Shown here in pieces: positions 1 to 49,127 of a stretch of 49,127 nt of DNA. The stretch is from positions 1 through 49,127 of the IMG/VR virus record IMGVR_UViG_3300045988_124399. The stretch is one strand, 5' to 3'. How positions within the stretch are numbered: position 1 is the stretch's first letter; every line of letters starts with the position of its first letter. The DNA is from a virus. The position numbers were made by a program, and so were the translations under genes. Under the pieces are notes generated by a model. That model saw nothing but the letters and a program-made list of their open reading frames with translations. It ran no database searches and was not told where the DNA came from.

Positions 1-138
1 GTCAGCCTTGTAATTGTAGTAGTTGATAGAAACAATAAATAACATTTGGTTTATCCCCTTTCTTTTTATACTCTTATTATACCATAGATTCAGGATTTGT
101 CAATAGGTTTTTGAAAAAAATATTTATTCATCAGGGCT

Positions 139-166
139 GTATAAATATTCATGTATAAATATTCAT
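139..166. repeat. Tandem direct repeat GTATAAATATTCAT x2, with a third partial copy GTGTATAAAGG at 173-183
   Basis: Two adjacent identical 14-bp units read directly in AT-rich non-coding DNA at the left edge. The arrangement is iteron- or operator-like. Confidence 0.6.
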
Positions 167-245
167 TTTCGGGTGTATAAAGGCGACTGGCATAATGCAT
201 AAAATGGTTTCAAAATTTTTGTGCAATATAACTATTGCAAAACTC

Positions 246-270
246 GGCGCGCTGCGGCCCACAGCGCGCC
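246..270. repeat. GC-rich inverted repeat (stem GGCGCGCTG / CAGCGCGCC, 7-nt loop CGGCCCA)
   Basis: A perfect 9-bp stem read directly. It is a GC island in AT-rich intergenic DNA. The following GGCC extends the GC block. TTTT follows it on the minus strand (GAGTTTTGC). Confidence 0.6.
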
Positions 271-306
271 GGCCAAATGCATATGTATGATTATTCATGT
301 ATATTC

Positions 307-328
307 ATTGTATATTTATTGTATATTT
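307..328. repeat. Tandem direct repeat ATTGTATATTT x2
   Basis: Two adjacent identical 11-bp units. They are flanked by further TGTATA / ATTCAT motifs between 280 and 340. Confidence 0.55.
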
Positions 329-349
329 ATTCATACATAATATGCAAAA

Positions 350-373
350 ATAGAGAGAGACTTAATAAGCCTC
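350..373 (-). terminator. Rho-independent terminator for leftward gene 362..727
   Basis: Hairpin GAGAGAG-N10-CTCTCTC overlaps the stop codon. On the minus strand it is followed by TATTTTTGC. Confidence 0.5.
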
Positions 374-727
374 TCTCCACACCTTGATTATTTCATCATC
401 TGCTATATCATCTGTGTCATTGTCGTTTATCCACAAAAGCAGAAAATCATTATCATCAATGGTCATATTCTCAACTTCCCATTGGTTGCCGCGTTCGTCC
501 AGTAGCGTGATGGTGTTACCATTTCGGGAAGAGACCTCTGCACCGATAAAGCGTATGCTTCCTCTCTCTGTACCAGCGCCACACCATTCATCTAATGCGG
601 TGAGGTCGTAGGACTGCGGCGCTTCCTCGCAGGCTTCCGCGGTAGTGTGGTCGTGGAATGGGCCGAAGAAAGATACGGAGAGAATGATGGCAATGGCCAT
701 GGTGATGATTTTGGAAACGTTCTTCAT
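362..727 (-). CDS. Secreted or membrane-anchored protein with an N-terminal signal peptide (standard code)
   Basis: 121-aa ORF. The N-terminus MKNVSKIITMAIAIILSVSFF is hydrophobic signal-like. Composition is GC-richer than the phage block. Reverse-complement GGAG precedes the start. Confidence 0.55.
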   Translation of the reverse strand: MKNVSKIITMAIAIILSVSFFGPFHDHTTAEACEEAPQSYDLTALDEWCGAGTERGSIRFIGAEVSSRNGNTITLLDERGNQWEVENMTIDDNDFLLLWINDNDTDDIADDEIIKVWREAY

Positions 728-749
728 TTTGTTTTACCTCTTTCTTACT

Positions 750-893
750 TTATAGGTTAGTGGCGATAGTGACAACAGCAATGAGCATAAGTGTGCTTGA
801 GATAGCTTTACCTATGCTCTTGCTATCTATGGCATAGATAAAATTATAGGCGCTTATAGCGGTAAGCACAATAATAGCAGCAATGATAGACAT
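750..893 (-). CDS. 47-aa hydrophobic small membrane protein (below the ORF-track length cut-off)
   Basis: Hand translation of the minus strand gives MSIIAAIIVLTAISAYNFIYAIDSKSIGKAISSTLMLIAVVTIATNL followed by a TAA stop. A GGAG Shine-Dalgarno sits about 9 nt upstream of the ATG. Confidence 0.4.
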   Translation of the reverse strand: MSIIAAIIVLTAISAYNFIYAIDSKSIGKAISSTLMLIAVVTIATNL

Positions 894-913
894 GGCATAT
901 GCTCCCCTCTTTG

Positions 914-938
914 AGCGAGTGGGTTAAACCCACTCGCT
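914..938. repeat. Perfect 25-bp palindrome AGCGAGTGGGTT-A-AACCCACTCGCT
   Basis: Read directly. It lies between the stop of 924..1397 and the start of the small membrane ORF. No U-tract follows on either strand. It looks more like an operator or recombination-type site than a terminator. Confidence 0.55.
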
Positions 939-1397
939 GAATAGCTCACTGATGAAGTCATCATGCACGTCATCAGGCAGTTGATCGATGGTGCACTCAT
1001 AGGTGCTTACCACGGTAAGCGATGAGCCATTCTCAAGGCTCTCGCGCTCAAACTTATCACGCTCGCCAGACGAGAGGAAAAATGCAGTATAATCATAGAC
1101 GTCTTCCCCATCATTGATGGAATAGTCCACCACCTTAAAGCGTGTTTTGTTCCAGAGGTTCGCTATGATGGACAAATCCATGGCCAGCTCTTCCTCGCGG
1201 CGGACAGCTTCGAGAGACGCCTTATACTTGCGCCATGCGGCTACCGTAAAGTCTCTTATACTACAGCCGATAAGACAATGGTATTCCTCTAAGTCTTTGA
1301 TAACGAGTTTGCGCCCCTCGTGCGCCATATTCCACGCATCTTCTGCCATTGCGTTAATGGTAGTAGCATCATACTTGCATAAGCCCTGAATTTTCAT
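924..1397 (-). CDS. Hypothetical protein (standard code, GC-richer cassette)
   Basis: 157-aa uninterrupted ORF with no recognisable motif. Confidence 0.5.
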   Translation of the reverse strand: MKIQGLCKYDATTINAMAEDAWNMAHEGRKLVIKDLEEYHCLIGCSIRDFTVAAWRKYKASLEAVRREEELAMDLSIIANLWNKTRFKVVDYSINDGEDVYDYTAFFLSSGERDKFERESLENGSSLTVVSTYECTIDQLPDDVHDDFISELFSEWV

Positions 1398-1460
1398 TGT
1401 GTAGCCCTTCCCGCGCTTTTTGCGCTATCGTGTTATGTGTATAGGTATGTCCCTGTGGGG

Positions 1461-1483
1461 GAGTGAGGGCTTGCGCCCTCACT
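1461..1483. other. Stem-loop GTGAGGGC-TTGC-GCCCTCAC overlapping the stop of 1479..1772
   Basis: 8-bp GC stem read directly. TTTGCAATCTTTGC follows on the plus strand. Confidence 0.4.
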
Positions 1484-1772
1484 TTGCAATCTTTGCAGTA
1501 ACGGAAGCCATGCGCGGCGCGCCGACTTTCTTGTACTTTTCAAAACACTCCGCATAAAGTTTCGGCGCTTTGTTGCGGAACATCACCGTATCGAGCGTTT
1601 CAGTAGCCTTGCCGCCCTTGCCAACGATAACAGTAAATTTATTGTAAGTAAAGGTAACGCTTTCGCCGTTAGCTTCCTCGCGGGCTTCTGCCTTGAGCAA
1701 TTCTAACTGTTCCTTGAGTGCGTCTATCTGCGCGGAAAGCTCACACATTTTTTTAATTTTGTTGTTCGTCAT
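1479..1772 (-). CDS. Hypothetical coiled-coil protein (start trimmed to MTNNKIKK)
   Basis: The ORF-track entry 1479..1826 has an internal ATG at 1772. On the minus strand AAGAGGA lies 8 nt upstream of that ATG. Confidence 0.45.
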   Translation of the reverse strand: MTNNKIKKMCELSAQIDALKEQLELLKAEAREEANGESVTFTYNKFTVIVGKGGKATETLDTVMFRNKAPKLYAECFEKYKKVGAPRMASVTAKIAK

Positions 1773-2201
1773 TTTGTAAATCCTCTTTTCATGTATTTTG
1801 CTGTTCGGTGTTCCGCCATTCAGCATGGTTACATGGTAGCAGATTCAGCCACGGAATACAATTGACAGATTGCACAAAGATTTGCTTTGTACGGGGCGGG
1901 CTTTTGTGCATCTTGACGAGCGCGGCACCCTTGCATCATACCTTTGTATTTTTATTCGCTGGAGAATGAATAAAACCTGCATAGAGGGGGGGTGTATTTC
2001 GGGAAAAATAAATTTTTATTTATCGTTTTTTCTTTTGCCTGGTCAAAACGCAATCTAAATCAATTTTCAATTTCAGATTACGAAGAATAATTTAAAATTT
2101 CAAATCACGATTTCTTTTTTCTACCTCTTTTAGGTTTTTCACCCCACATAAGAGTGTATAATCCAGAAGTAGCAGAATAAGTAGCTTTCTGCTGATACTT
2201 T

Positions 2202-2597
2202 TTAGCAACTGCCTTCAAGGGACTGAGTGGTTTCCGCATTTAATTTTTCCTCCATATATTCGATTAATTTATCTTTATATTTACAACTATCAATATATCT
2301 ATTAATAGTATCTATATTATAGTTTTCCATTAAGTGCTCTAATACATATTTGTATTTATTTAACTGATATTCTTCTTGTTCTTCTTTAGTGCTTAATTGG
2401 GCCTTTTCCGCGTCTGATAAAGGTCTGTAAGTAATCGTTCTTGATCCATTATCCTTTTGCTCAATACGTATTGTTTTAAATAATTTCCAATCTCTTACAA
2501 AAGGGTCTTTATCTCTTGTGGCGTTAAAATATTCTTGTTCTAATCTAAATATTACTGCGTCTATTCCTCTTACTTCAAAAGGCTGGTTCCATTTCAT
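2202..2597 (-). CDS. Hypothetical protein, third gene of a leftward AT-rich standard-code operon
   Basis: 131 aa from MKWNQPFEV. Its start overlaps the stop of the upstream gene (ATGA-type overlap). The stop is TAA. Confidence 0.5.
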   Translation of the reverse strand: MKWNQPFEVRGIDAVIFRLEQEYFNATRDKDPFVRDWKLFKTIRIEQKDNGSRTITYRPLSDAEKAQLSTKEEQEEYQLNKYKYVLEHLMENYNIDTINRYIDSCKYKDKLIEYMEEKLNAETTQSLEGSC

Positions 2598-2814
2598 CTT
2601 CAATATCCTCCCATTCAAATGTTCCATCATCTAATTCATATACAAATGCTTGTTTATAAAATGATGAAACAATTCCATCATTTGCGATTCCTTTTGGACT
2701 ATTTTTCGCATCATAGAAACAATTATAAACAATTAATCCTTGCGTTTCATATCGCGAAAAATCTACTGCCCTTCCCTCAAAATCATAATTATAAAATATG
2801 TTTAACAATAGCAT
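2575..2814 (-). CDS. Hypothetical 79-aa protein with acidic C-terminus, second gene of the leftward operon
   Basis: Continuous ORF translationally coupled to 2202..2597. Confidence 0.5.
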   Translation of the reverse strand: MLLLNIFYNYDFEGRAVDFSRYETQGLIVYNCFYDAKNSPKGIANDGIVSSFYKQAFVYELDDGTFEWEDIEDEMEPAF

Positions 2815-2856
2815 ACACTCATATTGTGCGATTGGCCATTTATTTAATTCTTTTTG

Positions 2857-2967
2857 CTAATTTGCCATTTTTTGGTATAATACCCAAAAGGCTTTTCTAT
2901 ATAACCATAAAAAAAGGAGTGATGCTACTAATGCACAACTCAATAATACAATAAAAATAATTTTCAT
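2857..2967 (-). CDS. 36-aa single-pass membrane peptide, first gene of the leftward operon
   Basis: MKIIFIVLLSCALVASLLFLWLYRKAFWVLYQKMAN. Reverse-complement AAAGGAG lies upstream. The ORF-track entry 2857..3051 is trimmed here because its 5-prime part is poly-A/T. Confidence 0.4.
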   Translation of the reverse strand: MKIIFIVLLSCALVASLLFLWLYRKAFWVLYQKMAN

Positions 2968-3000
2968 AAATACTCCTTTTCTTTTTTTTTTCTTATAATA

Positions 3001-3029
3001 ATAATAAAATAAAAATAAAGAAATGTCAA
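3001..3029 (-). promoter_or_regulatory. Leftward sigma-70-type promoter (TTGACA-17-TATTAT on the minus strand)
   Basis: The -35 element is the reverse complement of 3024-3029. The -10 element is the reverse complement of 3001-3006. The spacer is exactly 17 bp. It points into the 2967..2202 operon. Confidence 0.55.
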
Positions 3030-3111
3030 ATCGTGGAGCGTGATTGGGCAAAAGTTATTTGTTTTGTTAAAAAAATTTTTAAATATAAAAAGAAAAAATT
3101 TTAAATGAAAC

Positions 3112-3140
3112 TTGACAAAAAAAATTTTTTCGAGTATAAT
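3112..3140 (+). promoter_or_regulatory. Rightward consensus sigma-70 promoter TTGACA-17-TATAAT
   Basis: TTGACA at 3112-3117 and TATAAT at 3135-3140 with a 17-bp spacer. GGAGG at 3154-3158 and the ATG at 3165 follow. It is divergent from the promoter at 3001-3029. Confidence 0.7.
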
Positions 3141-3164
3141 ATAAATATAGACTGGAGGTAAAAA

Positions 3165-4220
3165 ATGATAAAACTTGATTATTCTTTACAAACTCCAGAA
3201 GAAAGAAATCAATTAGTCGAACAAATTTTGGCTGATAATCCAGATCCGCCTGAAAAGTATTTAGAAATTTTAGCAGACTATTTGGTTCTTTGTATGGAGA
3301 AACAAGAAAAAAAGGAGAAAAAATTATTAACTGATAATCGTATGGCTACAGTTAATAAGCGTGAGACTTCTTTTGAAAGTCTTGTTTCCCAACTCGAAAA
3401 TGGCGAAGATGGAATTTATAATTTAATTACAGATAATAGAAATACAATATTTCAACCACATATTACAATTACAAAAAAAGATTTAGAAGAGATACCAAGT
3501 TTAAATTAGTTAAGAGAAGCCATTAATGTTTGGGAGGCTAAATTAAAAGTAACAGAAGGTAAAGATGCTTTTGTTATTAAAAAGGCTCTTATTGAAATGC
3601 GTAAAGATTAGTATGTTATGAAAAATGCTTATCGTCGTCCAATAATGCCTACAAAATTAACCAGATCAAAGTCTTATATTCCATTAGATGATAAAACATT
3701 TATTTTTGATGATGATGGTTTTCCCATTCCTGATGGAATTAGTTTATTAAGACCTGAAATATGTTCTGCGGTTTTATGTAATTATTCCCGATTAAAGCAA
3801 GATAGTTGGGGTGAATACGATAAAGACTTATGGTATTTAATGGAGGATTTTGATAAGCTTTGTGATAAAGCTTTAGCTAATTATCCTCTTTATGATAAAA
3901 TCGTTGAATATAAAATTGATGGTTTACAAAATATTGACATTCAAGAGAAAATACAAATGGAATTTGGTATTAAACATAGTCTTGAATATATTTCAAGTTT
4001 ATGGCGTAATAAAATTCCAAAATTAATTGCTTCGACTGCGGAAGATGAATATTTAGATAATTATTATTTAAATGTTGAAAAAGGTAAATATAAAAAATGT
4101 AGTCGTTGTGGTAAAATAAAATTAGCTCATAATAAATATTTTAGTAAAAATAAAACAAGTAAAGATGGCTTTTATAGTATTTGTAAAAGTTGTCGAAATT
4201 CTAAGGCCAAAAAATCTTAA
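3165..4220 (+). CDS. Hypothetical protein with C-terminal Cys4 zinc ribbon; first gene of the recoded operon (2 in-frame TAG)
   Basis: ORFs 3165..3509 and 3618..4220 share one frame. The gap is open apart from TAG codons at 3507 and 3609. The stop is TAA. The motif CSRCG..KDGFYSICKSC is present. Confidence 0.6.
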
Positions 4221-4269
4221 TATTGTCCTTTTGTTTATAATAAATAGTTGAAAGGAGAATATTTTATTT

Positions 4270-5457
4270 ATGGCTGAAACATATTATTGCGAAAAATGTA
4301 ATCGTACAATGAATGGCACGGAATTCTATTCATCTAATAATTTAGAAAAATATCCTAATGATGGTAAATTTCCTCTGTGCAAAAAATGTATGACAATGCA
4401 CGTCGATAATTGGAATCCAGATACTTATTTATGGATTTTACAAGAAGCGGATGTTCCTTATGTTCCAGATGAATGGAATAAATTAATGGAAAAATATGGG
4501 CGCGATCCGCAGTCTATGACCGGTATGACAATTCTTGGACGTTATTTGTCAAAAATGAAACTCAAATAGTTTAAAGATTATCGTTGGAAAGATACAGAAT
4601 TTTTATAGTAGATGGCGAATAATAAATTAGAGCAAACTATGAAACGTCAAGGATATGATGCTCAATAGATTGCAACCGCTATTGAAAAAAGTTCTATTGC
4701 TATTCCAGAAGGAGAATTAAAAGAACCGGTTTATGCTCCACCACCTAATGCCCCTACGGAAGATTATTTCGCACAATAGAGTGGTAAAGTGGAACAAGAA
4801 TTAGACTTAACTGATGAAGACCGCACTTATTTAAGACTTAAATGGGGCAAAACTTATAAGCCTGAAGAATGGGTTAAGCTTGAATAGCTGTATGAAGAAA
4901 TGATGGCTTCTTATGATATTCAAGGTGCCGGACATAAAGATACGCTAAAATTAATATGTAAGACATCTTTAAAGGCAAATCAATTGATCGATATTGGTGA
5001 TATTGAAGGTTTCCAAAAGATGAGCAAAGTATACGATAGCTTGATGAAGTCTGGTAAATTTACCGCTGCTCAAAACAAAGCAGAATCAGGTGAATTTGTT
5101 GATTCAATTGGTGAATTAATTGAATTATGTGAAAAAGAAGGATATATTGAAAGATATTATGTTGAATAGCCACATGATAAAGTGGATTTAACTATTCAAG
5201 ATATGCAACGTTATACTCGCACTCTTATCGAAGATGAAACTAATATTAGCACAATGGTAGAAAAGGCTTTACGCGAAAATGCTAAAGAAGATGAAGAGAA
5301 AGCAAAGAACGCGGAAAGCGATATCGTTGATGATGCTGATTTAAGTATTGAAGAACTTGAAAAAACTATTAAAGATAGTGATTACGCGGATTTTGAGGAA
5401 TTTAAAGAATAGGAATCCGCGCAAGATAATGAGTTCTTATAGGGTTTGGATAAATAA
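4270..5457 (+). CDS. Putative small terminase / DNA-packaging protein by position, with N-terminal Cys4 zinc ribbon (9 in-frame TAG including a tandem TAG-TAG)
   Basis: Three track ORFs (4270, 4900, 5182) share one frame with only TAG between them. Two adjacent TAG codons sit at 4603-4608. The TAA stop overlaps the terminase ATG (TAATG). Confidence 0.4.
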
Positions 5458-7196
5458 TGGCATTACAAGATTTACTGTAGTTAAGTGATAACCGTAGAAA
5501 AATAGGTCTATCACCGGAACGAGTAGAAGCGGTAATGCCCACTATCCGCAAATACGTTGCCTTTTGGAGAGAATATCCTGATTTATTTGTAGATTTTATG
5601 GTGCGAGGAAGACGCACTGAAATAAAAGATGGAGAATTTAATTTTTATTTTTATTAGAGAGTATTTCTCCGTTCTGTTATGCGTTATTAGTATGTTTACG
5701 CGGTTTTCCCTCGTGCTTATTCTAAATCATTCTTGTCTGTTATGGCATTAATGATTAGATGTATTTTATATCCTGGTGCGCACTTGTTTGTTACTTCTGG
5801 AGGTAAAGAGCAAGGTGCTAGTATTCTTCATGATAAAGTTCAAGAAATATGTGAACTTATTCCAAGCTTTAATCGAGAAATTGATTGGAATCGAGGAAAA
5901 ACTCTTGAAGGAAAAGATAAAGTTAGATATGTGTTTAAAAATGGTTCAGTTTTGGATAACCTCGCAGCTCGTGAAAGCACTCGTGGTCAGCGTCGTCATG
6001 GTGGACTAATGGAAGAATGTGTCGGTATTGATGATGCTATTCTTCGTGAAGTTATTATTCCTGTTATGGCAATTTCTCGTAGAGCTAAAGATGGCACTAC
6101 CAATGAACAAGAGCCATTAAACAAATCACAAATCTATATTACTACTGCTGGTTATAAGGGCACATTCCCTTATGATAGACTTATTGGTTTCTTAGTTCGT
6201 ATGGTGACTTAGCCTGATCGTTGTATGGTATTGGGTGGAACATGGCGAACTCCTGTTGCGGTAGGATTGCAAAGTAAAACATTTATTACTGACCAAAAGA
6301 ATGAAGGAACTTATAATGAAGCTTCATTCGAACGTGAATATGAATCTAAGTGGTCAGGAACTGTTGAGGATGCTTTTTTTAATGGAGAGCATTTTGATAG
6401 AAATAGAAAATTATTATAGCCTGAATATGAAGCTTCTGGACGCGCGGGCGCACAAGCTTATTATGTGCTTTCTGTAGATGTAGGTCGTAAAGGATGCGAT
6501 TCAGTAGTTTGTGTATTTAAAGTAACACCACAAGCTCAAGGTCCAGCTATTAAATCATTAGTAAATATGTATACTATGTCAGATGACCATTTTGAAGATT
6601 AGGCTATTAAATTAAAGAAATTATTTTATAAATATAAAGCTAAAACTTTAGTTATAGACGGTAATGGTTTAGGTATTGGACTTTTAGATTATATGGTAAA
6701 ATCTCAAAATGATGAAGATGGTGAATTTTTACCTGATTTTGGTGTTGAGAATGATGATGATGGATATTATAAAAAATATCGCACACCAAATACTCAATTT
6801 GATGCTATGTATGTTATTAAAGCAAATGCTCCAATAAATACTGAATGTCATGCTAATGCTCAGACTCAATTACAAGCGGGTAAGGTAAAATTCTTAATAG
6901 ATGAGAGAACAGCTAAAGAAAAATTATTAGCTACTCAAAAAGGTTCAAAAATGACTTCTGAACAAAGGGCAGATTATTTAAAACCATTTACTTTAACCTC
7001 CATATTAAAAGAAGAAATGATGAATTTACGCGAAGAAAACGAAGGTATTAATATTATCTTAAAATAGGCAAATCGCGGAATTCGTAAAGATAAATTTTCG
7101 GCTTTTGAATATGGATTATATTATTTAAAACTTGAAGAAGATAAAAAGAAAAAACGTAAAAAGTTTAATGCGGCTGATTGGTGCTTTTTAAATTAA
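5457..7196 (+). CDS. terL: Terminase large subunit (at least 7 in-frame TAG)
   Basis: The N-terminal region has a Walker-A-like VFPRAYSKSF preceded by YVAFWREYPDLFVDFM. The C-terminus has RNase-H-like nuclease motifs (YVLSVDVGRKG and TLVIDGNGLG) and EYESKWSG. The frame is continuous from 5457 to the TAA at 7194. Confidence 0.85.
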
Positions 7197-7208
7197 GGAG
7201 GGTGGAAA

Positions 7209-7565
7209 ATGCGTGCTTCAAGAGGAGAAATTAAAATTGAAGAAATCTTAGAAGAAGCAGGACTACCTTTTAAAATGGAATATATCTTTCCAGATTTAAA
7301 AAGCCCAAGCGGGCGTCCGCTTCGTTTTGATTTTGTTATATTTGATGATGATGGAAAAATTGATTTCATTATTGAGTATTAGGGAAAATAGCATTATGAA
7401 GCCAGTTCTAAATTTGGCGGAAAACGCGGTTTATACCAGTAGCAATATAATGATAATCAAAAAAGACGTTTTTGCGCTTTACATGATTTTAGATTAATAG
7501 AGATTCCATATACCGACGAAAACCTTATTTCTTATGATTATATAATGAAATTAGCAGGTTATTAA
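7209..7565 (+). CDS. Small nuclease-like protein (homing-endonuclease / PD-(D/E)XK-like) inserted between terminase and portal
   Basis: 118 aa. AGGAGG precedes the start. Motif RFDFVIFDDDGKIDFIIEYQGKQHY has a D...E.QGK pattern with 3 in-frame TAG. Its position is typical of endonuclease insertions. Confidence 0.35.
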
Positions 7566-7578
7566 AGGAGGTGGAACT

Positions 7579-9228
7579 TTGGATACGCAAGATCGTAATG
7601 ATTAGATTCACGCTAAAGGTTTTGATATTTATAATGGTCGTTATGAATATAATTATAATGACACTATGGATTATGCCAATAGAAAAATAAAAGTTGGCAC
7701 AAAAACTTTAGATGATGCTATTTTAAAACTTGGTGATTATAGTAAGATTAGATACCCAGGTCAAACTCGTATTATCACAAAACCTGATGTGCTTCGCGCG
7801 CTCGCAGAAAGGGACTTAAATGCTTTGCGATATATTTCTAATCTTTATTATGATATAAGTGGTGTATATCAACGAGTTTGTAATTATGTTGCTTTTTTAT
7901 ACCGCTATGATTGGTATATTGCAGCCGAAACTTATGATGATAATGTAAAAGAAGAAAAAGTTTTAAAAGATTTTTATAGAATGTTGAATTATTTTGATAA
8001 TAGTTATATTAAAAAGATTTGCGGAGATATTGCTTTACAAGTCGTTAAAAATGGATGCTATTATGGATATATAGTTCCTTCAGAGAAAAATCTAATTTTA
8101 CAAGAATTACCAGTTAGATATTGTAGAACACGTTATAGTGTAAATAATACCCCAGTTGTCGAATTTGATATGCGATTTTTTGATACTTTTAGAGATATGA
8201 ATTACCGTTTAAAAGTATTAAAATTATTCCCAGAAGAATTTGCTAAAGGTTATGTTTTATATAAGCAAGGAAAACTTGCTTTAGAAGACGCGGTTGGATG
8301 CTAGCATACTGGTAGTTGGTATGTTCTTGAGCCAGAAAATTGTATTAAATTTAATATTAATAATAGTGATGTTCCTATTTTTGTAAATTCCATTCCTACT
8401 ATTATGGATTTAGATGCAGCGCAAGATCTTGACCGCAAGAAACAAATGTAGAAGTTGCTTAAAATTTTAGTCCAAAAGCTCCCAATGGATAAAAATGGTG
8501 ATTTGATATTTGATGTTGATGAAGCCAGAGATATCCATAATAATGCCGTTTAGATGTTATAGAGGGCTATTGGAGTAGATGTTTTAACTACATTTACTGA
8601 TGTAGATTCTATTGATATGTCTGATAAAAATACTACTACAACGACAGATGATTTAGCTAAAGTTGAACGTAGTGTTTATAATTCGTTAGGTATTTCATAG
8701 AATTTATTTAATACTGATGGTAATATGGCTTTAGAAAAATCAGTGTTAAATGATGAATCTACAATAAGAAGTTTAATTTTATAGTTTAATATATTCTTTA
8801 ATAGAATTATTGAAAAAAAGAGTAGTAATAAGAAATATAATTTTAGATTTTATTTATTAGAAACTACTTAGAATAATTATCAAACACTTTCTAAAATGTA
8901 TAAAGAACAAGCGCAAATGGGACAATCAAAGCTATTGTCTTAGATTGCTCTTGGACATTCATAGAGTTTTATTCTTAATGCAGCTCATTTTGAAAATGAG
9001 ATTTTACATTTAAGTGAAATTATGATTCCTCCTCTTATGAGTTCTACTATGGGTAGTGAAGATATTTTGGGTTTAAAAGATTCATCATCTAATAATAAAA
9101 CTCAAAATAATTCAGGAAGTTCAGGGTCTGGAACTGCTAAAGCTTCTAATGGCGAGGCAGGACGTCCGGAAAAACCTGATGATTAGAAAAGTGAAAAAAC
9201 TATTCAAAATAAAGAAGCAATGAAATAA
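7579..9228 (+). CDS. Portal protein (about 11 in-frame TAG; TTG start)
   Basis: 549 codons directly downstream of terL. AGGAGGTGG lies 7 nt upstream of the TTG. One frame runs to the TAA at 9226. The call rests on synteny and size. Confidence 0.5.
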
Positions 9229-9237
9229 GGAGGATTT

Positions 9238-10821
9238 ATGAAACATACAAGTATTAAATTAAATACACCTTGTGAGTTTATAAATATAACTCCTGTAAAT
9301 CCTTTAATTTCTAAATGCCAAATTAAGGTTTGTTATGTAGATGATAAACCTAATCGTAACAAAAGCGTAATTACTAAAGATGTAGCGACTGAGATGGCTA
9401 ATAGCCTTCCCGGCAGTCCTATTGTTGGCTTTTTTAATGAGAATGCTGAAGATTTTGAAGAACATAATAGGATAATTGAATTATCTAACGGCGAATTTAG
9501 AATGAGAGATAATACTCGCCCTTATGGTTTTGTTGATCTTGGAGCTAAAGTTTGGTTTTAGAAATTTTTGGATGATGGTGTTGCCGAACGTGAGTATTTA
9601 ATGACTGAAGGTTATTTGTGGACTGGTTAGTATCCTGAATGTAAACGTGTAGTTGATAAAGGGAATAATCATTCTATGGAGCTTGATGAAAAAACATTAA
9701 ATGCTACGTGGGCAAAAGATAGTAATGGAAAGCCTTAGTTTTTTATTATAAATAAGGCAATTATTTCTAAACTTTGTATTTTGGGAGAAGAAAATGAACC
9801 TTGTTTCGAAGGCTCCCAAATCAATGTGAATTTTTCATTCGATGATGGTTTTAAGAACACTTTGTTCTCCATGATGAATGAACTTAAAGAATTTATGAAA
9901 GAAGGAGGACCCAAAGTGTTTACACAATATGCTGTTGAAATTGGCGATAGTTTGTGGAATTCTCTCTGGTCTTATGTTGAGACTAAGTATCCTGGCGAGC
10001 CTAGTAGTTATTGTTCTATTTATCGCATTGAAGGCGTTTATGAAGATGCTGGACAAAAGTTTGCTATTCTTCAAAATAGACAAGACCAAAAATATTATCG
10101 CATGGACTTTTCTCTTACCGATGTAGAAGGCTTTGTTCCTTCTGATGCTTTAACTGAAGTAACTAAGTCTTATACTCCGGCAGCAGAGCCTCAGTTTGCT
10201 CTTGCTGATATTGAAGCTTTTGAGACTGATTATGCTTCAAAGAAAAAGGCTGAAGAAGAGGACAAAAATAATAAATCTAACGACCAAAACCCTGATAATA
10301 AATCAGAGGGCAATGATAATAAAAAGAACCCTGATAATGGGGAACCCTCTAATAAGTCTGATAAAGGCGACAATGGTGAGAATGATGATAAAAAGAAAAA
10401 GAAGAATTATTCTCTTGAGGACGTTGTTGAATATACTGAACTTAAAGCTCAGTATGATGAATTACAGACTAAATTCGCAGCTCTTGAAACTGAAAATAAT
10501 AGCTTGAAAGAACAAATTGCTCCACTTGCTGAATTTAAAAATGCTGCTGAGAAGAAAGATAAAGAAGATATGATTGCTAAATTCTATATGCTTTCTGATG
10601 AAGATAAGGCTGATGTTGTTGAAAATATTGATAAATATTCTCTTGATGATATTGAAGCTAAATTATCTGTTATTTGTGTTCGCAACAAGGTGAGTTTCGA
10701 CCTTGACGAAAATAATAAGCCCAATGGTGCTACTACTTTTAATTTGAACGATAATGGTTCAGAAGATGATGATATGCCCGCTTGGGTGAAGGCGGCTTTT
10801 GCTACCGCCAACAAAAATTAA
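9238..10821 (+). CDS. Prohead scaffolding protein, possibly protease-scaffold fusion or nested arrangement (3 TAG, all in the first ~170 codons)
   Basis: ORFs 9238 and 9781 share a frame joined through TAG. There is a long acidic/Lys low-complexity segment plus a coiled coil (KAQYDELQTKFAALETENNSLKEQIAPL). Confidence 0.5.
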
Positions 10822-10838
10822 TAAGGAGGACATACTAA

Positions 10839-11756
10839 ATGTTTAAAGACTTTTTGAATAAGAATCTTCCTATTAAGTCTCAGGCAAAGTATGTTGAGTT
10901 TGGTTACGGTCAGGTCGAGCCTAATCACCTTTCCGCACAAAGAAATGCTCAAATCTATGCTCAACTTCCTGCCAATAAAGACATTGAGATTCTTGAAAAC
11001 GGTCAGTTTGTAAAGTATGACTATGCTGCTAATGGTAATGGTATCGGCGAAGTCAACTTCACTGGCGAAGGCGAATGGATGCTCGTTTATAACGAGATTA
11101 AGCTTTATCGTGATCATTATGATGGCAGTAAGCAGTGGGATTGCGAATTTGCTATGATTAAAGATGACTATCAGGCTCGTGTTTATAGCCCTTATGATTG
11201 GGAGCATACCGAGGTTGAATATGGTGGTCGTTTCTGGAACGGCGTTGATGAAAAGGGTCAAACCTATAAGTTAATCAATCAGACTGTTTCCGCAGATCAG
11301 GGCTTAAAGACTGTAACTATTGCTGGTCGTGTTTATGATGTCGATGAAGCCGGCAAGTTTACTTATGATGGTAATGAATATACTCTTGATAGTAATCATC
11401 AGGTTGCTAATGTTCCTGTAAAGTATTACTATGATAAGCTTCTTACTGATGTTCCTGATATGTATGAAATGAATTGGACTAATGATCCATATCATAAGTT
11501 AGGTATCTATCATGAGAAGTTCATGGAATCTGGTACTTCTATGGTTCCTCGTGTATTTAAGACCATGATTGGTGATCTTTATACTACTAATATGATTAAT
11601 GAAGAGACTCTTGCTGTTGGAGATAAGCTTTCTCCTTCTGCTGCTACAAAGGGTATTCTTAGCAAAACTGGCGACGATTCAATGACCTGGCAGGTTGTTA
11701 AGGTTTATACTATGCCTGATGGTCAAAAGGGCGTCAAGGTAATGCGTATTAAGTAA
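10839..11756 (+). CDS. Capsid-associated structural protein (TAG-free, GC3-rich codons)
   Basis: 305-aa uninterrupted ORF with a strong AAGGAGG Shine-Dalgarno. It sits immediately upstream of the capsid gene. It has many CAG/GGT/GCT codons and no TAG. Confidence 0.45.
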   Translation: MFKDFLNKNLPIKSQAKYVEFGYGQVEPNHLSAQRNAQIYAQLPANKDIEILENGQFVKYDYAANGNGIGEVNFTGEGEWMLVYNEIKLYRDHYDGSKQWDCEFAMIKDDYQARVYSPYDWEHTEVEYGGRFWNGVDEKGQTYKLINQTVSADQGLKTVTIAGRVYDVDEAGKFTYDGNEYTLDSNHQVANVPVKYYYDKLLTDVPDMYEMNWTNDPYHKLGIYHEKFMESGTSMVPRVFKTMIGDLYTTNMINEETLAVGDKLSPSAATKGILSKTGDDSMTWQVVKVYTMPDGQKGVKVMRIK

Positions 11757-11773
11757 GAAAGGAGAAAAGGATA

Positions 11774-12880
11774 ATGTTAGATAAAAATAATTTAATTGCT
11801 CTTATGAAGCAAGTTGCTAAGGCTGATCCTTCTGCTCCTGTTGCTTATAGTTATGAGGGAAAAAATCTTAGTTATGAAGCCTTAAATGAAACTCTTCGTA
11901 ATGAAATGAATGAGTTGGCTGGCACTTACGCTCTTTATCGTGAAAATAAGAATCTTATTTTCTCTATGATTGAGCAGACTCTTGATGAGGTTCTTCCTAA
12001 GAAAGTTATTCAGCAATATGATCAGTTTGCTGAGGTTAAGACTTTCGCTCAGGGTGATAAGCCTATCTTCCGTCGCCCTCTTAATAATCGTGCTCGTGCT
12101 AAGCAGTTTGTAACTCGCGTTGGTCTTGCTGGTATTTATGAAGTCTTCAAGCTCGGACCTAAAGAGAATGAAGCCTTTGAGGTACGTACTAGCGCTATCG
12201 GCGGAGCTGCTCAGATTGGCTTCGAAGAGTTCCTTGATGGTCGTGTTGATTTCGGTGAAGTAACCAAGATCATCATGGATGGTATGGATGAACTTATTTA
12301 TAAAGAAGTTGCTGCTGCTCTTAGATCTTCTATCAATCAGCTTCCTCCTGCTAACCGCGTTGCGGCTGCCGGATTTGATGAAGCTGCTATGGATCGTTTG
12401 ATCACTATTGCTTCTGCTTATGGCACTCCTACTATTTATTGTACTTATGAGTTCGCTGTTAAGATGATTCCTCATGAGGCTTGGAGATATACTGAAGCTA
12501 TGAAGAACGAACTTTGGAATAATGGTCGTCTTGCTACTTACAAGGGCACTAAGGTTATTATTCTTGAGCAGGGCTTTGAAGATGAAACCAATACTCGTAA
12601 GGTTATTGATCCTGGTTATGCTTGGGTTATTCCTACGGGCGCTGATGGTAAACCTGTAAAGATTGCTTTCGAAGGTGGCACTATTGTTGACGAGTTCAAT
12701 AATTATGACCGTTCTCGTGAGATTCAGGTTTACAAGAAGGTTGGCGTAGTTTGTATGCTTGCTAATAACATCTGTGCTTATGTTGATACTTCACTTCTCG
12801 GTCAGATGTATACTTGGAATTATGATGGAGTCACCGGTAAGGTTGTCACTTATGATGGCCGTCTTGATGGCAAAATCTAA
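11774..12880 (+). CDS. Major capsid protein (TAG-free)
   Basis: 368 aa at the synteny position after portal and scaffold. A strong terminator follows. Codon usage is that of a highly expressed gene (CGT, GCT, GGT, CAG) and there is zero TAG. Confidence 0.55.
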   Translation: MLDKNNLIALMKQVAKADPSAPVAYSYEGKNLSYEALNETLRNEMNELAGTYALYRENKNLIFSMIEQTLDEVLPKKVIQQYDQFAEVKTFAQGDKPIFRRPLNNRARAKQFVTRVGLAGIYEVFKLGPKENEAFEVRTSAIGGAAQIGFEEFLDGRVDFGEVTKIIMDGMDELIYKEVAAALRSSINQLPPANRVAAAGFDEAAMDRLITIASAYGTPTIYCTYEFAVKMIPHEAWRYTEAMKNELWNNGRLATYKGTKVIILEQGFEDETNTRKVIDPGYAWVIPTGADGKPVKIAFEGGTIVDEFNNYDRSREIQVYKKVGVVCMLANNICAYVDTSLLGQMYTWNYDGVTGKVVTYDGRLDGKI

Positions 12881-12900
12881 TTTAATATAAATTATTCCAT

Positions 12901-12943
12901 GGGGAGAAGGGATTAAACTCCCTCTCCCCATATTTTTGTTTTA
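12901..12943 (+). terminator. Rho-independent terminator after the capsid gene
   Basis: GGGGAGAAGGGA-TTAAAC-TCCCTCTCCCC followed by ATATTTTTGTTTT. Confidence 0.75.
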
Positions 12944-12966
12944 TGAGTAAAAGGAGAAATTGAATA

Positions 12967-13560
12967 ATGATTAATAATGAAGATATTTATAATGTAAAAA
13001 ATAGAAGCACTAGTGTAGTTGTTTATACTATTCCTGATACTAATTTGCGTCGTGAGTTTGCGCCCGGTGAGACTAAGCGTATTCCATTTGGTGAGCTAGA
13101 GAAGTTAACTTATCAGGCAGGCGGCCGCGAATTAATTGCTAATTTTTTACAAATTTTAGAGCCAGAAGTAACTCATACTCTTAATGTTCATACTGAACCT
13201 GAATATAATATGTCAGAGCAACAAGTTGCTGATTTAATTCTTAATGGCTCATTAGATGCTTTCTTAGATGCTCTTGATTTTGCTCCTATTGGAATTATTG
13301 ACTTAATCAAGAATTTATCTGTTAGCCTTCCTATTACTGATATTAATAAGCGTAGAGCTTTGAAGGAAAAAACTGGGTTTGATGTTGATAAAGCTATTGC
13401 TAATGATATCGCTAGTAAAGAAGAAGATACTATTGTAGAGAAAGAACCCGCTGCTAAGCGCCGTGTAGTAAGAGAAGAACCTACTACTCAAGGTCGTCGC
13501 ACAAGCGGTTCTGGATATAAAGTAATTAATAAAACCGAGGAAACTTCCTCCAAGAAATAA
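12967..13560 (+). CDS. Hypothetical head or neck structural protein (TAG-free)
   Basis: 197-aa uninterrupted ORF. AAAGGAGA precedes the start and the stop is TAA. Confidence 0.4.
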   Translation: MINNEDIYNVKNRSTSVVVYTIPDTNLRREFAPGETKRIPFGELEKLTYQAGGRELIANFLQILEPEVTHTLNVHTEPEYNMSEQQVADLILNGSLDAFLDALDFAPIGIIDLIKNLSVSLPITDINKRRALKEKTGFDVDKAIANDIASKEEDTIVEKEPAAKRRVVREEPTTQGRRTSGSGYKVINKTEETSSKK

Positions 13561-13579
13561 TTTATAGGAGGGCGATTAA

Positions 13580-14152
13580 GTGGGAACATTATTCTCAACT
13601 GTTTATAATCGCTTTCTAAACAAGGTTACTGATGATATGTATCTGGAATTGACTCCTGAAGATACTCTAAGAGATTTATAGAATCTTATAATAGATGCTA
13701 TTCCTGGATTTGAATTTCCGCGAAAAAATCTTTTAGATTATAATTTAGATGTCGCTACTATTAATGAATCTGACGCTATGCCGGATGATTTTATTGTAGG
13801 AACAGTATGGGGGGAACTTCCAGAACCGGGTGAAGAACCTCAAGTTTTAGTTGATAGATCCAGTTTTAATTGTGATCTAACTGAAGAAGAAATTAATATT
13901 TTAGCTATTTTAATGATGTGCGGTTGGACGCAAAGACAAGTCACTTCAATTGAGAATACTCGAATGAAATATAGTGGCTCTGATTTTAAATTTACTTCTT
14001 AGGCAAATCATCTATCAAAGCTATTGAATTTATTAGGTGAATGCCAAAGACAATCTCACCATATGTAGCGTTTATATAAACGCAGACGTTTAAATAATAA
14101 AGGTGAGTATGAATCTAATTGGGATGTATTTAAAAGTCGATATGATTACTAA
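13580..14152 (+). CDS. Head-tail connector / head completion protein (GTG start, 3 TAG)
   Basis: AGGAGGG lies upstream of GTG 13580. The frame is continuous to the TAA at 14150. The call is by position. Confidence 0.4.
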
Positions 14153-14450
14153 ATATAATTTTGATATTCCAATAGAGAGTATAAAAGTAAATTGTTTGCG
14201 CTTAACCAATCAATTATGGAAATTAATTCCAATGCGCGAAAATAATGAAGATTGGCATAAATAGCTAGAAACTGTTATAAATGAAATTGTGGGGTTTAGT
14301 GTAATTTTTAACGCTGAACCCCTTTATTTATAGTTATTAAATAAACTTGAGGGATTGTAGAATCAAGATACTGATTTTAATTTTTATCGTAAGACTGTGT
14401 TTGAAACGATCAGTCTTTTGTAGGAGATAAATTATGGCGTCAGGGTTTGA
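14142..14450 (+). CDS. Small neck/adaptor protein (4 TAG)
   Basis: The ATG overlaps the upstream stop. The 102-aa frame ends in TGA and overlaps the next ATG. Confidence 0.35.
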
Positions 14451-15498
14451 TTATAGTAGTAAGCAACCTTTTAGATTATAGCAAGGTCGCTTAGGAATTT
14501 ATGATAAGCCACCCTTTAAAGGTAGCCCTGTTGAAGGCGTTAATTATATGGCGGTTCGGCTCGGTCAGATGGGCGGAAATCGCCAACAAGAGCGTATGAT
14601 TTTATCTAAGCGCAGAAGTTTAGATAGAGCAGTATGGAATTCATACCAAGCCGCAGAAATTATTAAATAGGATGCGGAATATAAAAAACCTATTAGGTGT
14701 TTGATTAATCCTAACAAATTGAAATAGGATTATGATGATAAGATTTTGTCTGTTGGAAATGAATATTAGTTTAAACCAGGAGATATTTTTGAATGGTGTG
14801 GAACTAATACCTATTGGATTTGTTATCTTTAGGATTTGACTGAATTAGCTTATTTTAGAGGAGATATTAGAAAATGCTCTTATAAAATAAATTGGGTAGA
14901 TGAGGGAGAGAAAAAGTCTACTTATGCAGCAATTCGTGGTCCTGTAGAAACGAAAATTAATTATATTCAAAAACATGAAATTAGTGTAGATATTCCTAAT
15001 TATTCATTAAATATTTTGATGCCTAAGAATAAAGATACTTTGAGTTATTTTAAGCGGTATACAAAATTTTATTTAGATAGTTAGGATGATGGAGATAATT
15101 TAATTTGTTGGCGTGTTGAAGCTGTAGATTCCATAAGTATGCCTGGTATTTTAGAAGTTAATGCGACTGAATATTATATTAATGAGTAGGAAGATAATTT
15201 AGAGGATAAGACTGTTGGTTCTTTAATTGCGGAACCGATTGATCCGAATCCTACAACAACTGATATTATAGGGGAAACGTTTATTTTTCCAAAGAAAACT
15301 TATACTTATTATTTTGATGGTGAAGTTGTTTTAGAATGGAAAATAAAAAATAATAAAAAGTTGCCGGTTTCTTTAAAAATTATTAAAGAAGCAAAAAAAC
15401 CAACAGTTGAAATAAGTTGGACTTCTGGATATAGTGGATAGTTCGATTTACTATATGGAGATTATAAAAAAACGATAATTGTTCAATCATTGTTTTAA
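14434..15498 (+). CDS. Hypothetical structural protein (about 7 TAG)
   Basis: Frame 1 is continuous from ATG 14434 through track ORF 14836 to the TAA at 15496. Confidence 0.4.
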
Positions 15499-15513
15499 GG
15501 AGAAAAAGGTGTT

Positions 15514-16095
15514 ATGAAGATTGATGGAGTAAAGATTCCTAAATCTAGTTTCTTATCTATGGAAAAGGATTTAGAAATTGTTGTAAATCATTTATGTAAA
15601 AATGAAAGATTAAAACGTTTATTGTATTATACTACCCCAGATGCTATAGACAAGCCAAATCTGAGTGATGAACAAATGATTTAGTTATTTAAGAAAAATA
15701 TTAAATTAATTCCTAAATTATATGTTGATGGTAGTGTTTTAAATTATGTCGTAATTAGTTTTGATAATTTTATTCCTAATGATACAAATCCAGAATTTAG
15801 GGATAATATTATTGAATTCGATATAGTTTGTCATTATGATTAGTGGCATTTAAAAGATTATTAGTTGCGTCCTTATCGCATTGCTGCGGAAATAGATAGT
15901 ATGATAGATAAAACACATTTAACAGGTATTGGAAAATTGGAATTTCTTGGTGGTAACCAAATTATTTTAACTGATGAATATGCTGGTTTATGTCTTATGT
16001 ATACTGCTATTCATGGTGAAGAAGATAAGAAATTTATGCCAAATCCCAATGATGAAGAAAGATTTTTAAAAGACTTTTAGGATAGAACTAAATAA
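15514..16095 (+). CDS. Hypothetical neck / tail-completion protein (4 TAG)
   Basis: AAGGAGAAAAAGG lies upstream. The frame is continuous through ORF 15865. The TAA overlaps the next ATG. Confidence 0.4.
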
Positions 16096-16820
16096 TGGAT
16101 TTACGTTTAGGCTTAATGTGCGGAATTGATTTACCAATACCAGAACTTTAGGCTACAATTCATTAGCCAAAGATAAAAGAGATTGCTTTTGTCGGTGAAA
16201 AAGATTTCTTCCTTGGGGTTCAATGTCTTTGTATTGATAAAAATATAATAGCCAATTAGGGCGAAAGTCTTTTAGTTAATACGAATAATTTTTAGATATT
16301 TATGACAATGATGAAAGAAAAAGAGATGGCTGAAAAAAAAGATTCAGTCATAAATGTTTTTTCTCTTATATTTCCAAAATATAAAACTTTATTTACTCCA
16401 AGATCTATCATTTTACAAAGTGATACTTAGATAATGATTGATGATTCAAATTTTGAAATTCTTTAGGAATATTTAAAGGAAATATTTTGTTTTAAATCTT
16501 CTATGTCTCAAGAGCTGGGTTTTAACCCTGCTAATGATACTGCTAAAAAAATTGCAGATAAATTAATGAGAGGTAGATAGAGAGTTGCTGAATTAAATGG
16601 TTCAGCTAATGTTAGTATATTTAGTTAGTATCTTTCAATGCTTACTGTAGGTTTAGATTCAATGTCTCTACAGGATTTAATGGATTTAACAATGTTCCAA
16701 CTTTTTGACCTTGTTGAAAGATATTAGCTTTATATTAATTGGGATATTGATATTCGGTCAAGGCTAGCAGGCGGAAAACCTGATGGCAAACCGGAGAACT
16801 GGATGAAAAATATCCATTAA
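16095..16820 (+). CDS. Hypothetical tail-completion protein (about 9 TAG)
   Basis: Frame 0 is continuous to the TAA at 16818. It lies immediately upstream of the major tail protein. Confidence 0.35.
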
Positions 16821-16844
16821 ATTTATTAAGGAGGAAAATAACCT

Positions 16845-17843
16845 ATGAAATTTGGTGTTCGCGAAATTTGCGATGTCGTTTTAAAGGCTAAGGCAACTCA
16901 GAAGGTTGGTAATAAAATCTTTTATAGAAATGAGCCAGTTATTTATTTCGACACTTTAAAAACTTCCAGCATGGAAGGCGCTGCTACCACTGTATATGCA
17001 CAGGGAGGACGCGGTAATGCTCGTTTAGTAGCCTGGGAAGGTGAGCGTACTGTTACCTTTACAATGGAAGATGCTCTTATTTCTCCAGAAGGTTTCATGA
17101 TTCTTTCTGGTGCTGGTCTTGTTGAAGCAAGTGCTACTAGTACTATTAAACAGCACGTTACTGAAACTGTAGATAAATCACAAATTGATAGTACAACTAC
17201 TGAAGGACAAGTTACTATTCGTGTTTCTAAAAAGCCCTATCTTCCAACAGACGAACAAGAGAATTTTGCTTATGTTATGTTTGTCAAAGATGGCGAAATT
17301 ATCACTGAGCCTTTTATTCCTGTCCATGAGGAGTTAACCGCTAAGAAAGATACTAATGGTAATGAATATTTTGAATTAACTCTTAAAACTCCACATGATG
17401 ATTATATTGCTGGTACAGGTAATTATACTTTTAATGAAAAGAACGGCCTTCCAGCGGCTGCAGCATATGATAGTGCTATTGTTGATTATTATACTGAAAA
17501 GGCTAGCGGCGCTCAACAGATTGAGATTACTGCTGATAAATTCGGTGGTAACTATTATCTTGAAGCCTCTACTTTATTCCGTGATCAAAATGGTGTTGAT
17601 ATGCCTGCTGAATTTATTATTCCTAACTGCAAGATTCAGTCTAACTTCACCTTTACAATGGCTTCTTCTGGTGATCCTTCTACTTTCACCTTTACTATGG
17701 ATGCTTTCCCTGACTATACTCGTTTTGACCACAGTAAGAAAGTTCTTGCGGCAATTCAAATTATTGAGGAAGGCGGAGCTAGTGACCTCCATCGTACTAT
17801 GACTGCTCACGACGAGGCTCACAATGCTTCTTTCACTGACTGA
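16845..17843 (+). CDS. Major tail (tube) protein (TAG-free)
   Basis: 332 aa. AAGGAGGA precedes the start. The protein is Thr/Ser-rich and beta-rich. It sits ahead of the chaperone/tape-measure region. It has highly-expressed codon usage and no TAG. Confidence 0.5.
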   Translation: MKFGVREICDVVLKAKATQKVGNKIFYRNEPVIYFDTLKTSSMEGAATTVYAQGGRGNARLVAWEGERTVTFTMEDALISPEGFMILSGAGLVEASATSTIKQHVTETVDKSQIDSTTTEGQVTIRVSKKPYLPTDEQENFAYVMFVKDGEIITEPFIPVHEELTAKKDTNGNEYFELTLKTPHDDYIAGTGNYTFNEKNGLPAAAAYDSAIVDYYTEKASGAQQIEITADKFGGNYYLEASTLFRDQNGVDMPAEFIIPNCKIQSNFTFTMASSGDPSTFTFTMDAFPDYTRFDHSKKVLAAIQIIEEGGASDLHRTMTAHDEAHNASFTD

Positions 17844-18016
17844 TGATTATTAAAGGTAAACGTTGGAACATCCAAAAGAAAACTGAGGAAGTAAAAAACA
17901 ACAATACCAAGAAAGAGAAAAAAGCTGTTAAATCTATTAAGGTTCCTGAAGAGCCTGTGGTTTCTGAAGAAGAAATTGATGAGGTCAGCAAATTCTTTAA
18001 TTTAGATAAAGAATAA
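17843..18016 (+). CDS. 57-aa Lys/Glu-rich ORF overlapping the major tail protein stop (TGATG), or a frameshift extension of it
   Basis: MIIKGKRWNIQKKTEEVKNNNTKKEKKAVKSIKVPEEPVVSEEEIDEVSKFFNLDKE. It has no Shine-Dalgarno of its own. It ends just before the terminator. Confidence 0.25.
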   Translation: MIIKGKRWNIQKKTEEVKNNNTKKEKKAVKSIKVPEEPVVSEEEIDEVSKFFNLDKE

Positions 18017-18022
18017 TTTTAT

Positions 18023-18058
18023 GGGAGAGAATAGAAATATTCTCTCCCATTTTTTTTA
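18023..18058 (+). terminator. Rho-independent terminator
   Basis: GGGAGAGAATA-GAAA-TATTCTCTCCC followed by TTTTTTTT. Confidence 0.75.
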
Positions 18059-18081
18059 TTTAGGGAGAAAGGAGAGATAAT

Positions 18082-19188
18082 ATGAATTCATTATAGAGAA
18101 GTATTAAGGCCAGTCCAAGAGAAATGAATACAGAAGATTTTTTAAAGAAATCTTATGAATTTACAAAAAGAAGTATGAGTTAGAAATTAAGAGCAAGAGA
18201 TACTTCTGAAAAACAAGCTAAAAAATTAGAAGAATTCTTTCAAAGTATTCAAAATAGATAGCTTGGAAATCCTATCGAAAATATCCAAATGAGTGAATTA
18301 TTAGATGCTTTAGAATAGATTAATCCTTAGCTTTTTAATTCAATGAAATATTTATTTACTACGCCAGATAACTATGGAGATTCTAATGATGCGCATGGTA
18401 AATATTTTGAAGGGGTTATAGCGGAAGCGGTTGCCACTGCGGAGAATTATTTTGCTGGTAATAAAACTATGACTATAAGTGGAAGTAGTAAAAAGGCTGG
18501 AACCGCATCTGTTAACCTTATAGATTTAGCAAAGGATTTAGATGAAGATACAAAAAATTTAATGAATGATATTTATTAGAAAACTGCTCAAGAAATGAAA
18601 AAAGATAGTGAAGCTGCATCTTCTACAATAAAAGGAGTTTCTGGCAAAGCGGATATTATAGGAATTTAGTAGAATTATACAATATAGAAAACTAGCCATT
18701 TAGAATTAGATGAAGAAATTTATGATGCTTTATTAAATGCTACTTTTACTGCGAAAAATTATATGTCTAACACTTAGATTGAATTAGGATCTACTAATCC
18801 TTTTCGTGTTTTTATGACTATGATTCCTCTTGGAGGAGCTACAAGTAAAATTTAGAGATATTACCGTATGTTGGCTTGTAAATAGAAGCACTTTCCTGAT
18901 AAGCATCCTGATGCACCAAAGTATTTTTATAGATTAAGAGCTATTTATGAATTAACTGGTGGAAAATCTAATTATACTAATACTGTATTAAATAAGCTAA
19001 TAGGTGGAAATTATACTAAATTTTTAGTTTTAAATTTATAGGGACATATAAGAGTTATTCCTACTTAGAGTGTCATAAAAGAGCTTATTGACAATATTGA
19101 TGATGATTAGTTTAATAAAGATATAGATTGGCAAAAGGCTTTATATGGACGTATTAGGATTAATCAAAATAAATTTAGTGAAATTTAA
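18082..19188 (+). CDS. Hypothetical tail-module protein (about 19 TAG)
   Basis: GGGAGAAAGGAGAG lies upstream. Frame 1 is continuous through ORF 18343 to the TAA at 19186. Confidence 0.4.
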
Positions 19189-19190
19189 AA

Positions 19191-19219
19191 TTGACTAAAT
19201 AGAAAATTTTTTGTATAAT
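19191..19219 (+). promoter_or_regulatory. Consensus sigma-70 promoter TTGACT-17-TGnTATAAT
   Basis: TTGACT at 19191-19196 and an extended -10 TGTATAAT at 19212-19219 with a 17-bp spacer. It drives 19247..19780. Confidence 0.65.
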
Positions 19220-19246
19220 ATAATAAAGAGTAAAAGGAGATTAATT

Positions 19247-19780
19247 ATGGCTAAAATTTCATATACTAAATTAGGAATTAGCAAGGAAGAATTGAATAAA
19301 GTTCAGACTGTAGAATATAATGATCAGACTATTGAAGTAAAGCAATATCTTCCAGTTGCAGAAAAGAGTGAATTAATTACTCGTGTATTAAATAATTCTG
19401 TAGATGAAGACAATGGATATTATAATCTTTTAAAGATGGATATGCATCTTGCACTTGAGATTGTTTATGCTTATAGTAATATTAATTTTACAGAAAAGCA
19501 AAAAGAAGATTCAGCGAAGCTTTATGATATGCTCAATGCTTCAAAGGTGCTTAATCTTATTATTGGTCTTATTCCAGAGGGGGAGTTTTATTATTTAAAT
19601 AAGACTGTCCATGAAATGGCTAATAATATTGTAGCTTATCGCAATTCCGCGATGGGAATTATGGAGCGCATTACTACTGATTATAGTAACTTAAATTTTG
19701 ATGCTAGCACGATTCAAAAAGAGCTTGCCGATCCTAATAATATGACTTTATTGAAAGATATTCTCACTAAATTGGGCTAA
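19247..19780 (+). CDS. Putative tail assembly chaperone (TAG-free, own promoter and terminator)
   Basis: 177 aa from MAKISYTK. AAAAGGAGA precedes the start. The protein is helical and acidic. It sits immediately upstream of the tape measure gene. Confidence 0.35.
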   Translation: MAKISYTKLGISKEELNKVQTVEYNDQTIEVKQYLPVAEKSELITRVLNNSVDEDNGYYNLLKMDMHLALEIVYAYSNINFTEKQKEDSAKLYDMLNASKVLNLIIGLIPEGEFYYLNKTVHEMANNIVAYRNSAMGIMERITTDYSNLNFDASTIQKELADPNNMTLLKDILTKLG

Positions 19781-19825
19781 TTAAATTATTTAATTTAATT
19801 AATTTTTTAAAGTCATTAGAGTAAT

Positions 19826-19870
19826 GGGGATAAGAGTATTTTATTACTCTTATCCCCTTTTTATTTTTAT
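19826..19870 (+). terminator. Rho-independent terminator
   Basis: GGGGATAAGAGTA-TTTTA-TTACTCTTATCCCC followed by a T-run. Confidence 0.75.
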
Positions 19871-19909
19871 TTTGCAAAGTAAAAATTAAGAGAGAAAGGA
19901 GATTTTTTG

Positions 19910-22900
19910 ATGGCTAAACAATTAAATAGTTATCAAGTTAATTTACAATTTAATGCAAATACTACATAGGCGAAAACGCAATTGCAAGATTTGCAAACGA
20001 CCCTTGATGCTATTATAAAGGAATCTGTGGCGGGAGTCTCTAAAGGAGATTTTAATTTAACTAAAAGATTAAACGAAGCGCAGATAGCAGCATCAAAACT
20101 ACAAACCATTTTAGCTCAAACTACTAATGTAAAAACGGGAAAAATGGATTTAACAAGATTTTCTCAATCTTTAAAATAGAGTAATTTAGATTTAAAAAAG
20201 ATATAGAATAGTTTACTTGAACTTGGACCTTCTGGGCAAAAAGCTTTTATGTCTTTAGCTCAATCTATTGTTGAAGCTGATGTTCCATTAAAAAGAACAA
20301 ATTTATTAGTTTCTGAATTATGGACAACTTTAAAGAATACAGCTCGTTGGTAGATTTCTTCTAGTGCATTGCATGCATTTATGGGTACTATTCAATCTGC
20401 TTATGGATATGCCAAAGATTTAAATGAATCTTTAAATGATATTCGTATTGTTACTGGACACAATATTGAATATATGGATAAATTTGCTGAAAGAGCAAAT
20501 AAAGCGGCGAAAGCATTAAATGCTACTACATTAGATTACACTAATGCTTCTTTAATTTACTATCAATAGGGTTTAAGTGATGAAGAAGTAGAAAAAAGAA
20601 CAGATATTACTGTTAAAATGGCTAATGTCATTAAACAAAATGCTGATATTGTTTCTGATCAATTAACTGCGATTTGGAATAATTTCTATGATGGCTCTGA
20701 CTCTTTAGAACATTATGCTGATGCGATGGTGCGCTTAGGTGCAGATACCGCGTCTAGCTCTGATGAAATTGCTGGTGGTCTTGAAAAATTTGCGGCAGTT
20801 GCTAATACAATTGGTTTAAGTTTTGATAATGCAGCAGCTGCATTGGCTACTATTACTGCTACAACTCGTCAAAGTGAAGATGTAGTAGGTACTTCTTTAA
20901 AGACTATTTTTGCTCGTATTCAAGGTTTAAAATTAGGCGAAACCTTAGAAGATGGCACCACTTTAAATCAGTACTCACAAGCTCTTGCAGCTGTTGGAGT
21001 TAATATTAAAGACTCCAATGGACAATTAAAGGATATGGATATCATTCTTGATGATTTGGGACACAAATGGTCAACAATTAGTAAAGATCAATAGGTAGCT
21101 TTAGCTCAACAAGTAGCTGGTATCCGTCAATACAACCAATTAATTGCTTTAATGGATAATTTTGATTTTTATCAAGAAAATATTCAAAGAGCAAAAGAAG
21201 CAGATGGTTCTTTACAAGAACAAGCTGATATTTATGCTGAAAGTTGGGAAGCTGCTCGTGATCGTGTGCGTGCAGCAGCCGAAAGCATTTATGATGATTT
21301 GATTAATGATAAATTCTTTATTAGTTTGTCTGATGCGATAGCAGGAGCTTTAGATGCTATCGATAAATTGATTAGTTCTATAGGAGGTCTTCCGGGAGTA
21401 ATTGCAGCTCTTGGAATGATATTTACTAAAGTGTTTAAAGTTCAAATGGGCGAGGGCGTTAATAATTTAGTTTTTGGCCTTTAGTCTTTAGTTGGACTTA
21501 CAAAAAAGAGTGCAGTTTCTCTTAAACAAGAAGCTTATAATCGAGCTTCTAATATGGCTTTTGATACTGGTACTGAAGTTGGAGATAGATAGGGAGAATC
21601 ATTAAAATAGACTTTAGACTTAAAGAAAAGAATATATGATATATCTGAAAATATTACAAAAGAGGAAAGACAATAGCTTGAAGGGTTAATTGAAATTAAT
21701 CGAGCTTATAATGAACAGGCTATAAAAGCAGCTCAAAAAAAAGATTAGGCTAGTGAGAATCTTCAAAATACTCGCATGGATCTTAGAGCGCGCATAAGAA
21801 GAAATTCTGCCACTGGAAAAGTAGAAAAAAATTTAAATACTTTTGGAAATGTTCAATAGCAAATGGGTGGAATTATTAAAACTGGTTTGCGAGGAACTAA
21901 AGCTTTAGATAGACTTAATAAAGCATTAAAAGAAGGAAGTCCATTAGGAAAAGCTTTTGAGGGCAGAATAAATACAATTCAGCAGGCTTTAATTAAAGTA
22001 GATAGATCTGAAGCAGCTGAATCTATTGGAAATTTTGTTGAAGAATTAAAAAACGGAACTATAACAGTAGATTAGTTCTTGAAAAAAGTAAATAATGTTG
22101 TCACTAAAGAAAATTTAATGGCTGATGCTACATCCAAAGCGGCAGCTATTCTTGAGGATGACTTTGGTAAAAAAGTTAAAATTAACGGCGAGGAATGTCA
22201 AAAGCTTGCTGAAGATATGACTGAAGTTATTGTAACAACAGATAAATTAAAAACTACTAATAAGCAAGTTGCTGGGTCTTATGAAAAAATAAAAGCTGCA
22301 ATTGAAAATTATAAAAATGCTACTGGAGATTTAGGGTAGAAATTAATTTCTATGGTTAATGGTTTTTCTTCATTGGCTATGGGATTGGCTTCCATTAAGA
22401 GTATTTTTGATACTTTATCTGATGAAGATATGTCATTCTTTGATAAACTTTTATCAGTTAGTATGTCTTTAGGCATGGGTATTTCTATGACCGTTTCTGG
22501 CTTATCTACTATGGCTAAAGCCTATAAAGAATTGGCAGAAGCTAAAACTTTAGATAATATAAAGACTTCGATTAATACTGCTATTACAGAGATTAATAAT
22601 CTGGTAAAAGCTTAGGCGGCCGCCAGAACAGGAACTCAAACAGTAGCTACAGATAGATAGGCATTGGCTGAAAGCAAACTTACAAAAAATATAATATTGT
22701 AGAATGCTGCCTATTTAGTCCGTAATACACAGATGTCTGCAACAGCAGCTTTTGGATTAAGTTTAGCTGGTACTATATTAGCTGTAGTTGCAGCTGCAGC
22801 GGCTTTAGTGCTTATATCTAAAGCAGTTTATAATTCTATTCATAAAGAAGAAATAGCGGCTGAAGCAGCAGCCAAAGCGGCTTCAGATCTTGGTAATGCT

Positions 22901-25900
22901 TATGATGAGTGTCGTGAAAAGTATCAGCAAATGATTGATGAGTTTAATGAATACAAAGATGCTATAGATGCTTTGGATAATTTAACTAAAGGAACTCAAG
23001 AATATCGTGATGCTTTAGACGAGGCTAATCAAAAGGCTTTAGAATTAATTCAAAATAATCCTGATAAATTTAATAAAGATGATTATTATTGGGATGATAA
23101 TAAATTAGTTATTAAAGATACAGCTATGTCTCGTGTAGCTGAAGCTAGTAGACAAGAGACAGCGGATTTATAGGCTGCTTCTGCTATGGCCAATGCCAAT
23201 AATGCTCAGGCATAGGCAAATTTGCAGAAAGAAAATCTTACTGATATTGTTAAGAGTTCTTTGCGTAACACAGGTAATGTAAATAAATCTATTGATGCTT
23301 ATTTAAATAGCGATAGAGTTGCTGTTGATAAAGAAGACTTAAAAGATATTCTTAATCTTGATAATGGTATAGACGATAAGGCTTTAGTTAATGTCCTTTG
23401 GCGCAATATTGATGCTTTAAATGAGTTAAGAAATACTATGGATGGGGTTGAAACCTCTTTTGATCTTGCTAGTAAAACCGCAGCAAGAGCGCAATGGTCT
23501 GGTTCTGGTAAAGAAAATACTAAAGCTGGAAAAATGGCGCTTGAAGGTGGCGGAAGATTATATAATAATCTTTATGCTGAGGGAGAAAATACTGTTAAAG
23601 GTTATTCATTAGACGCTAATTGGGCTGCCTATGAAAAAATGAATAATTTGAATTCTCTAAAAGGATATAAACGTTCTATTAAAAGCGATAAAGTTGAATA
23701 CAGTTATTATGATGAGAATGGTGAAAAGATAACTTAGGAAATCAATAAAGAAGCTATTCAAATCGCGGCCGCAACCCGATATGCTAATGATAGAATTGGA
23801 GAAGCTTTAGATAGCTTATATCAAAATATTGCTAAAGCTAATAAAGATGGCCTTGATAGTGTAGGGAAATATTTATCAACAGAAAATTTTGATAATATGA
23901 CAAAAGGCGAGCTTGAACAATTTTAGGGATTAACTGATGATTAGTTAAAAGAATACGGAATTGATAAACAAGCTATTGAAGAAGCTAAGAAAGTTGTATT
24001 TGATGAAATTGATGGTCTTAATGAAGCTATGAGCGATTAGATCACTGTTGGAGTGAATAAGACTTTAAAAGAAAATATTTAGAATTTTGGCTCTGAAGGT
24101 AAAGATGCCTATATTAGTGCTATCAATCAAATTGGTGAATTTATTGATTGGAATGCTTTGTCTCCAGAATCCTAGGCTGAAGCTTGGAATAAAATTTCTA
24201 ATATTAATTGGTTTGATTTTGATGCTCAACGTCAAGCTGAAACTCTAATTAAAGAAATGGGCGGAGATGTTTCTGTTCTTGGAGATAATTGGGATAAAGC
24301 TTTTAGCTAGATGCGCAAAGCTGGAGATGTCGTTCCAGTATTAACTGATATCAAAGAACGCCTTGATAAAATAGATAATATTACTAAAGATATGAAAATC
24401 GGTAAGATTTTAGAAAAAGAAGATTATGATACTTTAGTAAATTATAATAGTGAATTGGCAAGATATTTTGCTATTTTATCTGATGGGTCTGCTGTTTTTG
24501 TAGGTGATCCTCTTGATTTCCAGTAGATGGTTAAATCCACTAAGTAGGATGAATTAAGTAGAACTATAAATGGATACCAAAATATTATTGATTAGTATTA
24601 TGCGGGGGCTGAAGAACTTAAAAAAGCGGGTGGATTAGATTAGATTCGAGAAGTTGGGTCTGAAAATGTTAATAATCAGTTAGCGTTTTTAAAGACTTAG
24701 AACTATGATGAAACATAGATTTCTGATTGGACTGGTAAGCTTGCTAATTCTAGAGGATAGGATATTGACACTTTAAAAGCTATTGCTGAAGCAGTTAATG
24801 AAGTTGGTAATTCTTTCTTATCTAGCAAAGATAGTATAGAACAATATACAGCAAGTAGTCAATAGGCTATGAATGAATTGGCAATGACCGCCGAAACTGC
24901 TCAAGAAGCAGAAGAAATGCTTAAAAATGGTAGTATCAATGAAATAGCTTATAATATGAGTGCTATATAGCGTATGTCTAGTGAAAAATGGGAAAATTTA
25001 GATTCATCTGAAGTAAATAAATATGCAGATTCTTTAATGAAGACAGCTAAAAGTTCTAAATTATTAAGTGATGAACTTGTAAATAATAAAGAGGCTGCTG
25101 AAGATGTAGCTCTTTACACTATGAAAATGAATAATGGTGTAGAGAAATTGAAAAATGGCTTTAGCGGATGGGCTGACGTATTAACGAAATCTGATTCTGC
25201 TTCACAAGAATATTATGATGCAATGGTTGATATTAAAGATGCCATGTCTGATGTGCTTGGGGTTTCAGAAGAATTTTTAACTGATGAGTTTATTACTAAA
25301 AATTTAACTGATATAGGCAAGGCTGCAGAAGGCGATGCTGATGCTATAGATCGTTTGGCCGCTGCGGCAAGTAAAGATATTCTTTTAAATGTTGATTTTG
25401 TTTAGGATAATAAACAATTACAAGATGTTTTATTATCAATGCATGATAAATTAGCGGCGGAAATTCCAGATATAAAAATTGGTACAACTTTTGAAGGTCA
25501 AGATGATTTAATTAGATAGGCTCAAAACATTATCGGCACAGCAAAAATGACTGCTGAATAGGCAAATGCTTATTTTAGTGCCATGGGTTTTGAAACTAAA
25601 TTTAAAGTTGAACCTCAAAAGATGGAATAGAAAACCCCGGTAGTACGTTCTAGATAGACAATAGTTGGAGCGGGATTTGATGAACACGGAGCTCCCTATT
25701 GGGAAACAACAACAGAAACTTGGAATGATGGATATAGCATTCAAACAGGTTATGTCGATGCTATTGCTATGGCGACCTCTCCTGATGGAACAAAAACTCC
25801 GATTATTGAAAGTATGACTAGTAAGCCTACTGGAATTATGAATAATAGTTCAAAAGCTAATAGAGGTACTACAGGCTCAAGTAAAGGCGGAGGAGGAAAT

Positions 25901-28828
25901 AAAAATAAACCAACCAAGGGAGATTTAACTAAAAAAAGCGATGTTGTTGATCGTTATAAAGAAATTACTGATAGCATCAATGATACCACTCGTGCTTTAG
26001 ATAAGGCTAATAAATCGGCAGATAGACTTTGGGGTAAAGCCCATCTTGATGCGATGGCTAAAAGTAATAAATTAACTTTAAAAGAAATTGATTTATTAAA
26101 ACAAAAGCAAAAAGAGGCTTAGGCTTATCTAAAGACAGATAAAGTTACTTTATAGCAAGCTGCGAAAGAAGCTGGAATTACTTTCACATTTGATGAAGAT
26201 GGTGACATTTCTAATTATACTGATTAGATGACTAAACTTTATAATTAGCTCATAGCTGCTTAGAATAAAGCAAATTCTTTTTCTACAAAAGATGCTCAAG
26301 ACGCTTATAAAGAAGCAACTTTAGATCCGATTCAAGAGAAAATCAATAAGTTGAAAGATGCTATTAAGCAATATGAAGATACAAGAGATTTAGTCGAAGA
26401 ATTAACTGATGATATCCAAGATAAAATAAACGAATGGCAAGATAAAAATTATCAAATGCTTACTTATGAAGTTGAAATAAAGGTTCAATTAGATGAAAAT
26501 GATACTAAAAAATTAGAATATTATTTTGATAAATTAAGTGATAATATTTATAAAGCCGCTGAAGCTCTTGGATATTTACAAGGTCAATTTAATCCAGTAA
26601 TTAGTCAATTAGGAACTTATGAGAATTTCTATAGTCAGTTAAACAATGCTTATTCTAATGGAGAAATTTCTCAAGAAAATTATATCGAAGGCTTACAAGA
26701 CGTGTATGATAATACATTAGATAATTTAAATGCTTTGTAGGATTTAGATAAAGAAATGCTTGAATATTATGGTAATACTATAGATTTAGCAAATGATGAA
26801 TTGTCTAAATATACAGATCATATGGAGCATTTGACTAGTGTATTGGATCATTATCGTTCTATTATTACTTTGTTAGGTAAAGATAAAGATTATGATAAAG
26901 TTTTATCAGTTTTAAATGGAACTGCTTAGACTAAGAAAAATAATTTTGATACTTCTAAACAATGGTATGAAAGCTTGAAGCGTGAACGTGATGCAGCAGC
27001 TGCGGCTTTAGCCAGTTCAACTGATGAGGCTGAGCGCGAAGTGCTTCAAAAGAATTATGATGCTATATTAGCTGCATTCGATGAAGCGGAAGAGGATATG
27101 CTTTCTAAAGCTGAAGAATATGGTGAAGCATTAAAAGAAATTCTTACTATAAAGATGGAACAAGCTGCGGATGAAATGAATAAGCAATTGAGCACTACTA
27201 AAGTAAGTATTAATGGTAATAACTTTAATATTTCCGGTTGGGATGCTTTAAATGATGCTTTGGATAGAATGTCTTCTTATCAAGATGAATACTTAACAAA
27301 AACTAATTAGATTTATGAAATGAATAAACTGCTTAATAATGTTAATTAGGCTATTGATAAGACAAATAATCAAGCAGCTAAAAATAGATACCAGCAATTT
27401 ACTAAAGAAATTGAATAGTTAAGAGATAAAGATAAATTAAGTCAATTAGAATTAGAAATTGCTTAGGCTAAATATAAAGTGCTTGAAGCGCAAATCGCAT
27501 TAGAAGAAGCTCAAAACGCAAAGTCTACAGTTAGATTACAACGTGATAATGAGGGTAATTTTGGTTATGTGTATACCGCGGACCAAGAGAAAGTAAATGA
27601 TGCGCAATAGGCTTTGGCGGACGCGGAAAATGATTTATATAACATTCGCCTTGATGCGACAAATAAATATGGTCAACAAAAACTTCAATATGAGAAAGAG
27701 TTGGCTGACAAACTTGCGGAGCTCGATTAGAAAGCTGCGGAAGATGCCGTTTACCGCGAGACCGCTTATCAGCAAGAACGCGCTTTAGTAATTCAACAAT
27801 ATACTGATTTAATTACTACTGCTGGAAACCTTTATGCGAAAGCGCAAGAAGAGGATAGCAGAGTTGTTCAAGATGCTTGGGTAAATTCTTTTGATATTAT
27901 CAAAGATAATAGTAATAGTTGGAAAGATACTATTACTGAAAACACTAATATTATCAATGATACATTTAAAGAATGGCAAGACAGTATGGATGAAATTAGT
28001 AAAATTGTTGGTGATGATTTAAAAGATACTCAATAGAAAGTTAAAGATGTTACTGATGAAAGTAATAAACTTTATCAAGAAGTATCTAATAAAGTTATCC
28101 CCGCTCTTGAAGGTGAGTTAAGTTCCGTTCGTAGTGCCACTGAAGCTTGGGCACAACATCGTCAGCAATTACTTGATACTATTAGAGCTTATGAAGAGCT
28201 TTTGAACGCTATTCAAGCGACATTGCGCGCTTAGAGCGGATTTGGTAGCGATAGTGGTGGAGACACTGACTGGGCGGCCATGATGGGCACTGTGGCTTAT
28301 GGTTCCGCGCAATATAATCAATATAAAAGAAATCGTGAAGAAAAAATTGCTAATGGTGGTAATATCAATGAAGATACTACGGCTCGAGTTGATGCATATT
28401 ATAAATTGCTAAGTGAAGGAAAAATTTCTGGTAAACTTCCTAATGGTAAATATAGTTTTACTTAGCTTACTGATTAGGAATGGAGAGATTTAGTCGGATT
28501 TAGAAGTGGTGGTTATACTGGCACTTGGAATGATGACGGAAAATTAGCGTTCTTACATTAGAAAGAATTAGTTCTTAATTCTGATGATACAGAAAATATG
28601 TTAGCTTCTATCCAATTAGTTAGATAGATCGCAAAACAATTAGACTTCAATAGTCAACAAATCTCTACTCTTTCTTCTTCTGGATTTACTGTTAGTTCTC
28701 AAGATGGAACATTAGAATAGAATGTTAGAATTGAAGCTAGTTTCCCGAACGCTACTGATAGATACGAAATTCAAGAAGCATTTAATACATTAGTTAATGT
28801 AGCTTCTCAGTATGCCAATAGAAAATAA
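19910..28828 (+). CDS. Tail tape measure protein, 2972 aa (about 60 in-frame TAG)
   Basis: All 15 track ORFs from 19982 to 28280 share frame 2. The only interruptions are TAG, with no TAA/TGA over 8.9 kb. The protein has coiled coils, hydrophobic segments (22350-22830) and a Gly/aromatic C-terminal motif GGYTGTWNDDGK. The stop is TAA. Confidence 0.85.
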
Positions 28829-28834
28829 AATTAA

Positions 28835-28870
28835 GGGTGAAGTCTTATAGGCTTCACCCTTTTTCTTTTT
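28835..28870 (+). terminator. Rho-independent terminator after the tape measure gene
   Basis: GGGTGAAG-TCTTATAG-GCTTCACCC followed by TTTTTCTTTTT. Confidence 0.75.
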
Positions 28871-28943
28871 GGGTAATTATATTGAATAAAACTAATTAAT
28901 TTTTTAGAAAATTATAGAGTAATGAGTAAAAGGAGGGATTATT

Positions 28944-31900
28944 TTGGCTGATAACGCACTAAATATTCAAGAAAGTTTATGTCAAGCAATGAGTATTATT
29001 GCTAATTCAAGTGTTGATAAAGTTAAATTTGATAGTACCATTGAATGTACTATTATTGATGCCATTGACAAACTTATTGGTAAGTATAAGGTTAAAAATG
29101 AATCTTATGCTGAATTTTATGCTTATTCCCAAATAACCACTTATAACAAAGGCGATAAAGTATATGTATAGATCCCAAAAGGAGACTATAATAGCACTAA
29201 ATTTATTGTCGGTAAAAAGACAGATAAAAATGAAGATAAACCATATAATTTTGTCAATCCTTTTAATACTTTTATTGATTTAACTGGCAATTTTTTTATT
29301 GCCAAAGACAATAATAAAGAAGTTTGGAGCATCTTAGCCAATGGTAATGAAGAGGAAATTGAGATTACTCCAAATGGCGGAATTACCTTTACTGATGAGC
29401 AATAGGGATTTACGCGGTTGGGGCTGCGTGTCGATTTCCGTGCCTGGCTTGAAACGCTCGGTGTAGTAAGTGGTAATTATGGATTAAAATTAAATATATA
29501 TGGTATTAAAGATGATACTGCGGACAATATTAAAAAAATAGAAAATAGTATTAAAAATAATGGAGAAATCCCTTTAATTGCATCTATTGATTTAGATACT
29601 AATGATATGTATGGCAATCCTTATAATTTTGAAGGATATTATTCTCAAGAAATTGTTATTGATACTAGTGCAGTAGCTAAAATATATAATATAAAAATAT
29701 TTTTATATCAAAAAGGTAATTTTAAAGATAGTAATAATAATTTAATTAGTTATGCCAATGATTTCAATATGTCAATTCCGCCTAATAATATCTTTGTAAA
29801 AGATATATATATGGGACTAGGTATTTCTGCGGATGAAATAGAAAATGAATATGTAAGATTATATTCATTGGATGGAAGTACTTATGTAATTGACGATAAG
29901 GGTTAGATTGATTCTAAAACTATTAAATTGAAATGGGTTCATTTTGATGAAGATGGCAATAGAACTCAAATAACTGAACATAAAAAAGATGATGCTTTTG
30001 AAGTTCGTTGGTATATGTATGAATTTGGAGCACCGTCCGCGGATGAGTATTCTGGTGTCTATTGGACAACGATTAAAGATAATAAGAATAATTTTTATTA
30101 TTAGTTAAAACCGCGCTCCAATAAAAATCAAGAATAGATCAAAGTCATTATTTTATATAATGGAAAAATTTATAGAAGTAATATAATTACTTTTAATAAT
30201 GAAAAACAAGTTCCTAATGATGCAACTATTGATAGTTTAAATGCTTTATCTATTCATTGTGAAGATTAGACTAATGGTAATTATTTAATTTATAATTAGG
30301 CTAACTACTTAATGAATAGATCAGATGGAAAAATTAGTCGTAAATTAACTTTACATTTTGATTCTAAGACTTATGCTATTAATAATGGTATAATTGGTAA
30401 GAATTAGGATGGAGAAAGTAAATTAGTTGAAGCTTAGAGAGTAATTTGGTAGATTCCTATTAAGAATACCATGCTTAATTTTGGCGTTAAAGATGATGGA
30501 ATTGATGCTACTTACAAAGAAATTATTATTGATTTAACTAATGAAAACGTCAATGTTTCCCCTGGAGAATTTTCTTTAAATTATACTATTAATACTTTTT
30601 ATAGTAGTAATAAATCTAATAATACTGTAATTGCTAAAGTAGAAAAAGATGGTATTGTTTATACCGCCATTAAAGATTTTACTTTTGGATAGGCAGGAAC
30701 TAATGGTACTGACTGTACTTTAGTAATTGATATGATAGCTCATGAGAATTTAAATAATAAAGTATTTACTGCTATAAAGAGTGGGGTAAGAGATAATTAT
30801 ACTTTTAGAGCTTAGTTATATGATAATGAAGGCAAGGAAATTACCAATTTTGAAAAATGTAATTGGACTTGGAGTTTTATGTCTGGATCAAATACTAATA
30901 ATATTGAATTAGGAAATACTGAGAATTAGGACTGTATATTAAGAGTTAATACTACAAATTCTATAATGAATAATTTAATTATTTTATAGGTAAAGTTATC
31001 TGGTTGGGGAGATTACGATTTAACTGCTTATTATCCAGTTCCTATTACAACTTTAGATAATATTTATATAAATGGTCCAACAGAGGTAATCTATTTAAGT
31101 AATGGCGAACCTACATTTTCTAAAGAGCCTTATAAATTATTTATAAATGGTGAAATAGATGAAACTGCGACTTGGAGTATTTATCCCACTGGATCTACTG
31201 ATAAGTTTATTGGGTAGATTAAATATAATGATAAGAAAAAAGAATATAGATTAAGCCCTATGAATTTTTATGTTGATGGTGTAAGCATTTATGGAGTTCA
31301 AGGAAAATAGGGAAGTAATATTGTTTGGAGTCAACCTATTTTAGTCATACAAAATAAATATCCATCAGCAATGGTAAACAAATGGGATGGATAGTTAAAT
31401 ATAGATAGTGATAATAATTTTATCGGCGTTGCTTAGATCGCGGCCGGTAAAAAAGAAAATAATAATACATTTACTGGCGTTTTGATGGGGTCTTTTGGTG
31501 ATAGTAAAGCTGATAGTAGTCTTAGTAAAAATACTGGAGTTTATGGATATTATCAAGGTAAATAGGTTTATGCTTTAAAAGATGATGGAACTGCTACATT
31601 TGGTAAATCTGGGAATGGACGAATTACAATTAATGGAAGTACTAGTTAGATAAAATCTGAAGGATATGATAATGGTAATGGTCTTTTAATTGATTTAAAA
31701 GAAAGCAAAATAGATGGTAAAAGTAATAATTATAGTGCTTTTTTATTAAATAAGTCTAGTCCATATTTAACAATTCAAGATCCTGTTAGTAATACTACTT
31801 TAATGAATGTAGGAGATAATAGTTACTATTTAAAATCTAAAAATTATACCTCAGATGGAACTACAGGAATGTATATAAATTTAAATGATGGTTCTATTAC

Positions 31901-32378
31901 TGCTAATACTGGTAAATTTAAAGGTGATATTATAATTAATTATACTGGTAGCACGGGTGATGGATGGACTTATGGCGATCGAAGTTTAAGTTATATTTTA
32001 AATTAGATTGGAAAAGCAGCTAAAGAAGCTGGTGATCTAGCAGAAAGTTCTATTACATGGACTAAAGATTTAGCACAAGCTTAGAATGATATTGAGTATG
32101 CTTTAAATGGAATTTCAAGTACTGTTAGTATGTTGGATCAATTTTTTGAAATTGGCACTTCTATCGACTCTGAAGGATACGTGCATTATGGACAACGCCC
32201 ATCTTTTGTGAGTCCTCTCGGTGGTTCTGTCGCAGTAGGTTCTGGTGTATAGATTACAGGAGATAGAATTATTATAGGAAATAATCGAAGTTCAGTAAAC
32301 TTTTAGAGTGCTACAATATATATTACTGGAAGTACAACTTTAGAAGAATATATTAGGCAAATCGCTGGCGTTAATTAA
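28944..32378 (+). CDS. Distal-tail / baseplate protein, 1144 aa (TTG start, many TAG)
   Basis: AGGAGGG lies 6 nt before the TTG. ORFs 28944, 29418, 30471 and 31803 share frame 0. The gene is immediately downstream of the tape measure gene. Confidence 0.45.
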
Positions 32379-32403
32379 ATATGATAAAAGGAGAAAAAGG
32401 AAA

Positions 32404-32580
32404 ATGAATGAAAGAGATATTAATTTCTTGAAAATTTTATATAATACTCTCTCTTTAGTATCAACTAAAGGAGAAGATACTATTCTTATGGGAGAATGTT
32501 TAAAACAATTAAGAGATTTTACAAATAGATTAGTAGATCTTCAAGAGGAGAAGAACAACGAAAATAATTAGGAGGGATAA
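32404..32580 (+). CDS. Small 58-aa hypothetical protein
   Basis: AAAGGAGAAAAAGG lies upstream. There is one TAG near the end. The stop is TAA. Confidence 0.3.
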
Positions 32581-32581
32581 A

Positions 32582-35461
32582 ATGGTTAATAAATTATATC
32601 CACCTATTATATCTGGAACTTTACCAGCATTTGTTGGGTAGGAAATTACTATTCCATTTCAAATGAATCGAGCAGTTAGTATGGTAGAAGTTTCAGGATT
32701 GTGCTATATAATTAAAACAGTGTCAAGCAATGTTGTAATTGCTTAGGGGACAACCGCGGATTTTACTCCAAGCAAAGTCCGCGGTTGCTTAGAACAAGGG
32801 TCTATTACCTTCAATATAAATCTTAAATCAATTACTAATAATGGAAAACCTATTCAATATAAATTAAATCCAGGATAGTCTTACAAAATTCAGTTAGCAT
32901 ATATTAATACTAATGGACTGGTCGGATACTATTCTACCGTTGGTATCGCTAAATGCACGACTAAGCCCGCAGTTTATATAAAAGGTTTTGAAGATAATTT
33001 AGTAGGAATAAATAAAACAAATTTTATTGGAGTATATAGCCAAAAAGAAAAAAATGATGATATTACTGAAAAAGTTTATTCATATAGATTTAAAGTATAT
33101 GATGAAAATGGTAATATTTTTGCTGATAGCAGAGAGCAATTACATAATTCAATCAATGACACAGAATTGAATGAAAGTTATGATAGTTTTGAATTAAATA
33201 AAGAATTACAAAAGAATAAAAATTATTTTATTCAATATTCTATAACCACTATCAATAACTATGAAGCAGAGAGTATTCGTTATCAAATTATTAATAGAGA
33301 AACTATTAACCCAGAATTACAAGCAACTCTTTCTGCGATTATGGATGAAAATAATGGATATGTAAGAATTAATTTAAATGGAATTCGCGATAAAAAGACA
33401 GGATTAGAGATTCCCGCAACAGGAGCTTTTGCTTTATTAAGAGCCAGTAGTGAAGATGATTTTAATACTTGGAATACAATATTAAAATTTAAATTAGTTG
33501 GTGAAACTCCTTCAAGAGAATTGTATAAAGATTTTACCGTTGAGCATGGATTCAGTTATCAATATGCAGTTTAGCAGTATAGCGATGAAACCGCGGTCCG
33601 CAGTAATAAAATTTTCTCTAATACGATATATAGTATTTTTGAAGATAGTTTTTTATACAGCAATGGACAGTTATTAAGAATAAGATTTAATCCAAAAGTA
33701 AGTAGTTTTAAAATCAATACTCTTGAAAGTAAAACTGATACTATTGGAAGTCAATATCCTTATATTTTCAGAAATGGAAATACTTATTATCACGAATTTC
33801 CTATAAGTGGTTTAATTTCTCACCTTATGGATGAAGATCATTTGTTTATAGATAAATTGGGCGATGATGAAATTAAAGATTTTACATCAACTGATTTGAC
33901 TAATTATAATATTAATATAGAGCGTCAATTTAAAACTAAGGCTTTAGAATTTTTAACCGATGGAGAACCTAAATTATTTAAGTCTCCAACTGAAGGAAAC
34001 TTTATTGTGCGTTTATTAAATGTAAGTTTAAGTCCAGAAGATAAATTAGGTCGTATGCTTCATACATTTAATGGAACCGCCTATGAAATTGATAAAGTTA
34101 GTTTTGATAATCTTACTACTTATGGATTTATTGATGCGGACCCGCCCGAAAGTGAAATTCTTAAATGGGATAGTGTATCTTTTGATGGATGGTATAAAAT
34201 TAATGGCTATATTGATGATGTAAATACCTATATTGATAACTTAAAAGATGAAAATTTAACTTAGGCAGAAATTAATAAATTACAAGCAAATAAACAAACT
34301 TGTTTAGATAATTTATTACAAACGTTAAGTTTTTATCCTATGTTTGAATTATTATATAATGGAGACCATTATAGCTTATAGACTAAAGATATTTTGGCTA
34401 ATTCCCCTGCAATAACTATTCGATTTGAAGGTTTTGCGCCTGGAGATAAATTTAATGTTGATGGAGAAGAAATTGTTATTGGCATTACAGGAGCTTATTT
34501 AATAGATCACGTAGCTCCTATCCATAGTGTAAAAATAATTGAATTATCCGATGTAGGATTACAACAAGGAACTATTGTATATTCTTATTATGGTAAACAA
34601 GCAAGTAAATTTGATACCATTAGTGATATTCAAGTTGCTGATTTACCTTTAGAACAATATTATGGTACTGAAGGTAATATTTTAAATCTTTATAATGATA
34701 ATTTCAAATATAAAATCACAAAAATTTATTTCTTACGTTTTACGAAGCGCGAAGTATAGAAATTATATACCAATAATAGAATTAATTTTTATATAGCTCC
34801 TGATAGGGCATTGGAAGAGAATAATTATACCATGGAAATTAAACGTGAAGATTTTGATCCAACCTTAATTTATCATGTGTATGTAGTTAAAGAAAATGAA
34901 GAAAGAGATTATTATATTGATGGTTATACTAAAAAGGAAATTTATGATTCAGGTATTTTAGTAGATGAGAAAAATTGGGCCTGTAATATTAGAATAAATG
35001 AAGATAATAAATAGATTATTGGTATAGATCATAAAAATGAATATCAAATAAAAGATTTGACTGATATTACTTCTATTGAAATTGATCCGGGTGTTTTATG
35101 CGAATTGTCAGTACAACGTCAAGAAGTGGTTTATTCTTTTGAAAATGATAACCAAACTACTTATAGAATTTTTAATGGTTAGACTTATACTACAACAACT
35201 ATTTATCAATTAAAGCAAAATTGGTTAAGAGCTAAAAAAGCTTTAAAAGATTTTAAAGAATCAGAACAAGATAAAAGCAATCCTGACTTTTCTAACGATG
35301 ATCCATTCTATAATGTAAATCAAAGTAATATTTAGGATTGTATAAAAAAATACAATAGAAAAGTAGCAGAATTACAAAAGACCATAGACGAAACTTATAC
35401 TCTATTCATTGATACTTTAAGAAAGGCGGTAGAGGATTATGAAGACTCAAAGACAATATGA
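32582..35461 (+). CDS. Tail-associated / baseplate protein, 959 aa (Tal-like by position)
   Basis: ORFs 32582, 33167, 33827, 34394 and 34811 share frame 2 joined through TAG. The TGA at 35459 was verified by codon counting. Confidence 0.45.
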
Positions 35462-37745
35462 TACCGACTTTCTTAAAAAGTTAGATGAATTTAAACATAA
35501 AGTAGTTTATGCTCGTATTGAGCTATTAACATTTGATGAATTACCAATAGAAAGTATAGAGGGTAAGATAACCAGCGGATCAATTAATATTGATGGAACA
35601 TCTGCGGTCCGCCGGTCTTGTTCTCTTACTATGGCCACAAATGAGAAATTATATAAACAATATTCTTGGGGTTTAAATTCTAAATTTAGTTTGGCTATTG
35701 GATTGGAAAATAAAATTGATAATAAATATCCAGATATTATTTGGTTTAATCAAGGCATTTATTTAATTACGTCTTTTAATACTTCTCAAAGTGCTAGCTC
35801 ATATAATATTTCTATTCAAGGTAAAGATAAGATGTGTCTATTAAATGGAGACTTAGGAGGAGATTTACCTGCTTCTGTAGATTTTGGACAAGAAGAAGTA
35901 ATTACTTATAGCTATAATAAACAAAATAATATAACTAAAGATAATTATATAAAAGGTAAATATTGTTATATTGTTAGTAGTGAAGAAGAAGCTAAAAAAC
36001 ATAATATTTATTACATTTCTACTTAGAATAAACAAACTACTTATTATGTTTTAGATGAAGAAGAGTTTAGTAATAAAGAGTATTATTTAAGGGAGAGTTA
36101 TTTGAATTTAATTTCAATTCCTATTTAGACTATTATTAAAAAACTTCTTACAGTTTATGGTAAAGAAAAAGAAAGTAATATAATTATTAATGATTTAGAC
36201 CAATATGGTTATGAGCTATTAGCTAATAAATGTGATGAAACTATGTATTTCTTTAAAGATGCGCTAACGAATAGAATAGTTAATGCTTCAATAGGGACAA
36301 TGCCTACTTTATTAGATATAAATAATAATAAAATAACTGATATGAGTAGTATTGAATTCGATAATTTAGATAGTAATAAATTATTAGATGATGTTCCTGA
36401 GCCGACTAAAGTAAGATTGGTAAATAATGGAACTATTTACACTATTATAAGTCGAACAACTAATGAAACAGTTGGTTATCGTATTTGTGATTTAGTCTAT
36501 GCAGGAGAACTTATTACTAGTGTCGGTGAAAATATAACCAGCGTATTAGATAAGATTAAAAATATGCTAAGTTGTTTTGAGTATTACTATGATATAGATG
36601 GTAGATTTATTTTTTAGCGAAAGAAATTTTATGAATACCAGTCTTGGAATAATATAGTGAATAATTCTAATGGAGATAGTTATATTGAGCCTGCGGTTTA
36701 TTCTTCTTCTTCAATCTATTCTTTTAGAGATGGGTAGACGGTTATTTCTTTTAATAATACTCCATAGATTACTAATCTAAGAAATGATTTTTCTATTTGG
36801 GGATAGAGAGAAAGTGTTAGTGGGGCAGAAATCCCTATCCATTTAAGATATGCAATAGATCAGAAACCTATTCAATATACCACAATTATTGTGAATGATA
36901 ATGATATAAATAGGTATAAATCTACAATATATAATAATGATATTTTTGATACTATGAATCCGCAATTAGAACAAAAGACTTATAAAAACAAATGGTATCA
37001 AAGCGAAAATGAACCGGGAGTTATTTATTGTGATTGGCGTGAAGTTTTATATCGTATGGCTGTAGATTATTATCAATATAATTATGCAGATGATTTTACT
37101 AGTAAAGTGGCAACCGCTAATCCTGATTTTTATCCTTCTGGAATAACTGGTTATGAAACTTATTATGTAGATTTATTTTCTTTTTGGAGAGATATCTATG
37201 ATTATGATAAGTTAGATTTCAAAGAAGAAGTAAAAAATAATCCTGAGAATTTAAATTTTTGGTTTGATTTTATTGGGGAAGAAAATGCGGATATCGCTAA
37301 ATACTCAGTTCAATTAATCGGAGATAGAACAAAAGCAATTAATGATACTAATATAAAAGTTATATGTTATAGAGATACACCTGATGTATTATTTATGACA
37401 TAGACAGATTATGATTCTATTATTTAGAATAATTATCCAACAGAAAGTGGGTATATTTGGATTAATATTCCTTCTGGATATGATAATTATTTTAAAATTA
37501 GTTCTAAAGGTAAGAGCGCAGTTGATGAAATTGAAGATTTACTTTATACAACAGCCTATTGTACGGAAAGTGTTTCAATTTCTACTATTCCAGTTTATTA
37601 TTTAGAACCTAATAATAGAATTTATATTGAAGATAAAAGAAGTGGCGTTGAAGGAGAATATTTAGTTAATAAAATAACTATTCCATTAACTTATAATGGT
37701 TCAATGTCTATTAGTGCCACCAAAGCAATATCAAGAGTATATTAA
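35439..37745 (+). CDS. Baseplate / fibre protein, 768 aa
   Basis: ORFs 35439, 36243 and 36891 share frame 0 joined through TAG. The stop is TAA. Confidence 0.4.
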
Positions 37746-37758
37746 GGAGGACCACTAA

Positions 37759-38103
37759 ATGGCAAGAAAGATAAGACAAATTCGTTATTATGGTGAAGGT
37801 CTTAACTCTAAGAATTATCCAAGTGATGTCAATATGAGTAAACTAATTACAGGAACCGCATTTAAAAATAATAATCAAAATGTGTTGATTACTCAGTTGG
37901 GTATTTAGACTTTACCAGGAACGAAATTTTATTTGAATGATAGCGCTAATGCTATTATTGTTGGAAATACTGGTATTTATGAGTTAGATTTAGAAGGTAT
38001 TTCTACTATTAATTTGATTAAATTTGATAGAAGTTCTATGAATTTGATTAATCAAAATAAAGAAGCATATCTTATTATAGATTATTTATTTGAGGAGGGT
38101 TGA
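37759..38103 (+). CDS. 114-aa hypothetical tail protein (1 TAG)
   Basis: AAGGAGGA precedes the start. The stop is TGA. Confidence 0.35.
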
Positions 38104-38105
38104 TA

Positions 38106-40379
38106 ATGGGTTTTTATGGCAATATAAGTAATACTTCAAAAACGACCTTCACTTTTGATAGAATTTATAATAATAGACTTCAAATGGATAATAATTGCGC
38201 TAGCGATGGAGTGTTTTTAGGTCGCTATGTTTTAGTTGAGTATGGCCTTCCAGCTTCTTAGTATATAATAGGTTATCTTGACAATAATGGAAATATGTAT
38301 GATGACCCTACTGATAGAAGTGATTCTCACATTATTTTATGTGAAAAGGGCAAAATGGTAAAGGTTAATAGAAATAGATATTGGTATTTATATACAGGAG
38401 ATACCAAATCTGATGGGTCTCCGTATTGGAGATATCTTACTAGAATTACTAATGACAGAGTTGATGATGAATAGTATAATAAAAATTATCAAATAGATTA
38501 TCCAGTTTATGGACGAGGATATGACTCTACAGTTTGGATAAAACAATATGTTAATAACCAAGAAACTTATATTTAGATTGCTGAATTAAATACTGTTGTT
38601 CCGAATTTTTCAATTTATCCATTGCTTCCTCAAGATCCATATGTTGCGGTTGATAATGCTACTATTGTATATCAACCAGGTAAGTATTATTATTACGATG
38701 AAGCTGACAGTCATTATAAATTAGATAATAATGATATTAAAACTGAAGGGCGCGTTTATTATTTAGAAAGTGAACTTGGACCAGCGATAACCGCAGATCA
38801 AAGTAGCACAAATTTACTTTATAAATTAAGAGTTCCTACTAATTTCCAACTTGATTTAGATGATAATAATATCTATTATAATAAAGAAGGATTTAGTAAG
38901 ACAAAACGTTCTTATGATGGTATTACAAAAAATAGTATTAATTATAAATTAAGTTAGTCAGGATATAGATTTTATTATAATGTAGAATAGGATAATGTTG
39001 TTGGTGAACCGATTGAAGATGGCTATGACCGCAAATCACTTGTAGTAAAGCTTCCTGCTCTTGGTAATGCGGTATGTGAAACTTATGATTTACTTTATGG
39101 TCAAAATCGCAATGATTCTATTACTAATTTTGATAAAACTAATGTTAAGGGCGCTTTAAATACCCTTAATAGAAAAATGAATTTAGGAAAATTAGAAACT
39201 AATAAACTTATTTATTTTTCTACTGAAACTGATAATGATATCAATGACAATTATATGAAATCTGCGACCATTCAAGGAGATAATTTAATTTCAATAGATG
39301 CAGATATTGAAAAAAATAAGGGAGCTATTAAAATTACTCATAATAATTTAGATGTAAATAAAGCATCAAAAAGTTATGGTAAAGATGTTGATTTTAGTAC
39401 TTTTGGTTCTTCCGTTACTTTACCTAAATTATTTACTGATAGAGCTGGACATGTTGTAAAAGAAGAAACATTTTCAGTTAGTATTCCAAAAGGTTCTTAT
39501 GAAAATACTAAAGAGGGTAATGTTCTTACTTCTTTAAGTTTTATTGATACTACTGGAGCTTTAAGTAGTGAGAAATCTTATTTAGGTACTTTAACATTAG
39601 GAACTGGATATATCACTAATGATAAATTAAATACTATCACTAAAGATACAACTCTTAATGATAGTATTACTAAATTGATTGAGAATAGCGATAGTAAATA
39701 TAATACTTTATTAGGTCAAACTAATAATAGTTTTGGTAAAGATACTGTCCCAACTCTTTATGGTTTAAGACAAGGAATTAATAGTGATAGAACTAGTATT
39801 AGTAATTTAAGTAGTAAAATTGATATTTTAAATGGAGTTGTATCTACTACTAATTCTGTTGCTTATAGTATTAAATAGGCTATTGATAAATTAGATAAAG
39901 CTGATAACAAGGTAGATAAACAATTTGTTACGGCGGTAGAAGAAAAAGATGGTTTAATAACTGTTTCAAGAAGTGCTTTACAAGAAAGTGATTTGCCTAT
40001 TACTTTTGATGGAACTTATAGTAATAGTAATAAAGTTGCTACTATGAGTAGTTTAAATACTTTAAAAGCAAATCTTTTAGGTGATTATACTGGCACATTA
40101 GCTGATGTAAATACGTTAGCAAATAGTAAATTAAATGAAGACGCGGTGCGCGGTCTTACGTATAATGCAACTTCTGGAACTAATGGAGCTAAAACCATAG
40201 CAGAAATGTTTGATTTAATTGTAGAATTATAGAATAAAAATATGCAGTTAAATACAACTATTAAAGCATTATAGGATAAAGATATTGAATTAAATAATTT
40301 AATTGCTGGATTAAGAACTGACGTTGATGCTTTAAAGAATAATTCGAATAATACTGATACTCCATCTGAAACAACTTAA
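38106..40379 (+). CDS. Tail fibre protein, 757 aa, Ser/Thr/Asn-rich with C-terminal coiled coil
   Basis: ORFs 38106, 38622, 39177 and 39993 share frame 0 joined through TAG. A terminator follows. Confidence 0.45.
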
Positions 40380-40389
40380 TTTAAATAAA

Positions 40390-40420
40390 GGGTTTGGTCT
40401 TAATAGGCCAAACCCTTTTA
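40390..40420 (+). terminator. Rho-independent terminator
   Basis: GGGTTTGG-N-CCAAACCC followed by TTTT. Confidence 0.6.
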
Positions 40421-40467
40421 GTATTGATTAAAAAGATTTTATAAATAATAGAAAGGAGTCGGTTATC

Positions 40468-41049
40468 TTGCCTAATACATTAAATAAATATGTAAAATTT
40501 GTCAGAGGTTCTAAAACCGCTTTTGAAAATTTAGGGACGAAAAGAGACAATGATACTTTATATTTTATTTATGGGGAAAATGATTCTTCTGGAGAACTTT
40601 ATTTAGGTAGTCGTCTAATTTGCGGTGGAATTAGTTCCGCAGGTAAGTTAAGCGATTTAAGTGATATTGTTCTTAATGAAGTTAAGACAAATCAAGTTTT
40701 AATTTATAATGGAGAATAGAAAAAATGGGTTAATTAGGGTTTAGAAAATAATGAGACTTTAATTAATTCTATTGTTGAAAAATTATCTACAGAAGAAAAT
40801 TTAGCTAAATTAGCTCCTGTTTTTAAGGGCACAGTCCCGGGTTTAGTTCCTGTTTCTCTACATGAAACTAAAGGAAAACATATTCTTACCGACGCTGGCA
40901 CATGGATTGATATGCCAGTAGGAACATTAACTTAGGGAGATATTGAAACAATTAATATAGCTAATAAATATTTAGTAGATAAGAGCCCTGATAATTTGGT
41001 AACTCGTGTTGAAGCAGTTGAACAAACTGTTTCTTGGTCTGATATTTAA
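40468..41049 (+). CDS. Fibre-module protein with conserved N-terminal attachment-like domain (TTG start, 3 TAG)
   Basis: AAAGGAG lies upstream. The N-terminus KFVRGSKTAFENL...DTLYFIYG resembles the N-termini of the next two genes. Confidence 0.4.
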
Positions 41050-41063
41050 AGGAGTGAAAAAGA

Positions 41064-42725
41064 TTGAACGTTAAATTTTTAAAAGGCTCTCAAGCCGAAT
41101 TTGAAAAGGTGGCAGGTAGATATAAACCTGGTGCGTTTTATTTAGTAATTAATGATAATAAATCCGCCAAAGACTATAAAAAGCCAAGTCGTCTTTATTA
41201 TGGCGTAGATGAAAATAATTGTGTTCCTGTAAATCAAGGTATTAATGTAGTTGATACTACCGCAGGTTTACCCCAAAGTTCTACTCAAAACACTGCTGGT
41301 GAATTTTATTATGTAAAAGATAAAAATATTTTATGTATTAATAATGGTAAAGGTTGGATTCAAACTAATACCGATACTGTTTTAGATACTAGTAAAAAAA
41401 ATAGTAATGTATCAGTAAATAGTAATCCTGAAAAACCTAATGGAGTTTCTATAACTAATACTATTGCTGATAGTAGTGGTAATATTATTACTGAGACTTA
41501 TGATATTATAGGTAGCGATTATATCCAAATTGAAGCAGTTCCCGCTGTTGATGATAAAGGTGTAGACACTGTTAAATTGAGTTTAAAAGGAATTAATTAT
41601 CAGTTAGGTTCTTCTTTAAAGGAAAAAACTTTAAATGTTAATTTAAAGAATGCTGATACTGATGTAGGTAATTTTAATATTATCGCTGGTAGTAATGTTA
41701 ATATTGCTGAAACTTCTACAGGAAATTATACTTTAAGCGTAAATAAAGCTGTTGATAGCATTGATATAGTTAATCATGTTGGTGGCACTGGTTTTACTGC
41801 TTCTATTAGTGGTCCGGGTGTTGAAGGAGCTGGTAACGGTACAACCTTATCTGCTGATATCGATCCAGAAATTGCTTTAGAAGGTAAGACTGGTAGCTAC
41901 AAATTTAAAGATGGTGTTTTAACTCTTCCTGTTTATAGTAAGCAAGATATTGATAATCAACTTAGAACCATTAATGCTATGGTATTCCGTGGCGGATTCC
42001 AAGTTAAAGATGGAGCTATTGCCTATGATAATTCTGATATTACTGAAATTACTGAAGGTAATACTTTTATTTACACTGGAGCCGAAGACACACTTTGGAA
42101 TGGTCATTATTTACGTCCTGGTGATCTAATTATTGCTTCTGGTGAAGAAGTTAATGGGGCTATTACTGGTACTATTAATTGGACCTATGTTCCTTCTGCC
42201 GATGACCCTGTTACTGAAGTTGAAGGAGCCAATGATAATAGTACTGCTGGTTTTATCATTAAACTTGGTTCTACTAAAAAACTTTTAGATTATGCTCTTA
42301 ATGGTGAAAGTGGTATTGTTTTAGAAACAGAAGTTTTAACAGATTCAAAAGGTCAACCTACTAATTCTAAAGTCGTTACTATTAAACATAGTAATACTTT
42401 AACTGTAAATGATCCAGTTCCTTTAGAATATGCAGATGAACAAACTATTACTATTAATGAGCCAACTGAAATTGATGCTCAAGGCCATGTAGTAAAATCT
42501 ACTCAAAAGACTTTTACAATAAAAAATACTCATCAAGAGATTGGTAATGCAGATTATACAGTAAATGGTACTGATACTTTAATTCCTAACCTTAAAGTTG
42601 CCGGTGCTGATCTTGAAGGTAAACCGCTTGTTTTCGCCAGTAATAGTCTAAAGGTTAATGTTTCCGCAGCGACTGCGACTGATAATGCTAAAGTTAATTT
42701 TGAGTTAGAGTGGGGAACATTCTAA
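41064..42725 (+). CDS. Fibre / receptor-binding-type protein, 553 aa (TAG-free, TTG start)
   Basis: AAAGGAGTG lies upstream. It shares the N-terminal module KFLKGSQAEFEKV...GAFYLV. It has zero in-frame TAG. Confidence 0.45.
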   Translation: MNVKFLKGSQAEFEKVAGRYKPGAFYLVINDNKSAKDYKKPSRLYYGVDENNCVPVNQGINVVDTTAGLPQSSTQNTAGEFYYVKDKNILCINNGKGWIQTNTDTVLDTSKKNSNVSVNSNPEKPNGVSITNTIADSSGNIITETYDIIGSDYIQIEAVPAVDDKGVDTVKLSLKGINYQLGSSLKEKTLNVNLKNADTDVGNFNIIAGSNVNIAETSTGNYTLSVNKAVDSIDIVNHVGGTGFTASISGPGVEGAGNGTTLSADIDPEIALEGKTGSYKFKDGVLTLPVYSKQDIDNQLRTINAMVFRGGFQVKDGAIAYDNSDITEITEGNTFIYTGAEDTLWNGHYLRPGDLIIASGEEVNGAITGTINWTYVPSADDPVTEVEGANDNSTAGFIIKLGSTKKLLDYALNGESGIVLETEVLTDSKGQPTNSKVVTIKHSNTLTVNDPVPLEYADEQTITINEPTEIDAQGHVVKSTQKTFTIKNTHQEIGNADYTVNGTDTLIPNLKVAGADLEGKPLVFASNSLKVNVSAATATDNAKVNFELEWGTF

Positions 42726-42786
42726 GGGCAATACTATTTAATAATAAATATAATTTTTTCTATTTTATATAGAAGAATGTTTTTAT

Positions 42787-42823
42787 GGGGAAAGATGAAA
42801 TATTCTTTCCCCATATTTTTTTT
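42787..42823 (+). terminator. Rho-independent terminator
   Basis: GGGGAAAGA-TGAAATAT-TCTTTCCCC followed by ATATTTTTTTTT. Confidence 0.75.
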
Positions 42824-42843
42824 AGGATAGAAAGGAGTAAATT

Positions 42844-45800
42844 ATGTCTAAGATACGTTTTCGTCCTGTGCAAGGTCCAGAAGAAAAAATAAAAGAATAT
42901 CCTCAAAGCGATGGATATTTTTATGTGGCAACAGATACAGGTCGAGTTTATTTAGATACGGCAACTGAAAATAAAATGCCAATAGGGTCTAGTGGTGTTC
43001 AGGTAATTTACGGTACAGATAATACTGTGGAAATTGAATATGATGCGGATGAAAACCCAGTGGCTTATTTAATTCTTTTATCAAAATTATCTATAACAAA
43101 TTGTCATATAGATGATTTAATTTTAAATTTAGACGGATGTTTTTATCGAATTTTAGGTTTTGCTTTAAATGAAAACCGCGAAGAATGCGCGAGATGTGAA
43201 AAATTAACTGTCGCCGGGGCGGGCGGTGGCGGAGAAGGAGACTCTGAACAAAAAGTTTTAGGAACTGTTTCTTTAACAAGAATTCCATCTGACAGCCCTG
43301 TTGATATCTTAAATGAAGAAAATGTTAAAGTAAAAGTTTTGGTTAAATGTAGAACTGTTGGTGGCGTTCCGCAATCTTCTTCTGTGCAAGGAATTATAAC
43401 TATAAGTGAAATTAAAAGTGCTACAGAAAAAGAAGTATATTACACTTCTCCTCCTACTACTTATGAACATAATATTTCACAAGAAATTGATTTAACTAAT
43501 ATTTTAAGAAATTCATGTTCTAGTGAGATTAATTTTAGTATTTATTATAATCCTGATGAAGAAAATAATAGATTTTAGAAAAGCTCTGATACTATTAATA
43601 TTAATAAGCATCATCTCTCTTTTAGCTGGAAAGAAAGTAGTTTTAGTAATGATAGTCCAATTGATAATGGACAAATATCTGTCAGTTGGTTAATGTCTGA
43701 AGATATCGCCAGATCTGTTGAAGTTTATTTTGATGATTATTTAGTTTTAGATAGAACTTATAGTGATACTGATTCTTCTTCTGAAGATTCTTTTGTTATT
43801 ACTCCTGATACAAATATATTAGGGGTTGACAAAGTTTCTACTTTAAAAAATTATTTTACTCATGGTGAGCATATAATAAAAGCAAAGTTGTATTTAATGA
43901 ATAATTCTAAAAAAGGCGCGGGAACAGATTTTATTCAAAAGGAAATTGTTATTCAAGAATTAGGTAATAAAATGCCTTTAATTTGGGTACAAGATTTTAA
44001 GACAGAATATTATACTTATGAGACAATAAGAATTCCTTTTAAAGTATTAGACCCAAATAATAATGGAGCTTTTATAACTCTTTATAAAAATGGTGTTCAA
44101 GTAGGAACTAGAGAATTAGATAGTTCGCAAGTTAGAGAATGGCAATATTGGGAAATTACTAATTTAACTGTAGATGATAGTTCTTATTATACTATTAAAG
44201 TTGGTACTGATCCTTATTCTTATTCTCGTAATTTTAATTTTACAATTTTAATTGACCCTTTAAGAGATATGAAGTTAGTAAAAAAAGATAATTTAAAAGT
44301 TAATTTTATAGCTACTGGTCGTTCTAATTCAGAAGGAAAATTAGGTCGTGAAACTTATTTAATTAATAATAATAAATATGTAGAATTTAAAAATTTTAAT
44401 TGGTATAATAATGGGTGGGTTTTTGATGAAAATAATACGACTTGTTTGCGAGTAAGTAATGGTGCAGAAGTATCTATTCCAGTTGGGAAAATGGCCTTTA
44501 AAGATGGATCATCATCTGCTACTATTGAGGTTCAATTTAAAATAAAAAATCCTCAAAATTATGCTAAAGTTATAACTAAATATACTAGATATAAAGTAAG
44601 CAGAGATAATTGGGAAGATGATGATGCTTGGGATAAATTTAAAGCTCAAAATAAATATCTTAATTATGATGAGTTTTTAACTAAAGAATATTTACCGACA
44701 ACCAATTATAGCTATGATGATTTAGAGTATAATAAAATAGAACAAGATTTTAATTTAAAGAATTTAGTCTGTGCATATGGTAAATTAGGAAGCTCTGTTT
44801 CTCCTGGTATTTATTTTAGTCCATAGGATGCTGTATTTACGGCTAATGGCGCTCAAGAGACAGTTTCAGTTGATTTTATTGAAAATGAAATGTTAAATCT
44901 TTCATTTGTTTATACTAAAAAGAAAAGTGATATAGAAGGCGGAAATTCTAAATTATTAGAAATTTTTATGAATGGCGTTTTAACTAGTGTTGTACGTTGT
45001 AGTAGTGATATTTGGAATATTGATTCTGATTTTATTAAATTTATGTCTAACACTTGTGATATTGATATTTATAGTATTAGAGTTTATGATACAGATTTAA
45101 CCATTCCTGAAATAGTCCAAAATTATGCTTTTGATAAAAGAAGTATAAAACAATGGGATCAAAAAGACCTTTATGAGAACAATACGGTATTAAAAGACGA
45201 TGTATTCTCTTATACTAAAATGAAAAAGTATAATGATAATCATCCTACTGATCCTTTAATGCCTTATATTATTTTAAGAACTACTAAAAATAATAAAAAC
45301 AACACAGATAATAGATTACCTTATTCTAAAGAAAAAGGAAGTTAGGAAGGAACTTTAGAATTTGTTAATACGGCTTTAGATGCTGCTTATAATAGTGGCG
45401 AGTTAGAAAAAGTTGCTATAAAAGAAGGATGGAAACCTGTAATTGAAAAAAATAAAGAGACTAGGGTAGAAACAATAAAATATACTGCTGTATAGAATTA
45501 TTATATACATCATTGCCCTAGTTTTATAACTGTTCTTAATGGATGTACTTTCCAAGTTCAAGGCACTTCTTCACAATTTTATCCTCGCCGTAACTATAAA
45601 GCTAAATGCAAAGAATCAATGCTTTTAAATAGAGGTCCATTTGCTGAAGAATATAAAAAAGCAGGAGATTAGTATAATGAAGATATAACTAAACATCCTT
45701 GCTATTTAGAATGGTTTTATATGGATAATAAGACAGTTGGTACTACTAAATTTACTTTAAAGATAGATTTTATGGAATCTTCTGGAGATTATAATAGAGG

Positions 45801-48800
45801 ATTTGCTAATTTAGTTAATGAAATTTATTCTAAACATCCCGTAGAAGATTATAAAGATTCTTTTGATAATTATAATTTATATGGAAATTTAGAAGATTAT
45901 CGTACTTCAGTGAAAGGATTCCCAGTTTTAGCTTTCCATTATATGTCTAATGATGATAATACATATTCTAAAGAAAATAGCAGTAATTGTATTTTTATTG
46001 GTAAATATAATATGCTATTAGACAAAGGATCAGATGAATGCTATGGATTTAAGCCTGATAAAAAGATTTTACAAAATCAAATTATTGGAAGTCCTAAAAT
46101 AAGAGATATAGCAGAATGCTGGGAATTTTAGAACAATTCAAGAACTTTTTGCTCTTTCCGCGACCCTTGGAATCGTTATAAATTATCATTTAGAAATCCT
46201 AATATGGTAATCCCTCCAGATGGAGATAATCCTGAATTAGTTAAAGGCGCTCCAAAAGTCGTTGATTCTTTTGAACCAAGATATAATCCAAATGATGATT
46301 TAATTGCTAAATAGTTATTTAATTTAAAAGACTGGGATGATCCAGATGGAACATAGACTAAGATTGTTGGAGAAGAATTAAAAAATGTAGCTCCTGATAG
46401 GCTTATTAAAAAAGAAATAATTGATGAAATTACTGGTGTAAAATCTATTAAATGGATTATAAAAAATCCAGATGGAGAAGAAATAGAATTTAATGTTGGT
46501 AATAATACAAGTAAACAAGAATTGCTCTTAGCTTTAATGTCTAACTGGGAAGATGCAGTTAGTTGGGTATGGAGTACTTGTTTAGATTGTGATATTGAAT
46601 TTGATGATGGACAAAAACTAAAAATTCCATCTATGGGTACTTATACTAAAGTTGATGAATTAGCTGAAGCTATATATGTCCCTAATGTTTACTACATTGA
46701 AAATGGAGTTAATGAAAATGGAAAAATTATTTATAAATTAGCTTCTGAAGAATATAATTCTGAAATAAGATATTATAAGTAGGTTAGTGAAAATAATAAT
46801 TTAAAATATGTAAGTATAAAGCTTACAAATAATCCAGATAAAGTATATAAAACAAATATTTATTATCTTTTAACTGATAGTAAAAATGAAATTTATATAT
46901 TAAGTTCTGATAAATTTAATTCTTCTTTAGATTATTATTCTTTTGTTAAAAATGAAGATCTTATTAATGAAAGATGGAAATTACCTAAACCAGTAACCTA
47001 TGATTCTATTATTTATACTAAAGATAGTAAAGAATATCGTCAAGCTAAATTTAAAAATGAATTAAGCAATTTCTTTGATATTGAATATTTAGCTTCTTAT
47101 CTTTTAATGACAGAAATTTTTGAATGTTATGATTCTCGTGGTAAAAATGCTATGTTTGCTTCTTGGGGGCCCCAAAAAGGTAATATTCAAAGATCTACCG
47201 GTAAATAGCATTATATTTGGTATCCTATGTTTTATGATATTGATACTCAATTAGGAATAAATAATACAGGTATTCCTTCTTTTGAATATTACATTGATGC
47301 TACTGAAGAAGGAAGTTTTTCAACTAACGATAGTGTTCTTTGGAATAATTTTTATACTTTCTTTAGAAGTAAAATGGTAGATAAGTATAAACAATTAATG
47401 GGAACTCAAAATAATTCTTATAGTCCAAATGATTCAAGAGTAAATAAAATTTTTACTAAAGGAGCAGGAAGCGGGGCTAAAAAAAGTGATATTGTAGATA
47501 AATGGTATCGTACTGATCCATCGGTATTTCTTGATAGCTATGCCGTTCTAGGAGACAGACCAATTGTTGCCTTAAGTTTAGACGAAGAATTTAAGTATAT
47601 TATTCCAACAAACTCTAAAGCCAAAGATATGCCAGTGTTTGGTCGTTTAACTGATGGAGGTTCATATGAGGTTGAAGATGATAAATATTTTTATGCTTTG
47701 CAAGGAGATAGAAATCTTTATCGCGCGCAATTTTTAGCTAATCGTCTTAATTACATTGACTCTTGGTTGACTGTTGGCACTTATGCCAGAAATGGTGGAG
47801 GAAGCTATATTAGAAGTCGTATTTCCGCAAACAATCCTAAGAATACATCAGATAAATGGATTGAAGGTACTAACACTCAAAACATGGAAGGATTAATTAC
47901 AAATTCTCAGTATTGGAAAAATGGTGCTGAATTCGAAGAAAAAAATCATATGTTTGATGGTGAGTATTGGATCAACATGGAACCCGCGCGTAATGCCTAT
48001 GTTACTATTGGTACAGATGGAGAGAATTTTCCTTCAAAAAAATATAATGGTTTAGAACCGGTTAAATATGTAGCTCCTGATATTAAAAAAGGAATTATGA
48101 GTAGCGGTAATTATAAAGAACAATTATATTATATTTATGGAATGGATCAAATGAAATCTCTTGGTGATTTAAGTAAATTATATTTTCAAGAGTTTGCGGC
48201 TGAAGGAAAAATGGAACGTTTAACTGATTTATTATTAGGATATGATGGAAAAGATGAAAGTGGTAATGAATATTTTAATAATGATGTAAATGACTGGTCC
48301 TTCTCAAAAGGCGGAATGCCTTTACTTAAAGAAATGAATCTTTGTAATATTAACTTTAAAAAAGACTAGGGGGCATTAGATTTAACTAAAAGTGAAAAAC
48401 TTGAAAACTTTAGAAATACTAAATCCAATATCCCGAGAGTTAATTTTGCTCCTGGAGTAGCTTTAAATACTTTATATTTAACCAATCGAACAAATTATTT
48501 AAGTTTAATAGAAGCTAATTTATTAACGAAATTAATAACTAACTATATATATCCTGAAAAAAATCCAATTACTGGAAAACTTGAGGTCTCAGATGAAAAT
48601 CGTGGTTTATATATTCAAGGTCTTACTGATGCTGAAGAAGGAAAAGAAAAAACCGAGATAAGAACTTTTGATATTCGAGGCGGTAATTTAGGTTATAATA
48701 GTTATGAATTGTTACGCAAATATATTTCAGCTAGTAAAAATAGTAAATTAGATTTATCTAATTGTATTATTAATTTAAATAATGTTTAGTGGAGTCCATA

Positions 48801-49127
48801 TAGACTTCTGACTGACACTAAAACAACTCTTGATCCAGAAAGAAAATCTTATTATAGAGATAATGGACATTTTTAGTTGGTAGCTATTCCAAAAGATTAG
48901 GTTAATAAAATAACAAAATCTGATATTAAAAATAATTAGATTTATTATTTAGATACAATAAATGGAGACAATAATAATCATAGTATAATAACTGATTATA
49001 ATTTATTAATTGATATTTATAATAATTATAGGGGTCTTAATACTAATAAGCCAGAAATATCTGGTGTTATGTATATAAAAAATAATAATTAGATTGATGA
49101 ATCTATTATCTAGAATGAGTTATAGGA
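42844..49127 (+). CDS. Giant fibre / host-interaction protein, more than 2094 codons, open to the window edge (dozens of TAG)
   Basis: Track ORFs 42844, 43693, 44890, 45721, 46522 and 47227 all sit in frame 1. Hand reading of every gap found only TAG, never TAA/TGA, out to 49127. The N-terminal module RFRPVQGPEEKI...DGYFYVATDTGRVYL is shared with the two upstream genes. Confidence 0.6.

Follow-up and report, generated by a model that had tools for sequence, protein, structure and literature searches.

We favour a reading, at a probability of roughly 0.7, in which the region described here joins the two main transcription blocks of a phage of ~195 kb with TAG as a Gln codon: a conserved junction with promoters facing in both directions, which would mark the boundary between early and late genes. 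The junction lies in the left part of a window of 49,127 nucleotides, the whole stretch of DNA that was analysed (IMG/VR record IMGVR_UViG_3300045988_124399, positions 1 to 49,127), and the features around it are collected in the table. On this reading the junction is an early/late module boundary, and neither a lysis-lysogeny switch nor a code-partition switch. A lysogeny switch that separates two codes is argued against because the first leftward gene contains a sense TAG and because relatives with TAG-free late genes share the layout. The tempting picture of a neat promoter switch between two genetic codes is hereby corrected for an abundant gut phage family: a code partition exists, yet the promoter pair serves another purpose. 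The single new detail in an otherwise ordinary regulatory junction is a repeated AnTn palindromic motif. The host of the phage is probably a gut member of the Bacillota, to judge from terminase relatives and the style of the promoters and Shine-Dalgarno sequences alone.

Features at and around the junction (window coordinates)
Feature	Position	Strand	Basis or remark
Further consensus leftward promoter, TTGACA-16-TGnTATAAT	76..103	-	part of an array running off the window's left end
44-aa basic protein gene, C-terminus KRGRKKK	2105..2239	-	called in L001/L002; overlaps 3' end of 131-aa gene
131-aa protein gene	2202..2597	-	ORF; 23-nt overlap with upstream gene; no TAG
130-aa gene, N-terminal transmembrane helix and ~80-aa domain	2575..2967	-	full-length homologues, alleles
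Leftward sigma-A-type promoter, TTGACA-17-TATTAT	3001..3029 (reads 3029-3001)	-	11/12 consensus matches
Three AnTn tracts: 3069-3080 (A7T5), 3093-3102 (A6T4), 3117-3130 (A8T6)	3069..3130		A5+T4+ scan
Rightward sigma-A/sigma-70-type promoter, TTGACA-17-TATAAT	3112..3140	+	12/12 consensus matches
First rightward gene, 351 aa, C-terminal zinc ribbon	3165..4220	+	PHROG 5767 match ('sigma factor' label)
YonG-like protein (PHROG 3314) and large terminase	4270..7196	+	9 and 7 in-frame TAGs, respectively

The promoter pair and its AnTn tracts

An earlier sequence-only reading of this DNA had proposed divergent consensus promoters with A/T-rich palindromes between them, and both elements are borne out. 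Each promoter has the hexamers and the spacing (17 +/- 1 bp) of the sigma-70/sigma-A type, and each is conserved and correctly placed before a gene start, with the ATG 25-35 nt past the -10 box. The rightward promoter is followed by a Shine-Dalgarno sequence (GGAGG, 3154-3158) and an ATG at 3165, and the leftward one by AAGGAG (2978-2973) and an ATG at 2967. Among the 53 distinct upstream regions collected from relatives, 50 carry the pair, with hexamers that stay constant while spacers and flanks vary, and this conservation extends down to 70% protein identity. In most of the 53, the plus-strand promoter keeps its distance from the ATG (-52 to -59); the minus-strand, near-consensus promoter is found in 50 of them at a variable distance. 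Of the ~80 bp that had been described as separating the two, the A/T palindromes recur but the length does not: the gap between the -35 boxes, 82 bp in the window, can be anything from 0 to 85 bp in relatives. Near-consensus and conserved, the junction promoters are judged to be real, with conservation as the decisive support. Their activity and its timing we infer from sequence and conservation. An Rfam scan of the window found no RNA family.

The AnTn tracts of the junction are spaced 24 bp from start to start; of the four A5+T4+ tracts in the 49-kb window, only one lies elsewhere. Across the family (53 loci), 107 of 166 such tracts fall inside a 180-nt junction window, against 3.5 expected, an enrichment of about 30-fold. 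Among relatives a tract lies in the spacer of 41 of 50 plus promoters and 26 of 50 minus promoters. In the window itself the A8T6 tract occupies the spacer of the rightward promoter; the leftward promoter, whose spacer is free of such a tract, has the tracts on its upstream side. The extended -10 promoters of the leftward gene array of the relative L001 have no AnTn tract, the junction promoter being the sole exception among those listed, and the junction promoters for their part mostly have no TGn extension of the kind typical of array promoters. Judged by this distribution, the tracts are a cis-element specific to the junction. The two junction promoters would form a separate class, marked by AnTn tracts in or beside their spacers, and are probably co-regulated through them, whether the DNA is intrinsically bent there or bound by an A/T-binding protein. 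As for the operator repeats that the earlier reading had suggested looking for, the palindromes recur within and between the promoters and may be operators, but intrinsic bending fits equally well.

A more elaborate scheme can be drawn from the same motif, in which the tracts are operators for the 44-aa peptide of the leftward operon, which switches both promoters, and the TAG codons of the promoter-proximal, 'sigma-like' 351-aa gene act as a translational timer that holds late-gene activation back until the code has changed. We regard this as rather unlikely; if true, it would be a compact circuit tying the timing of transcription to the state of the genetic code. It is very improbable, on the other hand, that the hexamers and palindromes are nothing but chance in intergenic DNA of 27% G+C. 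A/T runs are frequent in such DNA, and at a loose threshold an 8-kb region gives 47 promoter-like matches, against 36.6 in shuffles. The 49-kb window has six matches of at least 11/12 with a 17-nt spacer, against a mean of 1.7 in shuffles. Chance does not readily explain matches of 12/12 and 11/12 that are each properly positioned before a Shine-Dalgarno sequence and ATG, hexamers that persist in nearly all distinct relatives amid diverged surroundings, or the enrichment of AnTn tracts at the junction across lineages.

The probable early array and late block

To the left, beyond the leftward operon, relatives carry a ~17-kb array of ~45 tiny genes, nearly each with its own sigma-A promoter (TTGACA-17-TGnTATAAT) and many then with terminators. 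The window covers only ~3 kb of this array, partly a GC-richer insertion, and the region of L001 that corresponds to the leftmost promoter of the table belongs to the multi-promoter array. Window positions 1-2000 were considered as host flank and rejected as such, being a GC-richer cassette inside the phage array that is common to some relatives. In L001, 10 kb of array contain 24 promoter matches in which neither hexamer departs from the consensus at more than one position (19 score 11/12 or 12/12), together with 23 terminator-like sites. The first ~17.5 kb of L087 hold ~40 plus-strand promoter matches, and its 25 called genes have no TAG; the array of L093 resembles that of L087 and has two TAGs, both within one of its 32 genes. 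A further ~10 kb of array is likewise without in-frame TAG. By gene calls in relatives, on which the TAG-free state of the array rests, genes of the early type are free of TAG here, except for the junction-proximal 130-aa gene. In L078 the first leftward position is taken by an RF2-type release factor gene without TAG, which fits early expression of code-change machinery from the leftward side.

To the right, the 351-aa gene has TAG at codons 115 (3507-3509) and 149 (3609-3611), and both sit in columns that are invariant for Gln in relatives; that TAG is sense from the first rightward gene on, as had been proposed, is confirmed. The codon is read as Gln by this evidence and by the alternation of TAG with CAG and CAA in the 130-aa gene, so that the phage shows the mark of code 15, in-frame TAG at Gln columns of conserved genes. 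The 351-aa protein has 475 relatives in IMG/VR. That it is a sigma factor finds support in the PHROG 5767 label and nowhere else: by sequence neither sigma-70 region 2 nor region 4 is matched, and no sigma factor turned up in Pfam, in NCBIfam or when the family profile was run against PDB sequences. The YonG-like gene and the terminase begin the packaging and structural block, which yields Pfam matches to YonB, YonD_N and YonG_N and in which TAG makes up ~1% of codons.

No phage factor would be needed for host RNA polymerase to fire from the array promoters or from either junction promoter, and the TAG-free array, like a host-takeover module, should be translatable in an unmodified host. Full-length 351-aa and 130-aa products would appear only after TAG is decoded as Gln. 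The AnTn-bearing bidirectional promoter, the ~17-kb TAG-free array with its ~40 consensus promoters and the RF2 of L078 offer material for timing experiments in recoded phages.

The leftward operon

The earlier reading had described the leftward genes as a 36-aa membrane peptide and two coupled proteins of 79 and 131 aa, all uninterrupted in the standard code. The first two of these are not separate. The 36-aa ORF terminates at a TAG (2857-2859) in the same frame as the 79-aa ORF, 14 sense codons away, and together they form one gene for a predicted 130-aa single-pass membrane protein (Shine-Dalgarno AAGGAG at 2973-2978, stop TGA), in which this TAG is codon 37. The first leftward gene thus needs TAG to be read as Gln. 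Four results show the single gene: divergent relatives have full-length homologues (115-153 aa, without TAG), TAG exchanges with CAG and CAA, variation in the linker (codons 38-51) is concentrated at third positions (variable sites at codon positions 1/2/3 are 1/1/8), and L004 and L005 have an in-frame deletion allele that fuses helix to domain. The ~80-aa domain has a conserved signature, DFSxYE...DGxxxW. An AF2 model from a 36-sequence alignment reached a pLDDT of 54, was confident for the transmembrane helix only and was left out of the fold search for that reason. For annotation the case teaches that small ORFs beside recoded blocks need a check for read-through before they are labelled micropeptides.

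The position of this TAG invites the reading that it is programmed to sense the state of the code, giving a 36-aa peptide before the change of code and a 130-aa protein after it, with differing functions. The TAG comes immediately after the transmembrane helix in 16 of 19 alleles of the clade, the gene has a host-type promoter, so that transcription would precede any code change, and Borges et al. (10.1101/2021.08.26.457843) argue that in-frame stops hold back some products. We nevertheless consider such a sensor unlikely: codon 37 is CAG in two and CAA in one of the 19 close alleles, in other alleles codons 32, 38 or 106 are TAG, in place of codon 37 or along with it, the in-frame deletion removes codon 37 altogether, and the divergent homologues do without TAG. 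The pattern matches what would be expected of neutral exchange among Gln codons.

The 131-aa ORF stands as described, with its overlap with the upstream gene, within which its Shine-Dalgarno sequence (GGGAGGA) is located, but the list of leftward genes had missed the conserved 44-aa ORF. The homologues of the 131-aa protein are all at least 79% identical and called at 131 aa. An exhaustive HMMER search against 1.84 billion representatives returned its own cluster, fragments and two outside matches only, one to a 125-aa protein at 37% identity and one, in multiple stretches, to a 1872-aa protein at 27%. Its AF2 model (pLDDT 78.7) consists of helices and a beta hairpin, and the structure-based homology search put forward with the earlier reading, run for this model, gave no significant fold match. 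By these searches the protein is a clade-restricted orphan, and the gene, which is limited to one clade and deleted in L004/L005, appears dispensable.

The 44-aa gene is the most widely conserved member of the three-gene operon, found in 39 loci that include lineages at 50-57% identity, and in L080-L083 it adjoins the junction. A terminator-like fold was not found downstream of it (z = -0.17). The C-terminus of the peptide, KRGRPKK in one lineage, resembles an AT-hook.

Code partition, the proposed lysogeny switch and known systems

TAG usage does differ between the two sides. In L001 there is one in-frame TAG in 2289 codons leftward (25 genes) against 33 in 3164 rightward, and family-wide the ratio TAG/(TAG+CAA+CAG) is 2.7-fold lower to the left of the junction (0.10) than to the right of it (0.27). 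Several TAGs occur in leftward genes of L023-L030, L036 and L039, and the partition, as codon counts portray it, is a gradual tendency and no absolute rule. An early/late partition of this kind is real and has already been described by Borges et al. (2021/2022; 10.1101/2021.08.26.457843), with standard-code early genes and recoded late genes. Of the code border that had been drawn at the junction, the TAG-poor left and TAG-rich right remain, but the first leftward gene is itself recoded; so far as a code boundary exists, its place is near position 2100, on the far side of the leftward operon. Nor is the promoter pair tied to recoding: in L034, L066/68/71 and L073-75 the first three or four late-gene homologues are intact standard-code ORFs with no TAG, and these relatives keep the same divergent pair.

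These observations bear directly on the proposal of a lysis-lysogeny or maintenance switch at the junction, with leftward standard-code genes expressed in an unsuppressed lysogen and rightward genes after a code change. Several features would suit such a switch: the divergent promoters, with A/T palindromes both between and within them, the strong depletion of TAG on the left and a small membrane protein encoded first, which could serve superinfection exclusion. For Garnet and Topaz prophages, Borges et al. (10.1101/2021.08.26.457843) propose that recoding acts in just this way. The switch is quite unlikely all the same. Its first leftward gene requires a sense TAG, its 131-aa gene is clade-specific and dispensable, and its promoter pair is found equally where the late genes at the junction carry no TAG. 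The leftward ORFs gave nothing significant in Pfam, PHROGs, PADLOC or NCBIfam, and the candidate roles in lysogeny, exclusion, toxin-antitoxin or defence find no match there: no HTH or repressor for the 130-, 131- and 44-aa proteins (Pfam, PHROGs, NCBIfam), no integrase in any of the four databases, and no toxin, antitoxin or defence match for the trio in PADLOC or Pfam. An integrase or lysogeny module was seen neither in the window nor in ~20-30 kb around the junction in relatives, which are viral contigs of 145-200 kb with no host flank within the regions examined. The continuation to the left, a multi-promoter array of tiny genes, is what early or host-takeover regions of lytic development typically look like.

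Like the junction, the lambda PR/PRM region has two promoters set back to back, and palindromic elements recur between and within them. It differs in that the junction has no repressor or Cro-type gene on either side, a distance between promoters that varies among relatives, and simple AnTn tracts where lambda has 17-bp operators. The terminal-redundancy module of SPO1 is an example of a host-takeover or early gene array in large Bacillota phages. By layout, the leftward array is like it in having many very small genes on one strand, nearly all with a strong sigma-A promoter, and many terminators; unlike it, the array is located beside the packaging module and not in a terminal repeat, and is TAG-free within a recoded genome.

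The late block, with its YonB, YonD_N and YonG_N domains, is of the type found in SPbeta, Geobacillus virus E3 and large phages of the Enterococcus phage VRE9 type, and the gene order 351-aa protein, PHROG 3314, terminase is common to all of these, although those phages use the standard code. In the cultured Enterococcus phage VRE9_1 (standard code) a consensus host-type promoter precedes the 351-aa homologue, as it does here, but the gene upstream shares its strand, which leaves no divergent pair. Phass-1 was rejected as a match: its terminase is related, at only 45% identity, but its annotation uses the standard code, and neither a 351-aa homologue nor, close to the terminase, a divergent pair was found in it.

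With the recoded phages of Borges et al. (10.1101/2021.08.26.457843), and with Lak, crAss-like phages and Phass-1, the phage shares TAG as Gln in structural and packaging genes and early-type genes without TAG. It differs in that its partition is not sharp, the first leftward gene being recoded, and in that scans of the window and of 27 related loci, with ~30 kb of the array and junction of relatives, found no suppressor tRNA near the junction. RF2 has been reported for TAG-recoded Lak and Agate phages (10.1101/2021.08.26.457843), and L078, the one relative with RF2 within the regions examined around the junction, is like them in carrying this gene without TAG.

The divergent promoters of the junction

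The junction between the leftward (early) and rightward (late, packaging and structural) gene blocks holds both promoters that a sequence-only reading had placed there, each followed at a suitable spacing by a strong Shine-Dalgarno sequence and an ATG (see the table). Near-consensus promoters on both strands recur in 50 of 53 distinct upstream regions of relatives, where the plus-strand promoter lies 52-59 nt upstream of the ATG. The promoter hexamers are conserved across these junctions; the spacers and flanks drift. Because the gap between the two -35 elements varies from 0 to 85 bp, the 82-bp stretch between the promoters of the window is not conserved as such.

The same reading had noted A/T-rich palindromes between the promoters and proposed a search for operator repeats in this stretch. 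AnTn tracts, palindromes in which a run of A is followed by a run of T, lie in the spacers of 41 of the 50 plus-strand and 26 of the 50 minus-strand promoters, and relatives carry extra copies between the two. Across 53 loci, the 180 nt around the junction contain 107 of 166 AnTn tracts, compared to 3.5 expected. The junction promoters stand apart as a class, with the AnTn element as the probable means of their co-regulation. DNA with such tracts is intrinsically bent; as an alternative to bending, the element might act through a candidate A/T-binding protein. One possible binder is the product of the 44-aa leftward ORF, whose C-terminus, KRGRKKK (KRGRPKK in the L026-L032 clade of related IMG/VR loci), resembles an AT-hook. 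Most close relatives have this peptide at 100% identity, and its ORF is more widely conserved than either neighbouring gene, being found across divergent lineages (L032, L045, L080-L083).

The promoter pair is also kept in relatives whose 351-aa, YonG-like and terminase genes are intact standard-code ORFs with zero TAG (L034, L066/68/71, L073-75), and the standard-code Enterococcus phage VRE9_1 carries TTGACA-17-TGcTATAAT upstream of its homologue of the 351-aa gene (40% identical). By these comparisons, the promoter architecture is older than the recoding and independent of it. L066 also has ORFs ending in TAG; standard-code and TAG-recoded lineages apparently occur side by side in the phage family.

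Features of the window at the junction and in the flanking blocks
Feature	Position	Strand	Remarks
Leftward promoter TTGACA-17-TATTAT	3029-3001	minus	11/12 consensus match; AAGGAG 2978-2973, ATG 2967
Rightward promoter TTGACA-17-TATAAT	3112-3140	plus	12/12 consensus match; GGAGG 3154-3158, ATG 3165
A5+T4+ tracts	3069-3130		3 of the 4 in the window, 24 bp apart
351-aa gene	3165-4220	plus	first rightward gene; two in-frame TAGs
36-aa ORF	2857-2967	minus	stops at TAG
79-aa ORF	2575-2814	minus	same frame as 36-aa ORF
131-aa gene	2202-2597	minus	GGGAGGA Shine-Dalgarno; 23-nt overlap with upstream gene
44-aa basic ORF	2105-2239	minus	overlaps end of 131-aa gene
High-G+C cassette	727-1986	minus	ORFs of 47, 157 and 115 aa
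~120-aa ORF	7197-7565	plus	three in-frame TAGs
Antisense promoter matches	7736-7764, 7652-7679	minus	both 11/12; within plus-strand gene 7549-9228
Promoter TTGACT-17-TATAAT	19191-19219	plus	A4T6 tract in spacer; just upstream of or overlapping start of ORF 19199-19780
Long late genes without in-frame TAG	10839-13560, 16842-17843, 19199-19780, 41058-42725		heavily recoded neighbours

The first leftward genes

The 36-aa and 79-aa ORFs had been taken for separate standard-code products. A good Shine-Dalgarno sequence precedes the 36-aa start and none precedes the 79-aa start, and the gap between them consists of 14 sense codons. Reading TAG as Gln yields a 130-aa product whose N-terminal transmembrane helix is followed by a domain bearing a conserved DFSxYE...DGxxxW signature; its 47 database homologues are mostly full-length calls with Q at position 37. 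The same in-frame TAG is present in the DNA of L001-L003. Codon 37 reads TAG in 16 of 19 distinct close alleles, CAG in two and CAA in one, and TAG occurs at codons 32, 38 or 106 in single close alleles. The 14-codon linker varies in these 19 alleles in the ratio 1/1/8 at codon positions 1/2/3, which shows that it is translated in this frame. In L004 and L005 an in-frame deletion drops the TAG codon and joins helix to domain in one standard-code ORF; more distant relatives start the leftward side with a member of the same family, which has this helix and domain signature in a single uninterrupted ORF of 115-153 aa without TAG. The full-length homologues, the codon-37 alleles, the linker variation and the deletion allele therefore make the two ORFs one gene that requires TAG to be read as Gln. 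By conjecture, a role at the envelope, e.g. in exclusion or receptor masking, is conceivable for this early, membrane-anchored protein.

The 131-aa gene matches its earlier description. Its product is limited to the close clade and missing from L004/L005; outside fragments of its own cluster, a search of 1.84 billion representatives turned up only a protein at 37% identity and a 1872-aa protein matched over several stretches. In the structure-based search proposed for the leftward proteins, the model of the 131-aa protein (pLDDT 78.7; helices and a hairpin) had no significant match in PDB or BFVD; the model of the 130-aa protein is confident for the helix only. Maintenance or lysogeny, superinfection exclusion, toxin-antitoxin or defence functions had been suggested for the leftward genes. 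Their proteins have no significant match in Pfam, PHROGs, PADLOC or NCBIfam, and no evidence points to a repressor, integrase, toxin-antitoxin or defence protein among them.

Other genes can occupy the first leftward position. In L078 the gene immediately after the leftward promoter encodes, instead of the membrane protein, an RF2-type release factor of 354 aa (Pfam PCRF and RF-1, SPF motif) and has no in-frame TAG. It lies roughly 109 nt upstream of the homologue of the 351-aa gene, an arrangement that fits early expression of code-change machinery from the leftward side. L063 and L070 have FolD-like methylene-tetrahydrofolate dehydrogenase/cyclohydrolase genes (257-263 aa) there, with three and one in-frame TAGs, respectively.

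TAG in the early and late blocks

On the rightward side TAG is sense from the first gene onward, as had been proposed: plus-strand long-ORF content rises from 9,081 to 15,856 codons once TAG is counted as sense, with up to 60 in-frame TAGs per ORF. In the alignment of the 351-aa protein, TAG sits in invariant-Gln columns at residues 97, 115, 149, 255 and 260 (numbering of the protein encoded in the window), and the code is therefore TAG as Gln. The window yielded neither a tRNA gene nor an Rfam match.

The leftward side of L001 goes on as 25 small same-strand genes, with many terminators and 24 promoter matches (at most one mismatch per hexamer) that mostly have an extended -10 (TGnTATAAT) and lack AnTn tracts. 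A protein-seeded fetch further out follows this array of roughly 45 genes and some 40 promoter matches to a point about 17 kb away from the junction, where the strand changes. As a multi-promoter array of tiny genes, it may be comparable to host-takeover modules such as that of SPO1. In L001 (9900-20393), L087 and L093, the roughly 40 near-consensus TTGACA-17-TGnTATAAT promoters amount to one per tiny gene, and many terminators are bidirectional; the product of L001 18485-18937 has a MazE_antitoxin Pfam match.

The 2289 leftward codons of L001 include one in-frame TAG, in the 130-aa gene, and zero TAG stops; its eight rightward genes have 33 TAGs in 3164 codons, and the 25 called array genes of L087 have none. 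Over 64 distinct loci, using a crude gene caller, TAG/(TAG+CAA+CAG) is 0.10 on the left versus 0.27 on the right, and 19% versus 81% of genes contain TAG. The early/late code partition is real but graded. The split into a TAG-poor left and a TAG-rich right stands, but the boundary falls past the first leftward operon rather than at the promoters, the first leftward gene being itself recoded. In the proposed mechanism, host sigma-A RNA polymerase would recognise the two junction promoters as well as those of the array; the TAG-free array would be translatable at once, and full-length products of the TAG-containing junction-proximal genes would depend on TAG decoding.

Borges et al. (10.1101/2021.08.26.457843) reported standard-code-compatible early genes with recoded structural and lysis genes, found RF2 in the TAG-recoded Lak and Agate phages, and proposed a lysogeny role for recoding in small prophages. 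The present locus is another example of the early/late pattern but does not show the lysogeny-switch pattern. The sequence-only reading is partly confirmed in its observation and partly supported in its interpretation. Several details are new: a bidirectional promoter, marked by AnTn tracts, that is shared family-wide; how far the array extends and that it is free of TAG; and the merging of the 36-aa and 79-aa ORFs into one recoded gene.

Within the early array of about 29% G+C, the window contains a cassette of 45-47% G+C that is missing in L001/L004, has 91-98% amino acid identity in L007/L011/L014 and is diverged in L013/L021/L047. It has the look of a variable cassette that was exchanged recently; host flank was rejected, as relatives share the cassette inside the phage array.

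The rightward block and its relatives

IMG/VR contains 475 relatives of the 351-aa protein, and the contigs that carry them reach about 200 kb; precomputed Pfam hits of the relatives' genes include YonB, YonD_N and YonG_N. The 351-aa protein carries a C-terminal zinc ribbon. Its match to PHROG 5767 (E = 3.5e-54) gives it the tentative label 'sigma factor', for which neither Pfam nor NCBIfam nor a profile search of PDB sequences offered support. The third rightward gene encodes the large terminase, whose nearest cultured relatives (33-47% identity) are from Enterococcus phages (134-142 kb), Geobacillus virus E3, Alicyclobacillus and Bacillus phages, and the recoded gut phage Phass-1; closer still, at 60%, is a human faecal contig of 12 kb.

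The ~120-aa ORF that separates the terminase from the next large gene contains the stretch FDFVIFDDDGKIDFIIEYQGKQH, which by eye looks like a PD-(D/E)xK nuclease motif; the ORF may encode a small homing-type endonuclease. Some of the long late genes without in-frame TAG have a higher G+C (0.38-0.40) and one is the YonB-like gene; they may have been acquired recently, or may be strongly expressed structural genes in which TAG is avoided. The promoter with the A4T6 tract, which resembles those of the junction in this respect, stands ahead of a 2981-aa giant gene.

Follow-up and report, generated by a model that had tools for sequence, protein, structure and literature searches.

The window analysed here, 49,127 nt of viral DNA, very probably (about 0.93) represents the virion-gene cluster of a tailed, uncultivated phage of the gut (~190 kb) in which TAG encodes glutamine (genetic code 15). 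Packaging genes are followed by head, tail and fibre genes. Judged by homology, the structural module is SPbeta-like/phAss-1-like, which implies a long non-contractile tail. The GC content of the window is 31.2%, close to the 30% that a first-pass annotation of the same DNA had estimated by eye.

From position 3165 to the end of the window, 26 genes comprising ~14,900 codons run in the same direction. The table-15-type merge of these 26 gene frames contains 208 TAG triplets, no TAA and no TGA; the two off-frames of the same gene calls contain 1,789 TAA, 1,226 TGA and 717 TAG. If only TAA and TGA are counted as stops, 98% of positions 3001-49127 lie in plus-strand frames of 100 codons or more. 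The standard code gives 57%, as does a code with TGA as the sense triplet, and one with TAA in that role gives 64%. The joins proposed in the first-pass annotation each proved on recount to be a single frame with only TAG inside: 3162-4220 (2 TAG), 4252-5457 (9), 5454-7196 (7), 7549-9228 (12), 19883-28828 (60) and 42841-end (18). The longest of these was rightly described as beyond chance, since 2,981 codons without TAA or TGA have a probability of ~1e-86 given the base composition. In-frame TAG is evenly distributed along the genes, with no clustering at 3' ends, and two adjacent pairs occur, at 18667-18672 and at 4606-4611 (the latter previously misplaced at 4603-4608). Of the 25 complete genes, 20 end in TAA, 5 in TGA and none in TAG. 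This last observation had been made in the first-pass annotation, and it is partly true by construction. Loss of the TAG stop is nevertheless independently supported, since TAG ends 23 of 204 genes in standard-code sister phages and none of 47 upstream leftward genes in recoded sisters. The same read-through proteins occur in hundreds of public contigs, TAG positions are the same across independent assemblies from many samples, and versions translated through TAG are already present in public protein sets. On the strength of these patterns and the alignments described below, TAG in this phage can be taken as shown to be translated, functionally equivalent to Gln and never a terminator.

The meaning of TAG was read from eight standard-code sister phages with 67-72% identical large terminase subunits (TerL). 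Residues opposite the TAG codons of the window are Gln in 294 of 473 cases (62%), Ser in 11 and Tyr in none; opposite ordinary Gln codons the same sisters show Gln in 57%. In 40 of 62 TAG columns most residues are Gln, and any other amino acid trails by more than 700 log-likelihood units. Gaps, termini or stops do not cluster at TAG positions in these alignments. Three distant standard-code phages still rank Gln top (39 of 189 non-gap residues, margin 38 log-likelihood units), with deficits of 45 for Ser, 131 for Tyr, 144 for Leu and 158 for Trp. In recoded sisters, TAG of the window is found opposite TAG or CAA/CAG and in no case opposite TAT, TAC, TAA or TGA; one such sister (L006) has 30 CAA, 5 CAG and 6 TAG at 59 positions. 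Every test run thus supports the assignment to Gln that had been proposed from codon usage.

The cluster is preceded by small leftward genes (1..3054, minus strand; GC 38-44%) that are readable in the standard code and form a putative early/accessory region. One of them (ORF 2575-3054) holds one in-frame TAG, and the equivalent genes of sister loci hold 2 per ~4,500 codons. A sigma-70-type promoter with perfect consensus (TTGACA-17-TATAAT, 3112..3140, plus strand) is predicted directly before the first rightward gene, and a divergent promoter-like sequence with an 11/12 match lies at 3029-3001 (minus strand); both are consensus matches only. The first rightward gene (3165..4220, 351 aa, 2 TAG) matches phrog_5767 "sigma factor" (E = 3.5e-54) and carries a zinc-ribbon/HNH-like tail at its C-terminus. 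Since it has no match in local Pfam, the sigma-factor label is weak. All genes from here on lie on the plus strand. A YonG-like protein (4270..5457, 395 aa, 9 TAG), for whose ortholog in sister locus L001 PF27269 YonG_N is precomputed, includes the first TAG pair. TerL (5457..7196, 579 aa, 7 TAG) reads whole only through TAG, as anticipated: it aligns end to end with Enterococcus, Geobacillus and Alicyclobacillus phage terminases across all seven TAG, and single alignments span every one of these sites over residues 10-579 of the Enterococcus phage VRE9_4 protein (46% identity). Between terminase and portal lies an HNH homing endonuclease gene (7209..7565, 118 aa, 3 TAG) that is 49% identical to one in the same place in VRE9_4, a standard-code phage. 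The portal protein (7666..9228, 520 aa, 10 TAG; phrog_2739, E = 4e-81) may start at ATG 7666 or, in a longer form, at a non-ATG codon (GTG or TTG) at 7579. It is followed by a YonD-like head protein (9238..10821, 527 aa, 3 TAG; PF27290 YonD_N) and by a TAG-free capsid block (10839..13560; 305, 368 and 197 aa) with a higher GC content (35-41%), in which the 305- and 368-aa genes favour G-ending codons. Position and family name (PF27364 YonB) make the 368-aa protein the probable major capsid protein.

Five head-completion/tail-joining genes (13637..16820; 171, 113, 354, 193 and 241 aa; YomW- and YomV-like) hold 28 TAG together and lead to the TAG-free gene of a YomU-like tail tube protein (16845..17843, 332 aa; phrog_2729, PF27173 YomU_Tube). 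The highest TAG density is found in the next gene (18082..19188, 368 aa, 15 TAG), where TAG accounts for 68% of the Gln-type codons and forms the second adjacent pair. A TAG-free gene of 177 aa (19247..19780) upstream of the tape measure possibly encodes a tail assembly chaperone, judging from position alone. The tape measure protein itself (19910..28828, 2,972 aa, 60 TAG) aligns with its annotated counterpart in VRE9_4. Distal tail/baseplate genes (28989..40379; 1,129, 959, 768, 114 and 757 aa, with 24, 10, 8, 1 and 8 TAG) give partial matches to VRE9_4 tail proteins and no Pfam matches. Two fibre-like genes with non-ATG starts (40468..42725; 193 aa with 3 TAG, 553 aa TAG-free) precede a very large tail or fibre protein (42844..49127, >2,094 aa, 18 TAG) that extends past the end of the window. 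Its frame continues on a sister contig (L097) to position 6117 there, ~490 codons past the equivalent of the window end, and further TAG-containing genes follow. The genes had been described as one entire operon; they are indeed co-directional, but terminator-like hairpins occur after the tail tube gene (18021-18050) and before the tape-measure gene (19826-19857).

TAG use is also uneven. In the rightward cluster TAG makes up 1.6% of all codons and in the leftward genes ~0.04%, a ~36-fold difference, and six genes inside the cluster are TAG-free. The YonB-like probable capsid gene lacks TAG in 23 of 24 recoded relatives. The figures behind the CAG argument for Gln hold: the CAG share of CAA plus CAG is 45% in genes free of TAG and 9.5% in those that contain it. 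AAG and GAG show the same rise, however, so that the excess reflects a general codon bias, and the TAG-free gene at 41064-42725 is CAG-poor. On contigs of the same lineage, genes scattered among a tRNA array also hold TAG; recoding extends beyond the virion cluster. We surmise that the most abundant virion proteins (the probable major capsid protein and the tail tube) are kept TAG-free, likely because, with hundreds of copies to be made, even small termination losses or slow decoding would become expensive.

No tRNA genes or Rfam families were found within the window, in agreement with the first-pass annotation, which had placed the decoding machinery elsewhere in the element or in the host. 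The phage lineage does encode a tRNA with the anticodon CUA: an identical 90-nt gene occurs in five IMG/VR contigs, all of which also carry a 98%-identical TerL. This link is made via sister contigs that are 95-98% identical to the window in the parts compared, and there the gene sits in an array of at least 18 tRNAs. Its acceptor-stem profile is that of phage tRNA-Gln genes and not that of tRNA-Ser, -Tyr or -Leu. Gln-like features include a weak or unpaired 1-72 pair, G2-C71, G73, G10 and U35; the 3-70 pair is C-G, versus G-C in E. coli tRNA-Gln. The tRNA also has a long extra arm, the loop of which copies a tRNA-Gln anticodon loop. We found no published description of such an arm on a suppressor tRNA.

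Could TAG be a sense codon for Ser, Tyr or Leu, or for Lys, Glu, Trp or pyrrolysine? One mutation separates TAG from codons of the six standard candidates, and ARAGORN labels the tRNA as tRNA-Pyl, solely from its anticodon. In bacteria a long extra arm is normally a feature of Ser, Leu or Tyr tRNAs, and the lineage tRNA(CUA) shares its long variable arm, at 90 nt in all, and its G73 with bacterial tRNA-Ser. Still, we hold such a meaning to be very unlikely. It conflicts with the near absence of Ser and the absence of Tyr opposite TAG in the standard-code sisters, with the likelihood deficits in distant homologues, with the lack of TAG exchange for TAT or TAC among close relatives, and with an acceptor stem that differs from those of the Ser, Tyr and Leu tRNAs of these loci. 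Even in a tRNA with a long arm, pairs 1-72 and 3-70 of the acceptor stem set Gln identity, and two acceptor-stem pair changes turn an amber tRNA-Ser into a Gln acceptor (PMC9976931), so the long arm is no bar to GlnRS. Gln charging of the phage tRNA is what these identity rules for GlnRS and amidotransferase (PMC9976931) would predict. One caveat is that GluRS of Bacillota without GlnRS may need U34 (PMC9976931); if the host is such a bacterium, the CUA anticodon, in which U34 is missing, may hinder charging.

Instead of a phage-driven switch, TAG might already be a sense codon in the host, whose code the phage would then only mirror. Phages with code 4 or 25 in Mycoplasma or Absconditabacteria offer a parallel. 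TAG is never a stop in any part of the lineage examined, and near-identical contigs are binned in genomes labelled "uncultured Mollicutes" and "Tenericutes". However, labels for this phage family scatter over at least eight unrelated taxa (among them Acutalibacteraceae, Bacteroidales, Treponema, Mollicutes, Agathobacter, Lachnospiraceae, Erysipelotrichaceae and Gastranaerophilales), which points to mis-binned phage contigs. To our knowledge, no bacterial lineage reads TAG as Gln. Unequal TAG use between gene classes, the phage's own tRNA(CUA), and standard-code sisters at ~70% TerL identity with genes ending in TAG make this origin of the code highly improbable. We give virtually no credence to the view that the fragments are real, whether through pseudogene decay, a defective element or errors of assembly or sequencing. 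The poor coverage by standard-code frames would fit it, and the GenBank record of phage phAss-1 was initially annotated as fragments. It is contradicted by a stop count confined to a single triplet, by TAG positions kept in independent assemblies, by codon exchange among sisters and by full-length alignments across TAG sites.

Phage TAG recoding has been described since 2014 and was surveyed in 2021-22. TAG-to-Gln recoding is already well documented, and this phage is an added member rather than a new phenomenon. The consulted parts of Borges et al. 2021/22 describe code 15 gut phages of the Lak, crAss-like, Jade, Sapphire, Agate, Garnet, Amethyst and Topaz clades which, as here, have low GC, in-frame TAG concentrated in structural genes, TAG aligned with Gln, phage-encoded tRNA(CUA) and standard-code relatives at short evolutionary distance. 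Compared by description only, ~190 kb falls in the size range of their large Firmicutes-associated clades; these parts hold no account of TAG-free capsid and tube genes or of the extra-arm tRNA. phAss-1 (Babkin et al. 2023, OQ749652; proposed genus Phassvirus, "Caudoviricetes code 15 clade" at NCBI) likewise combines human-gut origin, a siphovirus-type module, a ~3,000-aa tape measure protein and TAG-to-Gln recoding. Of its three tRNA-Sup-CTA genes, one of 91 nt falls into the extra-arm family to which the lineage tRNA(CUA) belongs. With a TerL 44.7% identical to that of the window, a genome of 136 kb and no nucleotide-level match between the two, phAss-1 is a distinct lineage, at genus level at least. 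Standard-code relatives of the module (Enterococcus phages VRE9_4, H1 and EF1, Geobacillus virus E3, Alicyclobacillus phage KKP_3916 and SPbeta-type phages) match it gene by gene in order, from terminase through tape measure to tail proteins, and share the HNH gene after TerL and the SPbeta families YonG, YonD, YonB, YomW, YomV and YomU. They differ in having no in-frame TAG, and protein identities are 20-49%. crAss-like phages are podovirus-like Crassvirales with Bacteroidota hosts; they share the reassignment and the idea of late-gene recoding, but have an unrelated virion type and no homology to the module. Metaproteomics has confirmed their use of code 15 (Yutin et al. 2021; Peters et al. 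2022), and direct peptide evidence that TAG means Gln in phages comes from this group alone (Peters et al. 2022). Among laboratory suppressors, E. coli supE (tRNA-Gln CUA) keeps U35, a main GlnRS contact, as does the lineage tRNA(CUA). Both supE and the amber tRNA-Ser variant have partial efficiency; the lineage tRNA(CUA) serves 60 TAG in one gene and has an extra arm with a Gln-anticodon-like loop at its end.

Given its tRNA-Gln-like acceptor stem, G10 and U35, we propose that the phage tRNA(CUA) would be loaded by the host's Gln-charging route, either GlnRS or a non-discriminating GluRS followed by GatCAB amidotransferase. Once expressed, it would outcompete or replace RF1 at UAG, so that TAG-rich late proteins would be made only after the phage has installed the tRNA, a timing model put forward by Borges et al. 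The 60 TAG of the tape measure gene demand a decoding efficiency of ~99% or better per codon; full-length chains would amount to 55% at 99% and to 0.2% at 90%. At such efficiency RF1 is probably neutralised somehow. The early/late timing model is loosely supported, and we see an even chance that TAG has a dual, time-dependent meaning, read early as a stop by host RF1, with truncated proteins from genes that contain TAG, and as Gln once tRNA(CUA) accumulates. This reading refines the Gln reassignment and is not exclusive of it. The ~36-fold TAG enrichment in the virion cluster speaks for it, as does its prior proposal by Borges et al. A perfect host-type promoter precedes the first rightward gene, which is sigma-like and has 2 TAG; this gene may be transcribed early and its protein completed only after suppression. 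The same promoter ahead of the first TAG-containing gene also counts against a strict early/late division. Further points against it are that genes interspersed with the tRNA array contain TAG and that the TAG-avoiding genes encode abundant late proteins, for which an efficiency cost fits equally well. Under a dual meaning, recoding would time the translation of virion and lysis genes.

Positions 3165–49127 had been proposed in the first-pass annotation to use TAG as a sense codon, and the frame statistics of the window (49,127 bp, GC 31.2%) confirm this proposal. When only TAA and TGA are treated as stops, 98% of 3001–49127 lies in plus-strand frames of 100 codons or more. This share drops to 57% if the standard code is applied, and to 57% or 64% if TGA or TAA, respectively, is taken as the sense codon. 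The 26 gene calls contain 208 TAG codons in the coding frame and not a single TAA or TGA; their two off-frames contain 1,789 TAA, 1,226 TGA and 717 TAG. The longest frame free of TAA and TGA (19883–28828) runs for 2,981 codons and includes 60 in-frame TAG codons. Based on base composition only, a run of this length has a probability of about 1e-86. Each of the fragment joins listed in the annotation is a single frame without TAA or TGA. The TAG codons are evenly distributed along the genes, which are closely packed and start behind good ribosome-binding sites. A pair of adjacent TAG codons, originally placed at 4603–4608, does exist but lies at 4606–4611, and a second such pair is found at 18667–18672.

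The complementary claim, that every gene ends in TAA or TGA, is true for 25 of 25 complete genes in the window, although inside a recoded cluster this count is partly circular. Left of 3054, the window carries small leftward genes of higher GC content, and in three sister loci none of the 47 corresponding leftward genes ends in TAG, with only 2 in-frame TAG in approximately 4,500 codons. By comparison, 23 of 204 genes end in TAG in standard-code sisters, which are phages of the same family that use TAG as a stop. The absence of TAG ends from both the window and the sister upstream genes indicates that this lineage has abandoned TAG as a terminator. At the left end of the window, the first 2 kb are far richer in GC (44%) than the remainder. 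Here an indel of roughly 1 kb, with a repeat of roughly 120 bp at its borders, separates the window from the sister contig L001, which is 97.5% identical (window 1–119 against L001 3449–3567 and 4570 onward).

Four independent tests concur that TAG stands for glutamine, as in genetic code 15. Relatives in IMG/VR and GTDB include recoded as well as standard-code phages, the latter recognized by a large terminase (TerL) gene without TAG and by long standard-code frames over 97–99% of the region. Across eight standard-code sisters (TerL 67–72% identical), Gln accounts for 294 of the 473 residues opposite a window TAG (62%) and for 57% of those opposite the ordinary CAA and CAG codons of the window. 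In 40 of 62 TAG columns the majority residue is Gln, and the next-best amino acid trails by more than 700 log-likelihood units. Gaps or protein termini at TAG positions had been named as observations that would speak against a sense codon; these eight alignments contain only three TAG-aligned gaps and no stop. In three distant standard-code phages, Gln is found at 39 of 189 non-gap residues aligned with TAG, and by likelihood Gln ranks first, with Lys 38, Ser 45 and Tyr 131 log units behind. In recoded sisters (69–99% protein identity), a window TAG is matched by TAG or by CAA/CAG, and never by TAT, TAC, TAA or TGA. Finally, the Gln content of TAG-containing genes is 4.4% if TAG is counted as Gln and 2.8% if it is not, with 3.2% in TAG-free genes. 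TAG is thus translated as the equivalent of a Gln codon. Codon usage had also been invoked in favor of this assignment. The description was accurate, since CAG makes up 9.5% of CAA plus CAG in genes that contain TAG and 45% in those that do not. However, AAG and GAG are elevated in the same genes, so that the pattern stems mainly from a codon bias that differs in general.

The proteins encoded by this cluster belong to an SPbeta-like/phAss-1-like siphovirus structural module, with YonG, TerL, portal, YonD, YonB, YomW, YomV, YomU tube and a long tape measure protein in synteny. This assignment is based on Pfam hits in L001, on gene-by-gene matches to the standard-code Enterococcus phage VRE9_4, and on PHROG hits. 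The L001 orthologues (TerL 99% identical) carry precomputed Pfam matches to the SPbeta families YonG, YonD, YonB, YomW, YomV and YomU_Tube; our own profile search with 19 window proteins returned no match from a Pfam copy that lacks the recent SPbeta families. PHROG matches on the plus strand identify a gene labeled "sigma factor" (3165–4220), the large terminase (5457–7196), an HNH homing endonuclease with 3 TAG codons between terminase and portal (7209–7565), the portal (7666–9228, with an ambiguous start at 7579 or 7666), and a virion structural protein corresponding to the tube (16845–17843). The tape measure protein of 2,972 residues is encoded at 19910–28828 (+). An exact-pattern walk along an IMG/VR contig extended the map by 10 kb to the right; in this sister contig the cluster runs past the window end and in-frame TAG codons persist. 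VRE9_4 carries a homologue of the HNH gene (49% identical) at the corresponding position, and in phages EF1 and EF5 an HNH gene splits the TerL match into three pieces.

Six plus-strand genes of the cluster contain no TAG at all. These are 10839–11756, 11774–12880, 12967–13560, 16845–17843 (tail tube), 19247–19780 and 41064–42725. The gene at 11774–12880 codes for the YonB-like protein, which is probably the major capsid protein. A PDB sequence search with the probable capsid, the tube and a 305-residue protein gave no match, and an AlphaFold model of the YonB-like protein, for which the input alignment was shallow (87% identity or more), was discarded because of a pLDDT of 42. Among 24 recoded relatives (TerL identity 64–99%), 23 have no TAG in the YonB-like gene, its two neighbors average 0.2 and 0.4 TAG, and the flanking genes average 2.4–7.9. 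Avoidance of TAG in the YonB-like region is conserved, which is consistent with a codon that is slow or leaky being selected against in the virion proteins made in the largest amounts. Four of the six TAG-free genes (10839–11756, 11774–12880, 16845–17843 and 19247–19780) also prefer the G-ending codons AAG, GAG and CAG.

The cluster had been described as an operon. Its genes are indeed co-directional, but the cluster contains two strong terminator-like hairpins of 13 pairs followed by a T-run. One lies after the tail tube gene (18021–18050, +) and the other just before the tape measure gene (19826–19857, +). The cluster is probably divided into several transcription units or attenuated. A perfect sigma-70 consensus promoter (TTGACA-17-TATAAT, 3112–3140, +) is located 25 nt upstream of the "sigma factor" gene, which contains 2 TAG codons, and a divergent element with an 11/12 match (3029–3001, −) points toward the leftward genes. 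That a regulator containing TAG lies behind a promoter of host type suggests gating at translation, ahead of late transcription. In the model proposed by Borges et al., early genes are read with the host code and late genes can be read only after a switch. The 36-fold higher density of TAG in the virion cluster relative to the leftward genes fits this timing. On the other hand, protein genes among the tRNA array of related contigs also contain in-frame TAG, with 7 at 9235–10728 (+) in locus L152 and 4 at 5871–7901 (−) in locus L161, so that recoding is not confined to the virion cluster. Together with the perfect promoter before the first TAG-containing gene, this observation limits the timing model.

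A megablast search with 20 kb of the window against GenBank phages returned no match. The nearest annotated TerL proteins are those of Enterococcus phages VRE9_4, H1 and EF1 (47%) and of Geobacillus virus E3 (46%), followed by phAss-1 from the human gut (44.7%) and Alicyclobacillus phage KKP_3916 (44%). VRE9_4 shares the gene order, gene by gene, from the terminase through the tape measure and tail proteins. Phassvirus (phAss-1, ctckW2 and ct6IQ4) is defined by about 80% or more nucleotide identity, a shared organization and genomes of 133–138 kb. With no nucleotide match, a TerL identity of 44.7% and sister contigs of 181–197 kb, the present lineage is not a Phassvirus. The reassignment itself is not new: for gut phages, a change of TAG to Gln has been well documented, for example by Borges et al., in crAss-like phages and in phAss-1 and its relatives, and recoding has been validated by metaproteomics (Peters et al.). 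NCBI taxonomy includes a "Caudoviricetes code 15 clade", and full-length TerL and YonB-like proteins of this lineage, read through TAG, are already public from hundreds of contigs. The lineage therefore adds a member to the known code-15 phages.

A TerL search alone returned thousands of related proteins, with single variants on up to 300 contigs. Within this phage family (relatives' loci L063, L065, L068, L075, L081, L090, L094 and L227), members at 64–98% TerL identity form a graded natural series, from standard-code phages with genes ending in TAG, through lightly recoded ones with 1–3 TAG in TerL, to heavily recoded ones with up to 14. One contig of 402,311 bp (IMGVR_UViG_3300032167_000002, loci L034 and L047) contains two different TerL relatives about 200 kb apart, one 87% and the other 76% identical to P0006, the query TerL (itself 99% identical to that of the window). 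This contig probably arose when the genomes of two related phages were joined into a chimera. Another relative with 98% TerL identity (CAMELE010000001.1, 163,874 bp, L225) is part of a GTDB species-representative MAG named "uncultured Mollicutes bacterium". Further relatives are binned in MAGs labeled Treponema, Bacteroidales, Acutalibacteraceae and further names. Such contigs appear to come from phages and to have been mis-binned with bacterial genomes, and with labels scattered over several phyla the MAG titles are unreliable as a guide to the host.

We then asked how the codon may be decoded. The first-pass annotation had found no suppressor tRNA in the window and placed the decoding machinery elsewhere in the element or in the host. 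Indeed, the window contains no tRNA gene and no match to an Rfam family. Loci of 44 relatives (TerL ±10 kb) contain no suppressor tRNA either, their sole tRNA being one tRNA-Asn in L061. The code-15 phage phAss-1 (Babkin 2023) encodes three tRNA(CUA) genes. IMG/VR was scanned for the anticodon-arm sequence common to two of these suppressors, and then for the exact sequence of the tRNA recovered. The first scan matched contigs that also bear a 98%-identical TerL, and ARAGORN detected on them a 90-nt tRNA with the anticodon CUA. The exact sequence occurs in five IMG/VR contigs (ending in _126669, _110853, _118370, _126226 and _119030), all of them on the list of contigs with a 98% TerL. The gene maps to L152 7965–8054 (+), L161 9078–9167 (−), L192 3369–3458 (−), L242 1688–1777 (+) and L243 2988–3077 (−). 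It is flanked by tRNA-Val on one side and tRNA-Tyr on the other, within an array that comprises at least 18 tRNAs, and one of the contigs bearing it is 94.8% identical to window positions 41608–49127. The lineage thus encodes a tRNA(CUA) outside the window, and the suggested location elsewhere in the element is borne out as far as the tRNA is concerned. Borges et al. report phage-encoded CUA suppressors for about 40% of code-15 phage genomes. Neither RF2, an RF1 antagonist nor GlnRS was seen in the approximately 85 kb read (window plus loci) of a genome of about 190 kb. The ARAGORN label "tRNA-Pyl" for the suppressor has the anticodon as its only ground and was rejected. Beside the tRNA(CUA)/tRNA-Tyr pair in L161, ARAGORN also calls an 80-nt "tRNA-SeC" with anticodon UCA (7726–7805, −). 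This sequence folds poorly, and genes in the window use TGA as an ordinary stop; the call is probably spurious, or the tRNA degenerate.

Glutamine identity in E. coli depends on pairs 1–72 and 3–70, the discriminator base, pair 10–25, U35 and G36 (PMC9976931). As a yardstick we used a weak 1–72 pair, G2–C71, G3–C70, G73, G10 and U35, according to the same rules. The tRNA from L152 has an unpaired U1·U72, G2–C71, G73, G10–C25 and U35, but C3–G70 and A36. An amber tRNA-Ser has been converted to a Gln acceptor by changing two acceptor-stem pairs, and amidotransferases and GluRS2 rely on U1–A72 (PMC9976931). The lineage tRNA is a member of a family of suppressors with a long extra arm, and the 30 distinct genes of this family share a 1–72, 2–71 and N73 profile that resembles phage tRNA-Gln and not tRNA-Ser, tRNA-Tyr or tRNA-Leu from the same loci. 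Judged from these sequence features, the tRNA(CUA) is presumably charged with Gln. Descent from the adjoining tRNA-Tyr, the classical supF route, is contradicted by the different acceptor stem and discriminator (A73 in all Tyr tRNAs) and by the fact that Tyr is never found opposite TAG. Decoding of UAG would have to be very efficient, as demanded by the 60 TAG codons of the tape measure gene: full-length chains would amount to 55% at a per-codon efficiency of 99% and to 0.2% at 90%. RF1 is therefore probably neutralized in some way.

In this tRNA, a body similar to tRNA-Gln and a true CUA anticodon are combined with a long extra arm that ends in a 7-nt loop, and one of the three suppressors of phAss-1 belongs to this type as well. 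Alignment of 25 members reveals compensatory changes in the short stem of the arm. All three pairs vary on both sides, 89% of cells are paired, and the pair at columns 50–60 is CG in 12 members, GC in 8 and UA in 2. The loop follows the pattern Y-U-(C/U)-U-G-A-N and carries CUG or UUG, with invariant U and G. CUCUGAA occurs in 13 members, CUUUGAA in 3, including the present lineage, and UUCUGAG in 3. These heptamers are the set seen in the anticodon loops of true tRNA-Gln from the same loci. Among 600 tRNAs, YUYUGA is found as an anticodon loop exclusively in tRNA-Gln, and in these loci the tRNAs for Ser, Leu and Tyr have extra arms that end in GNRA-type loops and lack the motif. The suppressor therefore bears a second loop that resembles a Gln anticodon loop.

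We consider it possible, with a probability of roughly 0.3, that this loop is a built-in anticodon mimic, and that tRNAs of this previously undescribed kind may underlie amber reassignment in the present lineage, in phAss-1 and in many other gut phages. The second loop would hold the Gln-charging machinery, or a modifying or protective factor, on a tRNA that lacks the identity base G36, and could in this way account for near-complete decoding of UAG as Gln. There are precedents: mRNA hairpins that resemble anticodons bind aminoacyl-tRNA synthetases, and engineered tRNAs with aptamers in the variable arm are still active in translation. However, the canonical geometry of GlnRS makes simple decoy binding doubtful, and 84 of the 114 distinct tRNA(CUA) genes in the fetched loci manage without the long arm that the other 30 carry. 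Alternatively, the anticodon arm may once have been duplicated, with the extra arm conserved as what is left of the copy. We found no published account of the extra-arm loop in the literature searched, the coverage of which was incomplete, and this absence is no proof of novelty.

If the mimic does operate, it would represent a new natural means of keeping tRNA identity past an anticodon change, and would put a design idea for engineered suppressor tRNAs at hand. For annotation, this 49-kb stretch needs translation table 15, as otherwise half of its genes look broken, and near-identical contigs in GTDB species-representative MAGs distort gene content and taxonomy. A large and very common lineage of gut phages joins the code-15 list, and the probable capsid protein and the tail tube emerge as genes that resist reassignment. 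Recoded and standard-code sisters within 70% TerL identity provide a natural series in which the spread of the reassignment can be followed gene by gene.

What the first reader, a model, noticed from the sequence alone, without database searches (positions are those of the whole stretch)
10839..19780. Two codon dialects in one operon: TAG-free, GC3-rich genes embedded among TAG-dense genes
Several genes have zero TAG and favour CGT/GCT/GGT/CTT/CAG codons. These are 10839-11756, 11774-12880 (major capsid), 12967-13560, 16845-17843 (major tail), 19247-19780 and 41064-42725. Their immediate neighbours have 2-5 TAG per 100 codons and AT3 codons. The TAG-free genes are the ones expected to be made in the highest copy number. 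Possible explanations are selection against inefficient suppression, expression before the suppressor is available, or mosaic acquisition from standard-code phages. Whichever applies, virion assembly splits into suppressor-independent and suppressor-dependent components.
Basis: seen in the sequence. Interest (0 to 1): 0.75.

Follow-up and report, generated by a model that had tools for sequence, protein, structure and literature searches.

The report
Abundant virion genes avoid recoded TAG
In a gut phage that reads the stop codon TAG as glutamine, the genes for its most abundant particle proteins (capsid, a capsid-adjacent protein, tail tube) almost never use TAG and use a distinct "high-expression" codon set, a pattern conserved across about 80 relatives that suggests reading TAG carries a translational cost.

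Summary
The + strand block 3165-49127 is a TAG→Gln recoded late operon of a phAss-1-like (SPbeta-like) siphovirus. All six named genes have 0 in-frame TAG, against about 1 zero-TAG gene expected (P≈1e-4).

- **Codon dialect:** strong only for 10839, 11774 (MCP) and 16845 (tail tube). It is weak for 12967, 19247 and 41064 (GC3 0.13). It forms a gradient, not two classes.
- **Conservation:** across 60 recoded relatives, four families (10839, MCP, 12967, tube) stay about 99% TAG-free. Their rare TAGs are all lineage-private. 19247 is not conserved as TAG-free, and 41064 is only partly depleted.
- **Independence from recoding:** the same families carry the same codon bias in standard-code relatives and in phAss-1, so the dialect does not depend on recoding.
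- **Transcription architecture:** conserved terminators follow the MCP and tube genes.

Best explanation: translational selection in high-copy genes, with TAG as the most disfavoured Gln codon. Recent import from standard-code phages is not supported, and early expression before the suppressor is unlikely for genes packed 17 nt from TAG-containing neighbours. This is a modestly novel detail of a known phenomenon.

The parts
3165..49127 (+). TAG-to-Gln recoded late (structural) gene block of 26 genes. It contains 210 in-frame TAG and no in-frame TGA or TAA. All 25 complete genes stop with TAA or TGA, never TAG.
   Evidence: TAG aligns with Gln in 60% of cases in standard-code relatives. 93% of TAG differences among close relatives are with CAA or CAG.
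9238..10821 (+). Scaffold-like coiled-coil protein (phrog_3313). It is the intermediate member of the gradient, with 3 TAG (0.57 per 100 codons) and PC1 2.4.
10839..11756 (+). TAG-free, strongly codon-biased gene of unknown function directly upstream of the capsid gene (candidate decoration, cement or scaffold protein). It has conserved N- and C-terminal regions and a variable middle.
   Evidence: 0 TAG of 14 Gln-type codons. Zero TAG in 70 of 80 orthologs. TAG share .014 in recoded relatives. PC1 4.98. No Pfam or PDB hit, and the AF2 model is poor. Same position in phAss-1 and Enterococcus phage VRE9_4.
11774..12880 (+). Major capsid protein gene. TAG-free, the most codon-biased gene in the window, and the most conserved.
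   Evidence: phrog_4088. tblastn hit to the annotated MCP of Bacillus phage PJN02, 26% identity, E 2e-11. 0 TAG of 12 Gln-type codons. Zero TAG in 71 of 80 orthologs. PC1 5.55.
12899..12931 (+). Intrinsic-terminator hairpin plus T-run immediately after the capsid gene.
   Evidence: dG -22 kcal/mol, z -6.3. Present in 16 of 17 lineage representatives, including standard-code ones.
12967..13560 (+). Small head-module protein of unknown function. TAG-free here, with weak codon bias.
   Evidence: 0 of 5 Gln-type codons, not significant alone (P=.1). Zero TAG in 66 of 78 orthologs, with TAG share .055.
16845..17843 (+). Major tail (tube) protein gene. TAG-free and codon-biased. It is a recombinant allele relative to otherwise near-identical genomes.
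   Evidence: phrog_2729. Homologs annotated tail tube or major tail protein in Tsamsa-like Bacillus phages, E 1e-17 to 1e-19. Position upstream of the chaperone-position gene and the TMP. Zero TAG in 62 of 67 orthologs. 68% identity to group A but 93% to recoded L023/L029.
18021..18050 (+). Intrinsic-terminator hairpin after the tube gene.
   Evidence: dG -20, z -6.8. A terminator lies within 150 nt downstream of the tube gene in 11 of 17 lineages.
18082..19188 (+). Lineage-specific inserted gene of unknown function and the TAG-richest gene in the window (15 of 22 Gln-type codons). It serves as a counter-example showing the contrast.
   Evidence: Found in only 6 of 80 loci. No PHROG or Pfam hit. 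P(>=15)=.003.
19191..19219 (+). Sigma-70-like promoter match (TTGACT-17-TATAAT, 11 of 12) in front of 19247.
   Evidence: Consensus match only.
19247..19780 (+). Chaperone-position gene in front of the tape measure. TAG-free in this window only. The ATG at 19247 with an AAAGGAG Shine-Dalgarno site is the likelier start, rather than the TTG at 19211.
   Evidence: Zero TAG in only 17 of 63 orthologs.
19826..19857 (+). Intrinsic-terminator hairpin after 19247-19780.
   Evidence: dG -22, z -9.9. Conserved in 17 of 17 lineages.
19907..28828 (+). Tape measure protein of 2973 aa with 60 in-frame TAG. This sets a lower bound on suppression efficiency.
   Evidence: PHROG TMP families, E 5e-51..
41064..42725 (+). 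Variable tail-fibre-like protein. TAG-free here and partly TAG-depleted in relatives. It is not GC3-rich.
   Evidence: 0 of 15 Gln-type codons (P=.001). 0-3 TAG in 19 close relatives against about 1 per 100 codons in neighbours, and 80-98% identity where neighbours are 93-99%. No family hit.
42784..42815 (+). Intrinsic-terminator hairpin after 41064-42725.
   Evidence: dG -18 to -19, z -6.3.

Best explanation
The window is the late structural operon of a TAG=Gln (code 15) siphovirus of the phAss-1 / SPbeta-like group. Its genes lie along a gradient of translational selection. The proteins needed in hundreds of copies per virion are the major capsid protein, the protein encoded just upstream of it, and the tail tube protein (about 670 copies for a tail set by a 2973-aa tape measure). 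Their genes use a 'high-expression' codon set (CTT, CGT, GCT, GGT/GGC, AAG, TTC, CAG; no ATA, little TTA, AGA or GGA). This set predates recoding and also exists in standard-code relatives. In recoded lineages TAG behaves as an extra, AT-rich Gln codon. It accumulates to about 37% of Gln codons in low-copy genes and exchanges with CAG and CAA. In the high-copy genes it is removed by purifying selection about ten times more strongly than the ordinary non-preferred codon CAA. The most likely cost is that decoding by the phage suppressor tRNA(CUA) is slower or less complete than ordinary decoding, through competition with release factor 1. That would lower yield and produce truncated subunits exactly where flux is highest.

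[quoted passage not shown] Inferred: the copy numbers, high expression, and that inefficient suppression is the cost.
For: 1. Six zero-TAG genes against 1 expected. No dependence on gene length or GC3.
2. An unsupervised RSCU axis computed without Gln codons puts all six in the top 7 of 26.
3. In 60 recoded relatives, TAG per 100 codons is .06 (10839).05 (MCP).18 (12967) and .05 (tube), against .56-3.7 in other families.
4. Across 15 recoded lineages, all 17 TAG-bearing columns in these four families are singletons, against 49% of 320 columns elsewhere (Fisher p=1.2e-5). They sit mostly at conserved CAG or CAA columns.
5. Codon-bias PC1 computed only in three standard-code lineages ranks the same families on top, with the same loadings, and predicts TAG share in recoded lineages (rho -.61 to -.76). 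CAG share in standard-code relatives is .42-.73 in these families against .16-.39 elsewhere.
6. In the four families CAA persists (1.1-2.2% of codons) while TAG is .05-.18%. Elsewhere the TAG:CAA ratio is about 0.6.
7. The same pattern appears in phAss-1 at 50% MCP identity: 0 TAG, CAG 15 / CAA 0 in the MCP gene, and the highest GC3.
8. Conserved terminators lie directly after the MCP gene (16 of 17 lineages) and the tube gene (11 of 17), and after no other head gene (0 of 17).
9. Gaps of 17 nt join 9238, 10839 and MCP, so they are co-transcribed with TAG-containing genes.
10. A tRNA with anticodon CTA is present in genomes about 99% identical over the head genes.
11. A tape measure with 60 TAG implies per-codon read-through of roughly .97 or more. 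At that efficiency the 4.4 TAG expected in the MCP gene would still cost 4-13% of capsid output.
Against: No expression, proteomic or read-through data exist for this phage. Copy number is inferred from homology and synteny. The function of 10839 is unknown and both AF2 models failed. The host, and therefore its preferred codons and tRNA pool, is unknown. Shine-Dalgarno strength does not separate the classes. 41064 is TAG-free here without notable codon bias and is probably not a very high-copy protein. 19247 is TAG-free only in this lineage. In some crAss-like phages the MCP gene does carry reassigned stops (PMC7886860), so the rule is not universal. Occasional lineages tolerate 2 TAG in the MCP or tube gene (L066-68, L024). 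Related loci are not phylogenetically independent, although lineage representatives were used.
Confidence: 0.7

Rival explanations
1. TAG as a deliberate attenuator. The primary selected feature is enrichment of TAG in low-copy or dangerous genes (tape measure, tail tip, inserted gene 18082, lysis genes). Incomplete read-through would then set stoichiometry or lock expression until the suppressor is made. On this view the TAG-free genes are simply the ones that must not be throttled.
For: TAG share differs significantly upward in some genes (18082: 15 of 22, P=.003; 28944: 24 of 42, P=.006). TAG positions are conserved across up to 13 of 15 lineages in low-copy genes. Borges et al. (10.1101/2021.08.26.457843) propose family-specific enrichment and depletion as regulation. 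The suppressor lies in the opposite-strand arm of the genome.
Against: Most TAG-containing genes are statistically indistinguishable from a common share of about 37%. TAG density is not ordered by plausible copy number among them: portal at 2.0 per 100 codons is similar to the TMP at 2.0. Sharing of TAG at conserved Gln columns is also expected under neutrality. This view is not exclusive of the best explanation, because both need imperfect suppression.
Confidence: 0.15
2. Temporal separation. The TAG-free genes are translated before the suppressor tRNA accumulates, so they must be readable in the standard code.
For: 19247-19780 has an 11 of 12 sigma-70-like promoter and its own terminator. 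TAG-free ('dual-coded') genes are typical of early blocks in other recoded phages (10.1101/2022.06.29.495998).
Against: 10839, MCP, 12967 and the tube gene are embedded 17-24 nt from TAG-containing genes in the same terminator-bounded units. Capsids and tails cannot assemble without TAG-containing portal, TerL, connector and tape-measure proteins, so early capsid protein would have no use. The same codon bias exists in standard-code relatives, where no switch exists. 19247 orthologs usually contain TAG.
Confidence: 0.06
3. Mosaic import. The TAG-free genes were recently acquired by recombination from standard-code phages and have not yet accumulated TAG.
For: Standard-code and recoded lineages are interleaved at 81-87% MCP identity. 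The tail module 15514-19780 is clearly recombinant, and the tube gene has a discordant identity profile (rho -.07). 41064 is unusually variable.
Against: MCP, 10839 and 12967 have identity profiles congruent with TAG-rich neighbours (rho .64-.70). The nearest tube allele (93%) is in recoded phages, and both 68%-diverged alleles are TAG-free. TAG-freeness of the same four families holds in every recoded lineage and in phAss-1, which would need repeated imports of the same genes. Rare TAGs do arise but stay private.
Confidence: 0.04
4. Chance or composition. For the short or weakly biased genes (12967, 19247, 41064), zero TAG in this window is partly sampling noise or a by-product of amino-acid and base composition.
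For: 12967 and 19247 have only 5 Gln-type codons each (P=.1). 19247 orthologs usually carry 1-2 TAG. 41064 relatives carry 0-3. Out-of-frame TAG is also low in 10839, MCP and the tube gene.
Against: 12967 is TAG-free in 66 of 78 orthologs. 41064 has 15 Gln-type codons (P=.001) and its relatives remain about 5-fold depleted. Out-of-frame TAG is at normal levels in 12967, 19247 and 41064. This view cannot explain the four conserved families.
Confidence: 0.05

Closest known systems
phAss-1 / proposed Phassvirus group ('Caudoviricetes code 15 clade'; Babkin et al. 2023, PMC10607447)
   Same: Human-gut siphovirus-type genomes of at least 130 kb with TAG-to-Gln recoding of TerL, portal, tape measure and tail genes. 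They carry Sup-CTA tRNAs in a tRNA array on the opposite-strand arm. Head-module gene order is the same. The MCP gene is not among the recoded ORFs. The same four TAG-free, CAG-rich families are present.
   Different: MCP is only 50% identical and there is no nucleotide-level match. Relatives' contigs reach 160-200 kb, and base composition is more AT-rich. The paper does not analyse which late genes lack TAG or why.
Stop-codon recoding as a late-gene or lysis regulator; 'dual-coded' blocks (Ivanova 2014; Yutin 2021, PMC7886860; Borges 2021 preprint 10.1101/2021.08.26.457843; Pfennig preprint 10.1101/2022.06.29.495998)
   Same: In-frame TAG is concentrated in structural genes. The suppressor tRNA is encoded elsewhere in the genome. 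Close standard-code relatives exist. Gene families differ in TAG use, with integrases avoiding it.
   Different: Those models contrast early and late blocks or integrase and lytic genes. Here the TAG-free genes lie inside the late operon, interleaved with TAG-dense genes, and they track a codon-bias and copy-number axis rather than timing.
Translational selection on synonymous codons in highly expressed genes, including phage structural genes (classical codon-bias theory; from my own knowledge: Sharp & Li 1986-87; Lucks et al. 2008)
   Same: A gene-bounded shift to a restricted codon set in the most abundantly made proteins. It is conserved among orthologs and independent of local base composition.
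   Different: The disfavoured 'synonymous' codon here is a reassigned stop codon read by a phage-encoded suppressor, so the cost plausibly includes termination and not only slow decoding.
T7 gene 10 / T-phi type architecture (a terminator directly after the major capsid gene; from my own knowledge)
   Same: Strong intrinsic terminators immediately downstream of the capsid and tube genes, conserved across lineages.
   Different: No transcript data exist here, and the promoter type of the late operon is unknown. A sigma-like gene heads it at 3165.
Amber-reassigned Crassvirales genus (bioRxiv 10.64898/2026.08.21.746148)
   Same: The authors note, as a surprise, that the MCP gene shows no alternative codon use inside the recoded late region.
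   Different: It is an unrelated podovirus-like lineage and a single genome. No link to copy number or codon bias is made, and a different explanation is offered.

Membership tests
TAG-to-Gln (genetic code 15) recoded phage | Conserved phage genes are broken by in-frame TAG and restored by TAG read-through | tested here: met
   Coverage rises from 47% to 84% and the longest ORF from 553 to 2973 aa. TerL, portal and the TMP are restored.
TAG-to-Gln (genetic code 15) recoded phage | TAG aligns with glutamine in standard-code homologs | tested here: met
   Gln 60%, Glu 12%, Lys 5% against standard-code relatives. 93% of TAG differences among close relatives are with CAA or CAG.
TAG-to-Gln (genetic code 15) recoded phage | TAG is not used as a terminator | tested here: met
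   All 25 complete + strand genes end in TAA (21) or TGA (4).
TAG-to-Gln (genetic code 15) recoded phage | A suppressor tRNA with anticodon CUA is encoded by the phage | tested here: inconclusive
   None in the window or within 10 kb of its ends. A 90-nt tRNA(CTA) is present in contigs about 94-99% identical over the head genes (L133, L129, L155), about 60 kb away on the opposite strand. The window's own genome was not read there.
TAG-to-Gln (genetic code 15) recoded phage | Gln is actually inserted at UAG during infection | not testable with these tools
   This needs proteomics.
Phassvirus genus (phAss-1, BK046881, BK025033) | Substantial nucleotide identity (members share 80-86%) and the same synteny | tested here: not met
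   Megablast of 11 kb against GenBank phages gives no match. MCP is 50% identical. Head-module synteny is shared. This is a related, broader group and not the genus.
Translationally selected (highly expressed) gene class | These genes are the extremes of the main axis of synonymous codon usage, and the effect is bounded by gene limits | tested here: met
   PC1 explains 35% of variance, with MCP, 10839 and the tube gene on top. Adjacent genes differ sharply.
Translationally selected (highly expressed) gene class | The same bias is found in orthologs of independent lineages | tested here: met
   Three standard-code lineages and phAss-1 show the same families and the same codons.
Translationally selected (highly expressed) gene class | The preferred codons match the host's abundant tRNAs or its highly expressed genes | not testable with these tools
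   The host is unknown. Clostridia are predicted for phAss-1 (PMC10607447, section 2.5).
Translationally selected (highly expressed) gene class | The products are measurably the most abundant | not testable with these tools
   Inferred from MCP and tube homology, from TMP length, and from terminators after these genes.
Recently imported mosaic segment | A phylogenetic or identity profile discordant with flanking genes, with donors in standard-code phages | tested here: not met
   MCP, 10839 and 12967 are congruent. The tube gene is discordant, but its nearest allele lies in recoded phages.
HK97-fold major capsid protein (for 11774-12880) | HK97-like fold | not tested
   Only sequence homology to an annotated MCP (E 2e-11), position and size. 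PDB sequence and profile searches were empty.
Siphovirus tail tube protein (for 16845-17843) | Tube fold, and a position upstream of the chaperone and tape-measure genes | tested here: inconclusive
   Synteny is met, and homologs are annotated tail tube or major tail protein. The AF2 model has pLDDT 51 and the Foldseek hits are meaningless.

The most novel reading that the evidence does not exclude
The reassigned TAG is not a neutral 21st sense codon but a graded translational attenuator. Per-codon read-through below 100% would make TAG load a heritable dial on protein yield. On this reading the phage lineage sets virion stoichiometry, and locks selfish or dangerous genes such as the 18082 insertion, partly by TAG density. 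Purifying selection keeps the highest-flux, terminator-bounded genes (capsid, capsid-adjacent, tube) code-neutral. A corollary is that code-neutral core genes and interleaved standard-code lineages would allow recombination across the code boundary and even reversion from code 15 to code 11.
Probability: 0.2. Interest if true: 0.7.

Novelty: new variant of a known kind. Interest (0 to 1): 0.5.

Why it matters
Current models treat phage stop-codon recoding as an early/late switch or a lysis lock. This locus, with about 80 relatives, shows that inside the recoded late operon the most abundantly needed genes are kept free of the recoded codon by purifying selection. That implies TAG decoding has a measurable fitness cost. 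It gives a simple, testable, quantitative handle on an open question, namely whether recoded stops are adaptive regulators or tolerated, slightly deleterious codons that drift up in low-expression genes. It gives practical rules for annotation: TAG-free genes inside code-15 blocks are not evidence of a code boundary. It also informs the design of code-locked engineered phages. The underlying principle, codon selection in highly expressed genes, is classical, so the surprise is moderate.

Tried and rejected
- Pfam gave no family for any of the six TAG-free proteins.
- PDB searches with single sequences and with ortholog profiles for 10839, MCP and the tube protein found nothing.
- AlphaFold2 with 23-24-sequence alignments gave pLDDT 49.5 (10839) and 51.5 (tube). 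The homologs were too similar to one another (at least 69% identical). The Foldseek search of the tube model returned only noise. No fold-based identification was therefore obtained, and 10839 remains unassigned.
- Megablast against GenBank phages found no near relative.
- No tRNA was found in the window or in 10 kb extensions at either end. The suppressor was found only through a pattern built from the phAss-1 tRNAs.
- Shine-Dalgarno duplex energies do not separate TAG-free from TAG-rich genes.
- A shared k-mer search of intergenic regions found only ribosome-binding sites, with no common late-promoter motif.
- The simple terminator scan missed the bulged hairpin after the MCP gene. It was recovered by folding.
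- I considered and rejected dependence of TAG density on gene length or GC3, low Gln content (these genes have 2.5-4.6% Gln-type codons), regional base composition (the shifts are gene-bounded), TGA or TAA recoding, and TAG coding for Tyr, Leu or Ser despite the long extra arm of the suppressor (alignment says Gln).

Full report
**What the window is.** The window is 31% GC. Under the standard code it is only 47% covered by ORFs of at least 100 aa. Reading TAG through raises this to 84% and yields a 2973-aa ORF, while TGA read-through adds nothing. From 3165 to the right end there are 26 co-oriented genes with 210 in-frame TAG, no in-frame TAA or TGA, and only TAA or TGA as terminators.

PHROG and BLAST annotation give a tailed-phage late module. 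In order it contains:
- a sigma-factor-like gene (3165);
- TerL (5457);
- an HNH homing endonuclease (7209);
- portal (7579);
- a coiled-coil scaffold-like gene (9238);
- an unknown gene (10839);
- the major capsid gene (11774);
- connector genes;
- the tail tube gene (16845);
- an inserted gene (18082);
- a chaperone-position gene (19247);
- a 2973-aa tape measure (19907);
- large tail-tip and fibre genes.

The nearest GenBank relative is phage phAss-1 (MCP 50% identical), the type of a described TAG-to-Gln group with Sup-CTA tRNAs (PMC10607447). More distant relatives are SPbeta-like or Tsamsa-like Enterococcus and Bacillus siphoviruses. IMG/VR holds many closer relatives, with 76-100% MCP identity and contigs up to about 200 kb.

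**TAG means Gln.** Window TAG codons align with Gln in 60% of cases in standard-code relatives. Among close recoded relatives, 93% of codon differences involving TAG are with CAA or CAG. A 90-nt tRNA with anticodon CTA lies in a tRNA array in contigs 94-99% identical to the window over the head genes. It is roughly 60 kb from the structural operon and on the opposite strand, the same arrangement as in phAss-1.

**Checking the observation.** All six named genes have zero TAG.
- Under a common TAG rate about one zero-TAG gene is expected. Six such genes, containing 1938 codons, never occurred in 200,000 simulations. The result holds when conditioned on Gln-type codons.
- TAG density is unrelated to gene length or GC3.
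- The claimed codon preferences are strongly true for 10839, 11774 and 16845.
- They are weak for 12967, 19247 and 41064. Gene 41064 has GC3 of 0.13 and CAG/CAA of 1/14. 'GC3-rich' is therefore a poor label, because most preferred codons end in T.
- An unsupervised PCA of RSCU that leaves out Gln codons gives a continuous axis: MCP, then 10839, the tube gene, 9238, 12967, 19211, 41064, and then all others. All six zero-TAG genes are in the top seven (P=3e-5). The TAG-containing scaffold-like gene 9238 is fourth.

The sequence therefore shows a gradient and not two discrete dialects.

**Is it conserved?** I called code-15 ORFs in 80 related loci and assigned orthologs.
- Twenty loci belong to standard-code lineages, and 60 are recoded.
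- In the recoded loci TAG per 100 codons is .06 (10839), .05 (MCP), .18 (12967) and .05 (tube), against .56-3.7 in the other families.
- 19211/19247 is not conserved as TAG-free (zero TAG in 17 of 63 orthologs).
- 41064 carries 0-3 TAG in 19 close relatives. That is a roughly five-fold depletion relative to its neighbours, but it is not an absence.
- Using one representative for each of 15 recoded lineages, every one of the 17 TAG-bearing alignment columns in the four depleted families is private to a single lineage. In the other families only 49% of 320 columns are private, and TAGs are shared by up to 13 lineages (Fisher p=1.2e-5).
- The private TAGs sit mostly at conserved CAG or CAA columns. 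TAG therefore arises in these genes but is not retained.
- phAss-1 shows the same four TAG-free, CAG-dominated, highest-GC3 families.

**The dialect does not depend on recoding.** In standard-code relatives the same four families have a CAG share of .42-.73, against .16-.39 elsewhere. A PCA done separately in three standard-code lineages again puts 10839, MCP and the tube gene on top. The loadings are the same: CGT, CTT, TTC, GCT and GGT against TTA, ATA, AGA and GGA. That score predicts TAG share in the recoded lineages (rho -.61 to -.76). In recoded lineages CAA persists in the four families at 1.1-2.2% of codons while TAG is nearly absent. TAG is thus avoided far more strongly than the ordinary non-preferred Gln codon.

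**Architecture.** Gaps of 17 nt with GGAGG-type ribosome-binding sites join 9238, 10839 and MCP. Nearly all genes have strong Shine-Dalgarno sites, so these do not discriminate between classes. Strong hairpin-plus-T-run terminators (dG -18 to -23 kcal/mol, z -6 to -10) lie directly after the MCP gene, the tube gene, 19247, the TMP and 41064.

Across 17 lineages, a terminator follows the MCP gene in 16, the tube gene in 11, and 19247 in all 17. None follows any other head gene. Four of the five or six terminators follow TAG-free genes (P about .005-.015). This resembles the T7 gene 10/T-phi arrangement and is consistent with these genes ending abundant transcripts. It is not proof of high expression.

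**Rival explanations.**
- *Mosaic import.* Identity profiles of MCP, 10839 and 12967 across 18 lineage groups agree with their neighbours (rho .64-.70). The tail module 15514-19780 is recombinant relative to otherwise 99%-identical genomes, and the tube gene is discordant. However, its closest allele (93%) is in recoded phages, and both diverged alleles are TAG-free. Import from standard-code phages is therefore not supported.
- *Timing.* The genes are co-transcribed with TAG-containing genes, and their products are useless without TAG-containing portal, TerL and TMP. The codon bias also exists where no code switch exists. Only 19247, with a sigma-70-like promoter (11 of 12 match) and its own terminator, could plausibly be expressed independently, and its orthologs usually contain TAG.
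- *Chance.* This is adequate for 19247 and cannot be excluded for 12967 from the window alone, but it is ruled out for the conserved families.
- *TAG as an adaptive attenuator in low-copy genes.* This is compatible with the data (18082 and 28944 are significantly TAG-enriched). It is the most interesting reading not excluded.

**Mechanism and numbers (inference).** At 0.15 nm per residue, a 2973-aa tape measure implies a tail of about 450 nm and about 670 tube subunits. Capsids for genomes of 160-200 kb need many hundreds of MCP copies. With 60 TAG in the tape measure, per-codon read-through must be about .97 or higher to give a usable yield (.16 at .97.55 at .99). At those efficiencies, the 4.4 TAG the MCP gene would carry at the average share would cost 4-13% of capsid protein and would generate truncated subunits. 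That is a plausible selective cost in the highest-flux genes.

**Comparison with the literature.** Recoding in this group is known, and the phAss-1 paper lists TerL and TMP, but not MCP, as recoded (PMC10607447). Borges et al. tested families for avoidance and reported integrases (10.1101/2021.08.26.457843). Pfennig et al. describe dual-coded early blocks (10.1101/2022.06.29.495998). Yutin et al. used stops in the MCP gene as evidence of recoding in crAss-like phages, so MCP avoidance is not universal (PMC7886860). A 2026 preprint notes a TAG-free MCP in one Crassvirales genus as a surprise (10.64898/2026.08.21.746148). In the papers I could search, I found no analysis that links TAG avoidance inside the late operon to copy number, codon bias and purifying selection.

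**Verdict.** This is a real, conserved feature. It is best read as classical translational selection extended to a reassigned stop codon. It is a new variant of a known kind, of moderate interest.

Noticed in passing
window 18082-19188: A 368-aa gene with no family hit is present in only 6 of 80 related loci. It is inserted between the tube gene and the chaperone-position gene, is flanked by a terminator (18021-18050) and a sigma-70-like promoter (19191-19219), and has the highest TAG load in the window (15 of 22 Gln-type codons). It looks like a moron-type or selfish insertion that depends strongly on suppression.
   Followed up: partly
L027-L040, L059-L062, L064-L065, L081 compared with the other loci: Standard-code lineages are interleaved with TAG-recoded ones at 81-87% MCP identity. 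In a crude NJ tree of TerL+portal+MCP they nest among recoded lineages, with recoded phAss-1 as the outgroup. This suggests either reversion from code 15 to code 11 or repeated gains. The tree has no bootstrap support values.
   Followed up: partly
L133 9078-9167 (-), L129 7965-8054 (+), L155 3369-3458 (-): The suppressor tRNA(CTA) of close relatives is 90 nt long with a long extra arm (class-II-like, or carrying an insertion), and it lies next to a 90-nt tRNA-Tyr. Even so, TAG aligns with Gln. Its aminoacylation identity is unresolved. The exact-pattern scan hit none of the standard-code relatives' contigs, which is only a weak negative.
   Followed up: partly
L133 7726-7805 (-): ARAGORN calls an 80-nt tRNA with anticodon TCA (labelled 'SeC', a possible opal suppressor) in a genome about 99% identical to the window over the head genes. 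No window gene has an in-frame TGA, and four genes stop with TGA.
   Followed up: no
window 15514-19780: The tail-proximal module is recombinant. Genomes 95-100% identical across 3165-15498 are only 82-86% identical across 15514-16820, 84% in 19211, and 68% in the tube gene. L023/L029, which are otherwise about 70% identical, carry a 93%-identical tube gene.
   Followed up: yes
window 7209-7565: An HNH or homing-endonuclease gene lies between TerL and portal. It contains 3 TAG and is highly conserved (72-100%) across lineages.
   Followed up: no
window 3090-3135: A perfect sigma-70 consensus (TTGACA-17-TATAAT) lies upstream of the sigma-factor-like gene 3165 that heads the late block. To its left are small, oppositely oriented genes (362-3051, - strand) that are intact under the standard code.
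   Followed up: no
window 12899-12931, 18021-18050, 42784-42815: The terminator hairpins after the MCP gene, the tube gene and 41064 share a similar stem (ATGGGGAGA / ATGGGAGAGA / ATGGGGAAAGA ... CCCAT), as if they derive from one sequence family.
   Followed up: no
window 40468-41049, 41064-42725 and 42844-: Three consecutive tail genes begin with a similar N-terminal motif (K-F/I-x-K/R-G-S/P ... Y-x-V/L), reminiscent of tail-fibre N-terminal domains. The last ORF exceeds 2094 aa and runs off the window.
   Followed up: no
L129, L133, L155 (tRNA arrays): Relatives carry about 10 dispersed tRNAs. These include Ile(TAT), Arg(TCT) and Leu(TAG), which read AT-rich codons avoided by the high-copy genes, but also Leu(AAG), which reads the preferred codon CTT. 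The low-copy dialect may therefore depend partly on phage tRNAs.
   Followed up: no

Follow-up and report, generated by a model that had tools for sequence, protein, structure and literature searches.

The window analysed here, the whole 49,127-nucleotide stretch of the virus record IMGVR_UViG_3300045988_124399, carries a tape measure protein (TMP) gene at 19910..28828 (+), which comprises 2,972 codons and a terminal TAA, includes 60 TAG codons read as glutamine, and specifies a product of ~330 kDa. It is highly probable that this is the TMP gene of a large gut siphophage, as yet uncultured, with a virion module of the SPbeta/Enterococcus-VRE9/phAss-1 type, in which TAG is translated as Gln under genetic code 15. 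The tape measure identity, claimed in an earlier note on this DNA, is upheld by two curated family models scoring above their cut-offs, by matches to PHROGs, and by synteny.

Reading frame and reassignment of TAG

The earlier note proposed one unbroken 8.9-kb frame with about 60 sense TAG codons, a proposal that an internal TAA or TGA splitting the frame would overturn. On recount, the 8,919-nt forward frame holds exactly 60 TAG codons, no TGA, no internal TAA and a single terminal TAA. Base composition predicts ~191 TAA or TGA codons in a frame of 2,972, such that observing none has a chance probability of ~1e-83; the other two forward frames across the same stretch contain 133 and 450. The TAG codons are evenly distributed (6-14 per 500 codons), the first being codon 20. 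The frame starts at ATG 19910, with the family consensus likewise opening with MAKQLN, and a ribosome-binding site, AAAGGAG (19895..19901, +), lies 8 nt 5' of this codon. A terminator scan returned hairpins with 13-bp stems followed by T-runs on both sides of the gene: a putative terminator at 19826..19857 (+), between the gene of a 189-aa protein and the TMP gene, whose terminator role we infer from its sequence; and a terminator-like hairpin at 28833..28861 (+), 5 nt 3' of the TMP stop.

On the evidence of these and related sequences, TAG in the window is a sense codon for Gln (genetic code 15). Coverage of the window by open reading frames rises from 50% to 90% once TAG is taken as sense. 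The codon is carried by the TerL, portal, TMP and tail genes, and recoding restores TerL, portal and other essential genes. In the strains L004-L006 (96-97% identical), all aligned differences at TMP TAG codons are CAG or CAA, and in conserved TMP columns across the family CAA, CAG and TAG swap freely (32 CAA, 8 CAG and 2 TAG at column 148; 21, 9 and 13, respectively, at column 220; and 24, 3 and 10 at column 2567). Further, Gln is 3-fold enriched in 12 standard-code relatives at the columns where the window's TMP has TAG. The related phage phAss-1 encodes three tRNA-Sup-CTA genes, which were assigned to Gln (PMC10607447). A suppressor tRNA (anticodon CTA) was found neither in the 49-kb window nor in a further 13 kb of downstream sequence from a near-identical strain, a search space smaller than the related contigs of 68-196 kb, and the decoding machinery is therefore one that we infer.

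Were the TAG codons genuine stops, the region would represent a gene that has decayed or been broken up, or else several short genes. Such a reading could appeal to standard-code ORF calling, which gives fragments only, to the related phAss-1 region, which appears in GenBank as 17 small hypothetical proteins, and to the window having no visible suppressor tRNA. It is, however, effectively refuted by the frame devoid of TAA and TGA, by end-to-end homology with intact standard-code TMPs, by the exchange of TAG with CAG and CAA in near-identical strains, and by the restoration of TerL, portal and other essential genes through the same recoding, and we assign it next to no probability.

Within the window and ~25 diverged recoded relatives, the genes encoding the virion proteins of highest abundance (the capsid, a 305-aa head protein and the tail tube) are essentially TAG-free and use CAG for Gln, whereas in low-copy proteins such as the TMP a quarter to half of the Gln codons are TAG and CAG is almost absent.

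Domain architecture

Sequence comparison places the N-terminal domain in the TP901-type TMP family, with matches to PF10145 over aa 197-404 (94.5 bits; cut-off 33.2) and TIGR01760 over aa 157-501 (99.6 bits; cut-off 28.8), and the protein also matches the tape measure families PHROGs 4211, 34405 and 28. Both models fall within a conserved N-terminal domain (19910..21409, +; aa 1-500) delimited by the conservation profile. In the AlphaFold model of a 99% identical protein (P0001), which is all-alpha from aa 79 to ~650, this domain is compact and built of short helices (core pLDDT 84-97), and has no fold match in the PDB. The hydrophobic segments mentioned in the earlier note number three, at 21368..21424 (+; aa 487-505), 22448..22504 (+; aa 847-865) and 22760..22816 (+; aa 951-969). 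The first contains a nearly invariant GGLxGV; the third is the strongest (Kyte-Doolittle 2.5) and has an equivalent in every family member; and the position of all three is kept in 43 of the 43 family members examined.

Beyond the first of these segments lies a hypervariable, indel-rich middle (21557..25759, +; aa ~550-1950), in which family identity is 5-29% and gaps reach up to 77% per 50-aa block, with neither domain matches nor tandem repeats found. We take this region to be the adjustable 'ruler', the helical, ruler-like nature of the middle ~1,700 aa being suggested by composition and the absent domain matches. A Gly-rich linker that is conserved in the family (GTTGSSKGGGGNKNK; 25865..25909, +; aa 1986-2000) then divides the protein into an N-terminal part of ~217 kDa and a C-terminal module of ~111 kDa. 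The latter, conserved over ~975 aa (25901..28825, +; aa 1998-2972) according to the conservation profile, contains the most conserved internal element of the protein, TVRLQRDNEGNFGYVYTAD (27527..27583, +; aa 2540-2558), a predicted beta-hairpin. The last 692 aa (aa 2281-2972) are 77% helix with three short beta-hairpins in the AlphaFold model of a 92% identical proxy (P0121). Near the C-terminus is the motif GGYTG...G(K/R)LAxLHQKELVLN..DTEN (28484..28627, +; aa 2859-2906), which large Firmicute siphophages of the SPbeta, Tsamsa, Sundance and PMBT69 types also have in their TMPs. The Gly-rich C-terminal motif that the earlier note called conserved is thus borne out: SGGYTGTWNDDGKLAFLHQKELVLNSDDTEN (aa 2866-2896) varies hardly at all across the family, and the motif is 60% identical over 48 aa to that of the SPbeta-type YomI. 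Overall, modelling of two regions and the composition of the middle point to a predominantly alpha-helical TMP with membrane-like hydrophobic segments.

Embedded functions and the number of chains

The check for lytic domains suggested in the earlier note yielded no peptidase or transglycosylase in Pfam, NCBIfam, PHROGs or PDB sequence searches, and in the same searches neither the window TMP nor 11 standard-code relatives displayed any domain beyond the N-terminal TMP domain. The protein might nevertheless be more than a ruler, if the middle or the C-module harbors an unrecognized domain, for example a diverged hydrolase of the cell wall or an enzyme acting on nucleic acids. There is precedent in YomI of SPbeta, with SLT at 1425-1533 and M23 at 1579-1674, and in gp96 of P23-45, where a virion RNA polymerase is fused to the TMP; a non-helical-looking, Gly/Pro-richer stretch at aa ~1890-1985, just N-terminal of the Gly linker, matches the relative position of the YomI enzymes; and the conservation of the ~975-aa C-module far exceeds the needs of a spacer. 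Yet, in addition to the null searches, conservation across the stretch at aa 1890-1985 is poor (12-25% identity), the part of the C-module that was modelled (692 aa) is largely helical with hairpins that are short only, and both DxDxD strings sit in Asp-rich helical sequence. A hidden enzyme consequently seems quite improbable.

We also consider it doubtful, if a little less so, that the mature TMP consists of two polypeptides with different jobs, namely the ~217-kDa N-terminal part and the ~111-kDa C-module, produced when the conserved linker is cleaved, or through partial termination or readthrough. The linker and the module boundary are both conserved, and the TMP of Tsamsa appears in virions as bands of ~280 and ~100 kDa, although the authors of that study proposed instability as their cause (PMC3903500). 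Three relatives each have one extra in-frame stop that gives halves of 1,580-1,655 aa and 976-1,542 aa, and that of L135 falls just inside the C-module; these splits are, however, non-homologous, mapping in the window TMP to ~aa 1495, 1805 and 2030. Moreover, the window frame is continuous, with TAG a regular sense codon, and neither a protease site nor an internal start was identified in the window TMP.

Genomic context

The TMP gene follows a YomU-type tail tube gene (16845..17843, +; PHROG 2729; 0 TAG), which is 66% identical to the gene carrying PF27173 (YomU_Tube) in a relative, L002, and precedes large tail genes, an order that is the same in L002 and in the cultured Enterococcus phage VRE9_4. 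More broadly, the window's virion genes are collinear with those of L002 at 47-88% identity, where they carry the YonB, YomW, YomV and YomU_Tube families, and their PHROG order is identical in VRE9_4. Directly 5' of the TMP gene, a 189-aa protein (19211..19780, +; phrog_30570), whose L135 orthologue weakly matches YomO, is a candidate assembly chaperone; at this gene, a search for a tail-assembly-chaperone frameshift found no overlapping extension frame and no convincingly placed slippery site. Directly 3' of the TMP gene, a 1,144-aa protein (28944..32378, +; 24 TAG) is presumably a component of the distal tail or tip; it shows 27% identity across ~1,000 aa with the product of the gene after the TMP of L002, and had no match in the family search. 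No sheath-like gene was detected in searches of the virion-gene context, and this phage would by homology have the non-contractile tail of a siphophage.

Length and predicted tail

The earlier note described the gene as exceptionally long, a description that does not survive comparison with its relatives: 70 complete family TMPs range from 2,678 to 3,404 codons around a median of 2,902, two members lying above 3,860, so that 2,972 codons is approximately the family median. The window TMP is also shorter than the recoded TMPs of phAss-1 and relatives (3,149-3,209 aa; PMC10607447), that of Tsamsa (3,123 aa, with a measured tail of 440 nm; PMC3903500), and that of P23-45 (5,002 aa, with a tail of ~800 nm; bioRxiv 10.1101/2022.12.01.518664). 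The accompanying claim of a tail of several hundred nanometres is, by contrast, a reasonable one. Scaling from Tsamsa, which at 0.141 nm per residue is the best available calibration, gives ~420 nm, a rise of 1.5 A per residue gives ~446 nm, and scaling from P23-45 gives ~475 nm; a flexible tail of ~420-475 nm is thereby implied, although the N-terminal ~300 aa are compact in the AlphaFold model, and if they are so in the virion, then a nm-per-residue rule slightly overestimates the tail.

Proposed role

From what is established for TMPs in general, a small number of copies would lie stretched out within the tail tube as it is assembled, and would fix its length. The C-module, with its GGYTG/LHQKELVLN motif, may be anchored in the tail-tip complex, the starting point of assembly, and the tube would then polymerize along the TMP, ending at its N-terminal end. 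During infection the TMP would be expelled, and the three hydrophobic segments may help to build a channel across the host membrane. All 60 TAG codons would require decoding by an amber-suppressor tRNA-Gln and, as the first is codon 20, no TMP would be made before suppression is active. This requirement is common to most late genes of the genome, and is not specific to the TMP.

Two more speculative proposals can be made, which taken together we regard as improbable. The TAG load might serve the virion module as a built-in control of dosage or timing, in which suppressor-dependent decoding throttles and delays low-copy virion components while bulk components are translated without suppression; the terminator-like hairpins bracketing the TMP gene would add to such throttling. 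Separately, the C-module behind the Gly linker might be ejected as a unit of its own, standing in for the lytic domains that the protein lacks.

Relationship to known phages

Among the closest known parallels is the human-gut phage phAss-1 with BK046881_ctckW2 and BK025033_ct6IQ4 (proposed Phassvirus; 'Caudoviricetes code 15 clade'), which have genomes of ~133-138 kb and read TAG as Gln (Babkin et al. 2023, PMC10607447). Like the window, these phages have a TMP gene with many TAG codons, which in phAss-1 is fragmented by the standard-code GenBank annotation, and homology of their TMPs to the window TMP extends over the N-terminal domain and the greater part of the C-module. The matches are only ~24-28% identical, however, and take in 33-61% of the query; the window TMP is the shorter by ~180-240 aa, and the three Sup-CTA tRNAs of phAss-1 have no counterpart in the window-phage sequence searched. 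Whereas the three Phassvirus members share 80-86% nucleotide identity (PMC10607447), megablast of the window TMP gene against the phage collection returned no nucleotide-level match. Placement in Phassvirus was rejected on these grounds, and the window phage represents a different genus or a deeper lineage.

The Enterococcus phages VRE9_1-4, EF1, EF5 and H1 (134-142 kb; cultured hosts E. faecium and E. faecalis) use the standard code, and their TMPs are 22-27% identical to, and ~300 aa shorter than, that of the window. The TMP of VRE9_4 (2,673 aa) has the same two-module build, its N-terminal domain aligning over aa 21-519 and its residues 1645-2673 (1,029 aa) corresponding to the C-module at aa 1998-2972. 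Around the TMP gene, the PHROG families and their order are shared, and both these phages and the window phage have a second giant gene downstream, of ~2,570 aa.

SPbeta (Spbetavirus, Bacillus subtilis) is likewise a large siphophage with a long tail, a property that is predicted for the window phage, and the virion modules have the YonB, YomW, YomV and YomU families in common, by way of L002. Its TMP, YomI (2,285-2,295 aa; standard code), has the TP901-type N-terminal domain and the 48-aa GGYTG/LHxKEL(V/I)LN motif (60% identity), but is ~680 aa shorter, and lacks the ~975-aa C-module save for that short motif. As YomI carries SLT and Peptidase_M23, and the window TMP family has neither, we do not classify the window TMP as YomI-type despite the shared domain and motif. 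The TMP of the window clade is in this respect one without the lytic domains of its SPbeta cousin.

The Bacillus anthracis phage Tsamsa is likewise a giant siphovirus of Firmicutes, with the standard code and a TMP of ~3,000 aa; its similarity to the window TMP is probably limited to the level of the N-terminal domain and the C-terminal motif, the motif having been matched in the Tsamsa-like phages Thrax4 and KoopaTroopa. The upper bound of known TMP size is gp96 of the Thermus phage P23-45, a giant TMP with membrane segments that is 1.7x longer than the window TMP and includes a virion RNA polymerase at its N-terminus as well as a metallopeptidase domain; no homology between the two TMPs was detected. 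Across the relatives considered, one homologous virion module is in use under three genetic codes.

Significance

Biologically, the gene itself is nothing new, as recoded TMPs of ~3,000 aa have already been published, as have cultured relatives with TMPs of 2,700-3,100 aa and tails of 440 nm. It does illustrate how standard-code annotation shreds an essential 9-kb gene, the phAss-1 GenBank record listing 17 'hypothetical proteins' across the equivalent gene. The window belongs to a big family of gut phages, of which IMG/VR contains at least 299 contigs, many 100-200 kb in length; the virions are SPbeta-like, and tails longer than 400 nm are predicted. More useful than the length of the gene are the use of one virion module under three codes, the opposition of a TAG-loaded TMP to a TAG-avoiding capsid and tube, and the absence from this clade's TMP of the lytic domains seen in SPbeta.

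Reading Frame and Decoding of the Tape Measure Gene

The tape measure protein (TMP) gene lies on the plus strand at positions 19910-28828, where 8,919 nt comprise 2,972 sense codons and a terminal TAA. TAG occurs in frame exactly 60 times, and TGA and internal TAA codons are absent. The codon count, TAG tally and coordinates reported in the earlier note are therefore correct, and a recount seeking an internal TAA or TGA that would split the frame left it intact. On the basis of base composition, ~191 TAA or TGA codons are expected in 2,972 codons, which places the chance of such an open frame at ~1e-83; the remaining two plus-strand frames across the same interval contain 133 and 450. The start codon (ATG 19910) follows an AAAGGAG motif (19895-19901) that ends 8 nt before it, and the N-terminus of the product, MAKQLN, is the same as the family consensus start. 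As the first TAG is codon 20, a functional TMP is impossible without amber suppression, a dependence which is a genome-wide trait of the late genes, and which Borges et al. treat in their work on recoded phages (bioRxiv 10.1101/2021.08.26.457843).

Three independent lines of sequence evidence indicate that TAG is a glutamine sense codon throughout the window. Under the standard code, open reading frames of at least 100 amino acids take up 50% of the window, compared with 60% if TGA is sense and 90% if TAG is sense; only in the last case are intact genes obtained for the large terminase subunit (TerL), the portal and most of the tail proteins. A role for TAG as a true stop is excluded. In the related loci L004-L006, with TMPs of 96-97% identity, differences involving TAG codons at aligned positions are all to or from CAG or CAA, in both directions. 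The three codons swap freely in well-conserved columns of the family alignment, including column 148 (CAA 32, CAG 8, TAG 2), column 220 (CAA 21, CAG 9, TAG 13) and column 2567 (CAA 24, CAG 3, TAG 10), and glutamine is the commonest residue in 12 standard-code relatives at columns where the window has TAG (21% vs. a background of 6.5%). The translation of a 99% identical fragment in the public protein database likewise has Q at the TAG positions. An apparent alignment of TAG 2118 to an invariant tyrosine was an alignment shift, and disappeared in a larger family alignment. Neither the window nor, in a near-identical strain, the 13 kb downstream of it yielded a tRNA gene, and the suppressor tRNA of this phage is therefore putative; phAss-1, a published gut phage relative that uses code 15 (TAG read as Gln), encodes three tRNA-Sup-CTA genes assigned to glutamine (PMC10607447).

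Identity and Gene Neighborhood

Once recoded, the product matches PF10145 (PhageMin_Tail) at 94.5 bits (cut-off 33.2; aa 197-404), TIGR01760 (tape_meas_TP901) at 99.6 bits (cut-off 28.8; aa 157-501) and seven PHROG tape measure families; together with the position of the gene in the tail module, these matches support its assignment as a TMP. The window has a full virion module, which runs from a sigma-like gene through TerL, an HNH endonuclease, portal, head genes and tail genes to the TMP and large tail-tip and fiber genes. Genes between 10839 and 19780 are collinear with those of L002, a 134-kb metagenomic relative, at 47-88% identity, and the L002 products carry the SPbeta virion-protein Pfam families YonD, YonB, YomW, YomV and YomU_Tube. 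The neighbors of the TMP in the window returned no matches to our local copy of Pfam, which lacks the recent Yom* and Yon* families, and are labeled here via orthology to L002. Further, the PHROG families and their order are shared with VRE9_4, a cultured Enterococcus phage of 134 kb that uses the standard code. Given these SPbeta-type families, the VRE9_4 gene order, and the lack of a detectable sheath-like gene in the virion module, the window phage is best read, on its gene content, as a large siphovirus of the SPbeta, Enterococcus-VRE9 and phAss-1 assemblage. A search of the available literature returned no electron micrographs for the VRE9 or EF1 phages, and a search for a chaperone frameshift upstream of the TMP gene found none.

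Several other genes in the window merit description. The sigma-factor-like gene (3165-4220; phrog_5767, E = 3.5e-54) heads the late-gene block directly upstream of the packaging genes, and its product has a cysteine-rich C-terminal tail resembling HNH or Lar zinc fingers. The HNH or homing-endonuclease gene (7209-7565; 118 aa; PHROGs 9084 and 559) sits between the terminase large subunit and portal genes. A second giant gene, with its start at ATG 42844, has no stop before the window end (49127) and contains 18 TAG codons up to that point; in a 98% identical strain (L085:1-3020) it totals ~2,581 codons, and VRE9_4 has a 2,572-aa gene at the equivalent place. Parts of this gene are similar to two PHROGs of unknown function (24896 and 14959).

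Protein Architecture

Conservation was profiled as identity per 50-aa block in a 43-member family alignment. The N-terminal domain (aa 1-500) is well conserved (38-76% per block), and a database protein with 99% identity to it is predicted by AlphaFold to adopt a compact, all-alpha fold of many short helices (core pLDDT 84-97). A PDB sequence search with the TMP returned no relative of solved structure, and neither did Foldseek with the N-terminal domain, for which the best match (E = 0.08) was to designed helical repeats. Hydrophobic segments and a conserved glycine-rich C-terminal motif had both been noted previously, and both are real. There are three such segments (aa 487-505, 847-865 and 951-969), with equivalents at the same places in all members, restricted to the first third of the protein. 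The middle of the protein (aa ~550-1950) is hypervariable, with 5-29% identity per block and gaps of up to 77%; it has no domain matches and no tandem or internal repeats, such that neither kind of repeat accounts for the length of the protein.

Beyond a conserved glycine-rich linker, GTTGSSKGGGGNKNK (aa 1986-2000), lies a C-terminal module (aa 1998-2972) with mostly 26-46% identity per block, a low of 19% at aa 2801-2850, and the highest conservation at aa 2501-2550 and in the last 120 residues. Residues 1645-2673 of the Enterococcus phage TMP align with exactly this module. The last 692 aa, modeled in a 92% identical database protein, are predicted at low confidence (pLDDT 60.5) to be 77% helical with three short beta-hairpins, so that both modeled parts of the TMP are helical in character; one of the hairpins corresponds to TVRLQRDNEGNFGYVYTAD, the most conserved internal element. 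The C-terminal motif, SGGYTGTWNDDGKLAFLHQKELVLNSDDTEN, is nearly invariant within the family, and recurs in the TMPs of the SPbeta group, Tsamsa-like phages, Brevibacillus phage Sundance and Lactococcus phage PMBT69 (39-60% identity over ~45-65 aa); similarity to a C. botulinum D-1873 phage is longer, at ~105 aa and 37%.

The earlier note had proposed annotation of lytic (peptidase or transglycosylase) domains as a check, and the outcome was negative by Pfam, NCBIfam, PHROGs and PDB sequence search. In the SPbeta-type TMP YomI (2,295 aa), residues 1425-1533 form an SLT transglycosylase domain and residues 1579-1674 an M23 peptidase domain, whereas Pfam returned PF10145 alone, and no lytic domain, for the window TMP and for all 11 standard-code family members scanned; NCBIfam, PHROGs and the PDB sequence search added no further domain on the window TMP. 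As far as profile methods see, the TMP of this clade thus appears to be without an enzymatic domain. That one lies hidden in the middle of the protein, outside the two modeled parts, is improbable and has no positive support. Two DxDxD strings reminiscent of a P23-45-like RNA polymerase were judged to be chance occurrences, with no supporting domain evidence.

Proposed Function and Integrity of the Protein

By analogy with the established biology of lambda gpH, TP901-1 and T5 pb2, a few TMP copies would lie extended within the tube lumen, with their C-terminal ends seated in the tail-tip complex, the starting point of assembly, and tube subunits would be added until the N-terminal end is reached. 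At infection the TMP would be expelled, and the hydrophobic segments may contribute to a trans-membrane channel.

The mature protein might instead consist of two pieces. The conserved glycine-rich linker points this way, as do the Tsamsa (Bacillus anthracis phage) virion bands of 280 and 100 kDa (PMC3903500), and three relatives in which one extra stop divides the frame into halves. However, these extra stops fall at non-homologous positions and the frame in the window is continuous, and we consider two pieces unlikely. The stops in question (L002:14954 TAG; L134 codon 1581 TGA; L135 codon 1656 TAG) are each of a type not otherwise sense in that locus, in a frame that is otherwise continuous, and lead gene callers to cut the TMP into products of 1,580-1,655 aa and 976-1,542 aa. 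The stop in L002 is not a single read error, because the cluster containing its N-terminal half has 11 member sequences. Loci L077-L082 were considered as an explanation for this TAG since their gene length is equal (3,236 codons), but they are not close relatives. Possible readings of the three stops are readthrough, a TMP that is genuinely in two pieces, or the sporadic use of suppressor-dependent codons in what is the longest gene.

Length and Predicted Tail

The window TMP is long relative to a typical tape measure protein. Its description as exceptionally long is, however, not borne out within its own family, of which an IMG/VR scan identified at least 299 relatives. Complete frames in 70 of the 80 loci retrieved span 2,678-3,404 codons (median 2,902), and near-identical genes on five contigs have 2,968-2,974 codons at 93-98% amino-acid identity; several near-identical contigs come from IMG/VR sample 3300045988. 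The frames of L029 and L046 run off the retrieved DNA after 3,879 and 3,861 codons with no stop, so the upper size limit of the family exceeds 3,860 aa. Published TMPs include longer ones than that of the window: those of phAss-1 and two relatives, also TAG-recoded, have 3,149, 3,150 and 3,209 aa (PMC10607447), that of Tsamsa has 3,123 aa with a measured tail of 440 nm (PMC3903500), and that of P23-45 has 5,002 aa with a tail of ~800 nm (bioRxiv 10.1101/2022.12.01.518664). In length, the window TMP is thus a median member of its family, and published values extend well beyond it. The accompanying proposal of a tail of several hundred nanometers is supported: by scaling, 2,972 aa would correspond to ~419 nm at the Tsamsa ratio (0.141 nm/residue), 446 nm at the classical 0.15 nm/residue, and 475 nm at the P23-45 ratio (0.16 nm/residue). 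The tail is predicted to be flexible and non-contractile, and that of VRE9_4, whose TMP has 2,673 aa, would measure ~375-430 nm.

Glutamine Codon Choice and Putative Transcription Signals

TAG accounts for 17-68% of glutamine codons in most window genes, and for 32% in the TMP gene. Six genes are free of TAG (10839-11756, 11774-12880, 12967-13560, 16845-17843, 19211-19780 and 41064-42725), including the capsid-type (YonB-like; 11774-12880) and tail tube (YomU-like; 16845-17843) genes. In these two and in 10839-11756, CAG makes up 45-83% of glutamine codons, and is nearly absent from the other window genes. The same three genes in ~25 diverged TAG-recoded relatives use TAG for 0-3% and CAG for 57-78% of glutamine codons, vs. 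24-44% and 7-10%, respectively, in the other virion genes compared. From this dichotomy, suppressor-dependent codons would seem to be avoided where the virion protein is abundant, with TAG filling the niche of CAG.

Of all window genes, TAG is densest in one of 368 codons (18082-19188) that lies between the tube and pre-TMP genes and has 15 TAG codons (68% of Gln). Its product has no PHROG or Pfam match and no detectable similarity to the same-sized L002 gene at the same position, whereas its neighbors are all 47-88% identical to their L002 counterparts.

Strong terminator-like hairpins, each with a 13-bp stem followed by a T-run, occur after the tube gene (18021-18050), just before the TMP gene (19826-19857) and just after it (28833-28861); a scan of the region returned 11 such sites vs. 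5.5 expected from shuffles. Hairpins so placed may lower transcription stepwise between the tube gene, whose product is abundant, and the TMP gene, whose product is low-copy.

Genetic Codes, Hosts and Annotation Across the Family

All 44 matches in the bacterial genome collection (L090-L133) are contigs of metagenome bins, many of 120-164 kb, with inconsistent labels (Clostridia, Bacilli, Mollicutes, Bacteroidales, Treponema and Methanobrevibacter). The likeliest origin of these contigs is the mis-binning of whole phage genomes with metagenome-assembled genomes, and the bin taxonomy is therefore unfit as host evidence. Clostridia have been proposed by the authors of the phAss-1 study as the host of that phage (PMC10607447). 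The GenBank record of phAss-1 (OQ749652.1) is still annotated under the standard code, so that its 3,149-aa TMP (L001:5585-13465) is broken up into 17 small CDSs named "hypothetical protein", not all of them on the correct strand.

Among 81 loci with one homologous virion module and TMP family, 55 are TAG-recoded, 21 use a standard or near-standard code, and five are TGA-recoded. The latter have 9-27 in-frame TGA codons, no TAG and few TGG codons in the TMP; TGA-recoded members are L050, L053, L058, L059, L062 and L135. The window phage is best read as a code-15, SPbeta-like large gut siphophage, with a TMP of ~3,000 aa that is typical of its family. The dichotomy in glutamine codon use, and the occurrence of three genetic codes within one family, are the parts of this work that deserve a further look.

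Follow-up and report, generated by a model that had tools for sequence, protein, structure and literature searches.

We found that three consecutive genes at the distal end of a phage tail-gene block, here called g1, g2 and g3, probably encode a conserved set of three fibres that are built on one common N-terminal module and displayed together. The window we analyzed is the whole 49,127-nucleotide stretch of DNA, and as a whole it is the late structural module of a ~190 kb phage found in gut-type metagenomes, whose TAG codons are read as glutamine. TAG is the only stop triplet that occurs in-frame in the long frames of the window (209 TAG in 14,873 codons, a mean of 14 per 1000 codons), and in orthologue columns where one member has TAG, 57% of the non-TAG orthologue codons are CAA or CAG. 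We found no suppressor tRNA in the window. With TAG read as sense, g1, g2 and g3 are three intact genes on the + strand (Table 1), and the TTG starts of g1 and g2 are each preceded by a good Shine-Dalgarno site. The genes upstream of them, all on the + strand, include PHROG matches to terminase, portal, virion structural and tail proteins. The upstream gene u1 is a member of the same conserved block without the shared module, and its length reaches 1,475-1,545 aa in distant relatives. The inverted repeat that follows u1 is possibly a terminator or a transcription-unit boundary; lacking a clean T run, it was not called by the consensus terminator scan.

Table 1. Positions in the window of the three genes, their N-terminal modules and neighboring features
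Feature	Position	Strand	Details
u1, fibre-type gene, 757 aa	38106..40379	+	MGFYGN... N-terminus, coiled-coil C-terminus
GC-rich inverted repeat AAAGGGTTTGGTC...GCCAAACCCTTT, between u1 and g1	40387..40418	+	Seen directly in the sequence
g1, short fibre-type protein, 193 aa	40468..41049	+	TTG start; TAA stop; 3 in-frame TAG (40717, 40735, 40933)
g1 N-terminal module, aa 8-48, YVKFVRGSKTAFENL...DTLYFIYG...ELYLGS	40489..40611	+	BLASTP and hhalign to g2
g2, all-beta fibre-type protein, 553 aa	41064..42725	+	TTG start 14 nt past g1 stop; 0 TAG
g2 N-terminal module, aa 2-48, NVKFLKGSQAEFEKV...GAFYLVIND[10-aa insertion]RLYYGV	41067..41207	+	Family consensus; model
Terminator-like hairpin between g2 and g3, 12-bp stem + T8	42784..42825	+	Terminator scan; also visible by eye
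g3, giant gene	42844..49127 (runs off window end)	+	ATG start; 2,094 codons in window, 18 TAG
g3 N-terminal module, aa 3-40, KIRFRPVQGPEEKIKEY..DGYFYVATDTGRVYLDTA	42850..42963	+	hhalign to g2 family
Gly-rich linker AGAGGGGEG, g3 aa 124-132	43213..43239	+	Closes ~122-aa N-terminal domain
g3 CotH-like atypical-kinase-fold region, aa ~894-1675	45523..47868	+	Split by variable insertion, about aa 1100-1390
g3 stretch matching Pfam CotH PF08757, aa ~1398-1503	47035..47352	+	Profile positions 155-246
YDSRGKN, g3 aa 1429-1435, candidate catalytic-loop Asp...Asn	47128..47148	+	Family-invariant (alignment A7)
FYDIDTQLG, g3 aa 1463-1471, candidate metal-binding Asp motif	47230..47256	+	Family-invariant (alignment A7)

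The largest of the three genes, g3, is still open at the window edge after more than 2090 codons, as an earlier note on this DNA had described; its frame (frame 1) contains zero TAA and zero TGA codons, and full-length g3 (~2,580 aa) spans 2,566-2,653 codons in relatives. The Gly-rich linker lies where that note had placed it, near 43210, is kept in distant g3-family members, and is followed by ~750 aa of unannotated beta-rich sequence and then a CotH-type atypical-kinase fold. The many repeated beta-rich segments that had been described did not appear as internal repeats when g3 was compared with itself by BLASTP. In g3, the Pfam CotH match has E = 2.7e-3 and 17.7 bits (below the gathering cut-off of 23.8), CotH is the best Pfam match in all five homologous g3-family segments (E = 5e-5 to 4.5e-3), and the Asp/Asn/Asp motifs of the region are invariant in the family. 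Aligned by eye, YDSRGKN may correspond to CotH NFDGFVHN and FYDIDTQLG to CotH PWDYDATWG; CotH D228 has been reported to be catalytic (PMC7821199), and g3 may have kinase activity. Comparison of thin g3-family profiles with the CotH sequence by hhalign was not significant, and a predicted structure made on a 46%-identical homologue had a pLDDT of 68 overall, with low confidence after residue ~577.

A search for carbohydrate-binding or depolymerase domains had been proposed, but we found neither, and the giant protein carries this CotH-like fold instead; in the window part of g3 there is also no lectin or known receptor-binding protein (RBP) domain. This result and the kinase fold would suit a g3 that is not a receptor-binding fibre but an effector with several domains, carried by the virion or ejected, which might for instance phosphorylate host or phage proteins, with the module used for oligomerisation only; phage CotH domains are known, though described as unstudied (PMC8008677). 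We consider such an effector unlikely, since g3 sits among fibre-type genes after the baseplate block, and its C-terminus in relatives, beyond the window, has sub-threshold matches to BspA-type LRR adhesin repeats. In addition, g3 is homologous to a 2,245-aa protein of a Hankyphage (BK010646.1 31489-38226) in two stretches: g3 aa 205-1056, with E = 3.5e-13, and g3 aa 1392-1888, with E = 4.9e-15, the second of which takes in some of the CotH-like region. The Hankyphage gene follows a 'minor tail protein' gene, and the C-terminal end of its product is a diversity-generating retroelement (DGR) variable repeat, a hallmark of ligand-binding surface proteins.

The N-terminal peptides of g1, g2 and g3 are exactly as the earlier note quoted them, and we found that their similarity exceeds background, with the g3 link seen at the level of profiles. 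The g1 and g2 N-termini match by BLASTP (E = 3e-5 over 45 aa), whereas single-sequence comparisons of g3 with g1 and with g2 show no significant similarity. When family profiles were compared by hhalign, the g3 family matched the g2 family with P = 1.7e-7 to 1.8e-9 (probability 94-96%) and the g1 family matched the g2 family with P = 6e-7; the direct comparison of g1 and g3 is the weak link (P = 1e-4, probability 58%). A null of 150 column shuffles gave 11.4 ± 2.5, with a maximum of 20.7; the real comparisons set against it scored 46.5 and 40.1, and scores across the real module comparisons range from 40 to 52. When we searched all six-frame ORFs of the 49-kb window with an HMM of the g2-family N-terminus, the best matches after g2 itself were the N-termini of g3 (E = 0.0017) and g1 (E = 0.34), and the next-best other ORF had an E value of at least 0.8; the module is confined to these three N-termini in the window.

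In a joint alignment of 73 N-termini from the three families, F, G, G, Y and D are nearly invariant, and the module follows the pattern hydrophobic-x-F-x-x-G, short helix, G-x-Phi-Y-Phi-x-x-D-[TS] ... Phi-Y-Phi-[GD] over ~40-45 residues. The g2-family consensus is MANVxFKRGTQANL..GAFYLTTDTHRLYVG, and in the g2 model the module forms a strand at residues 4-9, a helix at 10-15 and strands at 24-29 and 43-47. The combined profile also matches the blades of the designer PQQ-like beta-propellers Cake and Bagel at ~5 bits per blade, which marks some of the pattern as a signature common to beta-hairpins in general. Together with the non-significant single-sequence comparisons of g3 and the weak g1-g3 link, these blade matches would be expected if the N-termini were alike by convergence on a generic strand-turn-strand (G-x-Phi-Y-Phi ... 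D-x-x-x-Phi-Y), with neither common descent nor a common job. We regard convergence as improbable, given that the match always starts from the first residues and runs through one fixed series of elements (F..G, helix, GxFYxxxD, xLYxG) in all three families, that its scores lie above the shuffle maximum, that no other ORF matches, and that the same trio of N-termini is found again in relatives down to 26% identity.

One homologous module thus heads three unrelated bodies at the distal end of the tail block, and it is most economically read as a docking or trimerisation module common to fibres that are displayed together. The earlier note's single domain on different bodies holds at this level, and its role in virion attachment is probable. 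The module would most likely serve as a proximal knob for trimerisation and docking, by which a 193-aa short fibre or adaptor (g1), a 553-aa all-beta fibre (g2) and a ~2,580-aa giant (g3) would plug into equivalent baseplate sites or into one another, so that all three would be displayed together. Of the 'alternative or co-displayed' host-recognition proteins that had been suggested, co-display is the part we retain; we saw no sign of alternation or of gene-content variation.

The order, sizes and N-termini of g1, g2 and g3 are the same in 19 close IMG/VR relatives, in which g2 is 80-98% identical and g1 is 92-98% conserved (g1 homologues, 184-290 aa, have their N-terminal ~90 aa in common). 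All three are also kept in a distant TAG-recoded relative (L020), with g2 at 26% identity, and in a relative that uses the standard code (L022). The triad is therefore an old structural block, with no recent swap, and its layout is that of a conserved modular-fibre set. It is very improbable that g1-g3 are receptor-binding cassettes used as alternatives or open to exchange, with g2 as a recent horizontal arrival: g2 is TAG-free between TAG-containing neighbors and slightly higher in GC (0.326 vs 0.28-0.31), and close relatives divide into two g3 sequence types beyond residue ~57, a hint of some recombination, but the gene set is fixed, none of the 21 loci has an unrelated body behind the same module in the g2 slot, and the surroundings of the locus showed no repeats, recombination sites or DGR elements.

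The low TAG content of g2 is itself conserved. There are 3, 0 and 18 TAG codons in g1, g2 and g3, respectively, and none of the 15 Gln-type codons of g2 is TAG (binomial P = 2.3e-3). The middle gene is TAG-free here, as had been noted, but its orthologues in close relatives have 0-3 TAG; the flanking genes had been called TAG-dense, yet g3, at 8.6 TAG per 1000 codons, is below the window mean. In L020, g2 has 0 TAG in 572 codons and its neighbor genes have 2-17; with the low counts in close relatives, this makes the scarcity of TAG in g2 a long-standing trait that has been maintained. Apart from g2, only the higher-GC head block and the gene at the tube position are free of TAG in the window, which suggests that g2, sharing this avoidance with the genes that probably encode the major head and tube proteins, is an abundantly made protein. 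It would be an abundant fibre, probably present in many copies and made efficiently even when TAG decoding is limiting; the strong terminator-like hairpin that sets g2 apart from g3 would fit. The g2 family has 454 clusters, most aligned end to end; g2 has no match among Pfam, PHROG, PDB sequences or GenBank phages, and we found no solved-structure relative. Its AF2 model (pLDDT 80.9) is nearly all beta strand.

Among known N-terminal domains, the module is a distant look-alike, in sequence pattern, of Mtd_N (PF18454; Bordetella phage BPP-1 Mtd, PDB 1YU0) and of PF24243 (Phage_tail_C, 'Phage tail tip domain'), which are likewise short modules at the very N-terminus of fibre-type proteins and have an x-F-[KR]-x-G ... 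[TS]-D-[TS] ... pattern. No other Pfam family recurs among the 73 N-termini, and all of these matches are below gathering thresholds: the g1 module scores 17.3-19.6 bits against PF24243 (cut-off 23.7) and the g2 module is sub-threshold against Mtd_N in all 4 family members tested. In contrast, g3-family members have zero matches to either, and the match of the module profile to the Mtd 1YU0 sequence itself is not significant (13.3 vs null 9.3 ± 1.8). The CotH-like region shares its best Pfam match and its invariant candidate D...N and D-x-D motifs with the CotH atypical protein kinase (B. cereus CotH, PDB 5JDA/5JD9); it differs in its below-threshold scores, in being split by a ~290 aa insertion and in being embedded in a virion-type protein.

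The giant DGR target of the Bacteroides Hankyphage (phage p00; PMC6199706) resembles g3 in size (~2,250 aa), gene position and body. However, its Ala-rich N-terminus is unrelated and lacks the module (hhalign not significant), and its C-terminal end is a DGR variable repeat where the g3 lineage, in which we saw no variable/template repeat pair, ends in BspA-type LRRs; g3 has a homologous body with a different N-terminal anchor and a different tip. An N-terminal anchor with variable distal modules is a described principle for phage receptor-binding proteins, and in Klebsiella phages, for example, adjacent fibre or spike genes of one phage have a common N-terminal module and unrelated bodies (PMC8262889, PMC12692247). 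Here, in contrast, the module is only ~45 residues long and belongs to another, unannotated sequence family, g1-g3 have no depolymerase bodies, and the gene set does not vary in content among relatives. The TAG-to-Gln (code 15) recoded Jade, Sapphire and Agate clades (150-210 kb; bioRxiv 10.1101/2021.08.26.457843) are likewise large gut phages with in-frame TAG concentrated in their structural genes. To their description our data add avoidance of TAG at the level of single genes, in g2 and in the probable genes for the major head and tube proteins, kept in a distant recoded relative.

Under the standard bacterial code (table 11), we found that the region is broken up and that two of the three putative fibre genes, g1 and g3, lie in fragments; when TAG is called as sense, the entire window becomes one plus-strand array of long genes, and we adopted this calling in place of table 11. 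Frame 1 from the start of g3 to the window end contains 18 TAG, no TAA and no TGA codons, and the frame of g1 contains three TAG codons and then a TAA. Over 26 genes we counted 209 in-frame TAG in 14,873 codons, which amounts to one third of the Gln-type codons. We read TAG as Gln because, where one genome has TAG, the aligned codons of the orthologues are mostly CAA or CAG (679 of 1,189). Long ORFs broken by TAG only, with TAG opposite the Gln codons of relatives, correspond to code 15 (TAG = Gln), and recoded gut phages with TAG as Gln have already been described (bioRxiv 10.1101/2021.08.26.457843). A search for a suppressor tRNA(CUA) found no tRNA of any kind within the 49-kb window. PHROG matches in the window comprise a sigma-like gene, the large terminase, the portal, virion structural proteins and tail proteins.

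Features discussed in the text; positions are those of the window unless a relative is named
Feature	Position	Strand	Description
g1, putative fibre gene	40468-41049	+	TTG start, 193 aa
g2, putative fibre gene	41064-42725	+	TTG start, 553 aa
g3, giant putative fibre gene	42844 to beyond 49127	+	ATG start, 2,094 codons inside the window
u1, fibre-type gene upstream of g1	38106-40379	+	757 aa; starts MGFYGNISNTSKTTFTFDRIY, coiled coil at end
TAG-free	10839-13560		Higher-GC block downstream of the portal and of the gene after it (9238-10821)
TAG-free	16845-17843		Tube position
TAG-free	19247-19780
Long ORF	19910-28828		2,972 codons, 60 TAG, tape-measure position
Sigma-factor-like gene	3165-4220		phrog_5767, E = 3.5e-54; the large terminase gene lies two genes downstream
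GC-rich left end	600-1900		GC 0.44-0.50 (about 0.30 elsewhere)
Small left-end ORFs	362-727, 924-1397, 1479-1826, 2202-2630	-	Readable in the standard code; run counter to the late module
Small gene after giant, L017	19532-19740
Small gene after giant, L020	20219-20419
Small gene after giant, L022	19384-19581

All three genes have good ribosome-binding sites. The spacing between g1 and g2 is 14 nt, and the gap between g2 and g3 carries a hairpin with a 12-bp stem and a T8 tail. The TTG starts of g1 and g2 have strong Shine-Dalgarno sites and are kept in 19 close relatives; the orthologues in two distant relatives, L020 (TAG-recoded) and L022 (standard code), start with ATG. The three N-terminal peptides match those quoted in the earlier note exactly, the third gene does exceed 2090 codons and run past the window edge, and its Gly-rich linker is found at aa 124-132.

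In pairwise BLASTP, the N-termini of g1 and g2 align over 45 residues (E = 3e-5, 31% identity), and g3 has no link to either, so the proposed similarity of all three appears only in part at the level of single sequences. We therefore collected families for profile comparison: first 8 and then 15 relatives for the g3 N-terminus, 9 relatives of g1, and, by exhaustive search with g2, 454 clusters at E <= 1e-3, in most of which the alignment runs from residue 2-3 through the end. The g2-family consensus is MANVxFKRGTQANL..GAFYLTTDTHRLYVG, and it reveals a 10-residue insertion in g2 itself that masks its likeness to g3 (DGYFYVATDTGRVYLD). In profile-profile alignment, the g3 family matches the g2 family with P = 1.8e-9 (probability 96%), the g1 family matches the g2 family with P = 6e-7 (92%), and the g1 family matches the g3 family with P = 1e-4 (58%). 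When we shuffled the columns of the g2-family alignment (150 shuffles), we obtained 11.4 ± 2.5 with a maximum of 20.7, and the real alignments reach 46.5 and 40.1, so the similarity does exceed background. When we searched all six-frame ORFs of the window and two loci with an HMM of the g2-family N-terminus, the best match after g2 is residues 4-56 at the g3 N-terminus (E = 0.0017), followed by the g1 N-terminus (E = 0.34), with only noise below that. When 73 N-termini are aligned together, five positions (F, G, G, Y and D) stay nearly invariant. Designer propeller blades of the PQQ type also score against the joint profile (about 5 bits each), which means that some of the pattern is a generic beta-hairpin signature. 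From these profiles we conclude that g1, g2 and g3 share a homologous N-terminal module of about 40-45 residues, with g1-g3 as the weakest link. The remaining bodies of the three proteins have no mutual similarity, so that three adjacent putative fibre genes carry the homologous module on unrelated bodies.

In stretches beyond the module (aa 60-90 and 118-150 of g1, aa 78-100 of g2), g1 and g2 have in common a second motif, …Q.L.Y…W.N / GEFYYV.DKNILCINNG.GW.Q, and this motif is included in the 85 columns of the g1-g2 hhalign alignment. A 'GLVP…LTDAGTW' motif is also present in g1.

Only two Pfam families, PF24243 and PF18454, recur among the 73 N-termini, and both are below threshold. PF24243 Phage_tail_C ('Phage tail tip domain') matches 8 of the 73 (best E = 6e-6), of which those attributable are g1 itself and one g1-family member, P0019; g1 reaches 17.3-19.6 bits (profile positions 2-26 of 26), short of the cut-off of 23.7. 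PF18454 Mtd_N matches g2-family N-termini at 13.6-18.4 bits (E = 0.002-0.065; gathering cut-off 26.3) and has no match to the window's own g1, g2 or g3. When we aligned the g2-family profile with residues 1-60 of Mtd (PDB 1YU0), hhalign gave 13.5, which is not significant, as shuffled controls score 9.3 ± 1.8 and as much as 14.2. The module thus resembles Mtd_N below threshold, and membership is not established. Profile searches with the g3 N-terminus, the g1 family and the g2 family found no sequence relative of the module in the PDB. In an AF2 model of g2 (monomer, 83-sequence alignment; pLDDT 80.9, pTM 0.35), the module forms a strand (4-9), a helix (10-15) and two further strands (24-29 and 43-47), and the rest of the protein is elongated and almost entirely beta strand. 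Foldseek of this model against the PDB returned no significant match (best E = 0.008, TM < 0.1). We infer that the module plays the part of the N-terminal knob known from fibre proteins and would serve in docking.

To account for the absence of TAG from the middle gene, the earlier note had offered either a recently swapped cassette or a constitutively made fibre. We reject the swapped cassette on comparison with 21 related loci. We found g2 at 80-98% identity in 19 IMG/VR contigs of up to 197 kb, and in all 19 the order is constant: u1 (761-786 codons), g1 (205-206), g2 (551-558), g3 (2,566-2,653) and then one more gene, about 570 codons long. The same order is present in L020, on a 174-kb contig (g1-like 288 aa, g2-like 571 aa and 26% identical, g3-like 2,488 aa), and in L022, which has a GC of 0.377 and no in-frame TAG (340, 536 and 2,538 aa) and carries the same three N-termini. 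Neither repeats nor DGR elements were found flanking the locus. Among close relatives, identity along the proteins is 92-98% for g1, 78-94% for g2 and 70-93% for g3, and an identity scan of the window part of g1-g3 found no hypervariable tip. The earlier note's observation was largely right and its main interpretation reasonable, and what falls is the idea of a variable or newly acquired cassette, since the arrangement is conserved.

At residues ~57-100 of g3, the close relatives fall into two sequence types, …TDNTVEIEYDADENPVAYLILLSKLS… and …TEKEVGIDYDADENPIGYSIRLSNLS…, whose distribution does not follow g2 identity, which points to recombination inside g3 in this group. The upstream gene u1 is 1,475-1,545 aa in L020 and L022, as compared to 757 aa here, and is therefore the block member with the greatest size change; it has a short 'D.AGHVVK' motif in common with g2 aa 471-486. 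Directly 3' of the giant, beyond the window, close and distant relatives have a small conserved gene of about 65-67 codons whose product may serve the giant as chaperone or assembly factor, and the gene after it (570-655 aa) has weak PKD/Ig-like matches.

We confirmed that g2 is free of TAG: none of its 15 Gln-type codons is TAG (binomial P = 2.3e-3). It shares this lack of TAG with five other genes of the recoded late module. Among these, the head-block and tube-position genes have a GC of 0.39-0.41 and prefer CAG over CAA, and they are probably the major head and tube genes. Pfam and PDB searches of the TAG-free genes gave no informative match for a 'major capsid' or 'tube' label (the gene at 19247 has sub-threshold Pfam matches only, and the gene at 16845 has one PDB match at E = 0.065), so these labels come from position and PHROG only. 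Orthologues of g2 in close relatives contain 0-3 TAG, and the g2-like gene of L020 contains none in 15 Gln-type codons, as compared to 2, 15 and 17 TAG in its neighbours. TAG avoidance in g2 is thus old and maintained. Together with the g2-g3 hairpin and the 14-nt g1-g2 gap, this avoidance suggests a higher output of g2: the protein would be produced in larger amounts than the giant g3, and its gene would stay clear of TAG, whose decoding may be a bottleneck. Conserved, selective avoidance of TAG in a few genes of a recoded late module bears on recoding as expression tuning.

Elsewhere in the window, the GC-rich left end has no match in Rfam and, with its small ORFs, may be foreign DNA or else a module of early or accessory genes. 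The sigma-factor-like gene has a Cys-rich, HNH- or Zn-ribbon-like C-terminus. Should the long ORF at the tape-measure position indeed encode the tape measure, an unusually long tail would follow.

Full-length g3 has no Pfam match at E <= 1. Its aa 655-1070 match phrog_14959 (function unknown), and in tblastn its aa 1392-1666 match Bacteroides phages. In five of five family segments covering aa 1384-1675, the top Pfam match is CotH (PF08757; E = 5e-5 to 4.5e-3), with 17.7 bits for g3 and 17.0-23.4 for homologues, all below the gathering cut-off of 23.8. For the g3 segment we modelled a 46%-identical homologue with AF2. The region carries a CotH-type atypical-kinase fold. Two motifs are invariant in the family, YDSRGKN (aa 1429-1435) and FYDIDTQLG (aa 1463-1471); by eye, they align with NFDGFVHN and WDYD of CotH (5JD9), and an hhalign run of thin g3 profiles on the single CotH sequence failed to reach significance and had the register wrong. 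The reported catalytic residues of CotH are D228 and D251, the latter being the metal-binding Asp (PMC7821199). PDB sequence searches with g3-centre and CotH-like-segment profiles returned nothing meaningful. The many repeated beta-rich segments described earlier for the giant did not appear, as BLASTP of g3 against itself found no internal repeats. Outside the window, the C-terminus of the L017 orthologue matches BspA-type LRR (PF13306) at 21.7 bits (E = 1.9e-4, cut-off 27.7), and precomputed annotation of this domain in L020 and L022 is 'weak'.

We regard it as quite unlikely, if conceivable, that g3 is an active CotH-type kinase displayed at the tail tip, whose substrate would be a host surface protein or glycan on contact or, once ejected, some target of phage or host origin. 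Adsorption or host takeover would in that case include a phosphorylation step, and the shared knob would be an unnamed docking system of hundreds of uncultivated large gut phages. Our preferred reading gives g3 a CotH-type kinase fold, with any kinase activity putative. Phage genomes are noted to contain CotH domains, which are described as unstudied (PMC8008677).

The g2 family comprises 454 clusters at 50% identity, and we found no Pfam match among 40 members scanned. For g2, there was no match in PHROG or, by tblastn, in GenBank phages, an exact-sequence look-up found it not on record, and its self-BLAST showed no internal repeats; megablast of 19 kb against GenBank phages also gave no match. 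The anchor module is thus unannotated and common to three sizeable metagenome-only families, and a sequence signature is now named for an anchor heading at least three protein families.

Taken together, the locus follows, in conserved form, a known design in which a shared N-terminal anchor carries several fibre bodies (PMC8262889, PMC12692247), and it offers a worked example of this design in an uncultivated TAG-recoded gut phage lineage of about 190 kb. Beyond the ordinary are the unannotated three-family anchor, the conserved TAG avoidance in g2, and the CotH-type giant tied to Hankyphage. The Bacteroides phage matches of g3 are to Hankyphage (phage p00, BK010646.1), where the matching gene follows a minor tail protein gene, encodes 2,245 aa and has a DGR variable repeat at its end; its authors described the giant protein as without similarity to any characterised protein (PMC6199706). 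In contrast, we found no high-identity direct repeat of at least 40 nt that would mark a DGR variable/template pair in L017 9000-21659 (the entire g3 orthologue plus 2 kb downstream), a stretch that thus gives no sign of diversification of the Hankyphage type. The Hankyphage protein aligns to g3 aa 205-1056 and 1392-1888, and its N-terminus is unrelated to that of g3. The CotH-type fold in both the giant g3 and the Hankyphage DGR target gives a testable hypothesis for a class of very large phage tail proteins, a subject unstudied according to the literature.
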